NCBI GenBank assembly: GCA_963718565.1
Contig: OY970364.1
Span: forward strand, 128,001-192,000
DNA from: an uncultured Verrucomicrobiae bacterium
GTDB lineage: Bacteria > Chlamydiota > Chlamydiia > Chlamydiales > Rhabdochlamydiaceae
Length of the DNA: 64,000 bases
Direction: 5' to 3'
In this document: piece after piece, positions 1 through 64,000 of the stretch
Position numbering within the stretch: the first letter of the stretch is position 1
How the letters are laid out: each line of letters opens with the position of its first letter
Program-made: the position numbers and the translations under genes
Notes under the pieces: model-generated
Databases searched by the model: none
Seen by the model: only the letters and a program-made list of their open reading frames with translations
Told to the model about the DNA's origin: nothing

Positions 1-2
1 TG

Positions 3-1082
3 GCTCCTTTCCAAAATGATGAGCAAGAAACAAGCACTTTTGCCAAAAGGTACGTCGAGAAAATGCGCAGCGTTACCTCGCTTTTCTACGCCACTGTTTG
101 TTTCGTGGGTATTAATGGATTCATGATCCATCTATGGCTCCACAATCAGATCACTACGGGCGAAGTTGCGCAGGTTTTCGGGACGATGTGGAATATTGCT
201 ACTACCATGTGGAATGTGGGAGGAACACTCCCGCTCTTTTTCCAATCATTTGGCATGGCAAAACAGGCATATTTGCTCATGCTTGATCCTCAAGATATTC
301 GAGATCAGCCAGGCGCCAAAGAATTACAGATCAAAACCGGTGAAATCATTTTTGAAAACGTGTCATTCGACTACGGAAAGAAAAAGCTGTTCGAGAACAA
401 ACATGCTCGCATTCGAGGGGGTGAGAAAGTTGGACTTGTAGGTTTCACAGGTGCCGGCAAATCCACCTTCATTAATCTGATTCTTCGCTTTTTTCCATTA
501 GACAAAGGCAAAATCCTCATCGATGGCCAAGAAGTCGCAGATGTTACTTTAGAGTCTTTACGGCGCCACATTGCACTCATCCCTCAAGATCCTGTGCTTT
601 TTCATCGTACTTTGCGAGAAAACATCTCTTATGGAAAGCCGGAGGCAAAGGAATCAGAAATCATCCACGCAGCGAAACTTGCTCACTGTGATGAATTCAT
701 TCGCAATATTTCTGATGGATATGAAGCAAAAGTTGGAGAAAGAGGAACAAAGCTCTCCGGTGGAGAAAAACAAAGAATCGCCATTGCTAGAGCAATCCTC
801 GTAGACGCCCCCATTCTCATTTTGGATGAGGCCACCTCATCGCTGGATTCTGTCACGGAAAAATATATCCAGGACAGTTTGGAAAAGCTCATGCAAAACC
901 GGACAACGATTGTGATTGCACATCGGCTTTCAACCCTTTCCCGTATGGATCGAATTTTGGTTTTTGATCAGGGAAAGATCGTGGAAGAAGGTAATCATAG
1001 TTCCCTGATGAGCAAAGCAGGCTTGTACGCTCGTATGTGGAATATGCAAGTGGGTGGGTTTTTACCAGAGATACCTGCATGA
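3..1082 (+). CDS. ABC transporter permease/ATP-binding protein (MsbA/MdlB-like), 5'-truncated by the window
   Basis: Walker A GFTGAGKS, signature LSGGEKQR, Walker B ILILDE, IAHRLST; frame open from position 3. Confidence 0.92.
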   Translation, partial: APFQNDEQETSTFAKRYVEKMRSVTSLFYATVCFVGINGFMIHLWLHNQITTGEVAQVFGTMWNIATTMWNVGGTLPLFFQSFGMAKQAYLLMLDPQDIRDQPGAKELQIKTGEIIFENVSFDYGKKKLFENKHARIRGGEKVGLVGFTGAGKSTFINLILRFFPLDKGKILIDGQEVADVTLESLRRHIALIPQDPVLFHRTLRENISYGKPEAKESEIIHAAKLAHCDEFIRNISDGYEAKVGERGTKLSGGEKQRIAIARAILVDAPILILDEATSSLDSVTEKYIQDSLEKLMQNRTTIVIAHRLSTLSRMDRILVFDQGKIVEEGNHSSLMSKAGLYARMWNMQVGGFLPEIPA

Positions 1083-1869
1083 GATTAGATTGCATCAATA
1101 GTTGTTTGACTCTTGGGATTCTTTGATCGAGGTTTATTTTTTTGTCCCGAATGAGATAGGCGAACGGGTAAAAGTGATGATCTTTTTCAATCCATCCTAC
1201 AAACCAACCATGTTCTAAAGTTTTACCATCTTTTGTAATGTCCGAACCACTCCACCCTGTTTTTCCAAACAGTTTCCATCCTTCAGCCAATTCCTCTTTA
1301 AATACAATGACTTTTGTCATTTGAATGGCATAGTTTGAGATGGGGAGCTTGCCTTGGATCATGTTTTGAATGAAATCAACTTGCTCCTTTGGGGAAATTG
1401 TCAACGAAGAGTTGATCCATGCAGCATGGGTTGTTTCTCCCGGTTGTGCCAACCCCACTGATATGTCCTGATTTCCATATTCAAATGAGGTTAAATAGTT
1501 TTGCATCTTTTCCATACCTAATTTAAGTGTTAAAAGCTTGGAATACCAAACGCAAGAGTGCTTCATCCAAGATTCAGGGGTCAAGGGAGCTCTCCATGAT
1601 TCCAGCCAATCATCATACCCATCTTGAAAATCCCAAACTGGGCTCTTTTCATCCTTTAAAATTTCTGCATCATATCCCATCAAACTTAGAGCAACCTTAA
1701 AAGAAGAACATGGGCTAATCCGTTCGTTAATATGGGGGCCTAGCTCAAGCACGATTTCATCTGTTTCCCCATTGATGAGAAGGAAATTTTCCTCGTTTGA
1801 AAAACTGGACACGCATGGGAAAATGAGTAGAAGGCCAGCAATTAATTTTGAAAATAGGGGATAGCTCAT
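889..1869 (-). CDS. Class D (OXA-type) beta-lactamase / penicillin-binding transpeptidase
   Basis: Signal peptide; S-x-x-K (SSFK), S-x-V (SCV), YGN, KTG and GWFVGW motifs. Confidence 0.88.
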   Translation of the reverse strand: MSYPLFSKLIAGLLLIFPCVSSFSNEENFLLINGETDEIVLELGPHINERISPCSSFKVALSLMGYDAEILKDEKSPVWDFQDGYDDWLESWRAPLTPESWMKHSCVWYSKLLTLKLGMEKMQNYLTSFEYGNQDISVGLAQPGETTHAAWINSSLTISPKEQVDFIQNMIQGKLPISNYAIQMTKVIVFKEELAEGWKLFGKTGWSGSDITKDGKTLEHGWFVGWIEKDHHFYPFAYLIRDKKINLDQRIPRVKQLLMQSNLMQVSLVKTHPLAYSTYERTSLLCSSGNYDYLLPRSFPDQKPKFDPYGKGLKADVQSQSLSGFA

Positions 1870-2019
1870 AAAAACCTCATTGGTCTGACATGAATTTTAA
1901 TAAGGAGTGTTTGGGATTAAATTGTGAGTTTCATAGGGAGATATTCTGGTGCAATCTGGTTTAAAATTCACCTAAAAAGTCAGTCGTTGTTGACCGAGTT
2001 ATACTGCGCCTACGTGATT

Positions 2020-3687
2020 TTAATCGTCGCCGAATGTGAAGGCGTAGGCGCGGATGTCTTTAGGTACTTTTAGCGAGAGCAAATGACGGCCATAGGATGT
2101 ATTGATGATTCTGTATTCTCGATCTCCATTGATAGAGATACTGCCGTAGAAATTGCCATCTATAGTGACCTCAAGCGGAATGGGGCTCGATCCTCCCAAA
2201 ACAAGGTAGACGTGCGCAGCTAAGAAATTCAGATCTAGATAGCTTGCGTCGCTTGTTGCTACAATATACTGTCCCTCTACCTGCCACTCGCCTTTTAGTC
2301 CGACCTGATCTTCGCCGAGTGGTTCTGTATAGCGGTAGTCTGCCGATTTGTCTGGCGTGATGCGCATCGGATAGCTGTGGCCCCTGTCGAAGCCCAGGTA
2401 TGTTTCTACAGTAAGGGGTCTACTCAGCCTTGTTGGTTCTTGAATTTCGACCGCAGGGATGTTCAAAAGCTCGCGAATGGCCTTTTCAGTTTCGGCATAG
2501 GCGCCTTCTCCAGAGTGTACCATGCGAATATTGCCTGCCTGATCGATCAGATAGTGCGCTGGCCAATAAGAGTTTTCATAAGCTCTCCATGTGGCATAGT
2601 TGTTATCCATTGCTACGGGATAGGTGATCCCGAATTGAACAGTGGCTTTTTCGACATTATCGTAATTCTTTTCAAACTCAAACTCAGGTGTGTGCACTCC
2701 AATAATCACAAATCCATAATCCTTATAATCGCGATACCAGTTTTTGAGATAAGGAAGGGTTCTAATGCAGTTGATGCAGCTGTATGTCCAGAAATCGATG
2801 AGGACCACTTTTCCGCGTAGTTCTGACAAAGTCAGCCGCGGTGAATTGATCCAAGCGGTAATGCCTGAGAGTTCAGGTGCAGGACCATTTTCAGGTAGCT
2901 CTTTATGCTTGTTGATCTCCCCAAGTTTTTCTTCGACATGGAAGTTTTTTTCGGAAATGATTTCAGGGAAAATTTGTGAGAGTTTCTCATTGATGAGCAT
3001 GTCCCAATTCAGTGTCAGAATAAGTGCAAAGACCACCATTAGAACACCAAATACTTGGCGAATACGTTCGGTATAGCGAGACAAAAATTGCGAAGAGCTC
3101 AAGATTTTGGCGCTCCCATAGGCATAGATGAGCATAATCGCCCCTGCCCCAATGCTGTAGGACACTGTCATCAAGACTGCAGTGAAACTGATCGAACCTG
3201 TGGCAGCAAGTGCTGTGATGGCGCCTAAAATGGGACCTGCGCAAGGCGTCCAAAGTAGGCCCAATGCAGCTCCAAATAGCATCCCTCCTCCAAAACCTTG
3301 CTGGGGTCGCTTGCTTTGGATTTTTTGGCCGAGGCTTGCAATCGGAGTTGTGACTTTTGCAAACCAGTTAGACAGCTTCGGGAAGATCATCACAAGACCA
3401 AAGAAAAATACAAGCGCAATGGCAATATATCGGAGAATGCTCGGAGAGATCCCCGTTTTGTGTACAAGCCAGGAAAGGGCCAGCGTAAAGAATGAAAAGC
3501 TGCAAGTCAGGCCGAGAATAGTGCCTAGTGGTCTGAGGCGCCCTACGGCTACACCTGCTGACAGAATCGCAGGAAGCACGGGCAAGATGCATGGCGAAAG
3601 CGCCGTAAAAATCCCAGCGAGAAAAGAAAATCCAAGCAGCAGAAGCATATTCTGCATACTAACCTGAGTTGCAACATTTAAATCCAT
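2020..3687 (-). CDS. dipZ: Cytochrome c biogenesis protein DipZ (CcdA/DsbD transmembrane domain + thioredoxin + C-terminal domain); true start may be 3657 or 3648
   Basis: LSPCILPVLP and WTPCAGPIL motifs; DFWTYSCINC thioredoxin motif; GVHTPEF. Confidence 0.88.
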   Translation of the reverse strand: MDLNVATQVSMQNMLLLLGFSFLAGIFTALSPCILPVLPAILSAGVAVGRLRPLGTILGLTCSFSFFTLALSWLVHKTGISPSILRYIAIALVFFFGLVMIFPKLSNWFAKVTTPIASLGQKIQSKRPQQGFGGGMLFGAALGLLWTPCAGPILGAITALAATGSISFTAVLMTVSYSIGAGAIMLIYAYGSAKILSSSQFLSRYTERIRQVFGVLMVVFALILTLNWDMLINEKLSQIFPEIISEKNFHVEEKLGEINKHKELPENGPAPELSGITAWINSPRLTLSELRGKVVLIDFWTYSCINCIRTLPYLKNWYRDYKDYGFVIIGVHTPEFEFEKNYDNVEKATVQFGITYPVAMDNNYATWRAYENSYWPAHYLIDQAGNIRMVHSGEGAYAETEKAIRELLNIPAVEIQEPTRLSRPLTVETYLGFDRGHSYPMRITPDKSADYRYTEPLGEDQVGLKGEWQVEGQYIVATSDASYLDLNFLAAHVYLVLGGSSPIPLEVTIDGNFYGSISINGDREYRIINTSYGRHLLSLKVPKDIRAYAFTFGDD

Positions 3688-3991
3688 TGCGATCTTTAGG
3701 CGAGTTGCATAACTGTTGCTTTAGGATGCTGACTAGGAACTTACGCCAGAGATGCTTTGGCCTTTGTTAATTTAAGAAAGGGTCTTGTGGAGGTTTGGAT
3801 CTGAATCAAAATCATATGTCTGTGCCAGAAAAGTTAATTTTAGCAGGGGCAAGTTGTTAAAATAGGAGCATTTTGATAGAGTAATAGTTGTTTGGTTTAT
3901 AAGAACTTATGACGTATGATGTTAATATTCTGGGTCAGAGAATGTTAAATCCATAGAAGGAGGGAGTTAAAATGGTAGAGCCTGTATTCAA

Positions 3992-4031
3992 GTACGTCCT
4001 CAAAAACCTATGGCAAGCACTGAATGTCATT
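3992..4031 (+). repeat. Truncated copy of the palindromic element at 19819
   Basis: 40 bp identical to 19819-19858 (GTACGTCCTCAAAAACCTATGGCAAGCACTGAATGTCATT). Confidence 0.9.
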
Positions 4032-4051
4032 ACTCCTCGCCAGCAGAAAAT

Positions 4052-4163
4052 CACAGAGGTCACAGAGGGGGAAATTCGGGCCTAATGCTTGATGGACATC
4101 AATTGCTGCGCCAATGATTTTATCCGTTAAGGTATTTTGGGGTCCCCCTCTGTGACCTCTGTG
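4052..4163. repeat. Inverted repeat CACAGAGGTCACAGAGGGGG / CCCCCTCTGTGACCTCTGTG (REP-like)
   Basis: Perfect 20-bp arms at 4052-4071 and 4144-4163. Confidence 0.85.
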
Positions 4164-4348
4164 CTCTCGAGCGAGCTTGCGGAGCGGGTGGTTAATAAAT
4201 TCATCTAAGCTCCAATAGATCGAAAATGATCCCTGATGCGGCTTTTGAAATTTTTGCCCAGTATCGACATTTCATCCTGTGGAATTATAGGCTGCCTGTC
4301 GTAAGTAAGTCTAAAAGCTACATTAGTGGTCATATGGTCAGGCGCCTC

Positions 4349-5830
4349 TTATTGTGTGTTTCCGATCGTAATCCCAATGTAGGTGTTCGATTCCAAAGTA
4401 GGGGATGCCAAAAGTACGCTAGGCCACAAGGGCTCATCATAAGCATAGGTATAGATTCCTCCGCAGGCATGAAGCGCTGCAGAGTAGAGATCATACCAAG
4501 GTCCGGAAGATTTGCCAAGAACGCTCAAGTTCGGATTAACTTGATAATAGGGCATAAAGCTGGAGAGAGTAGAAAGAGTGGAAGCGTTGATCAGGCTGGT
4601 TGTGGGTACGATTCCTGCGATGATAGCTTCCTCAAAGGCTTTGCTGACCTGGATGCCGTCCGATGCACTTGTCGCTGATGAGACGAGCGATAAGCCGGAA
4701 AGGATATTAAAGCTTGTCGAGGAAGTGTATGGGGGGCCGAGAGTGGGAGGTCCGAAGGTGACCTGGTTGGGTCCTGAAGTGAACAGAATGGAATTATTGC
4801 TCTGGACGGTGCCTGTGTAAGTCGTCCCACCGGGGATCTCGATAGAAAGAGGATTCCTGCGATAGAAGCTTATTGGTCCATACCAAATGTCTGAGAGATA
4901 GCTGTATCCGTAAGCAGACAAATTGTCGAGATAGTTGACGTCGAAATATCCACCTGCCATCCCTTTACCTGTCGAGATGACTCGATAGGTTGTCGAACCG
5001 CTTCCTGCGAGTAACTTCTGCCATTGCGCAGATTCTGCGGCAGGAGGAACTTCCTGAAAGCAGGATTTAACATAAGACAGAATGGTGTTTCGATTTTGCG
5101 TGAGGCCGCAGTTGCTTGCAGATCCTGGACCTGGGGTGGAGAGGTAGATATAGAGGGGGATCGAGAAAAAGCTGACGGCGGTAGCATCGACGTTGACGTT
5201 TGGCGACGTCGAGACATAAGCCCCTTCGACCTGATCCCAAATAATCGCATAATTGTTGTAAGGATCATTGGGATCGTTGAAGGCGGGATCGGCGATTCCC
5301 TCGCTATTGACGGGAATGTTCAACTTGCTGTTCAGAGAGATGATGACAAGAAAACTATCGGTTTCAGGAAGATAGAACTTATATCCGTCTGTTGTCGTAG
5401 GAAAGTAGGTGAGAGGATACGAATAAGTGGATCCGTTGTCGCCGATGGACACCTGATGGAGAGAGCCAACTCCGGACATGTTGAAGTCCACAAAGACCTG
5501 GGGACCGCCAATGGGCACTCTCCCTTGGACGAGAATATAGACTTGAGAAGGGTCAACACCACTGTTGTTGACGATATTGAAGGGAAGCATTCCTGACATC
5601 GAGCCAGGGTTTGAAGGGTTAGGAGGGGGTGTGGCGGAAGGAGCAGGGGGAAGAGAAGGCAGAGGGGTGAGGGATCCGCTTGAGCTAAAGCCTGCCTGGG
5701 CGAGGACTCTATTTTCTTCTAGCAGGATTTCGTCATAAACGACTTCAATGCGGTCCAGGGAAAATGTGTCAGGCGCTGCTTGGAGAAAACTTAAATAGCC
5801 GCAGGAGAGCATCATCCAAAGCTTTTTCAT
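4349..5830 (-). CDS. Secreted glycoside hydrolase family 64 (beta-1,3-glucanase-like) protein with Pro/Ser linker
   Basis: Start MKKLW after GAGGAG; signal peptide; PPAPSATPPP linker; GH64-like LPFNIVNNSG, VYILVQG, DPAFNDPNDP..WDQVE, FFSIP, YTYAYDE. Confidence 0.72.
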   Translation of the reverse strand: MKKLWMMLSCGYLSFLQAAPDTFSLDRIEVVYDEILLEENRVLAQAGFSSSGSLTPLPSLPPAPSATPPPNPSNPGSMSGMLPFNIVNNSGVDPSQVYILVQGRVPIGGPQVFVDFNMSGVGSLHQVSIGDNGSTYSYPLTYFPTTTDGYKFYLPETDSFLVIISLNSKLNIPVNSEGIADPAFNDPNDPYNNYAIIWDQVEGAYVSTSPNVNVDATAVSFFSIPLYIYLSTPGPGSASNCGLTQNRNTILSYVKSCFQEVPPAAESAQWQKLLAGSGSTTYRVISTGKGMAGGYFDVNYLDNLSAYGYSYLSDIWYGPISFYRRNPLSIEIPGGTTYTGTVQSNNSILFTSGPNQVTFGPPTLGPPYTSSTSFNILSGLSLVSSATSASDGIQVSKAFEEAIIAGIVPTTSLINASTLSTLSSFMPYYQVNPNLSVLGKSSGPWYDLYSAALHACGGIYTYAYDEPLWPSVLLASPTLESNTYIGITIGNTQ

Positions 5831-5847
5831 AAAGATCTCCTCAAAAT

Positions 5848-6666
5848 TTAGAAACAATAACCCAGATTCAGATCTACACCCCAGTAGTTGTAGGTGTTTC
5901 CTGGAAGGCCAAGTGGAATGCCCGTTGTCGTTTTTGCGGTAGTATGCCCATCGGTCCAATATTCGTAGAAGGGCTTCAAGATCAGATGGAGCCGTCTATT
6001 TTTGGTCAAAGAGAAATCAAATGGAACATCCACATGGTAGTTGTTAAGAGTGTTTGTGATCTTCCATCGCACTCCACTGATGGGGTGGATCGTCACTGTT
6101 GGAAACGCCTGCGGCATCCACGCGAAGCATGCGCCTAATGTAAACCAGGAGCCAAAGGAGTAATTGGTGATAAAGCCCAGAGGAAAATAAAATTCGTTAT
6201 AGTTAAACCGAATAGAAGAGCTGTCTTTGGGTTTGAATTTTTGTCCGACGTGGCGGATCCCTAGGCCGGAGTAAAGGGTGAGCAGCCAATGGTCTTGCTT
6301 GAAACCGAAAGTATAGCCCATGCGCTCTTGGCCATCGACAAAAATGAGCCAGCGCTTTCCTTCTGAGCCGTGAGTGTCGCCTTCTTTCCAGGAGACCAAA
6401 GCAGCTCCGTAGAAGCGATTGGCAGGCCGATATTCATAGATGCCCTGAGCGCCTCCAAGATTCCCTCTGAATCCTGGATTGCCGTGGGGCTTCAAGTTCA
6501 CATGTGTGTAATCGCCGCCAATTTCCAGGCGGGATTTATATTCTTTGAGTTGTTGGGACGGTTCAGGAGGTGGAGAAGATTCAGGCTGATCGGCCAGGAG
6601 AAATGCTGTAGGTAAAATCACCGAAAGGGACAAAGCAAAGAGTGTCGAGGCGAATTGCGTTGCCAT
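5848..6666 (-). CDS. Outer-membrane beta-barrel protein
   Basis: Signal peptide (MATQF...), alternating aromatic/Gly strands, C-terminal LNLGYCF beta-signal. Confidence 0.7.
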   Translation of the reverse strand: MATQFASTLFALSLSVILPTAFLLADQPESSPPPEPSQQLKEYKSRLEIGGDYTHVNLKPHGNPGFRGNLGGAQGIYEYRPANRFYGAALVSWKEGDTHGSEGKRWLIFVDGQERMGYTFGFKQDHWLLTLYSGLGIRHVGQKFKPKDSSSIRFNYNEFYFPLGFITNYSFGSWFTLGACFAWMPQAFPTVTIHPISGVRWKITNTLNNYHVDVPFDFSLTKNRRLHLILKPFYEYWTDGHTTAKTTTGIPLGLPGNTYNYWGVDLNLGYCF

Positions 6667-6781
6667 AATTTTTTCCTGTTTTTTGTCATTACAATCATTC
6701 ATACATTAAATCCAGATTTTTCTTCAAGAATGGAATGTAAGCAAAAAATTACATGGCGTAGGAATTAAAGAATTTTTTGAA

Positions 6782-6810
6782 TTGCCGGAAAGAGGTAACT
6801 TCTGTATAAT
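6782..6810 (+). promoter_or_regulatory. Sigma70/sigma66-type promoter upstream of the His leader and ABC operon
   Basis: TTGCCG-17 bp-TATAAT. Confidence 0.6.
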
Positions 6811-6853
6811 TGGTTTCAGTTAAAGGGTAATCTTTGCCCTTAAGAGAGATAAT

Positions 6854-6988
6854 ATGAAGCGAGACCTTAACCCTATCTTTTGCCCGCGTCGAGAGCAATT
6901 CTCACGAGTGCAAGCATCTGCTTTTCTTTCTCCATTCATTCTTTTTGTTTCTCATTCTCATCATCGTCACCATCATCATCATTCCTAA
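6854..6988 (+). CDS. Histidine-rich leader peptide (44 aa, MKRDLNPIFCPRREQFSRVQASAFLSPFILFVSHSHHRHHHHHS), putative attenuator
   Basis: Hand translation; 8 His among the last 11 codons; purine-rich RBS; lies between the promoter and the amino-acid ABC operon. Confidence 0.75.
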   Translation: MKRDLNPIFCPRREQFSRVQASAFLSPFILFVSHSHHRHHHHHS

Positions 6989-7118
6989 TATTTTTTTGTT
7001 CGTTGTTTCTTGGCGACGAATGAATTTTCGGTTTTTTTGTTAATTTACTGGGTTATTTTGGTGAGTTAAATTTTGTAAATTTTTATTTTTTATCAATTTT
7101 AAAACAAGGATCTGCGTT

Positions 7119-8090
7119 ATGAATAGACTAAAGAGGGAATCGCAAAGCTTCTCGCCGCATAAAATCGCGCTTTTGGCACCTGTCGCCTTGGCGGCGGCTC
7201 TCCTACTTACCCAAGTATGCTTTCGCCGCCGCCAACCGAACCCGCTGTGCGGGTTCTTCCAACAGGTGCCAAAATCATCGATTTCCTGCTGGCGAGGAGT
7301 TTTGCAATTCCCTCTAAATAAATTTTCAAAGATTTTAGGATGTTGTTTTCTCTTTTTTGGAAACCTTGCAGCTGGAGAAACGACACCGCCTGCTGAAACA
7401 TTCACTGTTGGCACGACCTCTGGGTATGCCCCTTACGTGAGCTTGGATAGCAAAGGAGGGTATGAGGGTTTTGACATTGACTTAGCGAAATTGGTGGCAG
7501 AGAAGCTCAATAAAAAACTCGTGATCAAAGATTTGGGAAGCATGCCAAGTCTGATGATTGGGCTCAAACAGAGAAAGGTAGATGCCATCATCTGGGCCGT
7601 CTCGATTACTGAAGAGAGGCAAAAGCAGATGGAAATGGTCTACTATCAGGGGGAGAAAATTACAAGCATGCCCCTGCTGTTCTGGGGTAAAATCCCTGAA
7701 AATGTCAAAGGTCCTGAAGATTTAAAAAATGATCCCAAAAAGATCGTGTGTGTTGAAGCCGGCACTTATCAAGAACAGGTCATGAAAGCTTATCCAGGAT
7801 TAACTCTTAAAAATGTCGATAAAATCACTGATGCGATCATGGAAGTCAAGTTCGGAAAATCCCTTGCTATCGCCATCGATAATTCGTTGGTTTCTTTCGC
7901 AGTGCAGCAGAATCCAGAGCTAAAGGCTCTCTACTTTTCATTGCCCTCTCACCAGCAGTCTTTAGGGAACGGAATTTGCATCAATAAGGATAATCAGGCA
8001 CTTGTGGCTCAGGTCAAAAAAGCTATAGAAGAGCTTACAAGAGAAGGGACAATTCAAGCTTTAGAGAAAAAATGGAACATGGACTCGTAG
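7119..8090 (+). CDS. Polar amino-acid ABC transporter substrate-binding protein (SBP_bac_3) with an in-frame 65-aa palindrome-derived N-terminal insert
   Basis: VGTTSGYAPY, YEGFDIDLA, ITEERQKQM; signal peptide NKFSKILGCCFLFFGNLAA begins at codon 67. Confidence 0.9.
   Translation: MNRLKRESQSFSPHKIALLAPVALAAALLLTQVCFRRRQPNPLCGFFQQVPKSSISCWRGVLQFPLNKFSKILGCCFLFFGNLAAGETTPPAETFTVGTTSGYAPYVSLDSKGGYEGFDIDLAKLVAEKLNKKLVIKDLGSMPSLMIGLKQRKVDAIIWAVSITEERQKQMEMVYYQGEKITSMPLLFWGKIPENVKGPEDLKNDPKKIVCVEAGTYQEQVMKAYPGLTLKNVDKITDAIMEVKFGKSLAIAIDNSLVSFAVQQNPELKALYFSLPSHQQSLGNGICINKDNQALVAQVKKAIEELTREGTIQALEKKWNMDS
7132..7315. repeat. Palindromic (RPE/MITE-like) element inserted in frame in the SBP gene
   Basis: Arms AGAGGGAATCGCAAAGCTTCTCGCC / GGCGAGGAGTTTTGCAATTCCCTCT (22/25); nested stems TTTTGGCACCTGT/ACAGGTGCCAAAA and GGCGGCGG/CCGCCGCC; partial copies at 4032-4052 and 14719-14753. 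Confidence 0.85.
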
Positions 8091-8094
8091 ATTT

Positions 8095-8769
8095 ATGGAT
8101 GACAATACCTATATTTCGCTTTTATCGCGGTCTCTACCTCTTCTATTAAAAGGAGTGGTAATGACTGTACAAATTTTAGTCTCTTCAGCATCGCTTAGCT
8201 TGGCGTTGGGATTGTTGTTTGGAATAGCTTCTTGTAATAAGTTGAGGATCCCGTTTCTTTCTCAGACGATAGAGTTTTTGACCTTTGTTCTGCGAGCCGT
8301 TCCTTTTTTTGTTCAACTCCTATTGGTCTATTTTGTTTTGCCAGATCTTTTAGGGTTCAATCTCGAACCCTTTCCAGCCTCTGTCATTGCATTAGGACTC
8401 TGTTCCTCAGGCTACGTGGCTCAAATGGTGCGTGGTGGCCTCAATGCGATACCACAGGCTCAATGGGAAGGCGCCTTCGCTCTGGGGTTGAATACGTTCC
8501 AGAGTCTCCGGCACATTATCCTGCCTCAAATAGGACGTAATATTCTTCCTATGTTGAACAATGAGCTAGACTCTCTCTTAAAAAGCACGTCGATTGTGTC
8601 CTCGATTGGGATGTTAGAACTGACCCGAATGGGAATGAATATCGTTTCCAGAGAGATGCAACCGGTTGCCATCTATTTGACAGTGGCTTTTTTCTATATC
8701 TGCATGTCTGCTTTATTAAATCTAGTCGCGCGAGTGCTTGAACGGAGGCTCATCCATGTTAAAAATTAA
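8095..8769 (+). CDS. Amino-acid ABC transporter permease (HisM/GlnP family)
   Basis: LRAVPFFVQLL, EAA-like QWEGAFALG, IILPQ, LLKSTS. Confidence 0.92.
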   Translation: MDDNTYISLLSRSLPLLLKGVVMTVQILVSSASLSLALGLLFGIASCNKLRIPFLSQTIEFLTFVLRAVPFFVQLLLVYFVLPDLLGFNLEPFPASVIALGLCSSGYVAQMVRGGLNAIPQAQWEGAFALGLNTFQSLRHIILPQIGRNILPMLNNELDSLLKSTSIVSSIGMLELTRMGMNIVSREMQPVAIYLTVAFFYICMSALLNLVARVLERRLIHVKN

Positions 8770-9466
8770 GAATCTGTCTTGCACAAAAACCCGAAAAGAA
8801 ATTCTCAAGGGGCTATCTCTAAATATCCCTAAAAATAGAGTGACTTTGCTACTTGGCAAAAGCGGATCTGGAAAAACAACATTATTGCGATGCATTGCCC
8901 AATTAGAGACACAATATCAAGGGGAAATATCTTATCAGGGGCAGCCCATAAGCCAGTTGTCGCCTAAACAACGCTGTCAAATCATCGGTTTTATTTCGCA
9001 ATCTTTCTCGTTATTTCCTCATAGGAACATTTTGGATAATTGTGCGAATGCTTTAAGGGTTCTTTTTGGAACCAAAAAAAAAGAGGCGCGCGCCCAAGTA
9101 ATGGAGATCTTACATCTGCTCGATATAGAAAAACTGGCTCTATCTATGCCGAGCCAGCTTTCCGGAGGGCAGCAGCAAAGAGCTGCTATTGCAAGAGCTC
9201 TTGTGCTCAACCCTTCCTTTTTACTATTTGATGAACCGACATCGGCGCTAGACCCGGAAAACACAGAACTATTCACGCAGGTGATTCGCAATCTTCTGAA
9301 AGCCGGGACAGGAGTGATTATTGCCAGCCACGCTATGAATCTGGCTTCTAAACTCCTAGATATCGTCTATTTTTTGGAAGAGGGATTGTTTGCTGAAAAC
9401 TATGACGCACAGGCCGGAAAGCCTTTGCTTAAAGAGGGAAAGATTAATCAGTTTTTATCGGTATAG
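8756..9466 (+). CDS. Amino-acid ABC transporter ATP-binding protein (HisP/GlnQ family)
   Basis: GKSGSGKT, LSGGQQQR, LLFDEPTSALDPE; ATG 8756 after GGAGG. Confidence 0.92.
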   Translation: MLKIKNLSCTKTRKEILKGLSLNIPKNRVTLLLGKSGSGKTTLLRCIAQLETQYQGEISYQGQPISQLSPKQRCQIIGFISQSFSLFPHRNILDNCANALRVLFGTKKKEARAQVMEILHLLDIEKLALSMPSQLSGGQQQRAAIARALVLNPSFLLFDEPTSALDPENTELFTQVIRNLLKAGTGVIIASHAMNLASKLLDIVYFLEEGLFAENYDAQAGKPLLKEGKINQFLSV

Positions 9467-9521
9467 ATTGTTACTTAAGATGATGGCATACTGCTTTCCC
9501 AAAAGCAGAGGAGCTTAAAAC

Positions 9522-11105
9522 ATGTCAACAGCAATAAACGCTCAAAATACTTATCTTTGTCCAGCTCAAGTTAAAGAAAATATTTATCAATTTCTTTTTC
9601 GACCGATGCAGTGTGATACGACTCTGATGAAGGTAGCAGCTGTCGCAACGCTTGCTTTATTAACTGTTGCTACCTTAGGTCTATGGCTTATCCCATTTGC
9701 AATTTTTGGGACATTGAGCGGCAGGGAGATCAACGACACACTAAAAGGTTTAGATCCAAAAGTTCTCGAAATTTTACAAAAAACTCCTGCTTTTAAAAAC
9801 TATGCGATTCAATTAGCTCCGGAATCTCCCTATCAAGGGGCGGTGCTTGGATCTGGAAACTTAAGGCCTGCTAACTTTTTCTTTTCCAAATTATTCGAGG
9901 GATCAGGAATCACGACAACTCTTCCTAGAAGTAGAAGATTATTTGCTTTTGAGCAAGACCAGGCAACTGTCCGCAATTATATCGCTTCTCAAAATCCTAA
10001 TCGTGTTGTGAATGTCACAGCCAGAGGATTTGCAGGAGATGTGAGATTGCCTAATGGCTCAACGTTTTGTTGTAACTTTACTGACATTTATGGCGATAAG
10101 ACGTATCAAATTTCCCTTGGGGAGATTCAACAAACACTCGAAAGCCAAAAGATTTTCACAGCACCTGAACTTCCTCTACTCTTTTACCGTGGCTTAAAAT
10201 TAGCGATGCAACTAGATGGGATTGTCACGCTCCCCGTGACTAAGCTGAAAGATGCACCATCCCCCAATGTCCAACGTTTTTTACAACAGGTCGAAATGCA
10301 TGCGCAACACTACGGCTTTAGTTCCCTTGAGCAGTTTCATTGGCTAAAAGAGAGAACTTTCTATCAAGTTGGAGCTCTTGTTGTAAAGACCGAGAATTAC
10401 CGCACATTTGTCGATGCGGATATGAAAATAAAAGAGAGAGGCGTGGGAGAAAATGATGCGATTAATCTGATTAACGCCTGTGGAATTAGACCTTCAGCAT
10501 CACCATCGGATCTTGATAGTAATGCAAAAATCATCAAAGAGATGTTTACCACAGTCCTTGCCTCTGCAGGATCAGGAGATTTAGTTGTTCCCGCCATCGG
10601 AATGGGAGTATGGGGAGGAGATCCTGATGTCTATTGGCGCAGCTTCTTAGAAGCTGTTGCACTTCGTGGAAGCTCTCTTAGCCGCATTTTTGTGAACCCA
10701 TGCCACCAATCCACTCAAAGCGCTGTTTTTACAGGAGCCAAAGGCGAAGAGTTTCAAAGGCTTTTAAATGAGTACATACGCACTTGCCAGGATCCAGGGG
10801 CCATTGAAAACCTACGCAAAATCGTCAATCTTTACGACACCAGGCAGGATGTGGTGCAGTTAGCTGTCAATTTGAAGAAAAACAGCCCTCCGAATCATAA
10901 GGTTTCGCTCATTAACGCTTCCGACCCAGATGTGACTTTAGGTTATCATGTAGGTGAATACGTCAATAATCCCCATATCGGGCATACGACAGAGGAAAAC
11001 TATACGGCAATGGGAACAAATGGCCTTTGTTTTGAAGGGATTACTAACGTCCACCAAGGCCACAGCAATCCCTTGCATAATCCAAGGATTATCCAGGTCG
11101 CATAA
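9522..11105 (+). CDS. Hypothetical protein with N-terminal hydrophobic hairpin and a possible macrodomain-like C-terminus; candidate secreted effector
   Basis: Hydrophobic stretch at about aa 38-63; LVVPAIGMGVWGG loop; SLINASDP and TTEE. Confidence 0.5.
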   Translation: MSTAINAQNTYLCPAQVKENIYQFLFRPMQCDTTLMKVAAVATLALLTVATLGLWLIPFAIFGTLSGREINDTLKGLDPKVLEILQKTPAFKNYAIQLAPESPYQGAVLGSGNLRPANFFFSKLFEGSGITTTLPRSRRLFAFEQDQATVRNYIASQNPNRVVNVTARGFAGDVRLPNGSTFCCNFTDIYGDKTYQISLGEIQQTLESQKIFTAPELPLLFYRGLKLAMQLDGIVTLPVTKLKDAPSPNVQRFLQQVEMHAQHYGFSSLEQFHWLKERTFYQVGALVVKTENYRTFVDADMKIKERGVGENDAINLINACGIRPSASPSDLDSNAKIIKEMFTTVLASAGSGDLVVPAIGMGVWGGDPDVYWRSFLEAVALRGSSLSRIFVNPCHQSTQSAVFTGAKGEEFQRLLNEYIRTCQDPGAIENLRKIVNLYDTRQDVVQLAVNLKKNSPPNHKVSLINASDPDVTLGYHVGEYVNNPHIGHTTEENYTAMGTNGLCFEGITNVHQGHSNPLHNPRIIQVA

Positions 11106-11208
11106 TAACGACGATCGTGAATCACTATTGGCCTTAGCTGTTCGTTTTTTTCTGTCGCAAAATTTTTCACGACAGTATAATGGCCCATCATTTTTGGGGA
11201 AGGATCTC

Positions 11209-13938
11209 GTGTCTGTCGGACAATCAGAACAAGCTGTTCCCGCTGAATTAAGTCTTTCGCCAGAAGGCCAAGTCTATTTCAACCAGGACAGAGAGCCAAG
11301 CGAGCGCCTGACACAAGCTGAGTACGTCAAAATCCATGAGCTTTTCACTCAAGATGCGGCGTGGGCCCTTTTACATCTGGGTCTTCGCGATTTAGGACCT
11401 TCGCTGCCTCCCAGCTTTTTCTTCTGGCAGGCGTTTTCACGCCAGTTTATCATGCGCCTCTGCAGGCTTCAGAGCACTGAAAATCAGGGGAAAATCATTG
11501 TCGATGAGCCGAAGGGCGACGAACTTGCTGCGCTCATCGATCGAGCCCCTTTCATGAGGGGAGCAGAATATCTCTCGAAAGAAATACTGGTTGCAATTTG
11601 GCGGCAGATGGAAACGGTCCTGGATGTGGAGCTGCGCTCATTTCCAAGGTCTTTACAGGAGTATTTAGGTCAGTTTGGCCCCCACTGGAATCAAGTGGGC
11701 CGCGTCTGTTTTCATCTGGCAGAAAATAAAAATAACGAAAAGAAGCCTTTTGCATTTTTGGCTACATTTACAACGCTTAATGTCCACGGGGCGCTTCCTC
11801 AGCATTTGCCTTTGAAACGGGCATTGCAGGAATCCGCAGCGGAAAAAACATCATCTGCCCTTCTTTCTCTCCTCATTCCTGTACAAAAAGCAGCAGCCTT
11901 AAGTCCATTTATTAAAACTCTTGTCGAAACAGGGGCGATTTTTGAGGCCGCCGCATGGACGGCTCATGAGGCGCACCGCTTTTTGCAGGATATCCCTTCT
12001 CTAGAGGCAAGCGGCGTTGTCGTCCGTGTGCCGAACTGGTGGAATCCTCAAAGGCCTCCGAGATTGAAGGCCGAGGTCCATTTGGGAGGGCGTCCCGATT
12101 CTATGCTGGGGTTGAGCAGCCTGCTCGAATTCGATGTTCGGCTGGCCCATGCCAATGGCGAACATCTGACCCGAGAGGAATGGCTTAGCTTGCAGCAAGG
12201 AGAGGGCAGGCTTGTCAAGATCAAAGAACAATGGGTGGAAATTGACCGGGATAAACTCAATGCACTCCTTTCCCATTGGGACCAGCTGAAAAAGGCTTCC
12301 CGCGATGGACTGACAATGGCTGAAGGTTTGCGCCTTTTGGCTGGGATTGAACCATCATCTGTGATCGACAGCAAACAAACAGAATCTTCTCCTGATTGGT
12401 TTCAGGTCACATCAGGAGGTTGGTTGAAGACTGTTTTGGAGAAGTTGAGAGATCCGCAAAGCTGCCAGGAAAAGGCAGTGGAAGAGGCATTAAAAAAAGG
12501 CCTTCGGGGAACTCTTCGCTCCTATCAGCAAAAAGGGGTTCAGTGGCTCTGGACGCTTTACCAGTTGCGGTTGGGCGGATGCCTTGCAGATGACATGGGG
12601 CTTGGAAAAACCGTTCAAGTCCTTTCGCTCCTGTTAGCGATCAAAGAAACTCGCCTTTCAGGAAAGCCCCATTTGCTCATTGTCCCTGCTTCTTTATTGG
12701 GCAATTGGCAGGCCGAATCGACCCGTTTTACTCCAGCGTTAAACCTCTTTGTCGCACACAGCTCAGCGCCTCAGTGCGATGCCGGATTAGAGGGGATCGA
12801 CCTGGTGATCACCACATATGGCTTTGTCTATCGGACTCAATGGCTAAAGGAAGCGAAATGGGATCTCGTCATTTTGGATGAAGCTCAGGCCATCAAAAAC
12901 CCGAATGCAAAACAGACGCTTGCCATAAAGGAACTGATTGCAGATGCGCGCCTAGCGCTCACTGGAACACCGGTCGAGAACCGGCTTGGCGATTTATGGT
13001 CGCTATTTGATTTTATTTCTCCGGGCTTATTGGGATCGGCCAAGACATTTGGCATGTACGCCAAACAGGGAGGCAAAGACGGGATAGAGCGGTCTCAGTT
13101 TATTGCTGCTTTACGCAAACTGACTCAGCCTTATGTCCTCAGACGACTGAAAACCGATAAAAGCATCATCTCCGACTTGCCAGCTAAAACTGAAATGAAA
13201 ACATACTGCCATTTAAGCGCTGAACAAATCCGTTTATATGCTCATGCAATTGAAGAGCTGGCTAAAAACTTGGAGACTACCGAAGGGATGCAGAGGCGGG
13301 GAATCGTCCTGTCTTCCCTGATGCGCCTTAAGCAAATTTGCAATCACCCTGCCCAGTGGCTCGGGTTTGGGGAGTTTGATGAAGAGGGAAGCGGAAAGTG
13401 GGTCCGCTTGCGGGAGATTTGTGAAGAGATCGCAGAAAAACAGGAAAAAGTTCTGGTCTTTACGCAGTTTAAGGAAATCATCAATCCTCTTTTCTCGTTT
13501 TTAACAGGTTTATTCGGGAGAGAAGGTTTGGTGCTTCATGGAGATATCGCCGTGTCGAAACGGGGGTCTTTGGTCGAACGTTTTCAACAAGAGCTTGGGC
13601 CGCCTTTCTTTCTCCTTTCTCTCAAGGCAGGAGGAACAGGGCTGAATCTCACCAAGGCATCCCACGTCATCCATTTCGATCGTTGGTGGAACCCGGCTGT
13701 TGAAAACCAGGCCACTGATCGCGCTTATAGGATTGGACAGAAGCGCCCTGTGCTGGTGCATCAATTTATCTGCTGCGGCACAGTTGAAGAAAAAATCGAC
13801 GCATTGATCGAGTCGAAGAAAAATTTATCAAAAGAATTACTCGATGGGGAGGGGGAGATTTCGCTCACCGAATTATCGAATGAACAGGTGTTGCAAATGG
13901 TCTCTCTCGACATCAAACGCGCAATGGGGGAAGGATAA
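11209..13938 (+). CDS. SNF2-family helicase/ATPase
   Basis: LADDMGLGKT, DEAQ, LTGTPVEN, SLKAGGTGLNL, QATDRAYRIGQ; probable GTG start after GGAAGGA. Confidence 0.93.
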   Translation: MSVGQSEQAVPAELSLSPEGQVYFNQDREPSERLTQAEYVKIHELFTQDAAWALLHLGLRDLGPSLPPSFFFWQAFSRQFIMRLCRLQSTENQGKIIVDEPKGDELAALIDRAPFMRGAEYLSKEILVAIWRQMETVLDVELRSFPRSLQEYLGQFGPHWNQVGRVCFHLAENKNNEKKPFAFLATFTTLNVHGALPQHLPLKRALQESAAEKTSSALLSLLIPVQKAAALSPFIKTLVETGAIFEAAAWTAHEAHRFLQDIPSLEASGVVVRVPNWWNPQRPPRLKAEVHLGGRPDSMLGLSSLLEFDVRLAHANGEHLTREEWLSLQQGEGRLVKIKEQWVEIDRDKLNALLSHWDQLKKASRDGLTMAEGLRLLAGIEPSSVIDSKQTESSPDWFQVTSGGWLKTVLEKLRDPQSCQEKAVEEALKKGLRGTLRSYQQKGVQWLWTLYQLRLGGCLADDMGLGKTVQVLSLLLAIKETRLSGKPHLLIVPASLLGNWQAESTRFTPALNLFVAHSSAPQCDAGLEGIDLVITTYGFVYRTQWLKEAKWDLVILDEAQAIKNPNAKQTLAIKELIADARLALTGTPVENRLGDLWSLFDFISPGLLGSAKTFGMYAKQGGKDGIERSQFIAALRKLTQPYVLRRLKTDKSIISDLPAKTEMKTYCHLSAEQIRLYAHAIEELAKNLETTEGMQRRGIVLSSLMRLKQICNHPAQWLGFGEFDEEGSGKWVRLREICEEIAEKQEKVLVFTQFKEIINPLFSFLTGLFGREGLVLHGDIAVSKRGSLVERFQQELGPPFFLLSLKAGGTGLNLTKASHVIHFDRWWNPAVENQATDRAYRIGQKRPVLVHQFICCGTVEEKIDALIESKKNLSKELLDGEGEISLTELSNEQVLQMVSLDIKRAMGEG

Positions 13939-13939
13939 C

Positions 13940-14710
13940 ATGGGGTACTGGGGGCAATATATATCGGTCGCTGAAAGAAAAGCACGAGCTGCCAAGCATT
14001 TAAAAGCAGCTCAAAAGAAAGGCAAGGCTTTAAATCCCATCATTGTCAAGGGACGCCAGATCGCCCATACTTTTTGGGGAAGAGCCTGGTGCGACAATCT
14101 GGAAAATTACAGTGACTATGAAAACCGCTTGCCGCGAGGGAGGACCTATGTCCGCAACGGTGCCGTGATCGACCTCCAGGTTTCCAAGGGGAAGATCCAC
14201 GCGAAAGTGATGGGTTCTTATCTCTATGAAGTCGATATTGAAATTGAGGAAATGAATCCTTTGAAATGGAAAAGCCTGGTCAAGGCATGCTCTGGAAAAA
14301 TCGATTCTCTGATCGAGCTTTTGCAGGGAAAATTTTCGGACGCCGTCATGGCAATGATCATCGATCCGAATAATGGCCTCTTTCCCCATCCAAACGAGAT
14401 TTCGATGGAATGCAGCTGTCCTGACGGAGTAGGCATGTGCAAACACACCGCAGCGGTCCTTTATGGCATCGGCGCCTGTCTGGATCTGCAACCCGAATGG
14501 CTTTTTAAGTTGCGCCATGTCGATCACCTTGAGCTGATCGTGCAGGCTAGCGCAAATGGGATCATTGCTCTTTCCAAACCTAGCGCAGATGGCTTGGAAG
14601 AAAGCGATCTTTCCTCCCTATTTGGCATCGAAATGGCTGAGACCTCATCATCTAAGCAAGAGACTGTCCAGCCCATCCCTAAACAAAGAAGAAATCGAAA
14701 AAACTCATGA
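13940..14710 (+). CDS. SWIM zinc-finger protein, partner of the SNF2 helicase
   Basis: CSCPD...CKH SWIM motif; RLPRGRTYVRNG; starts 1 nt after the SNF2 stop. Confidence 0.9.
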   Translation: MGYWGQYISVAERKARAAKHLKAAQKKGKALNPIIVKGRQIAHTFWGRAWCDNLENYSDYENRLPRGRTYVRNGAVIDLQVSKGKIHAKVMGSYLYEVDIEIEEMNPLKWKSLVKACSGKIDSLIELLQGKFSDAVMAMIIDPNNGLFPHPNEISMECSCPDGVGMCKHTAAVLYGIGACLDLQPEWLFKLRHVDHLELIVQASANGIIALSKPSADGLEESDLSSLFGIEMAETSSSKQETVQPIPKQRRNRKNS

Positions 14711-14913
14711 CATTGACAGAATCTGCACAGCGGGTTCGGTTGACAGCGGCGAAGATATATACCGCGCTCCGTCAGGTTTTGTGAATTTGGACTGGCTGCG
14801 GCTTTGCCCAATCAATCCTCCCAGTCTTCAAATCATCAACATTACGAAATTATTTTTAACAAGAATTGCTGAATTCTGGCACAATCCTTTAATCACAACA
14901 ATTTTGTTATTGC

Positions 14914-15083
14914 TAACCTGAGTTTTGGGTTCATTTTATAGTAGATTGTCGTAGGCTTCGAGGCAATTTTTGCAAATTTTGGCGCGTTCAATAGTTGGAG
15001 GCACCTATGGACGCGCCAAAATTTGCAAGAAGTGTCCGAAAGATACGGCAAGGTACTATGAAAGGAACCCAAAACTCAGGTTA
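14914..15083. repeat. 170-bp palindromic MITE-like element
   Basis: Perfect 19-bp terminal IR TAACCTGAGTTTTGGGTTC / GAACCCAAAACTCAGGTTA; inner stem TTGCAAATTTTGGCGCGT / ACGCGCCAAAATTTGCAA. Confidence 0.85.
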
Positions 15084-15108
15084 CTAGTGAATCGCGGAGG
15101 AATCAACT

Positions 15109-16846
15109 ATGAAAATCAAATTTATTACCCTCGCTTTAGTAACTGCTACAGTCAACCTTTTTGGCGATCAATCTTCTCCTTATCGATGCAAAATGTCGGG
15201 AAACGAACTAGAGGCAGATATCATAGTAATAGGTGGTGGAGCGGCAGGTTGCGTATTGATGAGCGAGCTATCAGAGAATGGTCACTTTTCAGTATTAGGA
15301 ATAGAGGGGGGGCTAAATTTAACAAATGATCCAGCAATAGAGGCTGTGGGTCTCCCAGCATTCCTATTGGCTGGGACAGGAAAGTACAAGTATTTTTGGC
15401 CAGGATGGAATCAAACCGTACCCATGCCAGGGCTCAATGGACGAACAAGTGATTGGACAACAGGAATGGTGTTGGGTGGTGGCTCATCGATTAACGGATT
15501 ATACTATGGTCGTGGCTCGAACGCCGTGTACTCGCGTTGGGAAGGAGTTTCTGGCAGCAGCAATTGGAGTCTGGACAATATTCTGGCAACCTTCAATGCT
15601 CTTGAGAACTACCAAGGATTGACAATCACACCAGGGGCACGAGGAGACAACGGTCCTGTCAATGTGCTACAGACACCTACGGTGTCGCAGATAACATCGG
15701 ACGTACTATTGCCCGCGTCACAGGCAGCGTTTCCTGGAATTCCAACTGTGGTGGACTATAATGATCCGAGTGTGGAGAATTGCATAGACCCTCGTGCTCA
15801 GTGGTTTATTGATCCTACAGGTACCAAACGAGTGAGTAGCGCGACAGCATATTTAAATAGCACGGTGATGACGCCAGAAGGTCAAGGAGTTAATGGACAC
15901 AAACTGTTTATGCTCTTCGATTCGGTAGCTGTGAAAATAATATTTGACAAACATGGGCGTGCCAAAAAAGTAAAATATATACAGGATGGTCAACTCTTCG
16001 AAGCACGAGCTCGGAAAGCCGTTGTTTTGGCGAGTGGCATCAACAGTAGCAAGTTGCTACAGCTTTCGGGCATAGGTCCGTCGCAAGCGCTAAAGAATGC
16101 AGGGATCAAGCCCGTTTTCATCAATGAGAACGTAGGAAAACATCTCCAAAACCATCCGCTCATCTTCATTACGTTGCTAGCAGATCCCGCAGCTAAGTGG
16201 TATACCACCTGGAGCACCGTATGCATTTACTATCAATAATGTCTACTTGCCAGTAGTGGGCGGTAGTGCAAGCGACCCACGAATGCTACAGATTTTGTTC
16301 GAATACATACCGGCTACCACACAGACACCTCCGCTAGTAGCCATTGGATTTGAGCTTTTGAACCCAGTGAGTGAGGGTAGTGTCACACATCCAAAGTGAC
16401 AACTCATTTCAGATAGCCGCAGCGGACGACGGCTTTTACCAAAATCCTGTAGACCTGGAGAATATGAAGAGTGCCGTCCAGGTCTATATTCGCGATCTGC
16501 TAGAGCAACTAGCCATCATTGACCCGCCTTACTATCAACCCATTCTAGGAGACCCGATCAATCGCAGTCATCCTTTCAGGTTATAACGACGCAGCGGTTG
16601 AGGCAGTACGTGAAAAATAACAGCAATCTTTCACTGGATGTACACCACTTTACATCGCACTGTAAAATGGCTCCTCTGAACGCCGGAGGTGTGGTAGATG
16701 GCAACACACGTGTTTATGGCACAAAGAACGTTTTTGTAGCGGACGACTCCATCTGTCCAGTGATTCCCGATATCAATACGGCAGCATCAGCTATGATGAT
16801 CGGATTACGGAGTAGCGAAATTCTGAAACGTGTCTTGAGCAAATGA
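15109..16846 (+). pseudogene. Secreted GMC (choline dehydrogenase-like) oxidoreductase, about 3 frameshifts
   Basis: Signal peptide; IVIGGGAAG; LGGGSSING; LLQLSGIGP; VGKHLQNHP; C-terminal HHFTSHCKM..GVVD..RVYG..VADDS in other frames. Confidence 0.85.
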
Positions 16847-16869
16847 AAAATAACAATGAGATCATCAAC

Positions 16870-17511
16870 ATGAAAAAAAATATTCTGCTACTTTTAATGT
16901 CACTCTTATTTTTCATGGCAGCTGATGCACAAGCTCAAGAACGGTGTGCTGAAGACAAGCTGCTGTGTTGATAGGACGAATTTCTATGCTAAGATTTTTG
17001 GCGGTGCTAATTTCTTGCAAAACACTACAATCGAAGGAAACAAATCCACATATCAGACAGGGTATATTTTTGCCGGTTCGTTGGGTTATTGTTGGCGTGT
17101 TATGGCTTGCGTTTGGAAGCTGAATATGCTTTTAGAAGAAATGCTATAAGAAAAATCCATTTCTTTACAGAAGGTTCTTCCAAGCATGGACATTTCCAAA
17201 CTTCCTCGTATATGGCCAACCTATTATGGGATTTGCCTTTATCTTCGTGGGGGTGCGCATTTTGGAATATCCAACCTTTTATTGGAGCTGGCATAGGCTA
17301 TGATTTCCAACAAATGCATTCCTCAAATTCTCGTATTGTTTTTAACCAAAAGTGGAACCATTTTTCTTGGCAAGCGATGGCTGGGTTAGCCTATCCGATC
17401 TTCCGCAATACAGAGATTACTTTGGAATACAAATTCCATCAGGGAGGCTGTCATTTCTATAACCACTCCGTCGGAGTTGGGCTCGTATATAAATTTGGCT
17501 TCATAAGGTAA
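16870..17511 (+). pseudogene. Small outer-membrane beta-barrel (Opa/OmpW-like), 2 frameshifts
   Basis: MKKNILLLL signal; FYAKIFGGANF, GLRLEAEYAFR, QPFIGAGIGY, VGLVYKF split over three reading segments. Confidence 0.75.
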
Positions 17512-17520
17512 ATGTTGTGG

Positions 17521-18324
17521 TCAAGCCCGATTTAAATAGGAAGAGACGTATCCTTTGTTTGCTTCTGAGATTGCTTCCATGATAGCAGGATGAACAATTG
17601 TAAAGTTGTCACTTGCGAGCTCTCGAGTCTGATCAATCATCTGACGGAGCTCACAGATCAGGCCATTGACAAGCAAGCCAGACGGCAGTGCCGTTTTTGT
17701 TTTTGCGTTTTTGAATCGTTAACTAACAAAAAGAGTTTAAGTGACTTAGCTCATTTCAGTCTATTGCGATCTTTGGTGATGTGTTGCTGCTTTTAGGCGG
17801 TTGGTGGTCATCCAGTGGTCTTTTTGAATCTTGGTAAGACTCAGAAGCAAAAGTCAAATAATAACCGCGTGCCGTAAACGTTTTGAACTTCTGAAAAATC
17901 AAGCTTCAGAAAATAGGGTTCGAGTTGAATGCTCCATCTTTTATGTGATCCAATATCAAAATGCTGATGATGAGGCCCACCGCCGAAATCATACCATTCA
18001 TACCTCTCATATGCTCGCGGTCAAATGTACTCCATATATGTTTCTTCTTTTGTTTATCGCGGATTTAGTTCAGCCTAGCTGGGGTTAAATACAACCGCAG
18101 TCGATAGATCGGTTTACGCATTGGGAGGAGCCTCGGAACTCTATTATCTAGGATCAAAGAGCAAACTATTTGACAGCATGCCTATTGGTATCAGTGCTCA
18201 GTTTGATTTTGATGGATGTATTGGTATGGATTTTTTGTGCGAATATCCTATTTTTATCGATTATTCCAACAAAGTGGTGTTTATAGATCTTGCAAAAAGA
18301 TCACATGAAGACTTTAGTCTGTAA
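17521..18324. pseudogene. Mosaic of gene fragments (threonine aldolase N-term, DUF1016 N-term, integrase N-term, OMP C-term, aspartyl protease C-term)
   Basis: Minus strand: ELRQMIDQTRE, LASDNFTIVHPAIMEAISEANKG, TIQKRKNKNGTAVW, WSIQLEPYF...RLLFDFCF*; plus strand: DGCIGMDFL. Confidence 0.6.
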
Positions 18325-18332
18325 TCATTTTA

Positions 18333-19625
18333 CTATTCTTTCTGCGACTGAAGGTAGGCAAACTTTACTGCTGGACTTGAGCGCTCAAAGTCATAACCAT
18401 TGTTAGCAATATTCCAAGTCACCCGGCCTTTTAACGACTCAGGAGCAGTCTCGGTAATTGCGGCAAAGATCGCGCGTTTACGATTCTCGCCGTAAGGGTG
18501 GGTGTAAAGGAGTTCCAAATTCTTATGCATCCAGTCCATAATTCCACTTTTGTTTTGGTTTAAAATCTCTTGAAGATAGATCGCTCCGAGAGGATTAAAT
18601 TGAGCTCTGTGCGCGAAGTAAGTCCCTGTAACATCAGCTTCATATTCATTTTTACGCGAGTTGAAAAGACCTACAAGTTCTTTAGCTTTTTCTTCCGCCC
18701 ATTCAAAGACATCATTTAACTTGGAATAAAGTTGCTCCTTGTTCGCCAAAGCATCTATTTCATGCTGTTGTAATTCGGAGGCCGGTTTTTTGCTAAGAGC
18801 TTCATACTCTTTGTCGGTATGTTTCAAATAAGTGATCAAGGCTAGTCGCCCAATGCCCAGTACAATTGAGCGGATAAGGTTGCCAAAGATGGCTACGATG
18901 GAATGTCGCGATGCGACATGCGTCATCTCATGTCCCATCAACGCTGCCAAAACGTCTTCTAAAGTTACTTGGGATAAATCAACTCTTACTTTCGATCCAT
19001 CGGCAAATTCAACTGTAGTTTCTGTGATTGCATTGGATTTGATCGCAGCATCAATCTCTTTAACGAGCTGAGTAAATACTACCATGCCTCCTGCAGGAAC
19101 AGCAAAAGCATTTATCTTTGAGGAAAGTACTGTTTTTACGCGATAATCGAATTTTGTCGTTTCATCTGGTGGATTAAGAAGATCTTGATTTGTGTCCTTA
19201 AGACGTGAGAACACCGATTCCACTTTATCTGCGATACGCTCATAGGTTCCCGGCAAAAGCTCTTGAGTCTCTCTCAGATTACCAGTAGCTAGGGGATAAA
19301 ACACCCAATCTCCTAGCATCTTCTCGATACGGCGAGAAATACCTAAAAAGTGGCGATTGCCATTGATAGGATTGACTGGATAAACGAAATCAAGCAAAGG
19401 TCTCATGATCCGACCCACAGTGTTGTTTGCTGCTTCAGAAATCGCCGAAGAAATGCCCTTCAAACTGCTATCTATTCCATCGATCAAGTTGTAAACTTTA
19501 CTATAGCAGCTTAATCCCATTCCTCCTTGAGATTGAACGTGTTCCTGGCTGTAGCAGGGCAATAAGTGAGTCTGGAACACATCGCTTGCAGCCGACTGAG
19601 AACGATGGAGAACATTTGTTGTCAT
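18333..19625 (-). CDS. M48-family zinc metallopeptidase
   Basis: INAFAVPAGG, HEMTH (HExxH), NEYEAD, YTHP. Confidence 0.88.
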   Translation of the reverse strand: MTTNVLHRSQSAASDVFQTHLLPCYSQEHVQSQGGMGLSCYSKVYNLIDGIDSSLKGISSAISEAANNTVGRIMRPLLDFVYPVNPINGNRHFLGISRRIEKMLGDWVFYPLATGNLRETQELLPGTYERIADKVESVFSRLKDTNQDLLNPPDETTKFDYRVKTVLSSKINAFAVPAGGMVVFTQLVKEIDAAIKSNAITETTVEFADGSKVRVDLSQVTLEDVLAALMGHEMTHVASRHSIVAIFGNLIRSIVLGIGRLALITYLKHTDKEYEALSKKPASELQQHEIDALANKEQLYSKLNDVFEWAEEKAKELVGLFNSRKNEYEADVTGTYFAHRAQFNPLGAIYLQEILNQNKSGIMDWMHKNLELLYTHPYGENRKRAIFAAITETAPESLKGRVTWNIANNGYDFERSSPAVKFAYLQSQKE

Positions 19626-19818
19626 TTTTAACCTCTAATTTTAGAAAAAGTTGACAAATAGTAGAAAAACGATGAAATAAAAACAAGCATAATTGAATTA
19701 TATAACAACTAAAAAGCTGAAATTAGTAAATAAAATATGCAGTTACATGGCAAATATTATTTAATAAAATGTAATGTTGAGAATTATACTGCGCCCAGTA
19801 TAGGTCTTGGCCTGGAAG

Positions 19819-21099
19819 GTACGTCCTCAAAAACCTATGGCAAGCACTGAATGTCATTTGGATCCATGCCAGGCTTTGCATTTATCGATCTCAATCAGGC
19901 ATGGATCCAAATGACATTCAGTGCTTGCTACAGGTCTCCGAGGAGGTATGAATTGAGCGGCTTGTAAAGTCAAAACAAAACGCCCAGACCCATTAATAAA
20001 ACTTTCGCTTGATAACAGAGCGCCCTATATTTAGACTGCTCTGGTTCCACAGAAAGTACAACAGGAAGTGCGCATTGTAGCCACAGGAATCCCAAAAGGA
20101 TCTCGCTTTAAGGGCTACCAGACCTATGTCGTTCAAGAACTAGAGACTGTGCCTAAGGACATAACCTATAAGCTCGAGGTCTGGCAATCTCCCGATGGTA
20201 GTATAGTGCGTGCATCAACACAAAAATGTATATTGCACGCATATAGGAGGTGAGTATTTTGCTTATTACACAACAGCCTCCAGCAAATCACGGAAAAACT
20301 TCCTGAGAATTTTACTCCAAGGTAAAGAGGGTTATGCGATCAATGAAGCATTCATATGGCATCTCTTCCAATGTGGCGTTAAGGATGATTGGCTCAACCG
20401 GCTTGAAGAACATATGGGGAAAAAGTACCGAAAAAAGAAGGGGCTTAACCAACTGCTGAATAGCTTAAGGGTTGAAGGCAAACAGCTGCGACAGCAATGC
20501 ATTGAAGCGGGATTGGTTGGTTTTATCAGCTTGGAAGCATGTTGGTAAGGCAGAGGTGCATGAACTATATGACCAACTGGTTGCAATGAAAAGCACAAGC
20601 CCAGGGATTAATGAAGTCATTGCTTCATTTTCCAAATACCGCGAAGAAATGCTAAAAGCGCTTGATCATCCCGGCCTTCCCCTGCACAATAATGACAGTG
20701 AGCAAGATATCCGAGGTGTGGCTAAACGAAGAAATATCTCTGGCACTACCAAAAGCGTAGAGGGCAGACAATTTCGAGACGGCCTATTGACGCTCAAGCA
20801 GACATGCGCCAGACTTGGCGTGAGCTTTTGGGAGTATTTGAGTCGGTGGTTGCGCTGCCGACAAAAAGTTGGACAGAAAATCGAGGGGATCCGATCGATT
20901 TAGCACAATTTGTTCATGAGCGTTATCAAACAGCCTCTCCGGCCACACCTTGACTGGTAGCACGTACATTAACTTCCTTGAAGACTCTGGCAAAAGTTGA
21001 AGACCATTTCGATCCGTGCCCAATCAAGATCGATAAGTGGTAAGTTTGGCATGGATCAAAATGGTCTTCAACTTTTGCCATGAGTTTTTAAGGACGTAC
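19819..21099 (+). mobile_element. Composite element: degraded IS66-family transposase bounded by two inverted palindromic elements, with an 8-bp target duplication
   Basis: CCTGGAAG at 19811-19818 and 21100-21107; ends GTACGTCCT / AGGACGTAC; fragments RFKGYQTYVVQEL and PLHNNDSEQDIR...LGVSFWEYL. Confidence 0.8.
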
Positions 21100-21391
21100 C
21101 CTGGAAGAAGAGTTCATGCAGAACGTTTTATAAATAAGTGCAAGTATCTGTCTTAATGGTGATTCTTAAAAGACATATAATTCCGACATTATTATATATT
21201 AATAATTAACTATACACAACGGGGTGATTTCCTGGGGGAGATTAAAACGAGTTGCGGAGACTAGAAGACCTGTCAAAGTCAGGTCGAGCCTGTTATGATG
21301 AAGACAGACCAAATGCCAGCCTGGTTTAAAAAATTTCTGTGGGATAAATTTAATGTCGGCAAGGCATAGAGCAATTAAGGAGGAGTTTGCT

Positions 21392-21733
21392 ATGACCCAT
21401 CAAACAAAGTTGATCTATGTTTTCTGGACGTGTCGGAATAAACTGGAAGCAAAAAAGATTATTCATGGATTACTGAATCAACGACTCATCGCTTGTGCAT
21501 CTGTTTTCCCCGAAGTTGAGTCAATCTATCGGTGGGAAGGGAAAATTGAAGAGAGTCAAGAGGTCAAGGTTATCCTCAAGACCTCCCTCAAGCATTTTGA
21601 TGTGGTCCAGGACTATATTCGAGAGCATTGCAGCTATGAAGTTCCTGAGATTTTACAAGTTGATATTATGCAGGGAAATCCCAGTTACTTATCGTGGGTT
21701 GTTCAGGAAACATCTTTCAGTGACCATTCTTAA
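21392..21733 (+). CDS. cutA: Divalent-cation tolerance protein CutA
   Basis: RLIACASV, SIYRWEGKIEES.E, HCSYEVPEIL; AAGGAGG RBS. Confidence 0.92.
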   Translation: MTHQTKLIYVFWTCRNKLEAKKIIHGLLNQRLIACASVFPEVESIYRWEGKIEESQEVKVILKTSLKHFDVVQDYIREHCSYEVPEILQVDIMQGNPSYLSWVVQETSFSDHS

Positions 21734-21932
21734 GTGGCAATTTTTTCGATAAAAGTCGAATCGTGAGAAATAGCCAAGATAGCGCCGTCAAAATTAAGAA
21801 GAGCTGTTTCAATATGGTACATCCAATCAGGTAAGGAAGATTATGATTCTTTGGGAAAGTTCCTAGGAGGGGAATTTAATCTCCTGTTGGACTTTGCTCA
21901 TGATCGTATTATCGCATGCGATAGTTTTTCCA

Positions 21933-23419
21933 GGTAGTGTAACATTGTTTCTGTAAATTCAATTTTTCAAGAAAGTGTTTTGATAATTGAAAAAAAAGTT
22001 TGAGATCACATTCTCTTAAGTTTAGACAAACAAACAAAAGGAGAGGTTATGATCTCAAACAGCACATATGCCCCTGTAATCAACGCATTAGTGGAAGAAC
22101 TCGGACAACAAGGCTTACACGGCCTCAGCGAACTCTTGAGCAGGCTCTTCAATGAATTAATGAAGACCGAACGAGAGCAGGTTCTTCAAGCTGGTCCATA
22201 TGAGCGGACAGAGGCTAGAAAAGGTTATGCTAATGGTTTTAAAGATAAAACGGTACAGACTCGTTTTGGAAAATTAGAACTCCAGGTTCCACAAACTCGA
22301 GAGATTGCATTCTACCCACAGTGCTTAGAGAAGGGAGAGCGATCAGAAAGGGCATTAAAATTGGCAATTGCAGAAATGTATGTTCAGGGTGTTTCAACGC
22401 GGCGAATAGCTCCAATTGCAAAAGAGCTGTGCGGCTTTGATTTGAGTTCAACCCAAGTTTCTCGGGTTGCAATGATTCTCGATGAGGAGCTTGAAAAATT
22501 CCGCAGGAGAAATTTAGGTCACATCGTTTATCTTTATCTCGATGCCGATTATCAAAAGGTGAGACACGATGGACACGTCAGAGACATTGCAGTACTAAAA
22601 GCTGTTGGAGTGAACAAAGATGGATTTCGAGAAGTGCTTGGCATTTCATGCAGTTTATCTGAGGCCGAAGTGCATTGGAGGACATTCCTGGAAGACTTAC
22701 TCTCTCGAGGATTAAGAGGAGTAGAAATGGTGATTAGCGATGATCACTCTGGGCTAAAAGCTGCACTAAGGGCAGTGCTTCCATCGGTTCCTTGGCAGCG
22801 CTGTCTTTTTCATCTTGCTCAAAACGCTCAAAGCTATGTCCCAAACACGGCAATGCGAGGAGAAATTGCACAAGCGGTACGAGATGTTTATCAAGCCTTG
22901 AATCAACAAGAGGCTGAAAAACGAGTTAAGGAAACAGTGCAAAGATATGAAAAAAGAGCGCCCAAATTTTGCAATTGGTTTGAAATCAATGCAATTGAGG
23001 CAATGACATTTTATCATCGGCCAAGAAGGCACTGGAAACAGATAAGGACTGTTAATATTGTTGAAAGGCTTAATGGAGAGATTAAGCGGCGAACAAGAGT
23101 AGCAAGATTATTTCCCAATGAAGCGTCTTGTGAAAGATTGGTCACTGCCGTGGTATCTGAGATACACGATGAATGGATAAGCGGAAAGAGGTATTTGACG
23201 TTAGAATAAAATATTGAGGAAAACAACGCTAACACCGATGGAACACTTTTTGTTTAGGGGTGAATTATCTGGCATAAAAAAGTGTCAGATTCGAAAAATT
23301 TTTCCTCAAAAGCAAAGTAAAAAGCCGAAGCGTCTCTGACGCGAGAGGCCGTTTTTATAGTAAGAAATTGACCTAAGTGAAGAAGATTTCAGATTTTACA
23401 GAAAAATTGTTGCTTGATC
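21933..23419 (+). mobile_element. IS256-family insertion sequence, apparently intact
   Basis: 8-bp TSD TTTTTCCA at 21925-21932 and 23420-23427; imperfect TIRs sharing AACA.T.TTTCTGTAAA. Confidence 0.88.
22049..23209 (+). CDS. IS256-family transposase
   Basis: EMYVQGVSTR, YLYLDA, VISDDH.GL, WQRC..H, ERLNGEIKRRT. Confidence 0.95.
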   Translation: MISNSTYAPVINALVEELGQQGLHGLSELLSRLFNELMKTEREQVLQAGPYERTEARKGYANGFKDKTVQTRFGKLELQVPQTREIAFYPQCLEKGERSERALKLAIAEMYVQGVSTRRIAPIAKELCGFDLSSTQVSRVAMILDEELEKFRRRNLGHIVYLYLDADYQKVRHDGHVRDIAVLKAVGVNKDGFREVLGISCSLSEAEVHWRTFLEDLLSRGLRGVEMVISDDHSGLKAALRAVLPSVPWQRCLFHLAQNAQSYVPNTAMRGEIAQAVRDVYQALNQQEAEKRVKETVQRYEKRAPKFCNWFEINAIEAMTFYHRPRRHWKQIRTVNIVERLNGEIKRRTRVARLFPNEASCERLVTAVVSEIHDEWISGKRYLTLE

Positions 23420-23468
23420 TTTTTCCAAACTGCAGTCCAGGAAAATCGCTGACCAGAATTGGATACGG

Positions 23469-23771
23469 TTGCCTTTTGAGATACATCGATATGTGACTTT
23501 CCATTCCTTTGAATTGCCAAAAGAACTTCATGAGATCGATGGATTTATTGGTATGGATTACCTCAAAGAGCATCCGATATATCTCGATTATACTCATAAA
23601 ATTGCCTATATCGCTCCTCCTTGCAGATATCTCGAACGTGTTCCCGTTACTTTTAACATACGCAATGCCCCCATGATTGATGTGTCTTTGGAAGCTGATG
23701 CTTATTCTTTAAAAACGGCAATCCGAGTCCCGCATCCTTCTTCCACTATTCCAACAAAGTGGTGTTTATAG
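23469..23771 (+). pseudogene. Retropepsin-like aspartyl protease fragment
   Basis: EIDGFIGMDYL..HPIYLDY, similar to the C-terminus of 25392..26306. Confidence 0.6.
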
Positions 23772-23976
23772 ATCTAGTTCCATAATTCTCTAGAGAAATA
23801 AGATTTGAAATTATTTTCCTCAGAGAGGATGAATGCGTCTGCAAACCGTTTTGCGGGATTTTCTCTGGCTTCAGTTTTGATTGGAGTTATCATTTTTTTT
23901 TCTGTGGAAATGAAATTTTAACTTGTTAAATTTTTTGTTTTATTGGTAGCTTTTCGATAAATATTTGGAGGGTGCT

Positions 23977-25404
23977 ATGAATGTGTTCCTTAAAGGTTTG
24001 TTTGGATCGCTGATATTTTCTCAATGTCTATTGAACTCATCTTTCGCTGCTATTTCCGATGAATTTTCCCACGTATCGATTACAGAAGATGTGCAAACAC
24101 AGCAACTCAAAACTGCAAAAAAGGTCGCCCAAGTGGCTTCGCGAATTCTTTCCACACCTGAAGAGCACATGACTTTTGAAAATACTTTAGGGCTTTGGCA
24201 AAGGCTTATCGAGGAAATTTCCGCAAATGCTGATGGAATTACAAATCAAGGCATAGGTGCTGCATTCTCAGCAGAAATGCAATGCAGTCCTGAATTTTAT
24301 CTGGCTCTAAAACGCAATGCCCTATTGATTTTAAGCGAAGAATCGTCAAATGTTTTCCAAAAACACATTGCTCGTTGTTTCTTAGATAACTGCGAACAAA
24401 AAGGACAACAATATCTCCTGTATCTTAATGGGCGCGCAGAAGAGAAAAATAGCATTCAAAATGAGTTTACAATCATGGATCTTGCTATCGGGGACATCAG
24501 CAAAGATCAAATCATCGCATTGACCGAACAAATTCTAGATTCCAATGCTGATATTTTATGCCTGCGAGAAATAAGTGTTGAAGATAGCTCATCACTTTTT
24601 GATTCTTTGAAGAATGATTATGCTCATATCTATGTCGCTGCCAATGTTTGCGGCAAAGAATTCTCCAGCTCGAGCCCATGGATTAATGGCAGCATTTTCG
24701 TTGCGAGCAAATATGTATTAGAAAATGTGAAAATTCGATCTCTCCAGTCTAGCACAGAAAATGAACTTTTAGATTTTGTAATTAAAGGAAGTGAAAATTA
24801 TCTTGGCCATATCTATTCTGTTGCATTGCATCAAGGATATCTCGAGGAAGGATGTATCGAACAATTGGAAAAATTGATCCAAGTGATGCAGGGAGATTTT
24901 TTGGAAATCATCGAAACAGAGGAAATACCTTTCTTTGTTTGCGGAGATTTGGGCAATTCTGAGCAGGATAAAGCTTTGATAAGCAGCTATTTTCGGTCGG
25001 ACAATAGAAGCAATGGCCGAGCACTTCTTCTTCAATCTTTGCCAGCTTTTCCAAGAGAGAAGGTTGGTCAGGAATATAAGATCGCAACAGCAGCTTTTTT
25101 AATGCACGGCTGGACGGGTTTGTTTGCCAGAATCCAGGAAGAAACAAATCATTCTTTGGCAGAATTAGTTTCAAAAAATTTAAGAGGCAGATATCGGGGT
25201 GGAAATGAGATAATGCTGTGCGGCAGGGCAGATGTCTCTTATGATAGGGATACGGAGGGCAATAGTCAACTGGACGTAAGTGTAAGTGGCACTAAAGAGA
25301 CGGATTATGGGGATTTTTCAGTGGACGTTCATGGCGGCGCTAGCCAAGATAAAGGTGGAGATACTTCGGGTCATGCTGGGGTAGATATTTCATGGGAATT
25401 TTGA
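23977..25404 (+). CDS. Secreted protein with a degenerate EEP (endo/exonuclease/phosphatase)-like domain and a beta-strand C-terminus
   Basis: Signal peptide; ADILCLREI, IFVASKY, FFVCGDL; ends GVDISWEF. Confidence 0.5.
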   Translation: MNVFLKGLFGSLIFSQCLLNSSFAAISDEFSHVSITEDVQTQQLKTAKKVAQVASRILSTPEEHMTFENTLGLWQRLIEEISANADGITNQGIGAAFSAEMQCSPEFYLALKRNALLILSEESSNVFQKHIARCFLDNCEQKGQQYLLYLNGRAEEKNSIQNEFTIMDLAIGDISKDQIIALTEQILDSNADILCLREISVEDSSSLFDSLKNDYAHIYVAANVCGKEFSSSSPWINGSIFVASKYVLENVKIRSLQSSTENELLDFVIKGSENYLGHIYSVALHQGYLEEGCIEQLEKLIQVMQGDFLEIIETEEIPFFVCGDLGNSEQDKALISSYFRSDNRSNGRALLLQSLPAFPREKVGQEYKIATAAFLMHGWTGLFARIQEETNHSLAELVSKNLRGRYRGGNEIMLCGRADVSYDRDTEGNSQLDVSVSGTKETDYGDFSVDVHGGASQDKGGDTSGHAGVDISWEF

Positions 25405-26306
25405 AGAGAGTGAAAAGCAAGTTTTATCTAATAGCGGGATGTGCACTCATTCCGGCTGCTTTTCTTTGCATTTTTTGGAGGCAACCTCAACTTGTTTGTA
25501 TCCCAGTGACGTTTACTTCTTCTGGAATTCCCATGTTAAATGCTTCGATTGAGGGAAAAACATATCCGTTACAATTTGATTTGGGGTCTAAATTTCCACT
25601 TTCTTTAAAGAAGAGTGTGTTGGAAGCAATTAATGATAAAAAATCTTTTGGCTTGGCAAAGTGGCAAGACGTTAAAGGCAATTTCTATGAAGAACCTTCT
25701 TACTCTATTCCATGTATTAAAATTGAAAGTTTAGTTTTAACCGAGATTATTGCTCGTCAAGAGAATGATGCTTTCAGAACTGGCACTACAATTTGGAAAG
25801 ACATCAGCGGTGTGCCAAATTCTACATGCAAACATGTTGGTTGCTTGGGAAGGCCTTTGCTTGAGCAGACGAATTTTTTATTAGATTTAAAAAATTCACA
25901 AATGATCGCATGTAATAGTAAACGCCGGCTTCAGAAAATAGGCTTTGTTTTAGATAATATGGCCAAAGTTCCATTTGAAGGGGGATCGAAAGGAATTATT
26001 ATCAATTTCGAAACCGATATAGGAATTTTGAGATTAGGTTTGGATACGGGGTCGACAATCACTTTAATTCGCACCTGCTGTTTACAAGACCAAAACTGTA
26101 CGAAAGATGCACGTGGATTCTCGGTTTTTACAACTCAAAAATTTTCCGTTGGAAATAAAGACTTTGGAACTATGATTTTATTCTTATATGATATTACTCC
26201 TGAATTAAAAGAAATCGATGGTATGCTGGGAATGGACTTTTTAGAAAATCATATTATCTATATCGATTACAAAGACGAGTTTGTTTACATTGGGAGCTAT
26301 AATTAG
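25392..26306 (+). CDS. Membrane-anchored two-domain retropepsin-like aspartyl protease
   Basis: N-terminal TM; FDLGS and LDTGS motifs; GCLGRPLL and DGMLGMDFL. Confidence 0.7.
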   Translation: MGILKRVKSKFYLIAGCALIPAAFLCIFWRQPQLVCIPVTFTSSGIPMLNASIEGKTYPLQFDLGSKFPLSLKKSVLEAINDKKSFGLAKWQDVKGNFYEEPSYSIPCIKIESLVLTEIIARQENDAFRTGTTIWKDISGVPNSTCKHVGCLGRPLLEQTNFLLDLKNSQMIACNSKRRLQKIGFVLDNMAKVPFEGGSKGIIINFETDIGILRLGLDTGSTITLIRTCCLQDQNCTKDARGFSVFTTQKFSVGNKDFGTMILFLYDITPELKEIDGMLGMDFLENHIIYIDYKDEFVYIGSYN

Positions 26307-26428
26307 CATATCCCTCAGTGATCAACAGCTTGAAACTCATAATATTGGTATTCGCTCATACCCAGCTCCATTCAGAAGAATGAAAGGATTATAACGAGAA
26401 TAGCTTTTTCAATATACATACGCATCTT

Positions 26429-27259
26429 TTACTTTTCTTTCTTTGCTAAGCTAAGCAAACGTGACATGACCGCCTTGAAGTTATAAAGCGCTTTCGATTT
26501 TTTAAGTACCTTCTGTGCATTTCGCAATAATGCGTCATCTTCTTCAAGAACTTTCTGCATGATCTGAAGATGGCGGTCTGCTTGTTCAACATTCCCCGTC
26601 TCGCAAAAATATCTAACCATAAAGTATTCAAAAGCCCTGACTTCTGAAATATGAAAGACAGTTCGATGCGGGTACAATTGTCTCAACGTATAGGCCCCTT
26701 TGAAAATTTCAAGAGCTTTTTCAGGGAAGCCATCTCTAATGTAGATATTTGCTTGTGCTGTTTGGGCGAATAGATAATCGGGAAATTTTTCATATGTCTT
26801 AGCGATGAGTTTTTCTACTTGATCTTGTTGCCCTAAATGGTCGTACCCATTTGCTATGTAATTAAGGATCACTGGATTATCTGGGTATTTGGCGCGCAGA
26901 GCATTTAGTTTTTGAAAATATTCACAATTTTCTGAATCAATTGTATCGGGGTATTCATATAGATTATGATAAAGAGTCGCCATCAACTCCTCATCCTCTG
27001 GTGAAACAGCTGGAAAATTGTTTTTAGATTCTGCTGGAGTTAAGGCGTCTGTTTTAATCTCAAAAGGTTCTAATCGAACTGCTGAAGGAGCAAGGTTTTT
27101 GTTTTTCGCTAAGCAACATTTTTTGTATTTTAACCCACTGCCACATAAGCAGGGATCATTACGACTTAATGAGGGAGGAGGCAGCCTTTCCAAGAGGTCA
27201 AAAAGTGCATTCATCTGTTCGTTTGAAGGATTTTGTTCAATTTCTTCTTCTTGATCCAT
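26429..27259 (-). CDS. SEC-C metal-binding motif + TPR-like protein
   Basis: RNDPCLCGSGLKYKKCC; helical repeats. Confidence 0.8.
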   Translation of the reverse strand: MDQEEEIEQNPSNEQMNALFDLLERLPPPSLSRNDPCLCGSGLKYKKCCLAKNKNLAPSAVRLEPFEIKTDALTPAESKNNFPAVSPEDEELMATLYHNLYEYPDTIDSENCEYFQKLNALRAKYPDNPVILNYIANGYDHLGQQDQVEKLIAKTYEKFPDYLFAQTAQANIYIRDGFPEKALEIFKGAYTLRQLYPHRTVFHISEVRAFEYFMVRYFCETGNVEQADRHLQIMQKVLEEDDALLRNAQKVLKKSKALYNFKAVMSRLLSLAKKEK

Positions 27260-27863
27260 TACAACCTCTTTTCCTCACCTTTGGATTATTCAATAGCATC
27301 ATGACAGAAAATTTTTGAATTGAGTCATCGCCGGTCTCTTGCAATGGAAACATTTTAAAGAGAAGATCAATTTTAATCTATCGCAAATGGAGGCTGTTGG
27401 TTGTCTTATTCTCTTGGTGTCTGCTTAGAGCACGAAGAATAGAATCCAAGACCTCATCAAGGCGTTTACCTACATCTTCAGCTAGAAAGCGCAGAACTGT
27501 GTAGCCGTTCTCTTGTAATAAAGCATCTTTCCGCCGGTCTCGACGATACGCTTCAGCATTGCCGAGATGTTGGGCTCCATCGAGTTCAATTGCAAGATGT
27601 GCTTCAGAGCAGAGCAAATCCACCTCCATTCGGCCCCAACCGTCGAATGGAATATCGAGTTCTGTATTCAGCTGGAATCGTCCAGCCGTCTGAGGTAGTG
27701 TTTCAAGACGACGGAATAGGAAGCTTTCAGTTGCGCTTCGAGCGCGATTCGCTCCTTCTGCTTCTGAAGGGAGAATCGAAGAGACTTGAACAAGCAGATA
27801 TAATGGTCCCCAAAATTTAGACCACTGTCTAAGCTAATATCCTCCCAATGCGAGGAGGCCAAA

Positions 27864-28154
27864 ATGGCCAAAACAAAAAAACAATATTCACCGGAGTTCA
27901 AGCTCAAAGTAGTACTAGAAGTGCTCAAGGGTGAGAAGACAGCAACCCAACTCGCTGGCGAGTTGGGGGTACATCCCGTAGTTCTGTCGGAATGGAAAAA
28001 ACAATTTATTGAGGCAGGACCTCAGATTTTTGTAAAGACCAGGAGGTCTAGGGATACAGCAGAGGGCAAAGAAAAGGCCGAACTGTTCGAACAGATTGGA
28101 AGACTCAAGATGGAGAACGAGTGGCTTAAAAAAAAATTGGGGGCTTTGACCTGA
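27864..28154 (+). CDS. IS3 transposase OrfA (HTH)
   Basis: YSPEFKLKVVLE...IGRLKMENEWLKKK. Confidence 0.9.
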   Translation: MAKTKKQYSPEFKLKVVLEVLKGEKTATQLAGELGVHPVVLSEWKKQFIEAGPQIFVKTRRSRDTAEGKEKAELFEQIGRLKMENEWLKKKLGALT

Positions 28155-28240
28155 ATGAAAAACGGGCACTCATTGAACCTCACGATATCAAATTTTCCCA
28201 AAGAGCACAGTGTAAGCTCCTCGGAGTATGTCGATCTGGA

Positions 28241-28975
28241 TTGTACTACGAGCCACAGCAGCCTGGTGAAGAAGACTTGCGACTCATGTGCGCAATCGAC
28301 AAACAGTACCTCGAAACCCCCTATTATGGGAGGCGTCGAATGACAGTGGCAATGAGAAAACTAGGATTTGTCGTGGGACAGAAAAAAGTGCGAACAGCGA
28401 TGCAGGTGATGGGGATAGAGGCGATCTATCCAAAGCCGAACCTGAGCGCTGGGAATAAACAGCATAAAAAGTTCCCGTATTTACTGAGGGGCCTAATTGT
28501 TGATCGTTCCGATCAAGCTTGGGCAGCTGACATCACTTACATTCCATTAACAAAAGGATTCGGATATCTGTTTGCAATCATAGACTGGTATAGTCGGTAC
28601 GTGATTGAGTGGGAGCTCTCAAATCTGCTTGATACAGAATTTTGCATGGAGGCATTGCAAAGGAGTCTTTGGCAAAAAAGACCTGAGATATTTAATACTG
28701 ATCAAGGTGTGCAGTTTACGAGTAGTCAATTCACCGGGAAACTTGAAGAGAATGGGATTAAAATCAGTATGGACGGGAAGGGTCGAGCTCTTGATAACGT
28801 GTTTATTGAGAGGCTGTGGAGAAGCGTGAAGTATGAAGAAATTTACCCGAAAGGATACGAGAGCATGAAAGAGGTTCGATCGGGGCTGAAAAAGTACTTT
28901 GAGTTTTACAACAACAAGCGACCCCATCAGGGTCTCGATTATCGAACCCCAGCAGAGGTGTATTATGGGACATAA
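28241..28975 (+). CDS. IS3 transposase OrfB (rve DDE), normally read by -1 frameshift from OrfA
   Basis: WAADITYI, NTDQGVQF, DNVFIERLWRSVKYE, YNNKRPHQGL. Confidence 0.92.
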   Translation: MYYEPQQPGEEDLRLMCAIDKQYLETPYYGRRRMTVAMRKLGFVVGQKKVRTAMQVMGIEAIYPKPNLSAGNKQHKKFPYLLRGLIVDRSDQAWAADITYIPLTKGFGYLFAIIDWYSRYVIEWELSNLLDTEFCMEALQRSLWQKRPEIFNTDQGVQFTSSQFTGKLEENGIKISMDGKGRALDNVFIERLWRSVKYEEIYPKGYESMKEVRSGLKKYFEFYNNKRPHQGLDYRTPAEVYYGT

Positions 28976-31441
28976 GAAAAAGAAAGGGGCTTTGCCCCTT
29001 GAACCCCAGCAAAGGGCTGACTGCCCTTTGCAAACCCGTGGGCTTTTGTATAGGGCCCTGGGAGTTAGATTAAACAACAGAGGAGATTAGCTTAGATTTC
29101 TCGATTTTTGGTCTAGACAAAAGGAACCACTTTACATTCTCTCTAAAATCGGTACTCCAAGATCAGCATAGTCATACACCTGTGCTTCTTTTTTATGCGT
29201 ATATAGACGATGCAGTCTACCAACGTACTGAGCGATAGTTCCTTTCCATGAAATGGGCATGGTAAGAAATAAAGTGTCCAGGCGTGCATTATCAAAACCC
29301 TCACCGACAAACTTGCCAGTTGCAAGCAGCACTCTAGGCTCATTTGCAGGAATAGCAGCTAAACGGCTAGTCACTTGGGCAATTTCCTTTGAACTCATCC
29401 CACCGCGAAGCACTACCAGATGTTGAATATGGGGAGAAAGTCGCTCGAGCAAGCCGTCGAGATGTTCATTTCGTTCCGTCAGCACTAGCGGCGACCTACC
29501 GCTTTGAACTGCATAAATGACTTCATTACAAATTAGCTGGTTGCGATCTTCATCTCGGATGAGCTCATCGTATAAATCATTAAATTGAAGGCGAGTATCT
29601 TCGTTTGCCGGCTTGATAGGAGAAAATGCGGTTGGCCTAACAAATACGGTATGCTCAAACGGGCGTAACTCGGCTGCAGCCTTGGCGTCTACTCGGTAGC
29701 GCACGGGGCCGCATCTCATGAGAATGATTGGATGATGGCCATCTTTTCGTGTCAGAGTGGCTGTGAGTCCTGTAATAAATTTGGGCTTAGATTGGCGGGC
29801 CACTTGCTCAAAACTAAAAGCTGGCAAGTGATGGCATTCATCGACAATTAAATGGCCATATTGAGAGACAATATCATCAACGACTCCCTTGCGCGCAAGG
29901 CTTTGAATCACAGCTACATCAATCAGTCCTGTAGGCTTTCTCTTCCCTCCACCAATACGACCTATGGCATTTTTCGGCAGTTCAAGGAATGAGGAGAGTC
30001 TTTCTATCCATTGCTCTTGCAATTGCGTTCGATGCACAAGGATCAGCGTATTTACCTTCCGTTTCGAGATGAGCCATGCGCCAATAACGGTTTTGCCAAA
30101 TGCAGTCGTGGCTGACAGAACGCCAAAGTTTGTTTTAACCATTGCTGCTGCAGCAGCCTTCTGCTCAGGACGTAATTCGCCCAGGAATTTTGCTGTAAGA
30201 GAAGTCCCTGCTTGCAGCTCATCTCGAATAACCAGCCTGATTTTTAGGTCAGAGAGTAGGAGACAAATATCTTCAAGGCAACCTCGTGGCAATCCTATAT
30301 GATCAGAGTGATCTGCAACACATGAAATCATTCTTGGTTTTTCATGAGTTGGAAGTCTCATTGCTTGAGCTTTGTAAAATTCGGGGTTTGGAAATGCTGC
30401 AAGGCGCATTAACCGATTTCTTAACCACGGAGATAGTCCATTTTTGGGCACATAGATCTCATTTCCAACAGCGATTTCCAAACTTTCTGGCAGGTCAATA
30501 TTGGCAGGAACTGTTTTGTTGTGAGTAAATGGCCTATTCCATGGAGTAATGTCGTCCTCCTCGCTCACCGTGAGATGCATTCCAACGATGCGGCCCTTCC
30601 TTTCAGCAAGGGAGACAATCGTTTCGGCTTCCTGACGAGAAATCTTTCGTAATCCTGACAGGAATGCCCATTGATCCTCATAGGCAATTAAATCCTCATT
30701 CACAAATACGCTATTTCCAAGATCTCGGGCCTTTTTTTGCAAAGGGAGTGCGATGAGATTCCCAAATCCACCTTGAGGCAGCGTATCCTGATTTGGAAAG
30801 AATCGATCATAAGAATCCAGCCCGACATCTGGCCGATGCTCCATCGTTTCAGTGAGGATGTGACATCCTAGTTTTCGTGCGAGTATTGCTGGGATTGCGG
30901 TCGTAAAAAATAGCCAGACGTGAGCGCCCTTGCCAGAGCGAGAACGTTCCAGTGCTGCGGGTAAATTCAGCTGATGACAGGTTTTGAGAAAGGCACGCGC
31001 GTCCTCTTCCCAGCTGGACTTATCAAAATCAGCCGCCAGGAAGAAACAGGTTTCATTCAATAACATTGGATAAAGGCCCATGACAAAGTCTTTCCCAAAA
31101 TCATCTTGGCCGGAAAGATGCCATTTCACCACGTCATCAATCACGGGTAGGAATCTGCGATGTCTGCATTCAGAGCATTTGATTTTTGGCTTTTCGCAAA
31201 TTCCTCGTACCCATTCATTGCCACATGCAGGTGAATAGCCTGATTTCCCTGTCTTTTTACTTTCAAATCGCCGAGGATATAGATCTTCGCGGCCTCGGAA
31301 AAGGGACCGGAATAGGGCGATTTTGGTACAGGAGGGTGATTTTTGGGTAAGCTGGAGTTTCTCTTCCATTTAATGGCCAATAATTTTCAAGGAAAGTATA
31401 GAGGGTTTTGCTAGGCCTTACAAGTTCTTAAATATGGTTTC

Positions 31442-33100
31442 CTAATTCATGATTTGTAAAATGGCCGATGCTGCATTAAACCCGGATGTATAAGCGGCAT
31501 CTGCGGTGCCGTCTTTGAGTTGATTAATAGCCTCTCCGGCGAAAAACAACCTATTATCTATTGGTAATGTCAAATTCACAATATCGTTAAAACTAGTATT
31601 CAGCGAAGGGTAGGAATAACTGCCGAGGGAATAGGGGTCTTGCCCCCATCTTGTGATTTGGATCTGTAAGGGATCGGGAGCTGATGGATAAATTAAACGC
31701 AATTGGGTCATTACATTATTTACAATTTCAGCATCCGACAATTGTTCTTCGTCCCAAGCAAAATCTCCAATAGTAAAAACGAGTAAAATTGGCTTATTCA
31801 CAAATTCGCCAAAATTAAATATCATATAATAATTGTCTAATGAATTGGCAGTATAGGGAAGGGTAATTGTTTGATTCGCAGCCCAAAAAGCGCTAGGGAA
31901 TTGAAGGTATACTTTATCTAGCAAGCCATTCCCTAGATTTTGTATTGCCGTCCGCTGGGGTGCCGGCAGGCTTGGGATGAATTGGATCGTATTCGCCTGT
32001 AATACCCCGATTGGCACGGTGACTACTACATAATTTGCACTAAATGCTCTACCGTCAGTTGTGTTAATCAATATATTGTCATTTGTATAATTAATCTTAT
32101 TTACAACAGAATTTAGATTGATGTTTATTGAGTCAATGTCGAAAAGTAAATCGAGAAAGTTTGTGTATCCAATTGAAGGGATTGCATCGTGTCCTAGATT
32201 CAGATAGCTGGGGCCGACAAGGGAAGAAACGTCATAAGTATTACCGGCATACCAACTACTGTACAAGATATTATAAGCATAGGCTATATAAATATTATCG
32301 GGGTTTGGGGGTATGACGGTGTTGACAAAACAATTAACTGCATCTTGAAAACTACCGCAATAGGCAAATGTTCGAGATAGTAACGCTGTGCTTAATAGTG
32401 GGTAAAAATTAAAAAGATCAGTAATCGTACTAGGATCAACTGCTGTACCGTTATTATATATCCCAATTCCATTGGGGGGTATGACGGGTGTGGGTATCAA
32501 TGGAATGCCCATATCCTGTGCGATTGTGGCCAGCACATTATTGTCGACGTCGTGCAGCCAAGTGGCGCCTAAATCGGTATATGCGCCATCCATCGTCGTC
32601 GTTTGGATTCTGCCACCTGTTCTATTTCGAGCCTCCAGTATTAAGACATTCTTATTATTTGCTTGCAACACGGATGCGGCCTCTAATCCCGAAATGCCCG
32701 CCCCAATGACGATCACATCATAGGTGGGCACAGGCGTGACAGTCACATGGATCGGAACCTGCACCGCATCCAGCGTCGGTTTAGCCCACACCTTGAGCGC
32801 TGTCGAGATATTTTGAGCCGAAGTGGGCTGCAATTGCAATGTAACCGTAGCGGACTCTCCAGGCCCTAGCGAATTGCCAAGGGTGCTCGATAAGACGGAC
32901 ACACCTGTTGGAAATTGGCTTTGATTGACGGGAATGACAATGGCCCCCGATGAAATATTCGTTACGGTATAAGTGGCGCTCGAAATCGAATATTCCGTAA
33001 CCGTCGACGGAAACGGCGTCGTTGCAGTGATAGAAATGAGATGCGCAAATATTTTGAGCGGAAAAAGCAAGAGAAGGATCCCCAAGAATTTTCTTTTCAC
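31442..33100 (-). CDS. Secreted flavin monoamine/polyamine oxidase with an N-terminal Ig-like domain
   Basis: Signal peptide; about 100-aa Thr/Ser-rich beta domain; VIGAGISGL, EARNRTGGR, WGQDPYSLGSYS, FFAGEA. Confidence 0.88.
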   Translation of the reverse strand: MKRKFLGILLLLFPLKIFAHLISITATTPFPSTVTEYSISSATYTVTNISSGAIVIPVNQSQFPTGVSVLSSTLGNSLGPGESATVTLQLQPTSAQNISTALKVWAKPTLDAVQVPIHVTVTPVPTYDVIVIGAGISGLEAASVLQANNKNVLILEARNRTGGRIQTTTMDGAYTDLGATWLHDVDNNVLATIAQDMGIPLIPTPVIPPNGIGIYNNGTAVDPSTITDLFNFYPLLSTALLSRTFAYCGSFQDAVNCFVNTVIPPNPDNIYIAYAYNILYSSWYAGNTYDVSSLVGPSYLNLGHDAIPSIGYTNFLDLLFDIDSININLNSVVNKINYTNDNILINTTDGRAFSANYVVVTVPIGVLQANTIQFIPSLPAPQRTAIQNLGNGLLDKVYLQFPSAFWAANQTITLPYTANSLDNYYMIFNFGEFVNKPILLVFTIGDFAWDEEQLSDAEIVNNVMTQLRLIYPSAPDPLQIQITRWGQDPYSLGSYSYPSLNTSFNDIVNLTLPIDNRLFFAGEAINQLKDGTADAAYTSGFNAASAILQIMN

Positions 33101-33117
33101 ACGATTCTCCTTTCTCC

Positions 33118-33960
33118 TTAAAACAGATGGATGTAACAGAAATATAGATCATCCGAACTCAATGAACCGGTATCGAGGTGATGGGGATAAGCGGAACCTC
33201 GCTTGCCGAACGATGTCTTGCCCGAGTACACATAATGATACCCCACCGAAATCCGTTCCCGTTGAAAACTCGGTCTTTTTCCCAAATTGAAAGCGGCGCT
33301 TAGGCCTAAGCCTGCCTGGCAGGCGAAGCTGTTGTTCGTATGGGAATGAAAGGGGCCCACAGGAGGGTAACCGGAACTGTCGACAGCTGTTTCCTTATAA
33401 TCTTCCGCTCTGTTCCAGGCAGCGCCTACGCCAACGTCGATAAATGGGGAAATGTAGCGAAGCAGCCAAGTGAATTTAATTTCGGCAATCGCGCGCGCGT
33501 TGTTGCTTTTATACTTGTAATTGTAAAGCGTGCTGCTAGGATCGCCCTGAGGAGTCTCAATCACCCTGCCTTTGAAATGGTAATTTGGGCTGAAATACCC
33601 TCCGACACCCAACGCAATAGCGGGTTTCCACTTTGCCCCCGCAAACTCATAGCCGCCATTCACACTCGCCGTTACGGAAACTGGGCGTTTGGTTTTGAGA
33701 GGGTAGGCGTCAGTGATTTTAACGCCGCTTTCATAGGAGATCTTTGGCTTTCTTTTCCCTAACTTTGCCCAGCTGGCCCCAACCTCTACGCCTAGATAAA
33801 TATGCCCAGTATGAACATGCTCAGGAGTAGAAACGGTAGGGGATTTGCTTGATCCTGAAGAGGCCATAGATGGTTTGATAAGAACCCATGGCTCCGACCG
33901 GGCCTGGGATACGGAGGAAAAGAACAACATAAAACCGATGACGCGTGTAATGGCCCGCAT
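33118..33960 (-). CDS. Outer-membrane beta-barrel protein (Opa/OmpW-like)
   Basis: Signal peptide; IYLGVEVGASW, SPFIDVGVGAAWN, C-terminal Phe. Confidence 0.7.
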   Translation of the reverse strand: MRAITRVIGFMLFFSSVSQARSEPWVLIKPSMASSGSSKSPTVSTPEHVHTGHIYLGVEVGASWAKLGKRKPKISYESGVKITDAYPLKTKRPVSVTASVNGGYEFAGAKWKPAIALGVGGYFSPNYHFKGRVIETPQGDPSSTLYNYKYKSNNARAIAEIKFTWLLRYISPFIDVGVGAAWNRAEDYKETAVDSSGYPPVGPFHSHTNNSFACQAGLGLSAAFNLGKRPSFQRERISVGYHYVYSGKTSFGKRGSAYPHHLDTGSLSSDDLYFCYIHLF

Positions 33961-34006
33961 ATCTAAAATTTTTTAAAACGTAAAAACGATTTGAACAGAA
34001 ACAGAA

Positions 34007-34657
34007 ATGAAAATCAAGATCAAGTTTGAACAAGCCTTTCCCGTTCAAAACCAATATGGTTTCCAGCCCATCGATGAGGAGATAGAAGTTGCGCTCGTAA
34101 CAACACTTAAAAATCTTTTTCCTTCGGTTGATCATCTTTGTTGTGGACTGTGTGGGAAATTGGAATTTTTGATATCGGCGTCTCGAAGTCTCAATCGACC
34201 AGAGCTATTTCAAGTCGCCCTAAGAGCCCTAGGGATCCTGCTTGATAAAACAAATGGCCAACAGGACTTTAACTTATTCCATCATTTGCCCCGTGGAGTA
34301 TTTAATCCTGGTTTCATGCAGGGATTAGCTGGAATTGGCTACACACTGTTGCGCTTAATGGATACAGAACTTGTTGGTTTGAGCCATATGGCAATAAGCA
34401 AATATGAAAAAGGCTCATTAACCCCTTCTTCAGATATCCTTTTAAAACTGGCTAAAGCTTTGGAGGTCTCCGTAGAATTTTTTTTTCGCCCAGAGACTAT
34501 CGAGCTAGGAGAAATCAAATTTAGAAAAAGACTGCGTTTGAGAAAGAAAGTTGAAGAGTCTATCAAAGCTCAGATTGCCGATCAAATTGAACGTCGTTTG
34601 GAATTAGAAAACCTTTATCCAAATCCTCCAATTCAATCGTTATTGAACAAGATGTAG
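34007..34657 (+). pseudogene. Chimeric relic ORF: LanC/LanM C-terminal fragment fused to an XRE-HTH (ImmA/IrrE-type regulator) fragment
   Basis: DHLCCGLCG and PGFMQGLAGIGYTLLRL (LanC-like), then LVGLSHMAISKYEKG..PS..LAKALEVSVEFFFRP..FRK (HTH_3). Confidence 0.65.
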
Positions 34658-35495
34658 GAGGAGTGCTTATTTTTGATGACACGATTGAAGAGAAGACCTA
34701 CACGGACGAAAATGAGATTATTTGTTGGCATTACTCGCATGCCAAGGGAAGATGTGTGAAGGGGGTCAACCTTTTATCATGTCTTGCTCGCTACGGAGAT
34801 ATTGCCTTACCCATTGCTTATGAGCCTATTTATAAAGACGTGCTTTTTTGTGATGTCGCCAGCAAAAAAGTAAAAAGACAGTCTTCAGTCAGTAAAAATC
34901 AAATGTTTCGATCTATGATTGCCCAAGCTGTAACCAATAAGGTTAAATTTGACTATATATTGTCTGATAATTGGTTCGGAGCGAAAAAAATATGGAGTTT
35001 ATTCATTATGATATGAAAAAGAAGTTTGTAATTGGGATCAAAGCTAATCGATTGGTCGCTCTTTCTGAAGAGGACAGAAAAAATGGTCAGTACCAAAATC
35101 TAAATGCATTACCACTCAAGGATGGAGAAAAAAGAATAGTCTGGCTAAAAGACATGTCTTTTTCTGTAGCACTCATTACAAAGATCTTCAAAAACGAAGA
35201 CGGCTCTACAGGCACTCTATACCTTGTTACAAATGACTTAGAAAGTGGTGCTGACCGAATCTACGAAATCTACCAAAAACGGTGGCGCATAGAAGAATAT
35301 CACAAATCGATCAAGCAGAACGCTAGCCTTGAGAAATCGCCGACTAAGGTTCTGCGCTCTCAAAAGAACCATATTTTTGCATCAATCATCGCTTATTGCA
35401 AGTTGGAATTTCTCCGAACTCAAACTTTTTTGAATCATTTTGCTCTGAAATATCAATTACTGATGAAGCATGTTCGCAATGAAGATCATTTTTAA
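34640..35495 (+). pseudogene. IS701-family (IS4-like DDE) transposase, truncated and frameshifted
   Basis: LIFDDTIEEK, LSDNWF, YQKRWRIEEYHKSIKQ; frameshift near 34985. Confidence 0.8.
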
Positions 35496-36922
35496 AGCAG
35501 GTCTCTAAGATCAATCACTCGATAGAGGAGGGGACTCTCTTCTACTTTCGCGGACACTCCTCCAATATGGAAAAGAGCAAGGGCTTTGCCGAATCCTTTG
35601 GGAATAGCAAGTGTCTCGGATTTTTCCTTAAGTTCGTTGAGAATCGATGAACTCAATTCGTTTTTGCTAAACTTAAACTCACAAATAATTAAAACGTTCA
35701 GTTTTGTCTGAATTAGATAATCAATTTGACAGCCTTTTTTTCTTGCGGTTGGAGTTTGAACAAAAGGGTTATCGCAAATGATAGTGGAAGGATCCAACCC
35801 TAATGCCTGGAATAGAAATTCTCGATTTGTAAGGAGAAGACTTTCAAGCTGGAAGCCCATGATTGAATCCCATCCCGGAAGTTTGCCGGCAGCCGCTTTT
35901 TTATACGAGCCTTGCTCGATGAGATCTCGATAGGGTTCCACATATTTCAATTGAAAGCGCAAGAAACAATCGCTAAGCCGATAAAGTTTTTGTTTTCCAA
36001 CAGCACCCTTTTTGAAGGACCATTGGTAGTGTTCCGAGACAAACCCGGAGGCGACCAAATTTTTCATATGATCGCTAAGGGTGCCGCCCCCATCTAATTT
36101 GGTAAGATTTCGTATCTCTTGCTGTGTCTTCATCCCATCGATTAAAGCTTGCAAAATTTTACGGTATAATTCTCCCTTACGTTCAAATAGATCATGAAAA
36201 ATTGTTTGGAATTCATTAACAAGTTGACTTGCCGGTTCGAAGCACAGTTCGTAAATATTTTGATCTGCGCTTTCTTTTGGATCGATCAAATCCAAATACC
36301 AGGGGATCCCTCCTGTTACAGATAAAATCTTCAATAGCTCATAGATGGATCCAGAAAATCCTTTCTTTTTCAGAAAGGAGACTGAATCTTGGATCGATAA
36401 TGGTTTCAAATGGATCACCAATGAGATTCTTCCTACAAATCCTGTGTTGCGCAAGATGTTTTTTTCAATCCATATCGAGATAGAACCGCAGAGGATAAGA
36501 ACCAGAGATTGTTTCTTGCTGCCTTCCTGATCCCACCATGTTTTCAAAGAACCCAAAAAACTTGGATCGAGTCCTCCCATCCAGGAAATTTCATCCAGTA
36601 GGACGATAATTTCTTCATTTCCAATCTGAGCCCCGAGAAATCTGAACGCATCTGACCAGGTAGAGAAGCTTACACGGGGCAATCTGAGTTCGAGGCAAAG
36701 CTGATCTCCGAACTCGTCTCTTTGTTTTTGTTGGGTGATGCCAGGAGCTGGGGGCAGCCCAGATAAAGAGATCAGTCGCTTGTTCTTGGCAAACTCCTGA
36801 ACCAGCGTGCTTTTTCCTACTCTTCTTCTGCCTTTGATCACGACCAAAGAGGCTTTTTTTAATCTTTTCAAGCGCGATAAGCGGCTAAGCTCCTGCTTCC
36901 TTCCAAGAAAAAGACCCATCAT
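35492..36922 (-). CDS. AAA ATPase ('archaeal ATPase') with wHTH and C-terminal DUF234/PD-(D/E)XK domain
   Basis: FLGRKQEL, GRRRVGKS, LLDEISW, TGGIPWYL, QIDYLI...ICEFK. Confidence 0.85.
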   Translation of the reverse strand: MMGLFLGRKQELSRLSRLKRLKKASLVVIKGRRRVGKSTLVQEFAKNKRLISLSGLPPAPGITQQKQRDEFGDQLCLELRLPRVSFSTWSDAFRFLGAQIGNEEIIVLLDEISWMGGLDPSFLGSLKTWWDQEGSKKQSLVLILCGSISIWIEKNILRNTGFVGRISLVIHLKPLSIQDSVSFLKKKGFSGSIYELLKILSVTGGIPWYLDLIDPKESADQNIYELCFEPASQLVNEFQTIFHDLFERKGELYRKILQALIDGMKTQQEIRNLTKLDGGGTLSDHMKNLVASGFVSEHYQWSFKKGAVGKQKLYRLSDCFLRFQLKYVEPYRDLIEQGSYKKAAAGKLPGWDSIMGFQLESLLLTNREFLFQALGLDPSTIICDNPFVQTPTARKKGCQIDYLIQTKLNVLIICEFKFSKNELSSSILNELKEKSETLAIPKGFGKALALFHIGGVSAKVEESPLLYRVIDLRDLL

Positions 36923-36925
36923 AAT

Positions 36926-37010
36926 CTCCTAATATAGTTATTTGTAACATTTAGGAGGTTTTCATGCAACTCGATTTTCTCCTAAAAAACACATATGCTC
37001 TTTTTAGGAG
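36926..37010. promoter_or_regulatory. Two tandem palindromes CTCCTAA-N18-TTAGGAG upstream of the AAA ATPase gene (putative operators)
   Basis: At 36926-36957 and 36979-37010; the first overlaps the RBS. Confidence 0.55.
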
Positions 37011-37060
37011 ATTAGCTTAAGTTGTCTTAACACGCTAATTTTCAATTGGTTAGAAAATAT

Positions 37061-37105
37061 TGGGCAACCTGGACTTGAACCAGCGACCAGCGGGTTATGA
37101 GTCCG
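37061..37105 (-). repeat. att site: diverged 3' half of tRNA(CAU)
   Basis: Reverse complement CGGACTCATAACCCGCTGGTCGCTGGTTCAAGTCCAGGTTGCCCA; no D-arm or 5' half. Confidence 0.85.
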
Positions 37106-37323
37106 TGCAAACCCCATTAATCACAATCATTAGCAATAGCTAACGGCAACCAGAATAGTGATGTAAGGGATTTTTATCTATGTGAATCATTCGTCATGAC
37201 TTGCCATCTTTTGTGGCCGAATGGTCCAGGTTTGGTCCATTAGCATAATAGCTTTGAAAGTCAAAAAGCTAAATGGTATACAGTTAGTCCAATTGACAAA
37301 GAGAAATGTCTTAAAGTAACTGT

Positions 37324-37803
37324 ATGAAAATTTTTCTTGGTGTATTAGTCTTAAGCAGTCAAATCCTTTTTGCTGAACCTACCGAACAAGATCACATAAG
37401 AGCAACTCACAATCCAGACTACTACAAACACGTAGTACTTAAAGGAATCGTTAAGCAAATGGTTTTTCCTGGTCCTCCTCATTTTCTTAGTGTGGAAAGT
37501 GGGGATTGGGCGGAGCCAAGAACAATCTTAGAAGTGGATGAAGCTTCTTTGTTGCGGCTTGTTGAAGCTCAATCACAAGTAACCACTAGTCATTACTTGG
37601 GTAAATTCATTGATTCGGAATTGAAAGCGGATGAACCCAATGCCAATTGGGTTACTTTGGATTCATCTTTCACAGGAAAATCGAATAATATTGAGTTGTA
37701 TACAAATAAATCAGTGGTGATTGATGCAGTGATCAGCGCACAACCTGCACATTGTCATACTCCATTTGTAGTCGAAATCGCTGAGGTGCTTTTCCATGAA
37801 TAA
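37324..37803 (+). CDS. Secreted DUF4431-like protein
   Basis: Signal peptide; LKG....VFPGPP.F.S.E.GD..E motif; C-terminal HCHTP. Confidence 0.55.
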   Translation: MKIFLGVLVLSSQILFAEPTEQDHIRATHNPDYYKHVVLKGIVKQMVFPGPPHFLSVESGDWAEPRTILEVDEASLLRLVEAQSQVTTSHYLGKFIDSELKADEPNANWVTLDSSFTGKSNNIELYTNKSVVIDAVISAQPAHCHTPFVVEIAEVLFHE

Positions 37804-38512
37804 AAAGAAATTTGTGAGAGCTGAGGAAGGGAAACCTCCTGGAATTTCTGTAATTTATTACGATACCGATGGCAACATGACTATTCGTTATCACGATAAG
37901 AATGGGAAGACTGGGTCGATTGCCTGGAGAAACAACAATCCAGGAAATCTAGCTTGGGGCAGTGGTGTGCATGCTAAAAAAACTGGTTGTATAGGAAAAG
38001 CTAGAGGGCGCCCTGTTTTTCCAGATTATGAAACAGGCAAGCAATCTATGCGCCTCCTTCTCAAGGAAGATTTTTATCAGCGATTGACATTGAATCAATT
38101 GCCTAAAAAGTACACTGGGGTTCCGATTGAAGCTCCAGATACCGAAGAAGTAGAGATTTATCGCAGAGCTATTCGTGTTCAAATTAAATTTGATATGGAG
38201 CGCACTGTTAAATCTTTGAACGAAGAAGAGTATGAAAAACTACTTAAAGCTATGGAGACTCATGAGGGCTGGCTAGTAGGACATGAGGAATTTAAAGAGG
38301 TTGAAAAAATTACTGGAATTCATGTGAATAAAAAACGCGTGATCTCAGAATACCTTGTGCAAGGCATGAAAGGCGAACGTTGGCTTTTAAAAGATGCTGC
38401 AATTGCAATGGCTGAAGAAGGGCGCCTACATGCGATTGTTGTCCATGCAAAGAACGGAAATTATTTGCGACCTGAACATGGTTCTAAATCGTTCAGACAG
38501 TTGCTTTGCTAA
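37796..38512 (+). CDS. Lysozyme-like (RNNNPGN family) protein with C-terminal DUF3892-like domain
   Basis: GSIAWRNNNPGNL, VFPDYETG...LL...Y, HEG; C-terminal AIAMAEEGRL...NYLRP. Confidence 0.6.
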   Translation: MNKKKFVRAEEGKPPGISVIYYDTDGNMTIRYHDKNGKTGSIAWRNNNPGNLAWGSGVHAKKTGCIGKARGRPVFPDYETGKQSMRLLLKEDFYQRLTLNQLPKKYTGVPIEAPDTEEVEIYRRAIRVQIKFDMERTVKSLNEEEYEKLLKAMETHEGWLVGHEEFKEVEKITGIHVNKKRVISEYLVQGMKGERWLLKDAAIAMAEEGRLHAIVVHAKNGNYLRPEHGSKSFRQLLC

Positions 38513-38580
38513 GCATTGTAAACGAAAAAAGATAAGCCCATAACTACGAAACTTTACTCTCTCAAAAATATTGCATGAGT

Positions 38581-39702
38581 TTAACGACTGGTCTTCTTTT
38601 GTGACTTCTTTTTCGTAAGCTTTTTCTTGGTCGCTGGCACTGCGCTTAATTCAGCTTCAATTTCTTCTACAGTGGGTAGGCTGGACTTGAGTTCTTTGGG
38701 AAGCTTTTCAACCAGCTTAACTTCAAATTCGGCTACTCCAATAGGCCGATTGAAGTTTCTTAAGACGTATTCGGCAAAGACATTGTCCTTTGTTCTGCAT
38801 AGGATAATGCCAATAGCAGGCTGGTCACTCTCATGTCTTAGTTGGTCGTCTACGGCTGAAAGATAGGCACTCATTTGTCCAGCATCGCGACTATCAAACT
38901 CTCCTCCCTTAAGCTCTACAATTATGTAACAACGCAATTTTAAATGGAAAAACAACAAGTCGATATACAGAGTTTTTTCTCCTGCATTAACTGGGTATTG
39001 CTGTCCAACAAAAGAAAAGCCCTGGCCCAGTTCAATCAGAAATTTTTGGATGTGCTTGACCAACCCATCTTCTAAGTCTTTTTCCAAATATTCCTTGTGT
39101 AATGTGAGGAAGTCGAAGAGATATGGGTCTTTTAAGGATTGTTGAGCTAAATCTGACTGAGGAGCTGGCAATGCTGCCTTGAAGTTTGTAATCGCCTTGC
39201 CTTCCCTACGATACAAGTCATTTTCGATCCAGACGGTAAGCATGCTGCGACTCCACCCATGCTCTATCGTTTTAGAGGCGTACCAAAGACGTTCATTGCT
39301 ATCTTTTATTTTTTGAAGAAGAAGTATGTTATGTCCCCATGGAATGCCAAAAACAGGCAAAGATTCAAATTGTCGCACAGCTTGTGCGACTTTTTCATAG
39401 GCCATAAAAAATGCCTTCATTCTGAAGATGTTAGCTCTTGAAAATCCTTCTATTCCTGGAAACTCATTTTGAAGCTCTTTGGCCGCTTTTTCCAAGACCT
39501 TGCTACCCCATCCGCCCTGCTCTTGCTTTTCAACTATTTCCTTGCCGATTTCCCAATATAGTTTGATCAGTTCGCTATTAACGGAAACAACAGCCTTGAT
39601 TTGAGATGATCGTATCTTAGCCTTTAAGGAAGTGATAAACTTTGTGTATTCGACTGTAGAGGCTTCGCCTTTTTTTACTTTTGGAAGAAATTTTTTAGCC
39701 AT
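38581..39702 (-). CDS. DUF1016/YhcG-family PD-(D/E)XK nuclease
   Basis: LYWEIGK, IPWGHN, KDPYLFDFL, YIDLLFFH, IVELK. Confidence 0.9.
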   Translation of the reverse strand: MAKKFLPKVKKGEASTVEYTKFITSLKAKIRSSQIKAVVSVNSELIKLYWEIGKEIVEKQEQGGWGSKVLEKAAKELQNEFPGIEGFSRANIFRMKAFFMAYEKVAQAVRQFESLPVFGIPWGHNILLLQKIKDSNERLWYASKTIEHGWSRSMLTVWIENDLYRREGKAITNFKAALPAPQSDLAQQSLKDPYLFDFLTLHKEYLEKDLEDGLVKHIQKFLIELGQGFSFVGQQYPVNAGEKTLYIDLLFFHLKLRCYIIVELKGGEFDSRDAGQMSAYLSAVDDQLRHESDQPAIGIILCRTKDNVFAEYVLRNFNRPIGVAEFEVKLVEKLPKELKSSLPTVEEIEAELSAVPATKKKLTKKKSQKKTSR

Positions 39703-40198
39703 TGGAGACTCCTATCAAATCTTTCATGAGTAGCTCCATTTGGTAATGGGGCACAGGATGCCAGCTTGCAATGAATTCTCCGACGATCTTAAAACCCACT
39801 TTTTGGTATACATGAATAGCTCTTGTATTTGTGGCTTCAGGGTCTATTAGAACCTTCTTCACATGGGAAAACTGACTTCTTAAGAATTCTTTGATCATTG
39901 GCACAGCTATCCCTTTACCTAGATAGGTTAGATCGCAAATAAACAGGTCCAAAGTGATCGAATTTTTTCCTTCTGGAGAAGTGATCAAAAAGGCAAAGGG
40001 AATTTCTTTATCGTAACCAATCCAGTAGGTAGTATCCGACACTCCTTGGAAGAATTTTTCAAGACCATTCAAGGTGTTTTGCAATCCCACTCCATGCATC
40101 CATTCTTTAATGTGCTTTTGCTCCAACCATTCATGAATAAATACTCTCTGAGAAGATGTTACAGGAGCAAAATGGAAAGTGGGTCCAGTATGTTTCAT
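39695..40198 (-). CDS. GNAT acetyltransferase (AAC(6')-like, Acetyltransf_8)
   Basis: LDLFI...YLGKG, IDPEATNTRAIHVYQKVGF. Confidence 0.85.
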   Translation of the reverse strand: MKHTGPTFHFAPVTSSQRVFIHEWLEQKHIKEWMHGVGLQNTLNGLEKFFQGVSDTTYWIGYDKEIPFAFLITSPEGKNSITLDLFICDLTYLGKGIAVPMIKEFLRSQFSHVKKVLIDPEATNTRAIHVYQKVGFKIVGEFIASWHPVPHYQMELLMKDLIGVSNG

Positions 40199-40329
40199 AA
40201 TCTTAACACCTACTAAGTGGTGAAATCATACATGGCTTGCATTTAGGCCAATTTCCATGAACCATCAGATATCCGCTCATATTTTAAATATCGACTAAGG
40301 TCTACTGGTTTGAGCCTGTTATGCATAGC

Positions 40330-41460
40330 TTATCCTAAAATCTTTTGAGTCATGGTTGTGACCATCCGTTGTTTATGTTCTTGAGACAAGTGAGCATAGC
40401 GTTTAGTGGACTGCATATCTTTGTGTCCAAGTAAGGTCCCAATATCCAGTAAGCTGTATCCACTCATAGCAAGGTAGGAGGCAACCGTATGCCGCAAATC
40501 ATGGAATCTAAAGTCGACAATATTGGCCAGTTTTACTGCCCTTTCCCAAGCAGAGCGAATGTCGATCGGTTTTTTGGGATCATTTGTAGAAGGGAAAATT
40601 AATGCTTCTTGATTAGGAATGGTGGTCAATCGTTCTTTCATCAAATGAAGGGGAGTGCCAACCAAAGGGACTGAACGGACATCTCCATTTTTGGTTTCTT
40701 TTAAAGTAATGACATTTCGCCCAATATCCACATCTCCTTTCTTCAGCTTCATGATTTCGCTGTAGCGCATCCCTGTGGAAAGGGCTAAAAGAACAGCCAA
40801 ATATAGGACTTTACAGCCACTTTTTTGACAGGCATCAAGTAAACGTACCTTTTCTTCTTCTGAAAGGAAGCGAATTCTGGCATTGGAAAGGGTAGGCTTA
40901 CTGATTTTGCGCACTGGGTTTTCTGTGATCCAACCCCATTCCTTGATCATGATGGTGAAAACATGAGACAGGCTCGAAATATAGCGAATGGCCGTTGTAG
41001 GAGAACGGTTTTTTCCTGCCTTGATTTCTTCTGTCAGAAGCAAATCTTTCTTTTCTGCGATGAGGCTGGGTTTGATGCAGTCAAGACTGTAATCGCCAAG
41101 CTGACGCTTCCACCATAGCAAATGGCGATGAACATTTTTGGCATCTTTTGGTTTGCCTAGCAAAATAGATTTGATATATCTGTCGATTGCTTCGCCCAAG
41201 GTGTGCTTTTGAGCTTCAACTTTATCGAAGTAGCGGCCTTCTTCGATTTCTACTTCGGTGTTTCTTTTCCACTTCTTGGCCAGTGTTAAGGAAGTGAACG
41301 TTTTGGTAACAGGCGGATGTCCTTTGATGCGAACCCTGACCCTATAGCTATCAGTGCCGTCTTTATTTGGTCTTTTATCAATACCATTCATGGCTTTAAC
41401 CCCTTCATCTTGATTGTTAGGGTTAGCCATTGCAGATGATGAATGATTTTTCGTACTCAT
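40330..41460 (-). CDS. Tyrosine integrase (intact); start may be the internal Met at about 41391
   Basis: TGMRYSEI, TKNG, HDLRHT, LLGH, RYAH. Confidence 0.95.
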   Translation of the reverse strand: MSTKNHSSSAMANPNNQDEGVKAMNGIDKRPNKDGTDSYRVRVRIKGHPPVTKTFTSLTLAKKWKRNTEVEIEEGRYFDKVEAQKHTLGEAIDRYIKSILLGKPKDAKNVHRHLLWWKRQLGDYSLDCIKPSLIAEKKDLLLTEEIKAGKNRSPTTAIRYISSLSHVFTIMIKEWGWITENPVRKISKPTLSNARIRFLSEEEKVRLLDACQKSGCKVLYLAVLLALSTGMRYSEIMKLKKGDVDIGRNVITLKETKNGDVRSVPLVGTPLHLMKERLTTIPNQEALIFPSTNDPKKPIDIRSAWERAVKLANIVDFRFHDLRHTVASYLAMSGYSLLDIGTLLGHKDMQSTKRYAHLSQEHKQRMVTTMTQKILG

Positions 41461-41582
41461 TTGCTACATTTTGTGGGTGAGTGGTCCAAGAATGGTCCAC
41501 ACTACCCAAAACGGCTTGTTGCTGTCAAGATTGTTTTTATCTGACAGCCTTCAAGCGTATGTATGAGAACGATTTAAGAAAA

Positions 41583-41624
41583 TGGGGCAAGCAGGACTTG
41601 AACCAGGGACCGACGGGTTATGAG
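41583..41624 (-). repeat. att site: 3' half of tRNA(CAU), junction between islands A and B
   Basis: TGGGGCAAGCAGGACTTGAACCAGGGACCGACGGGTTATGAG, homologous to 37061 and 56048. Confidence 0.85.
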
Positions 41625-41887
41625 GGAGCGAGAATTCTTTCCTAACCAGCACCATCCAACCTCTATGGACTCCACTATAGGAGATTAGAAAGAATCATGC
41701 CACTGGTTTTTACTCGATAATACCGGTCAAAATCGACGGTCTTTGCACCGCCACTGCACCGGTATCATTGATCAATTTGCCAATGAGAATTTTTAAATTT
41801 GACATTAAGAGTGTGAAGGGGATGCGTGATGCAATTATATATCTTATAATGATATTCTTAAGTTTCAAGCGCTAATCGAGAATTTTA

Positions 41888-42406
41888 TTGTATTCTAGAA
41901 TAATTAGACTGGCCTTCGTCTTAACTTCCCTAGCACCCGTCTTTCTGTCGCTAGCTTTTGTGGCCTATTTGCAAAGCGGTATAGGTATCCAGACCATCTT
42001 CATGACTTGTATGGCATTAGCGCTTTTTTTTGGCTGTGTTCTTTTCGCGCGGTATGGAGTTACAAAACTTGAGGTGTTTTCTGAGAGAGTTGAGGGAATA
42101 AAAAGCGCCGATTCTGAGGTTCTCTCTTTCTTGTTTATTTATTCGTTTCCTTTTTTGACTAAAGCAGAACTTTTGCCTGATTATCCAACCTCCATTTACA
42201 TCGCAATTGTTTTTGGCGCGATATTGTACAATTTAAATTGCTTGTATTTCAGTCCAATCCTTGGCATACTCGGTTACCATCTCTATGAGGTAAATTTAAC
42301 GAACGGGGTTACCTGCGTATTGCTTTCAAAACGGACTTTCCGCGGCGTTCCTAATGGACTACGGATTGTGCGTTTGTCTGAATACGTACTAATAGAGAAG
42401 GAATAG
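41888..42406 (+). CDS. kwaA: Kiwa anti-phage membrane protein KwaA
   Basis: Four predicted TM segments; SFLFIYSFPFL and YFSPILGILGYHLYEV; directly upstream of a DUF4868-like gene. Confidence 0.72.
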   Translation: MYSRIIRLAFVLTSLAPVFLSLAFVAYLQSGIGIQTIFMTCMALALFFGCVLFARYGVTKLEVFSERVEGIKSADSEVLSFLFIYSFPFLTKAELLPDYPTSIYIAIVFGAILYNLNCLYFSPILGILGYHLYEVNLTNGVTCVLLSKRTFRGVPNGLRIVRLSEYVLIEKE

Positions 42407-42410
42407 CACT

Positions 42411-43292
42411 TTGGAAGATCGGCTTTTCAATTTTTTTGTGCTCACAAATATTCCTCAGCATCGTATCTTGCATGTACAGATTACATTTGACCTTCAGAAA
42501 ACCCTCACAGCAGAGTTTCGGCGTCAACGAAATGAGTTTATGCGGGAACGAGAAGAAATTGAATACAAACCTGGTTATCATTTAGATCCGCATGAGGTAT
42601 TTAAGATTAGCCCGTTTGATGATTTGGACAATCTTCTCTCTATTACAAGTTCTCCTTCCTCATTGAATTCGCTCGAGCCAGATTCTGAGTTATACGGACA
42701 TATCACGGCCTTCTTCTCGATAGCGGATGATGATAAAGAATTGCTTTTTCAGAACTTTGATAGGAGAAGGGTGATTTCAACCAAAGGGTCACTGATATGG
42801 TCTGGTAATACATATCGTCAAATGGATGCACCTGGATTAAACCTTGCTATAAGTTTGGCTGCAATTTTACGACGTGACGACTTGCTCTTTCATAGTTCCT
42901 GGTGCGCGAGGCGGATTTTTGACCTAACGCAGTATCTAAGAGAGGCCACTGATGATCAAATCATGCAATTCCTTACACACACACATTTCCATTGCTCGGA
43001 TATTAACAAGGTGATTGAAAAATTCAGTACTTGGGAGAGAACCAAAGTGTGCCTAATTCTTGAGTCTGGAATCTTAGATGACTTTAACCCAGAGCAAATG
43101 AAAATGGTGGCAGCAGATCTTCAGTACGAACTACTGCTCAATAACGAAGGTCGCATGATATTCCCTGAGGACAAAAAGCGGTTAAAAGGAATGCTTCGTT
43201 TTCTTGCCGAGGATTATATGATGTCACCTCTTACTGAAAAACTCCATGTTGTAACCTCTAAAAGACCCATTATCTCGCCGTCATCGATATAG
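42411..43292 (+). CDS. kwaB: Kiwa anti-phage protein KwaB (DUF4868-like)
   Basis: LLFQNFDRRRVI, RRIFDLTQYLREATD, C-terminal LRFLAEDY..SPLT; size and context. Confidence 0.72.
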   Translation: MEDRLFNFFVLTNIPQHRILHVQITFDLQKTLTAEFRRQRNEFMREREEIEYKPGYHLDPHEVFKISPFDDLDNLLSITSSPSSLNSLEPDSELYGHITAFFSIADDDKELLFQNFDRRRVISTKGSLIWSGNTYRQMDAPGLNLAISLAAILRRDDLLFHSSWCARRIFDLTQYLREATDDQIMQFLTHTHFHCSDINKVIEKFSTWERTKVCLILESGILDDFNPEQMKMVAADLQYELLLNNEGRMIFPEDKKRLKGMLRFLAEDYMMSPLTEKLHVVTSKRPIISPSSI

Positions 43293-43298
43293 TCAATT

Positions 43299-45722
43299 TC
43301 AATATGTGTTCGATAGGCGTTTGGAAAGTGTACGAGGGTCTATTGCTAGATATAGATATTTCTGAAAGCCTGAGAACACCCTGCTAATTTCATCAGCGGG
43401 CATTTTAAGCTTGGTAATGGCATCGGTGATGGAATTGTGATATTTGAGTCGTAATAAGGGAGCCAATTTTTCTTGATCAAGTTCCTCGACGCCAACGTTA
43501 ACATAGTGCGAAAGCACAAAATCGAGAAAGACTTGTTGGTTGCTGTTGAAATCCTGACCGATGAGGACCTTAGCTCTTGCTGCGCGTTCTTCGCGCGTAA
43601 GTGGGGGAAGGGCATACGCCACGTAAGCCAATACGTCGAACAGATCGCTCTTCTCAGCGTTAATGATCTTCTGCATCTCGAACAATTGTTCACTGCCAAA
43701 GCCTTTCTCAGCGAGTCCTTGCAAGAGTTTCTTCCGGGTATCCGGCATGCTCCATAGAGTACGGAGTTCTTTTTCATCTTTGAAAAACTCTGGCAATTTG
43801 CCAAAAAGCTGTTCCATAAACTGCTGCGCAGACAGCGGCGTCCCATCGGGATGCCAGAACGTGGTGGCCATCATGTGTTGGATATCACGTTCTTTGCCAT
43901 CAGCGAGTTTTACTTTCGCTCTTATCTTTTTCTTGCATACGCAATCTATGTTCCCGCAAACAGCACAGGGTTCTTTTGGACATTCACAGGGGCGCTGTTG
44001 GCACGTCGAGCATGGTTGCGGAGTTCTCCTTTTGCATTCACAAGGCCGACAACTACACTTTGAGCATGGGAGCTCTTCTACTGGCGGTCCATCCCATTCC
44101 GGGTCTTGGAAACGATGATGAGCTTTCACAAAGTCATAAATCGTGAAGTAATCCTTCCCGTCGTATAGACGTGTGCCTCGTCCGATGATTTGCTTAAATT
44201 CAATCATAGAATTCACTGGACGCATGAGAATAATATTGCGGATGTTGCGGGCGTCTACTCCTGTTGAGAGTTTCTGCGAGGTCGTAAGGATAGCTGGTAT
44301 TGTTTTCTCGTTGTCTTGAAAAGCGCGTAGGTGCTGATCTCCAAGGGTTCCATCGTTAGCTGTTACTCTTTGGCAGTAATTGGGATCTTTGCTTGTCTTA
44401 ATCTGATTGATTAAATCGCGCACCATCAATGCGTGATTCTGTGTAGCGCAGAATACAAGAGTCTTCTCATTTTGATTGATCTGGTTCATGAAAATTTCAA
44501 CTCGCTTTCTCTCGCGTTCTTTGATTTCGATGATTTTATTGAAATCAGACTCTGTGTAACGCTTTCCACCTTCAATTTCGCCATCAACCAAGTCATCATC
44601 GGGTGTATAGACATAGTCGTCGAGGGTTGTGGAAATCTGCTGTACCTTGAAGGGCGTGAGGAAACCGTCATTGATACCTTCCTTGAGCGAGTAGATATAA
44701 ACCGGCTCGCCGAAGTAATCGTAGGTATCCACGTTATCCTTGCGCTTGGGTGTGGCGGTTAGCCCTAACTGCACTGCTGGGGAGAAGTATTCAAGAATGC
44801 CTCGCCAGTTGCTCTCGTCGTTTGCACCTCCGCGATGGCACTCGTCAATGATGATGAAATCGAAGAAGTCGGGCGGATACTCCCCAAAATAGGGAGATGG
44901 CTGCCCATCCTTGGGAGGACCACTCATAAAAGTCTGGAAAATAGTAAAGAATAAGCTGCCGTTTTTTGGCACCCTGCCATTCTTTCGGATATCCATCGGA
45001 TCAATACGCATAAGTGCATCCTCAGGAAAAGAGGAGAAGGCGTTGAAGGCTTGATTTGCTAGGATATTACGGTCAGCGAGAAAGAGGATACGTGGTCGGC
45101 GCGAAGGTTCTCGGGTCAGGTTCCAACGGCTATAAAACAGTTTCCAAGCGATTTGAAATGCGATAAACGTCTTTCCTGTGCCAGTGGCAAGGGTTAGGAG
45201 AATGCGTTGACGATCTTCACCAATCGCCTCCATTACCCGTTCAACCGCAATGTCCTGATAGTAGCGACTGGAATGTGAGCCACTCTTGTCCTCAAAAGGG
45301 ATGTCAGCGAATCGATTCCGCCAAGCATTTACCTTGGCGAAGGTCGTATTCCAGAGTTCGTCTGGTGTGGGATAGCACGCGATCTTGCCTTCCTTCCCGG
45401 TCTCCATATCGATGCCATAGATGCCTTGGCCATTGGTGGAATAGGTAAAGCGAATGGCTAACTTGCTCGCGTAATTCTTTGCCTGGGCAACGCCTTCCGT
45501 CAATGGTTCTTCCCAAGGTTTAGCCTCGATGACAGCGATCTTATGATTGCGATAAACTAGCACATAATCAGCGCTTAGCGGTTTCCCGCGTCTCCCATGA
45601 CCTTCGACACGGCCCGGCGTAATGGAGTACTCGCGCAGAATTTTGCTGCCCTCAACGACGCCCCAACCAGCCGCTTTTAATGCGGGATCGATATGTTCTG
45701 CTCTGGTTTCGGCTTCGTTCAT
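43299..45722 (-). CDS. hsdR: Type I restriction enzyme R subunit (EcoEI/EcoAI-like)
   Basis: NEAETR...ADYVL...IEAK nuclease; LATGTGKT; DECH; LTATP; QIIGRGTR. Confidence 0.93.
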   Translation of the reverse strand: MNEAETRAEHIDPALKAAGWGVVEGSKILREYSITPGRVEGHGRRGKPLSADYVLVYRNHKIAVIEAKPWEEPLTEGVAQAKNYASKLAIRFTYSTNGQGIYGIDMETGKEGKIACYPTPDELWNTTFAKVNAWRNRFADIPFEDKSGSHSSRYYQDIAVERVMEAIGEDRQRILLTLATGTGKTFIAFQIAWKLFYSRWNLTREPSRRPRILFLADRNILANQAFNAFSSFPEDALMRIDPMDIRKNGRVPKNGSLFFTIFQTFMSGPPKDGQPSPYFGEYPPDFFDFIIIDECHRGGANDESNWRGILEYFSPAVQLGLTATPKRKDNVDTYDYFGEPVYIYSLKEGINDGFLTPFKVQQISTTLDDYVYTPDDDLVDGEIEGGKRYTESDFNKIIEIKERERKRVEIFMNQINQNEKTLVFCATQNHALMVRDLINQIKTSKDPNYCQRVTANDGTLGDQHLRAFQDNEKTIPAILTTSQKLSTGVDARNIRNIILMRPVNSMIEFKQIIGRGTRLYDGKDYFTIYDFVKAHHRFQDPEWDGPPVEELPCSKCSCRPCECKRRTPQPCSTCQQRPCECPKEPCAVCGNIDCVCKKKIRAKVKLADGKERDIQHMMATTFWHPDGTPLSAQQFMEQLFGKLPEFFKDEKELRTLWSMPDTRKKLLQGLAEKGFGSEQLFEMQKIINAEKSDLFDVLAYVAYALPPLTREERAARAKVLIGQDFNSNQQVFLDFVLSHYVNVGVEELDQEKLAPLLRLKYHNSITDAITKLKMPADEISRVFSGFQKYLYLAIDPRTLSKRLSNTY

Positions 45723-45730
45723 AGGGTGGC

Positions 45731-46888
45731 CTAAAGGTTCCCATTGAAGGCTTGGGCTAGGAGCGACTGTTTTAATTTCTCTAGTGCGGCAAGTTTCTGC
45801 TGATAGACGACTTCCAGACGGTGGGTTTCAACCCAAAGAGCCTCACACTCAGCAGCAATGCGTTCTTGTTCCTTGAGTTGTTGTGGAACTGCTATCGTCA
45901 AGAAACTCCATTTGGATTTGTTAATAATTGGCAAGGTGGCCTGGCCTGAACTCAAGAGTACGCGTCGCTGAAAATTTTCAGTAAGCATCTGATAATAAAC
46001 GAATTTATAAGATATGCCGTTAAATGGTATCAGTGAATTGATTTGTTGGTTCGTCGTTATATTTTGATCGCAATGGCCACATTTTCCAATGGTCGCGCCT
46101 ATGCAGACCATCAGTACCGACCTAGCCGGAACTTTGCGTGCTTCCGACAACCCTTGCTCTGAGAGACCATCGTTCTTATAATCAAGAGAGCCGTCAATAT
46201 TGAAGTCACCCGGCTTTATGAAAGGAATAAAGTTGCCATAGTTCTCTTTTCTAGAAGTTGTGGGTGTGGACCCTGTCTGCGTCGTGCCAATCTGTTCAAG
46301 TGACTTTTCTAACCACCCATCACCCCGCTGAGTAAACACCGTGTTGAGATGGCTTTCGAAAAGGGCTCGAGCGTTTTGGAGGTTCTTTTCGGCGTTGGTT
46401 TTGGCGGTGGCGATACCATCAAACGCTTTGTCGAGGATGGCGACAATTCGTTGTTGTTCGGTGAGCGATATAAACGCGATGGGCAGAGCCTCGATTTCTG
46501 ATTTGCTGATTGAGGCAAAAACTGCTCCTTCTTTTCCTGCGATCTCTGGTTGCAAATACAGCAGTTGGTAAAATAAGAAATCACGATTTAGTTCACCTCT
46601 ACTGCGGATTGCAGCCAACCCTCTTCCAATACAAGCTTCATAGGTAGCAAAGTTGATTGGTCCAACGGGAGCACGAACAGACATGAGGATATCACCATAT
46701 CGTGCAATCTTGGTGATTTGAGTAGTCCAGGTCGTTGGATCTTCAATGAACTTTTCCCCAAAGTCTTTTTTTCCTTGATAGAAGGGTATTCCCTTGCCAT
46801 CGGTATTGTAAAACTTTCCTTCCGGGGATTGGCCCGCTATAACTTCACACAGATCACCGATTTGTTTGCGTTGCCATCCGTTTTTCAT
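45731..46888 (-). CDS. hsdS: Type I restriction specificity subunit
   Basis: Two TRDs; EQQRIVAILD and EQERIA; LKQSLLAQAFNGNL. Confidence 0.93.
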   Translation of the reverse strand: MKNGWQRKQIGDLCEVIAGQSPEGKFYNTDGKGIPFYQGKKDFGEKFIEDPTTWTTQITKIARYGDILMSVRAPVGPINFATYEACIGRGLAAIRSRGELNRDFLFYQLLYLQPEIAGKEGAVFASISKSEIEALPIAFISLTEQQRIVAILDKAFDGIATAKTNAEKNLQNARALFESHLNTVFTQRGDGWLEKSLEQIGTTQTGSTPTTSRKENYGNFIPFIKPGDFNIDGSLDYKNDGLSEQGLSEARKVPARSVLMVCIGATIGKCGHCDQNITTNQQINSLIPFNGISYKFVYYQMLTENFQRRVLLSSGQATLPIINKSKWSFLTIAVPQQLKEQERIAAECEALWVETHRLEVVYQQKLAALEKLKQSLLAQAFNGNL

Positions 46889-48336
46889 ACCAGTCCTCTG
46901 ATATTTGCCAGCACAGCGGCACTTGCAGCAGCCAACGCAGTAATCTCGTCCATGATCTCAGCAGGACTGCGATGCGCTATTACCTCGCCGCCATTCGGGT
47001 TCTTCACAGATAAATCGAAAGTCATCTGATCAATATTTTTGGCATCCACACTCCAGCTCTTGGGCGAGTCAGCAAAAGTTTTCTGCAATTCGACAAATTC
47101 AGTGAGGTCGGCATCGTTGAGAGGATTGGTCTTGCCGAGATTGCGACCGGGGTCAAGTTGATAATACCAGACCTTCCGTGTTTTCATACCTTTCTCGAAA
47201 AACAGAACTATGGTCTTTACGCCTGCACCTTGGAAGGTTCCCCCAGGACAGTCGAGCACAGTATGCAGGTCGCAGTTTTCCAATAGGAATTGACGCAGGC
47301 TGACTGAGGCATTATCCGTGTTGGAAAGGAAGGTGTTTTTGATAACCACTCCCGCCCGGCCGCCGGCTTTGAGCATCTTAATGAAGTGCTGAAGGAATAG
47401 AAAGGCCGTTTCTCCAGTACGAATAGGGAAGTTTTGCTGTACTTCCTTGCGTTCCTTGCCGCCGAATGGCGGATTGGCGAGAATTACATCGAAGCGGTCC
47501 TTTTCTTGAATGCCGTCGAGGTTTTCGGAAAGAGTATTTACGTGCAAAATATTTGGGGCCTCGATGCCATGCAAAATCAAATTCATGATTGCGATGATGT
47601 AGGCTAGAGGCTTCTTCTCTTTGCCGGTGAAAGTGCAGGTTTGGAGTATGGCGAGATCTTTAGTAGTGAGGTTGCCTTTTGACTTTAGGTAATCAAATGC
47701 TTCACACAAAAACCCTGCCGAGCCAACTGCGCCGTCATAAATTGTTTCGCCGATCTTCGGTTGTACCACCTGTACAATGGCACGGATAAGCGGTCGGGGG
47801 GTGTAATACTCACCGCCATTACGGCCGGCATTACCCATGTTCTTGATTTTTGTTTCGTATAGGTGCGAAAGCTCGTACTTCTCAGTCTGCGAACGAAAAC
47901 GCAACTCGTCAATTTGATCGATGATTTCCCGTAGGTTGTAGCCGCTGGCAATCTTGTTTCTAATTTCTGCGAAAATTTCGCCAATTTTGTATTCGATAGT
48001 ATTCGAATCTGCTTTGGCCTTAAAGCTGTGAAGGTAAGGGAAGAGCTTCTTATTAACAAAAACCAGTAAGTCATCGCCAGTCAAAGCGAGTTTGTGGTCA
48101 ATCTTTCCGTCATTGTCTTTGGGTGCTGCCCAGCTTTCCCAGCGATAGGGCTTTTCGAGGGTGAAGGAATATCCTCCTCCGCTTAATTCAGCCTCAAGGG
48201 CCTTATCATGCTCTAAGGCATCTAAGTATTTCAGAAATAAAATCCACGATGTCTGCTCCGTATAATCCAATTCACTCGTGCAGCCTGCATCCTTCCAAAG
48301 GACGTCATCGATATTCTTAAAAGCGCGCTCAAACAT
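46885..48336 (-). CDS. hsdM: Type I restriction N6-adenine methyltransferase
   Basis: GEYYTPR, DGAVGSAGFL, LANPPF; probable start MFERAF at 48336. Confidence 0.95.
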   Translation of the reverse strand: MFERAFKNIDDVLWKDAGCTSELDYTEQTSWILFLKYLDALEHDKALEAELSGGGYSFTLEKPYRWESWAAPKDNDGKIDHKLALTGDDLLVFVNKKLFPYLHSFKAKADSNTIEYKIGEIFAEIRNKIASGYNLREIIDQIDELRFRSQTEKYELSHLYETKIKNMGNAGRNGGEYYTPRPLIRAIVQVVQPKIGETIYDGAVGSAGFLCEAFDYLKSKGNLTTKDLAILQTCTFTGKEKKPLAYIIAIMNLILHGIEAPNILHVNTLSENLDGIQEKDRFDVILANPPFGGKERKEVQQNFPIRTGETAFLFLQHFIKMLKAGGRAGVVIKNTFLSNTDNASVSLRQFLLENCDLHTVLDCPGGTFQGAGVKTIVLFFEKGMKTRKVWYYQLDPGRNLGKTNPLNDADLTEFVELQKTFADSPKSWSVDAKNIDQMTFDLSVKNPNGGEVIAHRSPAEIMDEITALAAASAAVLANIRGLV

Positions 48337-48600
48337 AAGTGCCTCATTTCCAATAAGAGCACTTCCCAATTCGGATTCGCTCTTGCCTAGAAAAGAATCC
48401 TCGGTGCCCTGTTCGGCCACCGTATCAAAACTTAATTTATCATCGTTAATAAATCGTTGGGATCTGGCACTGTTTTTTGAAATTTTGCGTTTAACTTGCA
48501 TCGCGGATGCTTGTATTTAATTGTAATCGAACGGTAATATACAATTCGCAATTAAATTACATCAACTAAAATTAATTATGGATAATAATTTATAATTTAA

Positions 48601-49368
48601 ATGGACTATAACAGTAATCGATCTAGAAATTTGTTTCATGTAAATGAACTAAAACCGTACAAGCTAAGTCGGTCAAAGATCCAAAATTTTCTCGACTGCA
48701 CACGCTGTTTCTTTCTCGATCGAAAATGTGGCACAGGCCGTCCGCCGTCTTACCCATTCACACTCAATAATGCAGTGGATGCGCTTTTGAAGAGAGAGTT
48801 TAATCGATACCGCGAACAGGGCAAGGTACACCCTCTATGTTTGCAGCATGGAATTGATGCTGTTCCTTTTGACCATCCCGATCTCGATGAGTGGCGCATG
48901 AACCTGAAGGGCATCCAATATCATCATGGACCTACGAACTTTATCATTACCGGCTCGGTCGATGATGTTTGGGTAAAGCCTAATGGAGAGCTGATTGTGG
49001 TGGATTATAAGGCTACCAGTACGACCAAGGCTATAACGCTCGATGAGGAGTACCGTCAGGCGTACAAGAGGCAGATGGAGATCTATCAATGGCTTCTTAG
49101 AAGAAACGGTTTCCAGGTTTCAAAAACTGGATATTTTGTCTATTGCAATGGAGACTCTCAAAAGGAAGACCTTTCCGGGAAGCTGGAGTTTTCAATTTCT
49201 GTGATTCCTTACATTGGAGATGATTCTTGGGTCGAGCCAACCCTATTGGAAATTCGGGAGTGTCTCGAGGCAGATAAGATCCCCAGTCCAACTGATGAAT
49301 GTGATTTTTGCCAATATTGGGCAGCAGTAAAAAAGCATATCGATAATGAAGGAATTGTGAATGGCTGA
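48601..49368 (+). CDS. PD-(D/E)XK nuclease of the RecB/Cas4-like superfamily
   Basis: LSRSKI...CTRCF, GSVDD, VVDYK, QMEIY, C-terminal CDFC. Confidence 0.8.
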   Translation: MDYNSNRSRNLFHVNELKPYKLSRSKIQNFLDCTRCFFLDRKCGTGRPPSYPFTLNNAVDALLKREFNRYREQGKVHPLCLQHGIDAVPFDHPDLDEWRMNLKGIQYHHGPTNFIITGSVDDVWVKPNGELIVVDYKATSTTKAITLDEEYRQAYKRQMEIYQWLLRRNGFQVSKTGYFVYCNGDSQKEDLSGKLEFSISVIPYIGDDSWVEPTLLEIRECLEADKIPSPTDECDFCQYWAAVKKHIDNEGIVNG

Positions 49369-50026
49369 AATCGTCTATGTTCTAACTAATGAGGCAATGC
49401 CGGGCATTGTAAAGATCGGAAAGACAACCGATATAGAACAGAGGAAGGGGGCGCTAGATAATACTTCGATACCTTTGCCCTTTCAGTGCTACTATGCGGC
49501 CAGAGTAGACAAGAGTGCGTGGGTGGAAAAAAAAGTGCACGATATATTTGGCGATAAACGAATTCGAAAAAACAGAGAGTTTTTTCGAGTAGACCCTAGT
49601 CAAGTGAAGTGTGCGATTGAGCTGGTCGCCATCGAGGATGTTACTCCACGGATCAATGATGAATTATCGAGCGATGATCGCAAGGCTCTTGATGATTTCA
49701 ATGAAAGACGACAGCCGTTTCGGTTTTCTCTAGCACGGGTTCCTGTGAATGCAAAAATACAATTTGAACGAGATAAAACGATAGAATGTCGTGTTGTCAG
49801 TGATAAAAACATTGAATTTGAAGGCGAAATAACTACGCTTAGTCGCGCAGCTTCCATTTTACTTGAGAGAAGGGGATGGAAATCCTCGCCAAATGTTCAA
49901 GGACCTTTGTATTGGCTCTATGAAGACGAAACCCTAAATGAAAGACGCTTGAGGTTCGAGGATAAGGTTCTTACTTCGGGTTCTTTCGAATGCCCTGGTA
50001 AAGAGTCGAGCTTGAACCCCCAGTAA
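49361..50026 (+). CDS. T5orf172/GIY-YIG nuclease with C-terminal RAMA/DUF4357-like domain
   Basis: IVYVLTNEAMPGIVKIGKT, EKKVH, REFF; IEFEGE.TTLS.AA....NVQGPLYW. Confidence 0.75.
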   Translation: MAEIVYVLTNEAMPGIVKIGKTTDIEQRKGALDNTSIPLPFQCYYAARVDKSAWVEKKVHDIFGDKRIRKNREFFRVDPSQVKCAIELVAIEDVTPRINDELSSDDRKALDDFNERRQPFRFSLARVPVNAKIQFERDKTIECRVVSDKNIEFEGEITTLSRAASILLERRGWKSSPNVQGPLYWLYEDETLNERRLRFEDKVLTSGSFECPGKESSLNPQ

Positions 50027-50094
50027 AGCGATTTTTGAATTCCCAAATATGATCTTGGATTTTGCGGAACAAAGCCAATTTTTTCCTTCAGCGC

Positions 50095-50625
50095 TTAGTA
50101 CTGCATGCAATTTCTTGCTGCTTGTAACGCTCTGAGTTCCGAAAGAGATCGAAATAAGATCTTTTCCAGAGTAATTTCATAGCGAGAAAGTAACGCTAGT
50201 TCATCGCCTTCAAAGCCCCCCAGTACTTCGATGATTTTTCCATTACCATAAGACTTTTGCTCGGCATGGTTGATCAGCATTGATTCCATTTGGGTTACTC
50301 TGGATAGCCTCCATGCTGCAGCTAGGGCTCGCTCCCAAAACAGCCTTTCTAAAAATCCTTGAGGTTGAAAATGGTCATAGAATTCAGTTTCAAGGCTTTC
50401 AAAGTCTCTTTTGGATTCACCATCGAGCAAGATTTGTTTGCTAAACACCCCATGTTTTAAGGCGTTTTTAGCAACAACTCCTCTACCTGCTTCTGTTTTG
50501 GGACCCGTGGATAGCTTGGCATTGTGGCGATTCGCATCGAATTGCTTCTGCGTGGAGTTCTTCTGATTTCCGATTTCTGATTTTTCTATGGAAATCGGAA
50601 AATCGGAAATTTGTGTGTTTATCAT
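50095..50625 (-). CDS. Hypothetical protein with STGPKT..G....NALKHG motif
   Basis: ANRHNAKLSTGPKTEAGRGVVAKNALKHG; overlaps the primase-helicase stop. Confidence 0.6.
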   Translation of the reverse strand: MINTQISDFPISIEKSEIGNQKNSTQKQFDANRHNAKLSTGPKTEAGRGVVAKNALKHGVFSKQILLDGESKRDFESLETEFYDHFQPQGFLERLFWERALAAAWRLSRVTQMESMLINHAEQKSYGNGKIIEVLGGFEGDELALLSRYEITLEKILFRSLSELRALQAARNCMQY

Positions 50626-52337
50626 ATAAGTCCTTGGTTTTTAGCTTTTTTTATTCTTGTTTCGACCTGGGATTTAGTCAGGCCAGTTTTTTGCATAATT
50701 TTCTCAATTGTCAAACCTTCTTTAACAGCTTCTGCTACAGCGGAAACTTCAGCATCGATAGGAGCTTCACTCATTTCCCATTGCCACAATCCATCGTTCT
50801 GTTCTTTAAGTTGAACTTGGAAAGAAGCGGCAGCCTCTCCTGCAAAATGCCTTGTTTTTTCGAAAACGATCTCAAAATATGAACCTTGGTCAGAGCAGTA
50901 GCCTTGTGGCTGTCTAAGCAAGATCACGGTATCGAGAATGTCCTCTTTTTTACTTGTGCCTCGTTGCTGGCCGCCCTTGGCTGCATGATGGATAAAGAGA
51001 ACCGATTTGCCTCGTCGCCGCAGTTCTAGTGCCCAATCCTGTACCGGCTGCCAACTTTCGGCTTCGTTTTCAATTCCGCTGCGGAAAAGGGTGGACACGT
51101 TATCGATGATGATCAGATCACTGCCCTCGATAGATCGTTCCACGGAATCGCGTCCTTCTCTTGTTGAGAGGTCTGGCATCGGTCCTTCTTGAAGGTCTGG
51201 TGTGATCAAGCGGAGAAAATCGCAGCTTGGCAATTTTAAATCCTCGGTAACTGAAATTCGTCTTAATCGTTCTTGCATTGCAACCGCCGGCATTTCTCCA
51301 TCTATGTACAGCACTTTCCTGGGTTTTGGTGCATGCCATTTCAGAAATTTTCCGCCAGTTGCGACAGCATAAGCGATTCCAAGGGCGACGTGTGTTTTTC
51401 CGACTCCTCGTTTTGCATAAAGGAGACAAAGTCCTTGAGTGGGAAGGAAGGGAGCAAGAATCATTTCTCGTTCTGGAAGTTCCATATTCAAAAATTCATC
51501 CATTGAAACGACTCGAATTTTTTCTTTGGGTTGAGCGGGCGCATAGTCGGGGGTTCTGTCGATGATTTCAAGCAACTGTCCTGTCGTCTTTCCTTCTGCC
51601 AACCAATCGCTGATATCTTTTCCATGTGATTCTTGATATTCCAGTCCCGGTAAATCAACGACACGGAGACGTTTTACTTTTCCATAGAGATTTTTGCACA
51701 ACAGGTTGCGTCTTTCCAAGCCTGTTTTATCCATGTCGTAGAGAATGATAACATCGGCGTTCTTCAGGATTTGAGTGAATTCGTCGGTCCATGTGAGAGA
51801 TTCCGGCGAAGTGGTCGCGGTCAGGTTATACCCCGCAAGTTTATCGGCATCCTTTTCGCCTTCAACGAGGAAGATGAGTGACTTATCGGAGATCCCTTTG
51901 AGAACTTCGGGCAGTCGATAAAGAACTTTTCTGCATCCTTTTAAGCTCTTGATAACTTGGCCATTTTCGATAGTACGTTCAGAATAGAGGCTCTTTGCTT
52001 TTCCATCGAAGCCGGGTTCGATTCGAATTTTTCGATAGAGCTCTTGGCCATTCTCATCTTGGTAGGAATAAACGGTTCGTTTGGACCCAAGCTGTCCGTT
52101 TACTGGGCAAAAGAGTTCGGAAACCTGAATGCTGAGGCAGGCGCATACGTCTTCGATCGAGCATCCAGCAAAGCATTTTAGTAGGATTTTTCCGTCAATG
52201 CCTTCTGATATCGAAAGACTCGGATTTGAATCGTCATGAGCGGGACAGCAAGCTGAATATCCTGAGCTTGTTCGTTGTGCAGTTTTGCCCGTTCTAGACT
52301 GAAGGTGTCCTAAAAATTCATGAAGCTTCATTCTCAA
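50622..52337 (-). CDS. Primase-helicase (Zn finger + Toprim + AAA_25/RepA-like)
   Basis: CPAHDDSNPSL..CFAGC; LVEGEKDAD; YDMD; AKRGVGKT; YIDGE; IIDN; FIHH. Confidence 0.88.
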   Translation of the reverse strand: MRMKLHEFLGHLQSRTGKTAQRTSSGYSACCPAHDDSNPSLSISEGIDGKILLKCFAGCSIEDVCACLSIQVSELFCPVNGQLGSKRTVYSYQDENGQELYRKIRIEPGFDGKAKSLYSERTIENGQVIKSLKGCRKVLYRLPEVLKGISDKSLIFLVEGEKDADKLAGYNLTATTSPESLTWTDEFTQILKNADVIILYDMDKTGLERRNLLCKNLYGKVKRLRVVDLPGLEYQESHGKDISDWLAEGKTTGQLLEIIDRTPDYAPAQPKEKIRVVSMDEFLNMELPEREMILAPFLPTQGLCLLYAKRGVGKTHVALGIAYAVATGGKFLKWHAPKPRKVLYIDGEMPAVAMQERLRRISVTEDLKLPSCDFLRLITPDLQEGPMPDLSTREGRDSVERSIEGSDLIIIDNVSTLFRSGIENEAESWQPVQDWALELRRRGKSVLFIHHAAKGGQQRGTSKKEDILDTVILLRQPQGYCSDQGSYFEIVFEKTRHFAGEAAASFQVQLKEQNDGLWQWEMSEAPIDAEVSAVAEAVKEGLTIEKIMQKTGLTKSQVETRIKKAKNQGLI

Positions 52338-52555
52338 CTCTGGGCAAAAGCTGATGTGGATTTAGAAGATTGACTTTCAATCCAGGTGTCGAATAAGTCC
52401 ATGCGTAGGACTAGTCGTTTGCCAACCTTTCTCACGGCTTCTTGAAGTCCGTTGCGATGGCGGTAAAGAAGCAGATGGCGCATCTGCCCCATGGTGAACG
52501 GGTATCTGCCGCTTTTTACAATTTGTTGCGGCGACCAGTACTCAATATTATTCAT
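52334..52555 (-). CDS. Excisionase/AlpA-like small DNA-binding protein
   Basis: 73 aa; YPFT.GQMR.L...R..NGL...VRKVGKRLVL....FDTWIE; coupled to the primase gene. Confidence 0.7.
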   Translation of the reverse strand: MNNIEYWSPQQIVKSGRYPFTMGQMRHLLLYRHRNGLQEAVRKVGKRLVLRMDLFDTWIESQSSKSTSAFAQS

Positions 52556-52686
52556 AAAATCTCCGTAAATCGGGTTTTTCTTGATCTGCGCCCAATTTTA
52601 ACGAAGGGTGCCGATTATTCGTCGGCACGGTGGTGGACAGTTTGTTGAAGAGTGGTAATTGGATAGCTTAACGATCTGAATAAGAA

Positions 52687-53727
52687 TTATTTAGGCTGAG
52701 TCCTATGATCGCCGAAATGATGAGGGTGGCTGAGTAACGTGACGTAAGTAATATTGCCATATTCTGGCTTTGGAGCGACGTTTTTCAAAGCGGTATCGAA
52801 GGTTCTGGTTAAACTACGGAAGGGGCGTTGAAGGATCGTTTCTCTTGGTTTTTTAGATGGTACGCGAGACAATGCATCAAGGAATTTAGCTACTCGGTGA
52901 GAAATCCTGATTTTTCGATCTCCAAATAGTGTTGGGACTAGCAGTGTTGGAAATTCACCGTCAAGATGAAGCGCAGTGGCTTTAGTTGCCCAAATTGTTT
53001 TCAAATTAACAGGCAATCGCAACCGAGAGCTTGTAAGGCAAAGCCAACAAAAACCCAAGCTCTCTGCTGCGGTGAGCTGAGCATTTGGGCGGCTATAACG
53101 ACATATTTTTGCCAATTCTACAAGAAGGTCACGTGCAGTTTCTTGAGGGATAGGATAGACTTCAGGTGCAATTTTTCTGGTAATTCTCCCATGACAGATA
53201 TCCATTTTTTCTGGGAAGATTTGCTCTAAGAATGCGATTTCTTCATTGGACAGGTTGCGCATATAGGCAAGAAAACTTTTGAAAGCACGCCATTCCAGTC
53301 TTGCCCCTTTTCCTTCTTCTTCTACTGCTTTGGCCATTCTAAGGACGTAGTCCAATAAAGTTTCTTTTTTGCGAGGCTTTTCAAGTTCAAAGTCCTCAAA
53401 GGGCTCGTAATAAGCGTCTGTGATCTCTAGCCATTTCTTCCAAGCTGCGATGCATTTTATTGCATCGCTTTTTGCAGTATCCGAGGAGATGGGTTTATCG
53501 AATAGCCACCGCTCTAATTCATTGATTTCTTTTACATCTGTTGCCCCATGAAGCCAGCATCGGGCATGCTTTTGATTCCAATTTTCTTCTGAAACAACAT
53601 CGAACCCTGGATTATCAATTTCCACTTGCCTCCAGAACTCTCTGATGTTCGTGAGATCAGTCTCAAGATCGTTTAAAATCTCTTTGGCGTTTGTGAGCGG
53701 GTCTTTTGCTGTACTCATAAAACTCAT
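52687..53727 (-). CDS. Hypothetical protein
   Basis: 346-aa ORF co-oriented within the island core. Confidence 0.6.
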   Translation of the reverse strand: MSFMSTAKDPLTNAKEILNDLETDLTNIREFWRQVEIDNPGFDVVSEENWNQKHARCWLHGATDVKEINELERWLFDKPISSDTAKSDAIKCIAAWKKWLEITDAYYEPFEDFELEKPRKKETLLDYVLRMAKAVEEEGKGARLEWRAFKSFLAYMRNLSNEEIAFLEQIFPEKMDICHGRITRKIAPEVYPIPQETARDLLVELAKICRYSRPNAQLTAAESLGFCWLCLTSSRLRLPVNLKTIWATKATALHLDGEFPTLLVPTLFGDRKIRISHRVAKFLDALSRVPSKKPRETILQRPFRSLTRTFDTALKNVAPKPEYGNITYVTLLSHPHHFGDHRTQPK

Positions 53728-53728
53728 C

Positions 53729-54808
53729 TCATTCCTTGTCGCTCTGGGTTTCTAGCCGTTGCTTTGCATGCTCAATTGCTTTGTTCAGTTTCTCTCGGAG
53801 AACTGCTTTGGAAGGTAGGGCAGTCAAATATTCGGCAACGTGGATGCCGGCTCGATCGAGTTCAAGGAGTTCGATCTGCTCACTTTGTTTGCCGGTGCAG
53901 AGAATAAGTCCCAAAGGAGGATGCTCCTCAGGCTGGCGCTCATATCTGTCGAGCCAACGAAGGTATAGTTCCATTTGTCCTTTGTGTTCAGGCTTAAAAT
54001 CTCCGAGCTTTAATTCGATGGCAACCAATCGTTTTAGTTTTCTATGGAAAAAGAGGAGGTCGAGGTGAAAATCTGTGTCATCGATAGTCATCCGTTTTTG
54101 ACGAGCAAGAAAGCAAAAGCCTATTCCTAATTCTAGTAAAAACTGTTCAAGCTCTCGCATGATCGCATCTTCAAGATCCTTCTCAATGTACCGATCATCG
54201 AGTTTCAGAAATTCAAGCACATAGGGATCACGAAAGACGAGGTCAGGTGAAAGTTGGTCTTCTTTGCGGAGGGCATCGATCTCAGCTTGAGCAACCAGTT
54301 CTGGACGTTTTGACAGTGCTGTTCTTTCATAAAGCATCGAGTCGATTTTTTTGCTTAAGGTCCGAACATTCCACCGTTCGATTCGGCACATCTCGGCGTA
54401 AAAATCGCGCTTGATAGCATCCTTGATCGGAATGAGTAACCTGAAATGGGACCAACTTAATTGGTGGGTCAGCGACAAAATGACTTGCTGGTCAGGAAAG
54501 ACTTCAGCGAACTGTATCATCCGATGTAAGTTCTTCTCCAAGAACCCTTTGCCATAATCTGCCGTCAATTGTCGCCACAGTGTGGCGACAATCTTTTTCC
54601 CGTATTCGGCACGTTCATCCTTAGGGATTTCTTTGCTGATGCGAGCTCCTACATGCCAGTACAGTAAGGTTAACCCAGCATTGACCGTGGACGCGATTGA
54701 CTTGCGGGTCTGATCGATCATGTGCCGCAGATCTTCAAGTAAAGCAACTGGGACGGTCGTCACGAGTGCCTGGGGCTGCGGAGGGGTGAGTGATGTTTGA
54801 GGATTCAT
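53729..54808 (-). CDS. DUF1016/YhcG-family nuclease
   Basis: Start MNPQT overlaps the integrase stop (ATGA); LSWSHF, RDPYVLEFL, LDLLFFHR, AIELK. Confidence 0.9.
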   Translation of the reverse strand: MNPQTSLTPPQPQALVTTVPVALLEDLRHMIDQTRKSIASTVNAGLTLLYWHVGARISKEIPKDERAEYGKKIVATLWRQLTADYGKGFLEKNLHRMIQFAEVFPDQQVILSLTHQLSWSHFRLLIPIKDAIKRDFYAEMCRIERWNVRTLSKKIDSMLYERTALSKRPELVAQAEIDALRKEDQLSPDLVFRDPYVLEFLKLDDRYIEKDLEDAIMRELEQFLLELGIGFCFLARQKRMTIDDTDFHLDLLFFHRKLKRLVAIELKLGDFKPEHKGQMELYLRWLDRYERQPEEHPPLGLILCTGKQSEQIELLELDRAGIHVAEYLTALPSKAVLREKLNKAIEHAKQRLETQSDKE

Positions 54809-55879
54809 AGAGAGTCTCCTTTGAGGATTTGGTCTGAGATTTGATTGCTGAATTGTTTTGTGACTTGGACATCCATGTGGGTGTAATGGAGCAGCATCGC
54901 TAGGGTGCGATGGCCTGTGGCAGTGGCCAGTTGGAGGTTGGAGGCGCCTTTTGCAGCGGCGTAAGTACAGAACGTATGGCGCATGTCGTGGGCTCGGCAA
55001 TTAGTGATATTGGCTCGTTGGAGGGCTTGCTGCCAAGCTTTCTTGATGTCGATTCGTCCGAATGCTGTTTTGCTGGCAAAGACGAGAGGTTTTTGGGGAT
55101 TTCGTCTCTTTGTAGAGGCATTGGAGTTCTTCGATGACGGGATCGCAGAGGGCGATGCTGCGGGGACGGCCATTTTTGGTTTCTTTGATGTAGGCGAGTT
55201 TGTTGTTGAAGTCGATATGTTTCCATTCGAGATTGAGAATTTCGCCTTGGCGGGCTCCTGTAGTAAGCGAAAGAAGGATGATGCAATAGAGGTAAGGGGA
55301 TTTGCTTCTTCGGGAAGCGGTAAGAAGGCGTGTGATCTCGTCTTCAGAAAGGACGCGGTCTCGGCCGGGGTTTTCTTTGAGTTTCATGAGGCGCAAGCGC
55401 GGGGTTTTCGCTGATCCAGCGGAGCTGGAGGGTGGCATAAGTGAGAAGGGAGGAGAGCGAGGCCATGTAGCGATTGGTAGTGGCAGCAGTTCGTTTAAGA
55501 CTTCTGTTGTGTGGGAGTGTCGGTGAGGAATTGCCGTTCCTTACCTAGCAGTTCGGGGGTGATGTGGACAAGGCCGTAGGAGCCAAGGCGTGATTTCCAA
55601 TAGTTGAGGTGGCGGAGAGTGTCATCGGCAGGAGCGATGATGTTCGAGTGCGCCGTCTTGGATGTAGCGTTCTGTGAGTTCGGCGAAGGTACGGATTTGA
55701 TTGTGTTGGTCAAATTTGAATTGACCGGCTTTGATTTGTCGTTCGACGTTTGAAGCCCAGTCATCGGCTTCTTGCTTGCGTTCGAAGTGATTGCAGACAG
55801 TAGGGTAGCCTTTGATGCGGACGACAGCGCGCCAGACGGTGGTGCCGTTTTCATTTTTGCGTTTGAAAATAGATGCCAT
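54805..55879 (-). pseudogene. Tyrosine integrase with multiple frameshifts
   Basis: Segments MASIFKRKNENG, TTNRYMASLS, TGARQGEI/TKNG, HDMRHT/TGH/HY in different frames. Confidence 0.88.
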
Positions 55880-56047
55880 GATTCCAACCTCATGTTTTGA
55901 GAGATTTAGTTGGTTGGATGGCGCTGCTGGTTAAGATTATTCTTTGTTGCACCGCCATTGCACCGTGCGGCTACAATTTAAACTTGAACTTGATATTCGT
56001 TCAAGTTAATTGTGCGCAAGTGCAATGGAATGTGCTGGTTAAGAATG

Positions 56048-56094
56048 TGGGGCAAGCAGGACTTGAACCTGCGACCAGCGGGTTATGAGTCCGC
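56048..56094 (-). repeat. att site: 3' half of tRNA-Ile2/Met (CAU)
   Basis: Reverse complement GCGGACTCATAACCCGCTGGTCGCAGGTTCAAGTCCTGCTTGCCCCA: anticodon arm, T-arm and acceptor 3' strand; no 5' half. Confidence 0.88.
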
Positions 56095-56229
56095 AGCACC
56101 CGCGCCACTTCCCAGCAGCTAACTGCCCAGAATCATAGCGGAAAGCGCTCCTTTCCATCCATCGCGAACTATCGCCACTTATCGCGCTTTTTTGCATGCT
56201 AGTGGTCCACAAATGGTCCACAGAAAGGC

Positions 56230-57636
56230 TTGATGATCTATTGGATTTTTGCTAAAAATGACTCAAAACATCGTAAAAAAATATCAAAAAGCGACCTTTT
56301 AATGGATGCCATCAGTCACATCGCTAAATTCTTTCGAATGGTTGTTTTTGTTGTTATTGCATTTATAGCAAGCTCTGACCTTGCTTATTGCGAGGAAATT
56401 CAATTTGATATTTATAAAGAGTTCACTGACACACAATACAAAAACCACCTCAAGGAATTTCAAAGAGCTTTTGGAAAGCAAATCGAAGAGGAATTTGGTC
56501 TAAAATGGATAGAAGGGGGGTTTACACATAATTTTTCCAGTGATGAACCAGAATTTTATGCCTATCATCGTGCAACACTTGAAGAGGCCAGAGCGCTTGT
56601 GCTGGCAGTAATACTTAAACTCTCTGAGGCAATTCATGCAGACCCAATAATGCTGTCTTATCTTAATAAATCATCTTTAACTCCAGATTTTCTGGGGGTT
56701 GATATTTGCTTCGTAGATTTACACAACTGGGGTTATGACGATGGTAGTATTGATAGCGTGTATTCTTATTATTCCAAGGGAGATACAAGTAATGTTAAAA
56801 AGCTGCATCTTCGATATAATGCAACAGACCCATTTAGTGATGTTTCAGACTTTGAAAATATTGTTTACAGTGATGTTAAGGAATCTTTTGAAGACGCTGT
56901 TAAACTTAATGCTGTAAACACCATCATAAATCCTATCATTCATTATCCAAAGGAATTTGAAGACGAGTTAAATAAAATTTTATCTTCTTTCAAAGAGGAG
57001 ATGAAAGAGAAACATAGCTTGTTCTTTCGGTCTATTGGATGGATGGTAGCCGGAAGCTCGACTTCTGACATATCGGAAATTCGTACTAAATGCACTTATC
57101 GTTATTCCGTTGATTGTCAGAAAGCTAGAGCGCTTATATTATTAACAACCGAAAAGCTACTCACTGCTTTGAATAACAGTGAAACACTTAAACCTTATTT
57201 AAAAGACTATCCTTTTTCAGCGAATGGCGTAAAATTGCGTATGCTTTTTAGAAAAGAAAAATATTTTGTTGGGGATGTGCCTTATTACGATGGAAGTATG
57301 GAGAGTGCTGTAGCTAGTGGAAATACCATTACTTATTATCATCACATTCCAAATGCTAGAGATTCAAGTAGGCACGATAGAATCATCTATGCAAAAGAAT
57401 CTTATCAAGAAGCTCAAAAGACCTTTGAAAACACTCCTCCTTTGACTCTATTTAAAAAAGTTACTAAAGGAATAAAAAACATCGTTTCTAAGTCCATTCA
57501 TTTTTTGGAATTGGCAGTTATTATGTTTTTCATGTTCTTGTTGCTTATGATAACCACAGGCGGCTGGTTATTTATAATTCCCGTTATCATATTTTTTATA
57601 TTACGTCGGAAGCGTAGGTCCTCACAAGAAAATTAA
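56230..57636 (+). CDS. Hypothetical membrane-anchored protein with two tandem homologous domains (true start probably 56302 or 56338)
   Basis: EEARALVL/QKARALIL, YDDGSIDSV/YYDGSMESA, KESFEDA/KESYQEA; C-terminal TM followed by RRKRR. Confidence 0.6.
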   Translation: MMIYWIFAKNDSKHRKKISKSDLLMDAISHIAKFFRMVVFVVIAFIASSDLAYCEEIQFDIYKEFTDTQYKNHLKEFQRAFGKQIEEEFGLKWIEGGFTHNFSSDEPEFYAYHRATLEEARALVLAVILKLSEAIHADPIMLSYLNKSSLTPDFLGVDICFVDLHNWGYDDGSIDSVYSYYSKGDTSNVKKLHLRYNATDPFSDVSDFENIVYSDVKESFEDAVKLNAVNTIINPIIHYPKEFEDELNKILSSFKEEMKEKHSLFFRSIGWMVAGSSTSDISEIRTKCTYRYSVDCQKARALILLTTEKLLTALNNSETLKPYLKDYPFSANGVKLRMLFRKEKYFVGDVPYYDGSMESAVASGNTITYYHHIPNARDSSRHDRIIYAKESYQEAQKTFENTPPLTLFKKVTKGIKNIVSKSIHFLELAVIMFFMFLLLMITTGGWLFIIPVIIFFILRRKRRSSQEN

Positions 57637-57950
57637 AGTATTTTGGTGAGAACAAATAGCTGCAAACTCCGAAGACTCGATCTTCAGGGCTCTTCAGGGT
57701 TTGGTCGTGACTGATACCTAGAAAAATGGGTCTTCCAGGTTTTTCTAGGTTATTTTCTAGGTTGTCCTATTTTTACAAGTCCTTAAATATGATAATATTG
57801 CATGCAGAATCGAATATATGTAGACATTTTTTAAATCTTTGGATGTTTATGTTTGTGAGATTTTTTCTCTTTAACCATTGCTATTTCGTTAGGAAATCAT
57901 GCTAAAATAAGGTTATATTGAGAGAAAATATCTCATAAAGGAGTCTCCTT

Positions 57951-59276
57951 ATGCTGATTCGATTTTCAATTGAAAATTGGATGTCCTTCCAAACCAAAGC
58001 CACTTTCTCGCTGATAGCAAGCCGTGAGCGTCAACATGGGGAGCGCATCCCTAAAATAGGCAAACTCAAACTCGGGGTTCTGCCTGTTGCGGCCGTATAT
58101 GGAGGGAATGCGTCCGGAAAAACCAATCTTTTTAAGGCCCTGCATTTTGCAAAAGGACTGATCGTTAAAGGGACCCAACCCTACAGCCTAATTGCTGTAG
58201 ATAGTTTTAGGCTTGGAAATGCACAAAAGGTCGAACAGCCAGCCCAGTTTGAGTTTGAACTGCTAATCGACGAGACGGTTTATGCATTTAGTTTCTCTGT
58301 TAACCGCAAAACCATTTTAGAAGAAAAATTGGTTCATATTTCTGGTAACAGCGAAAAGACTCTTTATCATCGAGTATCAGGAGAGCCTAATTTCGATTCA
58401 TCTTTAAAGAGTGACCAATCGCTCCAGTTTGCTTTCAAAGGCACTCGCGATAATCAGCTCTTCCTCACTAATTCAGTTTCTCAAAAAATAGATGCCTTCA
58501 AGCCAGTGTACGACTGGTTTAAAGATACATTGGAGCTGATCGCGCCTGATTCAAGATTTGAACTTTTTGAGCAATTTTTGGATGAAGGACATCCTTTGTA
58601 CGCAACGATGAATAAGATGTTGTCCCAATTAGATACTGGAATATCTCATCTTGGCGGTGAAGAAATTCCATTTGAAAATTTACCGCTGCCCGAACCGATA
58701 AAGATGAAGTTAAGAGAAGAATTGGCAGAAGATGCGACTGTCAGATTATTAGCCGAACCTGGGAATGAGCGTTTTGTCGTAACTCGAAAGAATGGCGAGT
58801 TAATCTCAAAAAAACTGGTCACCTATCATTTAAATTCTGATGGTTCAGAAACGAAGTTCGATATGAGACAAGAATCGGATGGTTCTCAACGTGTTATCGA
58901 TCTTCTTCCCGCTTTTTTAGAGCTATCTGCAGCTCAATCCAAAAAAGTCTATGTCATCGATGAAGTAGACAGGAGTTTACATACATTGTTGATCAGGCGT
59001 CTTCTAGAAGGCTATCTGGCAAAATGTTCTCATAATAGTCGCTCTCAGTTACTATTTACCACTCACAATGTGTTATTGATGGATCAGGATTTACTCAGAC
59101 GAGATGAAATGTGGATTGCAGAACGAAATGCGGAAGGGGTTTCCAGCTTGCTGTCTTTCAGCGAATACAAAGATGTGCGCTATGACAAAGACATTCGAAA
59201 AAGCTATCTCCAAGGACGCTTAGGAGGTATTCCTCGCATTCTTCTACAATCTCCCATCGAAAACCATACACAATGA
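57951..59276 (+). CDS. RloA-like AAA_21 (AbiEii-type ABC) ATPase
   Basis: [42 protein letters not shown]. Confidence 0.85.
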
Positions 59277-59349
59277 GGAACAATGGCAAATAAATCTAAG
59301 GAACTTAATCGAGAAATTGAAAATCGAATAGAAATTGAAATCGTTGTAG

Positions 59350-60650
59350 CAGGGCCATTTAACTAAAAATTTTTGATACCAGATCAGCTAAGATGGCATA
59401 ATAAATTCCTCAAATTTGGAGGACCTATTATGTCACGCCGTAAGCCAATCGACGCCACAATCCTAGAAGCTAGTAAGAATTTTGATGCCCGTGTATTCGC
59501 GGAAACCGTCAAGGGAGAGTTTGCAGATTTCCCTGATTATCGACGTAATCAAAAACGTGTCTTATATCCAGTTTGGTATTTGACTCTTGTTATTCTCTGC
59601 GGATTCTTTTGTGGATGCAATACGATTGAGGAAATCGCTGAATATGTTTCTCTGCAGGAGGAGTGGTTTTCTTCTCTGCTAGGTGAGGAGCTCTCAGCAC
59701 CTTCCCATGGAGCGCTCTGGTGGTTTTTAGTGAAAACACCCCCTGGTGCGCTCAAGCACTACTTGCAAAAATGGTTCAGCAAAATTCCTGCTTCATTGCG
59801 CGATCAGCTATTGGCGATCGATGGTAAACGGATGAAAGGCGCAAATTTCCTAGGCGGTGTCACACACGTAGTGGAGCTATTCGCAGCGGAGGATCGATTA
59901 TGTCTTGCCGTGGAAAAGGTCCCAAATAAAACAGTCGAAAAGAGCACGTTACCAATCATTTTGGAGCAAGTGAATGTAGAGGGGGCGATTATTTCAGGAG
60001 ATGCACATTTCACCGTAGCCGAATCGGCAGAACAAATCGTTGATGCGAAGGCAGATTATCTGCTGGCTGTTAAGGACAACCAGCCAACGCTGTGCGCTGA
60101 AATGGAGAATTTTTTTGATCAAGCTCACGCAGTCGAATGGGAGGAAGTCCCCCATTCGTTTCACCAGGAAGTAGATAAAGGCCATGGTCGAATCGACATT
60201 CGAGAAGTACGAGTCGTCGAGGACCTGGACTGGTTGCCAAATGCGGGCAAATGGAAAAACTTAGTCTGTCTCATCGAAGTAAGGTCCACGAGGCAAAAAC
60301 TTGGATCTACTGCCAATGAGGTATTTAGACGGCTATATATTTCGAGTCGTCGAGCATCTGCCAAAGATTTTGCTAAATGGACCCGACAGCACTGGAGCAT
60401 AGAAAACAAATGCCATTGGGTAGCTGATGTGATTTTTGAAGAGGATTATGCATTGACGGATAGAGGGAATAGTGCGGAGAACATGGGGTTGTTTCGACGT
60501 TTGGCTATGAACATGGCTGCAGTTGTAGATCCAGAAAGGGGGCTCGCCTCCGTAAGGCGCGCAGCAACTTTCGGTGGTGGGTACTTAAAGGGAATTTTGG
60601 CAACATTTTTCTGTTCGAAAATGTCAAAACATTTTAGTTAAATGGCCCTG
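59350..60650 (+). mobile_element. ISAs1-family insertion sequence
   Basis: Perfect 19-bp TIR CAGGGCCATTTAACTAAAA / TTTTAGTTAAATGGCCCTG; no TSD. Confidence 0.92.
59430..60641 (+). CDS. ISAs1 transposase
   Basis: LAIDGK, ISGDA, VKDNQPTL, KGHGRID.R, RQHWSIENK.HW..DV.F.ED. Confidence 0.95.
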   Translation: MSRRKPIDATILEASKNFDARVFAETVKGEFADFPDYRRNQKRVLYPVWYLTLVILCGFFCGCNTIEEIAEYVSLQEEWFSSLLGEELSAPSHGALWWFLVKTPPGALKHYLQKWFSKIPASLRDQLLAIDGKRMKGANFLGGVTHVVELFAAEDRLCLAVEKVPNKTVEKSTLPIILEQVNVEGAIISGDAHFTVAESAEQIVDAKADYLLAVKDNQPTLCAEMENFFDQAHAVEWEEVPHSFHQEVDKGHGRIDIREVRVVEDLDWLPNAGKWKNLVCLIEVRSTRQKLGSTANEVFRRLYISSRRASAKDFAKWTRQHWSIENKCHWVADVIFEEDYALTDRGNSAENMGLFRRLAMNMAAVVDPERGLASVRRAATFGGGYLKGILATFFCSKMSKHFS

Positions 60651-60652
60651 GG

Positions 60653-60748
60653 ACAATTGGGTATTACGATTATGTCAATAATGTGCGAGTTATTATTAAT
60701 TCAAATAATGGGAAGGTTATAACAGTTATTCCAGGAGCTCCAAAATGA
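60653..60748 (+). pseudogene. C-terminal stub of a putative polymorphic toxin
   Basis: TIGYYDYVNNVRVIINSNNGKVITVIPGAPK*; stop overlaps the next ATG. Confidence 0.5.
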
Positions 60749-61026
60749 GTAAAAATGTTCGTGCTAAACAATTGCTTATGGAAACAATTCAAAAGATTCT
60801 TTTGAAGGAATGGGATCCGATAGGTATTCAAGATATTCCCGAAGCACAAGATGAGTATGATTCTTACATTTCAGATATTTGTGAATTAATACAGTCTAAA
60901 AAAACTGAAAGTGAGGTGTTTGATTATTTGTGGAGGATTGAAACAGAGCATATGGGTTTGTCTGGGGATAAAAAACATACACAAACCATTGCTCATAAAC
61001 TGTTCAAATTATCCGTTCCCTTATAA
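60745..61026 (+). CDS. Small WDPIG-motif protein, putative immunity protein
   Basis: ILLKEWDPIGI...AQDEYDSY; coupled to the toxin stub. Confidence 0.55.
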   Translation: MSKNVRAKQLLMETIQKILLKEWDPIGIQDIPEAQDEYDSYISDICELIQSKKTESEVFDYLWRIETEHMGLSGDKKHTQTIAHKLFKLSVPL

Positions 61027-61203
61027 AGAAGAACATATGAAAATTGAAAAAGTAGATACTCCTGCTGCGGGAACATGGGCACGGGATTGTGAGCTGTTAT
61101 GCCTATCTGATTGCAAAGGCTTTAAAATAAGGTACCACAGAGACGAAGATGATACTTACTGGAGTCTGCAATGCAAGGGGATTGTAGCATATAAAGTAAT
61201 GGG

Positions 61204-63121
61204 GGCTTGTAACAGAATCCATTGAACTTATTCAAACCTGATTATATATTATCAGAATGAACAAGTTTTTAAGCATTCAGGAAGCAGCAAAATGTTTGGG
61301 AGTTTCTCCACAAACACTCCGCCGATGGGAAAGACAAAAGAAAATCGTTCCCTGTCATCGCATACAGGGCGGCCAACGCCGCTATAGTCTCACTCAGTTA
61401 CAGCCATTTAATTGCGGAGATAAAACCTCTGATCGTCTAACTGTTGCCTACGCAAGAGTTTCGAGTCATGATCAAAAAGAAGATTTACAACGACAAGTCC
61501 ATATGTTAGAAATTTACTGCTTTGCAAAAGGATGGGTGTTTTCGGTAACCAAAGACCTCGGTTCCGGGATGAACTATAATAAACGTGGGCTAAAACAACT
61601 GCTTGAGCAAAATGGTTCAAGAAGCCATAAGAACAAACAGCTTTTGGCCAACCTTCAAAATGCGGTCGCCAATGTCTAAAGAGAATCTGGTTCTTAAGCT
61701 GGGAATTGAAGCAGACCCTCAAACAATTTCTGAGCTCGATGGGCAATCGCGGATCTGTAATTGGCTTTATAATCATCTGCTAGAAAAAAGCCTGGAACTC
61801 AAGCGGGAATTTATCCATTCCGGCAACCCGGAGGCATCAAAGACCCTCTATACAGAAAGAGGACTCAGAAATGAACTTCCAAAACTCAAGGAAGAGCACC
61901 CCTTTCTAAAAGTCGTCCACTCTTCTCCATTAAAAAATACCGCTTTGAGACTTAGTGAAGCAATCCGGGTTCATCAAAAATCAAAAAAAGGAAAACGGAA
62001 AGGCAAACAGATGGGTTGGCCCAAATTTCGGGCCTGGAAACGGGACTGGTTTTCTCTTTTTTACGATGAACCAGAAAAAGGTTTCAAGATTCACGGCAAA
62101 GCCTTGTTCCTCTCCCTTGGAATGGGCCAGGACCGCAAGCGCCGCTTCCTCACTCTCGAATTACCCGAAGCACATCTCCTCAAAGACAAAACCCCACGCA
62201 ATTTGCGCATTATCTCCGAACTGGGAACCTACTATGCCATTTTTACCATTCAGAAAGAACTCCCCATCCGAAAACCCATTTCTAAAATCCTCGCACTCGA
62301 TCCCAATCACAAAAATCTCGCCTATGGTGTTGACACAAGTGGAACAGCCATTGAGATTGCATCTCCTCACTGGCTCAAAACTTACGATAAACGCCTGGAC
62401 GAACTAAAAAGTAAAAGAGACCGCTGTGATAAAAAATCTAAAAAATTCCATGTTCTGGATGAAAAAGGCAATCCCACAGGAAAAGAATTCCATCTTCCTT
62501 CCAGGCAATGGAGAAAATACGATCATGCCCTAAAAAGCGCACTGCGTAAACGCCGAGAACAGACCAAGACGTTTATGTTTACAAGCGCACATCGCCTTTT
62601 CCGAAATTACGACTGCATTGGAATCGGAGACTATACACCAAATGGCGAAGGCATTACTAAACCAATGCGGCGAGCGATGAATAACCGATCCTTGATTGGA
62701 CGTTGGAAAAACACCCTCTCCTGGGTAGCTCGAAAATCGGGAAAAACCTTTATTGAATTCGACGAGAAAGGGACAACCCGGACCTGTAGCCACTGCCTGC
62801 GGATTGAAGAGCGGGGAATCCCTGTCTCATTGAGACAATGGCAATGTCCACAGTGCAAGACCGTTCACATTCGCGACGAGAATGCCGCAATTAACGGCTT
62901 GAGAAAGATCTTGCGAGATCTTTCAGCAAAAAATGAAGGAGGATATCCTTCAATAGTGTCTGGCTCAGACCTCGCTTTTATCCAAAAGCGATGGGCCTGG
63001 TGTGTTTTGCCTAATGGTGTACATGTGACACCGTGGGGGCAAGACAGCAAAGCAATTTGCAGCACCAGGAAATTAAACCGAGGGCATGATAGCCCTCGAT
63101 CAAAAGTTGATAATTTGGTTA
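61204..63121 (+). mobile_element. IS607-family element (right end interrupted by IS630)
   Basis: Serine-recombinase TnpA + TnpB; G-run at the approximate left boundary. Confidence 0.85.
61257..61679 (+). pseudogene. tnpA: IS607 TnpA serine recombinase with internal deletion
   Basis: MerR-like HTH; YARVSSHDQKEDL; GSGMNY; jumps from LKQLLEQ to GSRSHKN with no DRL..FG segment. Confidence 0.85.
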
Positions 63122-63156
63122 TATACTCTAGAAAATTGAAGTCTGGAGAGGATTGA
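61672..63156 (+). CDS. tnpB: TnpB RNA-guided nuclease family protein (IS607), rearranged RuvC; last ~11 codons come from IS630
   Basis: CNWLYN HTH; WPKFR; RuvC-I ILALDP; IGIGDY; DEKGTTRTCSHC; CPQC; RDENAAIN. Confidence 0.88.
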   Translation: MSKENLVLKLGIEADPQTISELDGQSRICNWLYNHLLEKSLELKREFIHSGNPEASKTLYTERGLRNELPKLKEEHPFLKVVHSSPLKNTALRLSEAIRVHQKSKKGKRKGKQMGWPKFRAWKRDWFSLFYDEPEKGFKIHGKALFLSLGMGQDRKRRFLTLELPEAHLLKDKTPRNLRIISELGTYYAIFTIQKELPIRKPISKILALDPNHKNLAYGVDTSGTAIEIASPHWLKTYDKRLDELKSKRDRCDKKSKKFHVLDEKGNPTGKEFHLPSRQWRKYDHALKSALRKRREQTKTFMFTSAHRLFRNYDCIGIGDYTPNGEGITKPMRRAMNNRSLIGRWKNTLSWVARKSGKTFIEFDEKGTTRTCSHCLRIEERGIPVSLRQWQCPQCKTVHIRDENAAINGLRKILRDLSAKNEGGYPSIVSGSDLAFIQKRWAWCVLPNGVHVTPWGQDSKAICSTRKLNRGHDSPRSKVDNLVIYSRKLKSGED

Positions 63157-64000
63157 GTTCAATTGTTTGGAAATTGTCGTTAATTCGCTTTTTCAGCATG
63201 TCTTTTAAATTAATAACGCCAGTGTTGAAAAAATCTCTAATTTTCTCAGTAAATTCATTGAATTTTGAATACAGTGTATTATAAGTAACACACTCTCTCA
63301 TAACTTTCCATAAACGCTCAATAGCATTCAAATTTGGGGAATACGGAGGTAAGTAGTGTATTTGAATTTTGGTTTGGCTATCCAAATATTTTTGCACTTC
63401 CTTATTCTTGTTTGATCTGCCGTTGTCTAAGATTAAGTGGATTTTTTTTGCATCTGTATTAGCCGCTAACGTTTGGAGAAAATCGACCGCACTTGCAGCA
63501 TCCACAGTGCTATATTCCTTCGTCACGACTTGCATTGCAGTCAATTCAATGGCACCAATAAAATGCAATCGCTCTTGCTTAGCGGTTGTTCCTAATGTCT
63601 TTATTTCGTTTTTTAGGATCCACCCAGCCACAGACTGGCTCTGATACTCAGGGTGTACAGCATCTCCAAAGAAAATTTTCTCGCCTTCTTGGAGACCGGC
63701 TTTCAATTCATTGTATTTTTTAAGGAACGCAGCTTGTTTTTCGGGATCGAGCTTTCCTGGTACTTTGATTGGATGTTTATAAACAAATCCATGCCTCTTC
63801 AACCAATTTGTCATACCAGCCACAGTGTATTTCACTTGATATGCGTCTAGAACGTAGAGACAAATTTTGCTCATTTTGAGATACGTTATTTGACTCAAAT
63901 GTCTCCTCAGCGCATCTTCTTGGTCTAGGGTTAACTTGGAGGCCTTTCCCAAATGTGGATCATTGATAGTTTTTTGCTTGGCATCGTATTCTCTTTGATA
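63128..64000 (-). CDS. IS630-family transposase (5' end outside the window)
   Basis: FFGDAVHP, ILDN, LPPYSPNLNAIERLW; frame open to the window end. Confidence 0.92.
   Translation of the reverse strand, partial: YQREYDAKQKTINDPHLGKASKLTLDQEDALRRHLSQITYLKMSKICLYVLDAYQVKYTVAGMTNWLKRHGFVYKHPIKVPGKLDPEKQAAFLKKYNELKAGLQEGEKIFFGDAVHPEYQSQSVAGWILKNEIKTLGTTAKQERLHFIGAIELTAMQVVTKEYSTVDAASAVDFLQTLAANTDAKKIHLILDNGRSNKNKEVQKYLDSQTKIQIHYLPPYSPNLNAIERLWKVMRECVTYNTLYSKFNEFTEKIRDFFNTGVINLKDMLKKRINDNFQTIELNPLQTSIF

Follow-up and report, generated by a model that had tools for sequence, protein, structure and literature searches.

Small outer-membrane barrels encoded beside exported proteins in a chlamydial genome: a candidate tag-and-socket surface anchor

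Within the window, by which the whole stretch of 64,000 nucleotides analyzed here is meant, a small outer-membrane barrel is encoded next to an exported enzyme at three places, which raises the question of whether these pairs form one export or surface display system and what the barrels do for their neighbors. In pair 1, barrel 1 (5848-6666, minus strand) lies 17 bp upstream of a gene for a 493-aa protein (4349-5830, minus strand). Pair 2 consists of a GMC oxidoreductase gene (15109-16846, plus strand) that ends 23 bp before barrel 2 (16870-17511, plus strand). In pair 3, barrel 3 (33118-33960, minus strand) precedes the gene for a 552-aa flavin amine oxidase (31442-33100, minus strand) by 17 bp. 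Both genes of each pair lie on the same strand in the window, and signal peptides were read by eye from the N termini. These positions, gaps, and orientations agree with a previous sequence-only reading of the DNA, as do the enzyme identities and the presence of extra N-terminal modules, namely a tag with a Pro-rich linker on the pair 1 protein and an Ig-like domain on the amine oxidase. Each of the three pairs was conserved in other genomes, and no description of them was found in the literature searched.

The same reading regarded the pairs as cases of a single recurrent module. Pairwise BLASTP yielded no significant similarity among the three barrels (best E values of 1.5, 0.92, and 0.032), and the numbers of strands differ. 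They are therefore unrelated families, one 10-stranded and OpcA/omptin-like and two 8-stranded and OmpA/OmpX-like, and not one repeated module; the candidate of one barrel family repeated three times was rejected on BLASTP and on fold. Barrels 2 and 3 belong to the OMP_b-brl family (PF13505). For barrel 2 the assignment rests on score, its C-terminal piece scoring 32.7 bits and the intact orthologue L061:4633-5271 reaching 44.9 bits (cut-off 28.7). For barrel 3 it rests on the 8-stranded model and on precomputed PF13505 matches for 5 of 26 homologues, the window copy giving no PF13505 match in the Pfam scan. Barrel 1 reached only a weak 18.4 bits against the cut-off of 28.7 and, with ∼10 strands, is not a member.

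Pair 2 is a two-gene cassette that has spread horizontally among chlamydiae and is present in the window as a pair of pseudogenes. In the GMC gene, the reading frame is lost beyond codon 376, its open part ending at 16239, and the GMC_oxred_N (5.6e-28) and GMC_oxred_C (1.1e-15) matches lie in different frames. Comparison with three intact orthologues revealed five single-base insertions and one deletion; of the insertions, four lie in the GMC gene (16195, 16388, 16564, and 16605) and the fifth in barrel 2 (16957), which also has the deletion (17097) and in-frame stops. Intact orthologues are 580-602 aa long for the oxidoreductase and 213-243 aa for the barrel. Real decay is favored over assembly errors because six indels fall within 2.4 kb and the neighboring long genes are intact. 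In all, pair 2 is broken by six frameshifts. Pair 2 carries no tag of the kind described below and keeps a single cargo type in 8 of 8 genomes. In addition, three of three distant GMC genes with signal peptides adjoin putative barrels of other families (DUF6666, IAT_beta-like, and weak OMP_b-brl). Both observations favor a metabolic coupling, in which the barrel would be a substrate-specific channel that feeds the periplasmic enzyme encoded beside it. Identities among pair 2 orthologues amount to 72-97%, including those between families, and their linkage could therefore reflect one recent transfer. This is in line with another explanation, by which the genes of a pair encode envelope proteins that are inherited or regulated together but do not touch each other, and adjacency stems only from shared ancestry and joint transfer.

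For barrel 1 (272 aa), an AF2 model with a pLDDT of 84.7 and a pTM of 0.79 was obtained, and the best Foldseek match was OpcA (2vdf, TMt 0.79), followed by Pla and OmpT. Orthologues are present in relatives at 47-62% identity. The neighboring protein is assigned to the GH64 family as a putative β-1,3-glucanase homologue by similarity to homologues and solved structures. Initial scans with the window protein against Pfam, NCBIfam, and the PDB returned no match, at E ≤ 0.1 in the case of our own Pfam hmmscan. The resulting view that it is not a GH64 protein was overturned: homologue P0029, which is 70% identical, scored 75.1 bits (8.1e-21) on PF16483 (27-bit cut-off), and the family profile matched solved GH64 chains in the PDB with 4.1e-19. 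PF16483 is also precomputed for the window protein. Its signal peptide is followed by the tag (residues ∼19-50; 5681-5776, minus strand), which was defined by alignment and has the motif xTFSxDRLxxFYDxFLxEEKxxL, and then by the Pro-rich linker.

In Rhabdochlamydiaceae this tag of ∼30 residues is common to GH64, GH141-like, and unassigned cargo, and the alignment places the same tag on the GH64 and GH141-like neighbors of barrel 1 orthologues. GH64 homologues adjoin 12 of 15 barrel 1 orthologues. When the search was started from the tag, 13 of 20 tagged genes adjoined the barrel, 4 did not, and 3 could not be judged. A pair of a propeller protein and a barrel 1 paralogue elsewhere in the genome was not found in the loci examined. 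The orientation of pair 1 in other genomes is mostly divergent, and the pair is therefore not an operon. Its adjacency has nevertheless survived inversions, which argues against mere co-inheritance.

Pair 3 makes the strongest case. The AF2 model of barrel 3 (280 aa, pLDDT 79.5) has 8 long strands, and Foldseek matched it to the OmpA transmembrane domain, NspA, OprG, Ail, OmpX, and OmpW. The amine oxidase was identified by PF01593 (Amino_oxidase, 234.1 bits, 5e-69) together with NAD_binding_8 at residues 131-189. In front of these lies the Ig-like domain (oxidase residues 20-129; 32714-33043, minus strand), which starts with HLISI, contains a WAKP motif, and is backed by alignments, profile search, and complex model. 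No relative by sequence was present in the PDB for either barrel 3 or the Ig-like tag (best E values 0.019 and 0.39), and barrel 3 was not found among the 40 chlamydial relatives searched. In 16 of 17 distinct loci, drawn from this window, Legionellales, Coxiellaceae MAGs, other MAGs, and metagenomes and partly from related genomes, so that they are not independent samples, the barrel 3 clade adjoins a gene whose product begins with a signal peptide followed by a conserved Ig-like domain of 108 residues. The flanking of barrel homologues by signal-peptide proteins with a common N-terminal module, which the sequence-only reading had led one to expect, was thus found for pairs 1 and 3.

The linkage was recovered from both sides. 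A scan starting from the barrel revealed an adjacent tagged gene in 6 of 7 loci on genome contigs; at one relative (L030) the neighbor has no tag, and at another locus (L028) a 66%-identical orthologue of the amine oxidase adjoins the barrel 3 orthologue. Starting from the tag, matches at E ≤ 1e-8 were obtained in 6 of 199 Legionellales genomes. All five new genomes have the barrel directly upstream and co-oriented, with gaps of -14 to +28 bp; in two of these pairs, barrel and tagged protein have both diverged. The barrel profile searched against the same genomes gave at least 305 bits in only 4 of 198, exactly the four with strong tags, and the next best score was 99 bits; barrel and tag therefore co-occur phyletically. 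In metagenomes, the barrel was upstream in four of five non-redundant strong loci and the remaining one could not be judged, and at one tag locus (L080) no barrel was present upstream.

The profile of the Ig-like tag yielded 531 matches at E ≤ 1e-3, and among the best 150 representatives, 77 have a single full-length tag starting at or before residue 60. A Cys pair is nearly invariant in the family; the window's tag lacks it. Five tags or tagged proteins scored 18.3-28 bits on choice-of-anchor D (NF012200), under its cut-off of 45 bits, which indicates a distant likeness only. PF25852 is precomputed for two tagged proteins. The cargo behind the tag varies and comprises an amine oxidase, Flg_new_2 with a BNR/sortilin propeller, ice-binding-like domains, or sequence without a Pfam match. 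This variation bears on the explanations raised by pair 2. The resemblance of barrel 3 to OmpW and OprG would suit a channel that feeds an enzyme. However, one barrel clade goes with unrelated cargo, some of it without an enzyme domain, and the conserved element is the tag and not the catalytic domain. To our knowledge, 8- and 10-stranded barrels lack a pore open to oligosaccharides, which also counts against metabolic coupling, and we consider it quite unlikely. Co-inheritance without contact draws some strength from the many loci that come from related genomes, but pair 3 has been kept, with exchange of its cargo, across Legionellales, MAGs of other Gammaproteobacteria, PVC-labelled MAGs, and this chlamydia.

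A complex of the Ig-like domain with barrel 3 was predicted with a score of 0.78, compared with 0.26 for the best of three controls. In the calibration of this score, which holds only roughly here, custom alignments having been used, 116 of 157 solved complexes and 2 of 215 mismatched pairs attained the mark. Contacts in the model agree in at least 98%, and the partner pLDDT is 91. The interaction that the earlier reading allowed for is hence predicted for pair 3, and a model that passes its controls counts against co-inheritance without contact, which we judge to be very unlikely. In the model, the Ig-like domain docks on four long loops of the barrel, and all interface residues of barrel 3 are placed in the long connections between strands 1-2, 3-4, 5-6, and 7-8. 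The assumption that the interface is more conserved than the remainder was dropped, as the difference was not significant for the barrel (p = 0.20) or the tag (p = 0.29).

Long loops of 8-stranded barrels are extracellular by canonical topology, and the barrel 3 loops are placed outside on this basis. Alternatively, the barrel could bind the tag from the periplasmic side and retain the enzyme on the inner side of the outer membrane, or sort it into outer-membrane vesicles. Only a Sec signal is evident on the cargo, and the barrels cannot translocate it, both of which fit such a tether. There is also a precedent in Pseudomonas putida, where, in the available text of the source, an OmpW-type barrel recognizes the N-terminal region of the periplasmic peroxidase DypB and sorts it into vesicles (PMC13592688). 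As predicted here, a small 8-stranded barrel recognizes the N-terminal region of an exported oxidoreductase; in contrast to our pairs, the contact there is periplasmic, and that text describes neither a transferable conserved domain nor a gene pairing. A periplasmic tether is, however, at odds with the predicted interface, which lies on the four long connections and not on the short turns, and with the conservation of barrel 3, whose short turns are its least conserved part (0.51 versus 0.68 for the long loops). The cargo also includes BNR propellers, InlB-type repeats, and ice-binding-like domains, which are typical of surface proteins. We therefore judge the periplasmic tether to be unlikely.

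The best reading of the data sees the barrels as dedicated sockets, which anchor secreted proteins by their tags, and not as translocators, and we give about an even chance to such a tag-and-socket surface anchor for pair 3 and probably pair 1. The partner protein would be exported by Sec. Directly after its signal peptide it would carry a docking module, either the 108-residue Ig-like domain (pair 3) or the ∼30-residue motif followed by the Pro-rich linker (pair 1), with interchangeable cargo behind it. The small barrel, with 8 strands in pair 3 and ∼10 in pair 1, would be too narrow for protein translocation but would offer long, conserved loops as a binding site for the docking module. The cargo would reach the cell surface by a separate route, of which type II secretion is the most likely, and would then be held there, outside the outer membrane; three genes of the secretin family are present in the genome. 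A Sec-exported FAD enzyme would need flavin outside the cytoplasm, which counts against the tag-and-socket reading, as do the tags that do not adjoin the barrel, the barrel 3 relative with an untagged neighbor, the absence of the Cys pair from the window's tag, the mostly divergent orientation of pair 1, and the lack of significantly higher conservation at the interface. What the analysis shows is conserved adjacency, variable cargo behind a constant tag, co-occurrence of barrel and tag, the barrel fold, and a predicted interface; that the partners bind, on which side of the membrane they do so, and how the cargo is exported are inferred, from evidence that is computational throughout.

Surface retention of proteins secreted by type II or other Sec-dependent routes is explained in only a few cases in Gram-negative bacteria, and a transferable N-terminal tag that has a barrel of its own would, if true, add a new answer. 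It would aid the prediction of surface proteomes in Legionellales and in environmental chlamydiae, which are genetically hard to study, and would provide a simple two-part tool for surface display. It would also mean that the gene next to an unremarkable OmpA/OmpX-like barrel can encode a protein ligand dedicated to it.

Among known systems, those in which a barrel translocates its cargo were compared, since the sequence-only reading had proposed a barrel that anchors or translocates its cargo in the manner of T11SS or a split autotransporter. A dedicated barrel beside each cargo would suit a translocator, and the C-terminal piece of barrel 2 scored 21.7 bits (cut-off 16) on the NCBIfam model autotrans_barl (TIGR01414), covering only the last 80 of 432 positions. 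In T11SS, according to the available part of the source, an outer-membrane protein of ∼481 aa (Slam, DUF560) translocates cargo with a C-terminal 8-stranded barrel domain (PMC12282271). Our pairs share with it, as far as that source goes, an outer-membrane protein that is genomically paired with cargo made of a constant targeting domain and a variable effector. In contrast, the barrels here have 213-280 aa, and the conserved cargo module is N-terminal. No barrel matched PF04575 (DUF560/SlipAM) at E ≤ 0.1, a genome-wide DUF560 search gave no match (controls were also silent), and Pfam scans of the cargo showed no C-terminal 8-stranded barrel domain of the TbpBBD-like type. Unlike in type V autotransporters, barrel and cargo are separate genes, and 8 and ∼10 strands compare with 12 or more (12 to 16 for a translocator). 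The window's barrels gave no Pfam match to Autotransporter, IAT_beta, or POTRA, and the cargo includes folded cofactor enzymes of at least 55 kDa. Both likenesses were therefore abandoned, and a translocating barrel is extremely improbable; the strand numbers argue for anchoring, the part of the proposal that was retained.

Systems in which a barrel holds or binds its partner are closer. In LapA-type adhesins, an N-terminal retention module holds the surface protein in the TolC-like pore LapE. The tag-and-socket reading likewise has an N-terminal module that would hold a surface protein at an outer-membrane barrel, but LapA is secreted by a type I system without a Sec signal, and its module plugs the export pore itself. 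The small adhesin barrels OmpX, Ail, NspA, and OpcA have extracellular ligands, either proteins or glycans. Barrels 1 and 3 match them in structure, sharing their fold class and their extended loops or strands; the ligands of those adhesins are host molecules, whereas the predicted ligand here is the product of the neighboring gene. The closest known analogue is the T9SS type B CTD with PorP/SprF, whose partner genes are reportedly adjacent in Flavobacterium. In the available part of the source, type B CTD cargo is anchored by cognate PorP/SprF-like barrels, as in PG1035-PorP and SprB-SprF (PMC9143113). Common to both, so far as that source describes it, are a conserved sorting or anchoring domain on variable secreted proteins and a dedicated barrel that retains the cargo at the surface through non-covalent binding, as is proposed here. 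Pfam and NCBIfam scans of barrels and cargo gave no PorP_SprF or type B CTD match, and SprA_N (PF14349) had no match in this genome (control genomes were silent too). The tag here is N-terminal where theirs is C-terminal, the barrels are 8- or 10-stranded and OmpA/OmpX/OpcA-like, unlike PorP/SprF, and the hosts are chlamydiae and Legionellales. As a more tentative suggestion, such barrels may be private sockets for N-terminal tags and so constitute a T9SS-independent anchoring family with swappable cargo, moved between Legionellales, other Gammaproteobacteria, and chlamydiae.

The genome that holds the window (G000:C1:128001-192000) comprises 2.28 Mb in one contig with 43.6% G+C. In the window, three pairs of a barrel gene and an enzyme gene were found as described by the sequence-only reading, with both genes of each pair co-oriented and with intergenic gaps of 17, 23, and 17 bp. 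Pair 1 consists of barrel 1 (5848-6666, minus strand) and a GH64-family glucanase homologue (4349-5830, minus), pair 2 of a GMC oxidoreductase (15109-16846, plus) and barrel 2 (16870-17511, plus), and pair 3 of barrel 3 (33118-33960, minus) and a flavin amine oxidase (31442-33100, minus). The enzyme identities stand as well: Pfam assigned Amino_oxidase to the oxidase (5e-69) and GMC_oxred_N plus GMC_oxred_C to the GMC pieces, and GH64 was assigned through homologues. What had to be corrected in that observation was the intactness of pair 2 and the relatedness of the barrels. The pairs are embedded in a mosaic region with remnants of IS66, Mutator, IS3, and DDE transposases (20210-20903, 22049-23209, 27864-28975, and 34663-35495), an SNF2 helicase, a primase-helicase gene of the TOTE conflict system immediately downstream of the oxidase (29132-31369), and a complete type I restriction system (43299-48501). 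Given the remnants, the TOTE gene, and the restriction system, the pairs lie in a variable, defence-rich island. At 9522-14710, a 527-aa ORF overlaps the start of the 994-aa SNF2/DUF3670 helicase ORF, which is followed by a 288-aa ORF that Pfam does not match at E ≤1e-5; the helicase of this locus may be frameshifted or made of several parts.

The proposal of one recurrent module was not borne out, because the barrels differ in sequence and fold. Their best pairwise E-values were 1.5, 0.92, and 0.032. The model of barrel 3 (pLDDT 79.5) has 8 long strands and resembles the OmpA transmembrane domain, NspA, OprG, Ail, OmpX, and OmpW. The model of barrel 1 (pLDDT 84.7) is 10-stranded-like, with OpcA as top structural match (TM-score 0.79 on target) followed by Pla and OmpT, all of them 10-stranded. 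Barrel 2 is a PF13505 member (32.7 bits in the window, 44.9 bits for an intact orthologue).

Barrel 3 was absent from the 40 chlamydial relatives searched, and for the oxidase the same genomes gave weak flavin-site matches only. Since neither gene was found there, pair 3 looks acquired. A large protein collection yielded 26 barrel 3 homologues (44-65% identity), and scanning from the barrel with one genome per species gave seven loci, labelled as a Verrucomicrobiae MAG, two Gammaproteobacteria MAGs, Legionella wadsworthii, two Coxiellaceae MAGs, and a bog MAG. In six of the seven, an adjacent co-oriented gene matched the first 120-250 residues of the oxidase, and the remainder of the gene differed. 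As this variable part, the cargo, L028 and the broken L033 have an amine oxidase, L029 and L032 an unknown domain of ~450 residues, and L031 and L034 InlB-type repeats together with BNR/sortilin propellers. The cargo gene of L034 is upstream of the barrel. No neighbour matching the oxidase N-terminus was found at the seventh locus, L030. There (3048-6693) the gene ahead of the barrel 3 relative encodes an 811-aa protein that weakly matches an inverse-autotransporter beta-domain.

The part common to the pair 3 partners, here called the tag, is a 108-residue Ig-like domain that begins (HLISI) immediately past the signal peptide and contains a WAKP motif invariant in the alignment. Its likeness to the choice-of-anchor D and HYDIN/ASH families was below threshold only. 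At E ≤1e-3, a profile of the domain matched 531 representatives in a set of 1.84 billion proteins. Among the best 150 of these, 77 proteins of 135-1225 aa carry a single full-length tag whose start is no later than residue 60, another 52 are giant proteins with multiple repeats, and 21 are of other kinds. The cargo in 54 aligned members comprises BNR propellers (14), Flg_new_2 repeats (13), amine oxidases (3), and lactonase-type propellers (3), as well as Big_2 or TIG domains; in many members Pfam matched nothing. The tag was present at E ≤1e-8 in 6 of 199 scored Legionellales genomes. All five new loci from this search have a barrel of the barrel 3 family directly upstream and co-oriented, with gaps of -14 to +28 bp; two of them combine an ice-binding-like cargo domain with partners that have each diverged to E ~1e-9. 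In the same genomes the barrel 3 profile matched general 8-stranded barrels in 164 of 198. Scores of at least 305 bits were reached in four of the 198 only (next best, 99 bits), and these are exactly the four with strong tags, at adjacent coordinates. A metagenome scan with the tag gave seven loci: one weak non-member, one duplicate of L029, four with a barrel directly upstream, and L080, which has housekeeping genes upstream of the tagged gene and whose contig ends inside the cargo gene. Pooling the barrel-first, Legionellales tag-first, and metagenome scans, a barrel is adjacent in 16 of 17 distinct tagged loci, the remaining one being L080.

Complex models were calculated for residues 46-280 of barrel 3 (15-row alignment) and 110 residues covering the tag (54-row alignment), together with three controls. 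The complex scored 0.78 (runs 0.79, 0.78, and 0.78) compared with 0.26 for the best control. Of 157 solved complexes 116 attained this mark, as did 2 of 215 mismatched pairs; these counts apply only roughly here since custom alignments were used. At least 98% of contacts agreed between runs, and the pLDDT of the partner was 91. Memory of a solved complex is an unlikely source of the score, because neither barrel 3 nor the tag has a sequence relative among solved structures. On the barrel, the predicted interface comprises residues 76-84, 133-146, 195-201, and 257-258, every one within the long connections that follow strands 1, 3, 5, and 7. In the canonical topology of such barrels the long connections face outward. 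On the tag it comprises the first two residues, residues 31-41, and the WAKP stretch 84-97. Conservation in barrel 3 was comparable in long loops (0.68) and strands (0.715) and was 0.51 in short turns; the interface was not significantly more conserved than the rest of barrel 3 (p=0.20) or of the tag (p=0.29). That the genes are linked without contact between their products is a rival reading. The model supports binding of the tag by barrel 3, short of showing it.

For pair 1, scans of the 493-aa partner against Pfam, NCBIfam, and PDB sequences gave no match, and a non-GH64 identity was considered. This was overturned by homologues carrying PF16483 (75 bits for one with 70% identity) and by a 20-member family profile that matched solved GH64 glucanases at 4.1e-19. 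Barrel 1 orthologues (47-62% identity) occur in most Rhabdochlamydiaceae sampled, with some match in 25 of 40 relatives. With enlarged flanks, a GH64 homologue adjoins 12 of 15 orthologous barrel genes, mostly head-to-head and at times tail-to-tail or in tandem. All such neighbours start with a signal peptide and the motif xTFSxDRLxxFYDxFLxEEKxxL followed by a Pro-rich stretch. In two genomes the tagged neighbour is not GH64; it has 754-765 aa and combines GH141 insertion and beta-helix domains. Searching 41 genomes with this tag gave 20 matches in 16 genomes: 13 adjoin a barrel 1 orthologue (the window's own included), 4 lie away from the barrel (a GH141-like gene at 8 kb and three orthologous 568-aa proteins of unknown type), and 3 are at contig edges or in fragments. 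Each 568-aa gene is followed, tail to tail, by a conserved gene for a 211-242-aa protein with a hydrophobic N-terminus (L083 5852-6580, L084 5913-6548, and L085 3826-4500), which may be a different partner. The most conserved connections of barrel 1 are the fourth and fifth odd-numbered (0.80 and 0.74, compared with 0.67 for strands).

Two barrel 1 paralogues were found in the genome that holds the window, in unlike settings. The first, flanked by murE and a methylase gene, lacks an exported partner. The second is directly 3' of a gene for a YncE/lactonase-like beta-propeller with a signal peptide, whose stop overlaps the start of the barrel gene. That locus (L002, G000:C1:974000-986000) holds two barrel-partner pairs at 3803-7553, the propeller pair and a 186-aa exported protein followed by a ~257-aa barrel. 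The latter pair is 81-83% conserved in the relative G009, right beside its GMC-barrel pair.

Pair 2 is broken in the window, which the sequence-only reading missed: the GMC gene has no open frame past 16239, and that of barrel 2 contains stops. Compared with three intact orthologues (86-93% nucleotide identity), it has five single-base insertions (16195, 16388, 16564, 16605, and 16957) and one deletion (17097). Orthologues of barrel 2 (72-97% identity) were found in 8 of 40 relatives, two of them from other families, and in all eight the GMC gene (86-93% identity) is directly upstream and co-oriented. In intact copies the GMC protein has 580-602 aa and begins much like a signal peptide, and the barrel has 213-243 aa; one of the eight copies, in G010, is broken like that of the window. 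Flanks vary from genome to genome. These differing flanks, and an identity that greatly exceeds what vertically inherited genes show, point to recent horizontal spread of the two genes as one unit. No extra N-terminal module was found in pair 2. Of the three pairs, this is the one for which a rival role of the barrel as substrate channel is most plausible. Three of three distant signal-peptide GMC genes (29-39% identity) adjoin putative barrels of other families (DUF6666, an IAT_beta-like ORF pair, and a weak OMP_b-brl).

In one relative (L063, G020:C8, 2670-7867), two more exported proteins are encoded after the GMC-barrel pair, the first of them a second amine oxidase (484 aa) that has a signal peptide but lacks the Ig-like tag. 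Nearly the same translated peptide occurs just upstream of the GMC gene (14893-15100) and in a spacer of L002 (4375-4540). Many metagenome runs from soil, freshwater, peat, and caves (15 studies) have contigs with short parts of the 15109-17511 cassette, sharing at most 0.20 of sampled words. The window's own version was in none of these runs, and the matches are no evidence of habitat.

The barrels had also been proposed as translocators. Because a folded 55-kDa flavoenzyme cannot fit through a barrel of 8 or 10 strands, we read the barrels as anchors, with true translocation as a rival reading. The constant tag, interchangeable cargo, strict co-occurrence, and modelled docking on long loops fit a surface socket for secreted proteins: the tag would dock on the long loops, and the barrel would hold the secreted protein at the cell surface. 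The outer membrane would be crossed by a separate route, for which we infer type II secretion as the obvious candidate; the genome has three secretin-family genes. The sequence-only interpretation is right in essence for pair 3 and, probably, pair 1, but wrong in proposing a single system and translocation; the whole support is computational. A periplasmic tether or a vesicle-loading role is a rival to the surface socket, which has the predicted loop interface in its favour; for vesicle loading, the available text of one report describes an OmpW-type barrel that recognises a peroxidase N-terminal region (PMC13592688).

In the T11SS, as described in the available part of PMC12282271, a DUF560 barrel is paired with cargo whose C-terminal barrel domain is constant and whose N-terminal effector varies. 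In the literature searched, which left most subscription journals outside its scope, no description of pairs of an N-terminal tag and a barrel was found. The defining sequence families of T9SS type B, T11SS, and OmpW-vesicle systems are absent from the window pairs. The nearest described logic, as far as the accessible text of PMC9143113 presents it, is that of T9SS type B CTD proteins, which are anchored by cognate PorP/SprF-like barrels.

Follow-up and report, generated by a model that had tools for sequence, protein, structure and literature searches.

An IS607-family TnpB with a relocated RuvC-II glutamate, encoded by a crippled insertion sequence with an embedded candidate omegaRNA

The gene at positions 61672..63156 of the window (the whole 64,000-nucleotide stretch of DNA that was analysed) encodes an IS607-family TnpB whose RuvC-II glutamate is relocated, as the original prediction had proposed: glycine occupies the canonical position, and Glu365, which aligns with the catalytic E467 of the mimivirus Fanzor2 (ApmFz2), stands just before the zinc finger. 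Judged from sequence comparison, this is very probably a TnpB of the alternative-glutamate ('Ealt') type with an omegaRNA of about 201 nt that belongs to an ordinary bacterial clade, is neither a Fanzor nor a pro-Fanzor, and is carried here by a crippled copy of its element.

Results

The TnpB protein carries a conserved alternative RuvC-II glutamate

The tnpB open reading frame (494 aa; 61672..63156, forward strand) matched Pfam PF07282 at 55.6 bits (cut-off 26.3), and its match to OrfB_IS605 (PF01385) reached 25.5 bits, under the cut-off of 30.5. The native protein is 488 aa in length and ends in ...IYDQV* in the other seven full copies of the genome. In the window copy, codons 485-494 (from 63124) read into an IS630-type element, and YSRKLKSGED* replaces YDQV*; the insertion thus substitutes the last four TnpB residues. 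The earlier assignment of the whole reading frame to TnpB holds up to this point, the last ten codons being non-native as a result of the insertion at 63125/63126.

The motifs on which the original prediction rested were all recovered. RuvC-I reads ILALDPNHKN (residues 206-215), with D210-P211-N212 at 62299..62307 (D210 codon 62299-62301, forward strand). In HMMER alignments Gly319 (62626..62628, forward strand), within CIGIGDYTP (residues 315-323), falls in the glutamate column of both ISDra2 TnpB and an AI-designed TnpB. The alternative glutamate, Glu365 (62764..62766, forward strand), lies within IEFDEKGTTRTCSHC (residues 361-375), 46 residues after Gly319 and six before the first CxxC (E365-KGTTRT-C372) of a zinc finger, C372-x2-C375 ... 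C392-x2-C395 (62785..62856, forward strand). RuvC-III is RDENAA (residues 401-406), with D402 at 62875..62877 on the forward strand. DPN and E365 are separated by 152 residues, the two CxxC pairs by 16, and the second pair and D402 by 6. Profile alignment placed D210, E365 and D402 on D324, E467 and D501 of ApmFz2, respectively.

Residues D210, P211, N212, G319, E365, C372 and C375 were kept in 121/121 homologues with at least 61% identity, and D402 in 118 of the same 121. In a more divergent set of 65 rows (27-92% identity), the canonical glutamate column held glycine in 64 and the alternative column held glutamate in 64. E365, D210, D402 and the four cysteines were conserved in hundreds of proteins, to 27% identity. 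Given this pattern in the alignments, the relocated-glutamate motif set is not a product of chance. An AF2 model of the protein (mean pLDDT 85.9) showed the WED-REC-RuvC-ZF fold of a TnpB, and its best match among solved folds by Foldseek was ISDra2 TnpB (8h1j; TM 0.84 by target length, E 2.3e-17). Both the D-E-D triad of RuvC and the C4 zinc finger are conserved, with the glutamate at its alternative position, and the two features of a rearranged-RuvC TnpB, a non-acidic residue at the canonical position and a conserved glutamate six residues before the first CxxC, are present. With Gly319 in place of the canonical glutamate, Glu365 just before the zinc finger would complete the triad with D210 and D402, and the product would be an RNA-guided DNA endonuclease of the rearranged-RuvC type ('Ealt', 'TnpB2' or RIIr).

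The window copy is a crippled IS607-family element

Comparison of the ends copy by copy showed that the IS607-family element of the window (61202..63125, forward strand), whose left end starts GGGGCTTGTAAC, lacks its final 31 nt on the right owing to the insertion of an IS630-type element. The missing 31 nt, which end in ...AGAGCGG and comprise the 3' strands of the omegaRNA scaffold, the right-end repeat arm and the native tnpB stop codon, lie beyond the window at ~64248-64278, where they were found after the insertion in locus L001. The inserted IS630-family element (63126..64000, reverse strand) extends past the window to ~64247; it carries a DDE_3 transposase reading frame (63128-63952, reverse strand; Pfam DDE_3 98.1 bits, HTH_33 58.3 bits), and its end occurs at least 13 further times in the genome. 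The left arm of a 30-nt subterminal inverted repeat (83% complementary) is at 61225..61254 on the forward strand, and its right-end partner, expected at 63116-63145, is split by the insertion; in the intact copy L002, a repeat search located the arms at element positions 24-53 and 1915-1944. All 7 intact copies have GG at both ends (GGGGC... and ...AGAGCGG). The GG ends, the imperfect subterminal inverted repeats and the MerR-HTH serine recombinase found in two copies and in relatives are features of the IS607 family. Eight near-identical full-length copies are present in the genome, with 0-13 differences over 1955 positions, and tnpB is open in all of them, which points to recent activity. 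The window copy itself is a crippled IS607 insertion sequence.

The neighbouring gene had been described as an IS607 serine recombinase; the family assignment stands, since a MerR-HTH IS607 tnpA is present, but what the window retains is a remnant of 140 aa (61257..61679, forward strand). The remnant keeps the MerR-type HTH (Pfam MerR 50.2 bits) and the YARVSS serine motif; its Resolvase match (39.4 bits) is confined to profile positions 2-58 of 145, because an in-frame deletion of 198 nt at 61611/61612 has removed 66 residues, including ...KDRLLRFG..., relative to the full 206-aa tnpA of locus L014. This deletion of the catalytic core is common to all eight full-length copies. The full 206-aa tnpA, with its N-terminal MerR-type HTH, lies upstream of and overlapping tnpB and is found in two copies in the genome as well as in relatives. 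The tnpA-deleted lineage would need mobilisation in trans, from the two full-tnpA copies. The genome also offers an arrangement of its own, in which nuclease copies without a working transposase occur beside a short copy made up of the transposase and the right end, without the nuclease.

Regarding the host, 4-5 TLC/NTT nucleotide transporters were found in its genome compared to none in any of 14 control genomes. The host is a Chlamydia-like, probably obligately intracellular bacterium, which agrees with the intracellular lifestyle that the original prediction had set as a condition. Chlamydiae are listed as a TnpB-poor phylum in a survey of TnpB diversity (PMC10691335).

The 3' end of tnpB overlaps a covarying RNA scaffold

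The suggestion that the long tail after RuvC-III overlaps the omegaRNA was borne out by nucleotide alignments and covariation, which define a scaffold of 201 nt ending at the right end of the element. The first 170 of these nucleotides lie within the 3' coding region of tnpB (62956..63125, forward strand); two long-range helices lose their 3' strands, and the last hairpin one of its halves, with the displaced 31 nt, which also contain the guide junction. Over 16 elements the scaffold has 59 consensus pairs, with 95.1% of its cells paired compared to 84.4% in shuffled alignments (0/500 shuffles reached the observed value) and with 30 pairs showing double changes compared to 17.5 in the shuffles; in slid controls, 40-49% of the cells were paired. 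Compensatory changes back eight helices, and a long-range pairing GCUC/GAGC joins columns 8-11 with columns 204-207. Alignment of intact elements, one of the checks put forward with the original prediction, gave a scaffold of ~201 nt and an end at ...AGAGCGG; nucleotide conservation continues past the stop codon as far as this sequence in 28/28 aligned elements, and deletion derivatives retain exactly the final 204-206 nt. The 5' end is predicted to lie near GUGUCUGGCUC. A structured 3' omegaRNA ending at the right end, as expected of a TnpB element, is thus a property of the family and of the seven intact copies, the window copy having it minus the last 31 nt.

In the 34 distinct tails that were compared, the CAGGAAATTAAA-type motif occurred in frame 0 in 15, in frame 2 in 7, in frame 1 in 2 and past the stop codon in 10; the motif is retained independently of the reading frame. 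The Rfam search left the RNA of the element unmatched, its only matches being a tRNA that flanks it in L002 and a single tRNA in the window. Contigs from soil and freshwater metagenomes contained the element or close relatives, and pieces of it were present in two metatranscriptome libraries, whose contigs cannot reveal RNA ends, strand or level and hence do not prove transcription; parts of the element that no contig covers carry no meaning.

The family is widespread and forms a clade of its own

The family was confirmed in 103 of 134 candidate stretches, among them Chlamydiae, Chloroflexota, Bacillota, Acidobacteriota, Meiothermus and others. The second residue of RuvC-I varies across the wider family (D-[P/Q/L/F/M]-N-H-K-N), and the 65 rows divide into DPN (44), DQN (6), DLN (4), DPG (3), DPH (2), DFN (2), DMN (1) and DLG (1). 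A near-identical relative of the window TnpB is already in a published TnpB table. In a plasmid collection, the sole family member was on a Cupriavidus megaplasmid (41% identity), four other loci examined there had canonical-glutamate TnpBs, and no cyanobacterial record appeared in that search. For IMG/VR, none of 46 candidate stretches was confirmed as a family relative, and a scan with the zinc-finger/RuvC-III pattern gave no Fanzor among the 111 matches listed, all canonical-glutamate phage TnpBs, which supplied outgroups. A 95-aa fragment among the matches listed (L207) was rejected as an accidental match to the regular expression. The best TnpA relatives in IMG/VR, at no more than 67% identity, adjoin canonical-glutamate TnpBs, and the TnpA of a giant-virus MAG is 39% identical; the TnpA is thus not close to Fanzor2-linked TnpAs, as that of a pro-Fanzor would be.

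In the phylogeny that had been proposed as a check, the D-x-N family formed one clade (64 rows, SH-aLRT 99), apart from the Fanzor2-type rows, which formed another (27 rows, support 100, stem 0.95); giant-virus anchors were sought by way of TnpA, and the latter clade has one, a MAG sequence, its other 26 rows being metagenome proteins. The DPG variants are nested within the D-x-N family twice, independently. The deep node uniting the D-x-N family with the Fanzor2-type clade received a support of 31. Forcing the chlamydial subclade together with the Fanzor2-type rows, a grouping chosen after the tree had been seen, cost 56.7 lnL units (p-AU 0.039); the analysis disfavours a particular kinship of that branch with the Fanzor2 type. 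Other alternative-glutamate lineages are represented in this sample by one DLG row, and the named cyanobacterial pro-Fanzors lie outside it; with such thin sampling, the family as a whole may still be sister to the Fanzor stem. Three DPG proteins (P0135, P0136 and P0141) were considered as pro-Fanzors and set aside: none of their homologues has a cyanobacterial, viral or eukaryotic name, and they nest in the D-x-N family.

Discussion

Comparison with known systems

TnpBs with a rearranged RuvC-II are described as 'TnpB2', for example TvTnpB of Thermoplasma volcanium, in the account of PMC10530073, as 'Ealt' in PMC10711439, and as RIIr-5 and other RIIr branches in that of PMC10691335. They share with the window TnpB the glycine at the canonical position, a glutamate ~45-50 residues further on and six before the zinc finger, a location on transposons and a 3' omegaRNA, but have D-hydrophobic-G or DPG at RuvC-I where the window TnpB has D-P-N-H-K-N. 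For ApmFz2, cryo-EM defined the triad D324/E467/D501 (PMC11832414; PDB 9b0l), and both D324A and E467A are reported to abolish cleavage (PMC11832414, PMC10530073). ApmFz2 and the window TnpB have in common the aligned triad, the glycine, the proline after the RuvC-I aspartate, a TT-x-TC before the zinc finger (E-x2-TT-x-T-C context) and the IS607 context. However, ApmFz2 is encoded by a virus and the window TnpB by a bacterium; ApmFz2 has DPG instead of DPN and is extended at the N terminus by ~130 residues that include an NLS, an extension absent from the window TnpB (the alignment starts at ApmFz2 residue 133); its omegaRNA lies in non-coding DNA after the reading frame, as PMC10530073 has it, rather than embedded in it; and the resemblance is weak (profile score of 94.8 bits; TM 0.56 by target length in Foldseek). 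Pro-Fanzors, which are IS607 TnpBs with DPG and Ealt, mostly from cyanobacteria (PMC10711439), share the IS607 association and the spacing of the alternative glutamate, the distance from D210 to E365 fitting x(120,160), but differ in the third RuvC-I residue (glycine, here asparagine) and in their cyanobacterial instead of Chlamydia-like hosts.

By description, the reRNA of the ISXfa1 TnpB of Xylella fastidiosa (IS607; PMC10711439) resembles the scaffold, in that it extends to or beyond a right end that bears GG and pairs the 5' part of its scaffold with bases near the 3' end in a long-range, pseudoknot-like manner; its length is ~150 nt compared to ~201 nt here. ISDra2 TnpB (8h1j, 8exa, 8bf8) is the best structural match, with the same WED/REC/RuvC/zinc-finger order and an omegaRNA that also overlaps the 3' end of the gene, but it has a canonical RuvC-II glutamate, is 408 aa long compared to 488 aa here, and belongs to an IS200/IS605 element with a Y1 transposase instead of a serine recombinase. 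The canonical glutamate of ISDra2 TnpB is presumably E278.

Weighing the alternatives

The C-terminal tail might be a protein domain alone, with the nucleotide conservation a mere by-product of coding. Residues ~430-456 (...ERWAWCVLPNGV...PWG) fit such a reading, being conserved as protein in distant homologues and predicted as a beta-hairpin (pLDDT ~72-90, AF2), but residues 457-494 are predicted to be disordered (pLDDT <50), and neither the recurrence of the same nucleotide motifs in all three frames and downstream of the stop codon, nor the compensatory changes in eight helices, nor the conservation down to ...AGAGCGG, nor the exact segment kept by the deletion derivatives is expected of it; we regard it as hardly credible. 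The proximal part of the tail is likely under both constraints and the distal part driven by the RNA. It is also very improbable that the TnpB is catalytically dead through loss of its canonical glutamate and persists in a regulatory role or as DNA in decay. Gly319, the sub-threshold OrfB_IS605 score and the state of the window copy, with its broken omegaRNA and dead tnpA, would suit such an end; against it stand the conservation of E365, D210, D402 and the four cysteines over hundreds of proteins, the alignment of E365 with the essential E467 of ApmFz2, the eight open and near-identical copies, the maintenance of a covarying omegaRNA, and the activity in vitro that PMC10530073 reports for the rearranged TvTnpB.

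The remaining alternative, raised by the original prediction, is that the chlamydial IS607 TnpBs are a bridge, passed on in amoebae and nearer to the Fanzor2 of giant viruses and eukaryotes than any other bacterial proteins. It draws on the glycine, the alternative-glutamate context, the proline and the IS607 linkage shared with ApmFz2, on the probably intracellular host, and on a speculation in PMC10530073 that bacteria taken up by amoebae were the source of Fanzor2; in addition, both published regular expressions (DPG and D{P}G) miss DPN proteins because the third position must be glycine. The combination of D-P, a glutamate-to-glycine change and a shifted glutamate had been taken as the mark of Fanzors and their closest relatives, but the published fingerprint is DPG with the alternative glutamate (PMC10711439), whereas the window TnpB has DPN (N212 in 121/121) in a family where the proline is variable, and the shifted glutamate with glycine at the canonical position is the commonest TnpB rearrangement (RIIr-5) in the data of PMC10691335; one published expression alone gave 5053 matches (PMC10711439). 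Nor does the company of the protein fit: the family is widespread among free-living phyla, IMG/VR yielded no confirmed relative, the giant-virus Fanzor2-type protein P0374 is 25% identical over 221 residues (32 bits), and the family profile favours ISDra2 TnpB (122 bits) over ApmFz2. The TnpA, 67% identical to TnpAs linked to canonical-glutamate TnpBs, again points away from the giant viruses. The element is on a 2.28-Mb bacterial chromosome with chlamydial relatives, instead of having the eukaryotic or eukaryotic-virus origin, N-terminal extension and NLS of a Fanzor2, and the separate clades and the poorer constrained tree speak against a placement beside it. We consider the bridge very unlikely, and give only marginally more credence to a broader version, in which the D-x-N-H-K-N Ealt IS607 clade is the nearest bacterial sister of pro-Fanzor and Fanzor2, the proline predates the split, and the chlamydial branch, sharing its amoebal habitat with giant viruses, provided one of the routes of transfer.

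Proposed mechanism and implications

For the Ealt-type IS607 TnpB that we favour, an omegaRNA of ~201 nt would come from the 3' end of tnpB and finish at the right end ...AGAGCGG, with the flanking DNA as guide. By analogy with the family, cleavage by the complex would presumably fall on the donor site once the element has left it, or on a homologous site that is unoccupied, upon which the element would be restored by recombination. In the window copy, the IS630-type insertion, which splits the right-end repeat and the last hairpin, would cut the scaffold off from its last 31 nt and from the guide; its TnpB might still work with the omegaRNAs of the seven intact copies.

In principle these results add little, as TnpBs with a relocated glutamate have been on record since 2023 and are numerous. 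They document an active-looking IS607/TnpB family in Chlamydiae, and the coexistence in one genome of nuclease copies without a transposase and a transposase copy without a nuclease is a tidy natural case of split labour. They also show that a sizeable alternative-glutamate DPN clade evades the motif filters used for pro-Fanzors, which cannot be read as a census. Overall, the boundaries and helices of the ~201-nt omegaRNA are now defined, which is a prerequisite for testing the 488-aa nucleases of this family.

Rearranged RuvC motifs of the window TnpB

The tnpB ORF (61672-63156, plus strand) translates into 494 residues and contains all the motifs quoted in the original prediction: RuvC-I ILALDPNHKN (residues 206-215, with the D210 codon at 62299-62301), CIGIGDYTP (residues 315-323), IEFDEKGTTRTCSHC (residues 361-375) and CPQC...RDENAA (residues 392-406). 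HMMER alignments against ISDra2 TnpB and an AI-designed TnpB placed Gly319 in the canonical RuvC-II glutamate column, bearing out the predicted Gly in place of the catalytic Glu, and the shifted Glu was also found as expected, 46 residues later and ahead of the zinc finger (Glu365, six residues before C372-x-x-C375). Pfam searches identified a Cas12f1-like TNB domain (55.6 bits versus a cut-off of 26.3), and OrfB_IS605 scored below its Pfam cut-off. D210, P211, N212, G319, E365, C372 and C375 were invariant among 121 homologues with at least 61% identity, 118 of which kept D402, and D210, G319, E365, C372, C375 and C392 were still invariant in a 42-row alignment with identity down to 25%. Judged from these alignments, the motif pattern is under selection and not a product of chance. 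The protein belongs to a wider D-x-N family, of which 65 rows were aligned; 64 had Gly at the canonical position and 64 had the alternative Glu. Because the RuvC-I motif varied among these rows (DPN 44, DQN 6, DLN 4, DPG 3, DPH 2, DFN 2, DMN 1, DLG 1 and two unalignable), D-x-N-H-K-N was taken as the conserved signature, in which the Pro is not fixed.

We compared the family profile with ApmFz2, the mimivirus Fanzor2 (PDB 9b0l), and it aligned over nearly the full length (94.8 bits). Counting residues in the printed profile alignment, D210/E365/D402 fell on D324/E467/D501, described in PMC11832414 as the catalytic triad seen by cryo-EM; PMC10530073 reports that D324A and E467A each abolish ApmFz2 cleavage, and that a rearranged prokaryotic TnpB, TvTnpB, shows RNA-guided nuclease activity that depends on a TAM. 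The AF2 model of the window protein was confident (pLDDT 85.9, low only at residues 324-327, 422-427 and 457-494), and its best solved match was ISDra2 TnpB (TM 0.84 by target length), compared to a TM of 0.56 for ApmFz2. Based on the alignments and the model, the window TnpB is probably an active nuclease with a D210/E365/D402 site.

The omegaRNA overlaps the tnpB tail

Past RuvC-III, the protein tails of the homologues diverge while the DNA stays conserved. Across 28 elements (protein identity 47-90%), conserved blocks run from GTGYCTGGCTC, starting at 62956 in the window, to an invariant ...AGAGCGG beyond which there is no similarity. The omegaRNA scaffold measures ~201 nt and sits almost entirely within the tnpB frame, the tnpB stop being 18 nt ahead of the right end. 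In the window copy the CAGGAAATTAAA-type motif is translated RKLN, and in others QEIK; of 34 distinct tails, 15 have it in frame 0, seven in frame 2 and two in frame 1, while ten have it at or past the stop. Residues ~430-456 (ERWAWCVLPNGV...) are conserved at the protein level too, and the disorder predicted by the model for residues 457-494 is consistent with a distal tail driven by the RNA. RNAalifold, using 16 elements, predicted 59 pairs in 8 helices. Paired cells on this structure amounted to 95.1%, a level that none of 500 shuffles reached (84.4% for shuffles), both sides had changed in 30 pairs versus 17.5, and sliding the partner columns by 1-3 reduced pairing to 40-49%. Two long-range helices connect the 5' part of the scaffold with the last nucleotides; one (GCUC/GAGC, columns 8-11 with 204-207) is invariant and hence uninformative on covariation, and the other (columns 148-152 with 198-202) covaries. 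This long-range pairing resembles the pseudoknot reported for the ISXfa1 reRNA. Overall, frame-independent DNA conservation and a covarying structure support the original prediction that the tail overlaps the omegaRNA, for which Rfam holds no model. Weak hints of transcription came from contigs of public metatranscriptomes: those of a relative span tnpA-tnpB in one library, and in another a single identical 171-nt contig covers positions 3132-3302 of L002, an intact copy of the element.

Alongside the anatomy, conservation, RNA structure and window-copy defects, which are established here, a mechanism can be proposed from the family. TnpB would bind an omegaRNA made from the right end of the element, the complex would recognize a TAM beside a target matching the flank-derived guide, and D210/E365/D402 would carry out cutting, which may keep the element from being lost once TnpA has excised it. 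The element has a GG core at each end, and reports on ISXfa1 and ApmFz2 give GGG as their TAM (PMC11832414 for the latter); for the TAM, this is only a lead.

Relationship to Fanzors

The combination of D-P, E-to-G and a shifted Glu had been proposed to mark Fanzors and their closest bacterial relatives. As defined in the text of PMC10711439, the Fanzor fingerprint is DPG at RuvC-I plus the alternative Glu, and pro-Fanzors are mostly cyanobacterial IS607 TnpBs bearing it; its supplement gives 5053 matches among >140,000 TnpBs for a non-DPG regex with the alternative Glu, and PMC10691335 describes E-to-G with a compensating Glu as the largest rearranged group (RIIr-5). The alternative Glu on its own is thus common among TnpBs. 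The window protein matches neither published regex because it has DPN and both require Gly at the third position, yet Table S1 of PMC10711439 contains 12 DPNHKN strings, one from a protein very like the window TnpB. With DPN instead of DPG, a variable Pro and a common alternative Glu, the proposed Fanzor mark was not supported. By our own count, 19 of 79 D-x-N family loci lie on contigs labelled Chlamydiae, and the family also occurs in Chloroflexota, Bacillota, Acidobacteriota, Verrucomicrobiae, several proteobacterial classes, Meiothermus and others, with the caveat that MAG labels can be wrong. An unannotated stretch of a Cupriavidus necator megaplasmid encodes a 41%-identical member (LDETGTTRTCHVC, RDENAS) with an upstream MerR-HTH ORF. 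None of 46 candidate stretches was confirmed as a family relative in IMG/VR.

To find a Fanzor anchor, we queried IMG/VR with the aligned TnpAs of the family. Beside the matching TnpAs, 57 TnpB-like ORFs were listed (plus strand, 280 aa or longer, zinc-finger match), and the alternative Glu was missing from all of them. One locus from a giant-virus MAG (L283) has a gene on the opposite strand that encodes SLDPGMRV, a canonical-position Gly, VDESYTSKTCGGC and RDINAARNIL, and by its sequence carries the Fanzor2 signature; among 120 listed homologues of this gene, 54 of the 59 regex-readable rows had DPG plus the alternative Glu. The gene (419 aa, 2188-3447, minus strand) is head to head with an IS607 tnpA (3492-4052, plus strand); in bacterial IS607 elements, tnpA and tnpB are in tandem. 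Its product shares 25% identity with the window protein over 221 residues (32 bits).

In a tree of 118 rows and 410 columns (IQ-TREE quick search, LG+G4, SH-aLRT support), the Fanzor2-type rows formed one clade (27 rows, support 100, stem length 0.95) and the D-x-N family a separate one (64 rows, support 99), with a single DLG row as its sister (86). DPG representatives fell within the D-x-N family at two places, and the window protein was deep inside a chlamydial subclade. The node uniting the two alternative-Glu clades had a support of 31 in this sampling, which held one named viral anchor, no named cyanobacterial pro-Fanzors and almost no other alternative-Glu lineages. Constraining the chlamydial subclade, a group named post hoc, with the Fanzor2-type rows cost 56.7 log-likelihood units (p-AU 0.039). 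The suggested chlamydial bridge to Fanzors was therefore not borne out: the separate clades and the constrained tree speak against a special chlamydia-Fanzor tie, a result that bears on the chlamydial subclade and not on the deep relation of the whole D-x-N clade.

Defects of the window copy and possible division of labour among genomic copies

The IS607-family element is present in eight nearly full-length copies in the 2.28-Mb single-contig genome, with 0-13 differences over 1955 positions and tnpB open in all eight. Its left end is at 61202 in the window (GGGGCTTGTAAC), the right end of the other seven copies reads ...GGTTATATATGATCAGGTTTGATCAAGTTTTGAAGAGCGG with flanks diverging beyond, and a 30-nt subterminal inverted repeat (83% complementary) links both ends. 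In the window copy, an IS630-type element carrying DDE_3 and HTH_33 domains, whose end occurs at least 13 further times in the genome, is inserted at 63125/63126, and the IS607 right end resumes with its last 31 nt ~1.1 kb downstream, beyond the window. The insertion (63126-64000 and beyond) is at a TA within the right end, and run X1 contains a DNA contig with a loose end at the matching position, 3425 of L002. It gives the protein, natively 488 aa long (the modal homologue length) with the C-terminus YDQV*, the new ending YSRKLKSGED*, interrupts the terminal repeat within its right arm, and lies in the loop of the last omegaRNA hairpin, so that the RNA loses the guide junction and, from each of the two long-range helices, the 3' strand. 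This copy is unable to produce a working guide RNA in cis and, its right end being in two pieces, cannot be moved; its slightly altered TnpB could still work with RNAs of the seven intact copies.

The predicted pairing with an IS607 serine recombinase stood in part. The IS607 linkage was confirmed, and in other genomes a 206-aa MerR-HTH serine recombinase lies directly upstream of tnpB and overlaps its start, but the window tnpA is only a 140-aa remnant (61257-61679), in which a 198-nt in-frame deletion at 61611/61612 costs 66 residues, ...KDRLLRFG... among them. All eight full-length copies, each at a different site, share the identical deletion, and the element must therefore have gone on multiplying once the deletion had arisen, presumably using TnpA provided in trans. 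Full tnpA without tnpB was found in two other copies (L014, L015 and L010 being among the loci concerned). One tnpB-less copy is an 893-nt derivative in which the last 206 nt follow the left end and tnpA, and another deletion derivative retains the last 204 nt, so that a right end of ~205 nt seems to be the unit retained. L014 joins element position 489 to 1750 and L010 joins 651 to 1752, independent internal deletions whose right-hand breakpoints are no more than 2 nt apart and precede the omegaRNA start by 3-5 nt; a solo right end (~187 nt) is at 888343-888529 of the genome (G000:C1). This looks like split labour, in which nuclease-bearing copies are trans-mobilized and the 206-aa tnpA is left in two tnpB-less copies only.

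Mobile elements are clustered at this end of the window. Just upstream of the element, 57951-59276 encodes an AAA_21 ATPase (AbiEii-like family, 133 bits), and 59373-60641 a DDE_Tnp_1 transposase that also has a DDE_Tnp_1_assoc domain. The region 54500-56000 has a GC content of ~0.51, versus ~0.35-0.45 around it, and a strong positive GC skew (up to +0.39); Rfam gave no match there except a tRNA at 56048-56114 (minus strand).

Host and novelty

The closest TnpB relatives are labelled Chlamydiae or Chlamydiales. TLC/NTT nucleotide transporters are typical of energy-parasitic intracellular bacteria, and the genome encodes 4-5 of them (one at G000:C1:1313062-1314528); all 14 control genomes lacked them. 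These transporters make an obligately intracellular lifestyle likely, in agreement with the intracellular host originally supposed. A literature search on TnpB, IS607 and Chlamydi found no such element described, and PMC10691335 lists Chlamydiae as a TnpB-poor phylum. Shifted-glutamate TnpBs are an already known kind of system, to which the window TnpB adds a member; only its DPN signature and the deletion derivatives with their apparent split labour are unusual, and mildly so.
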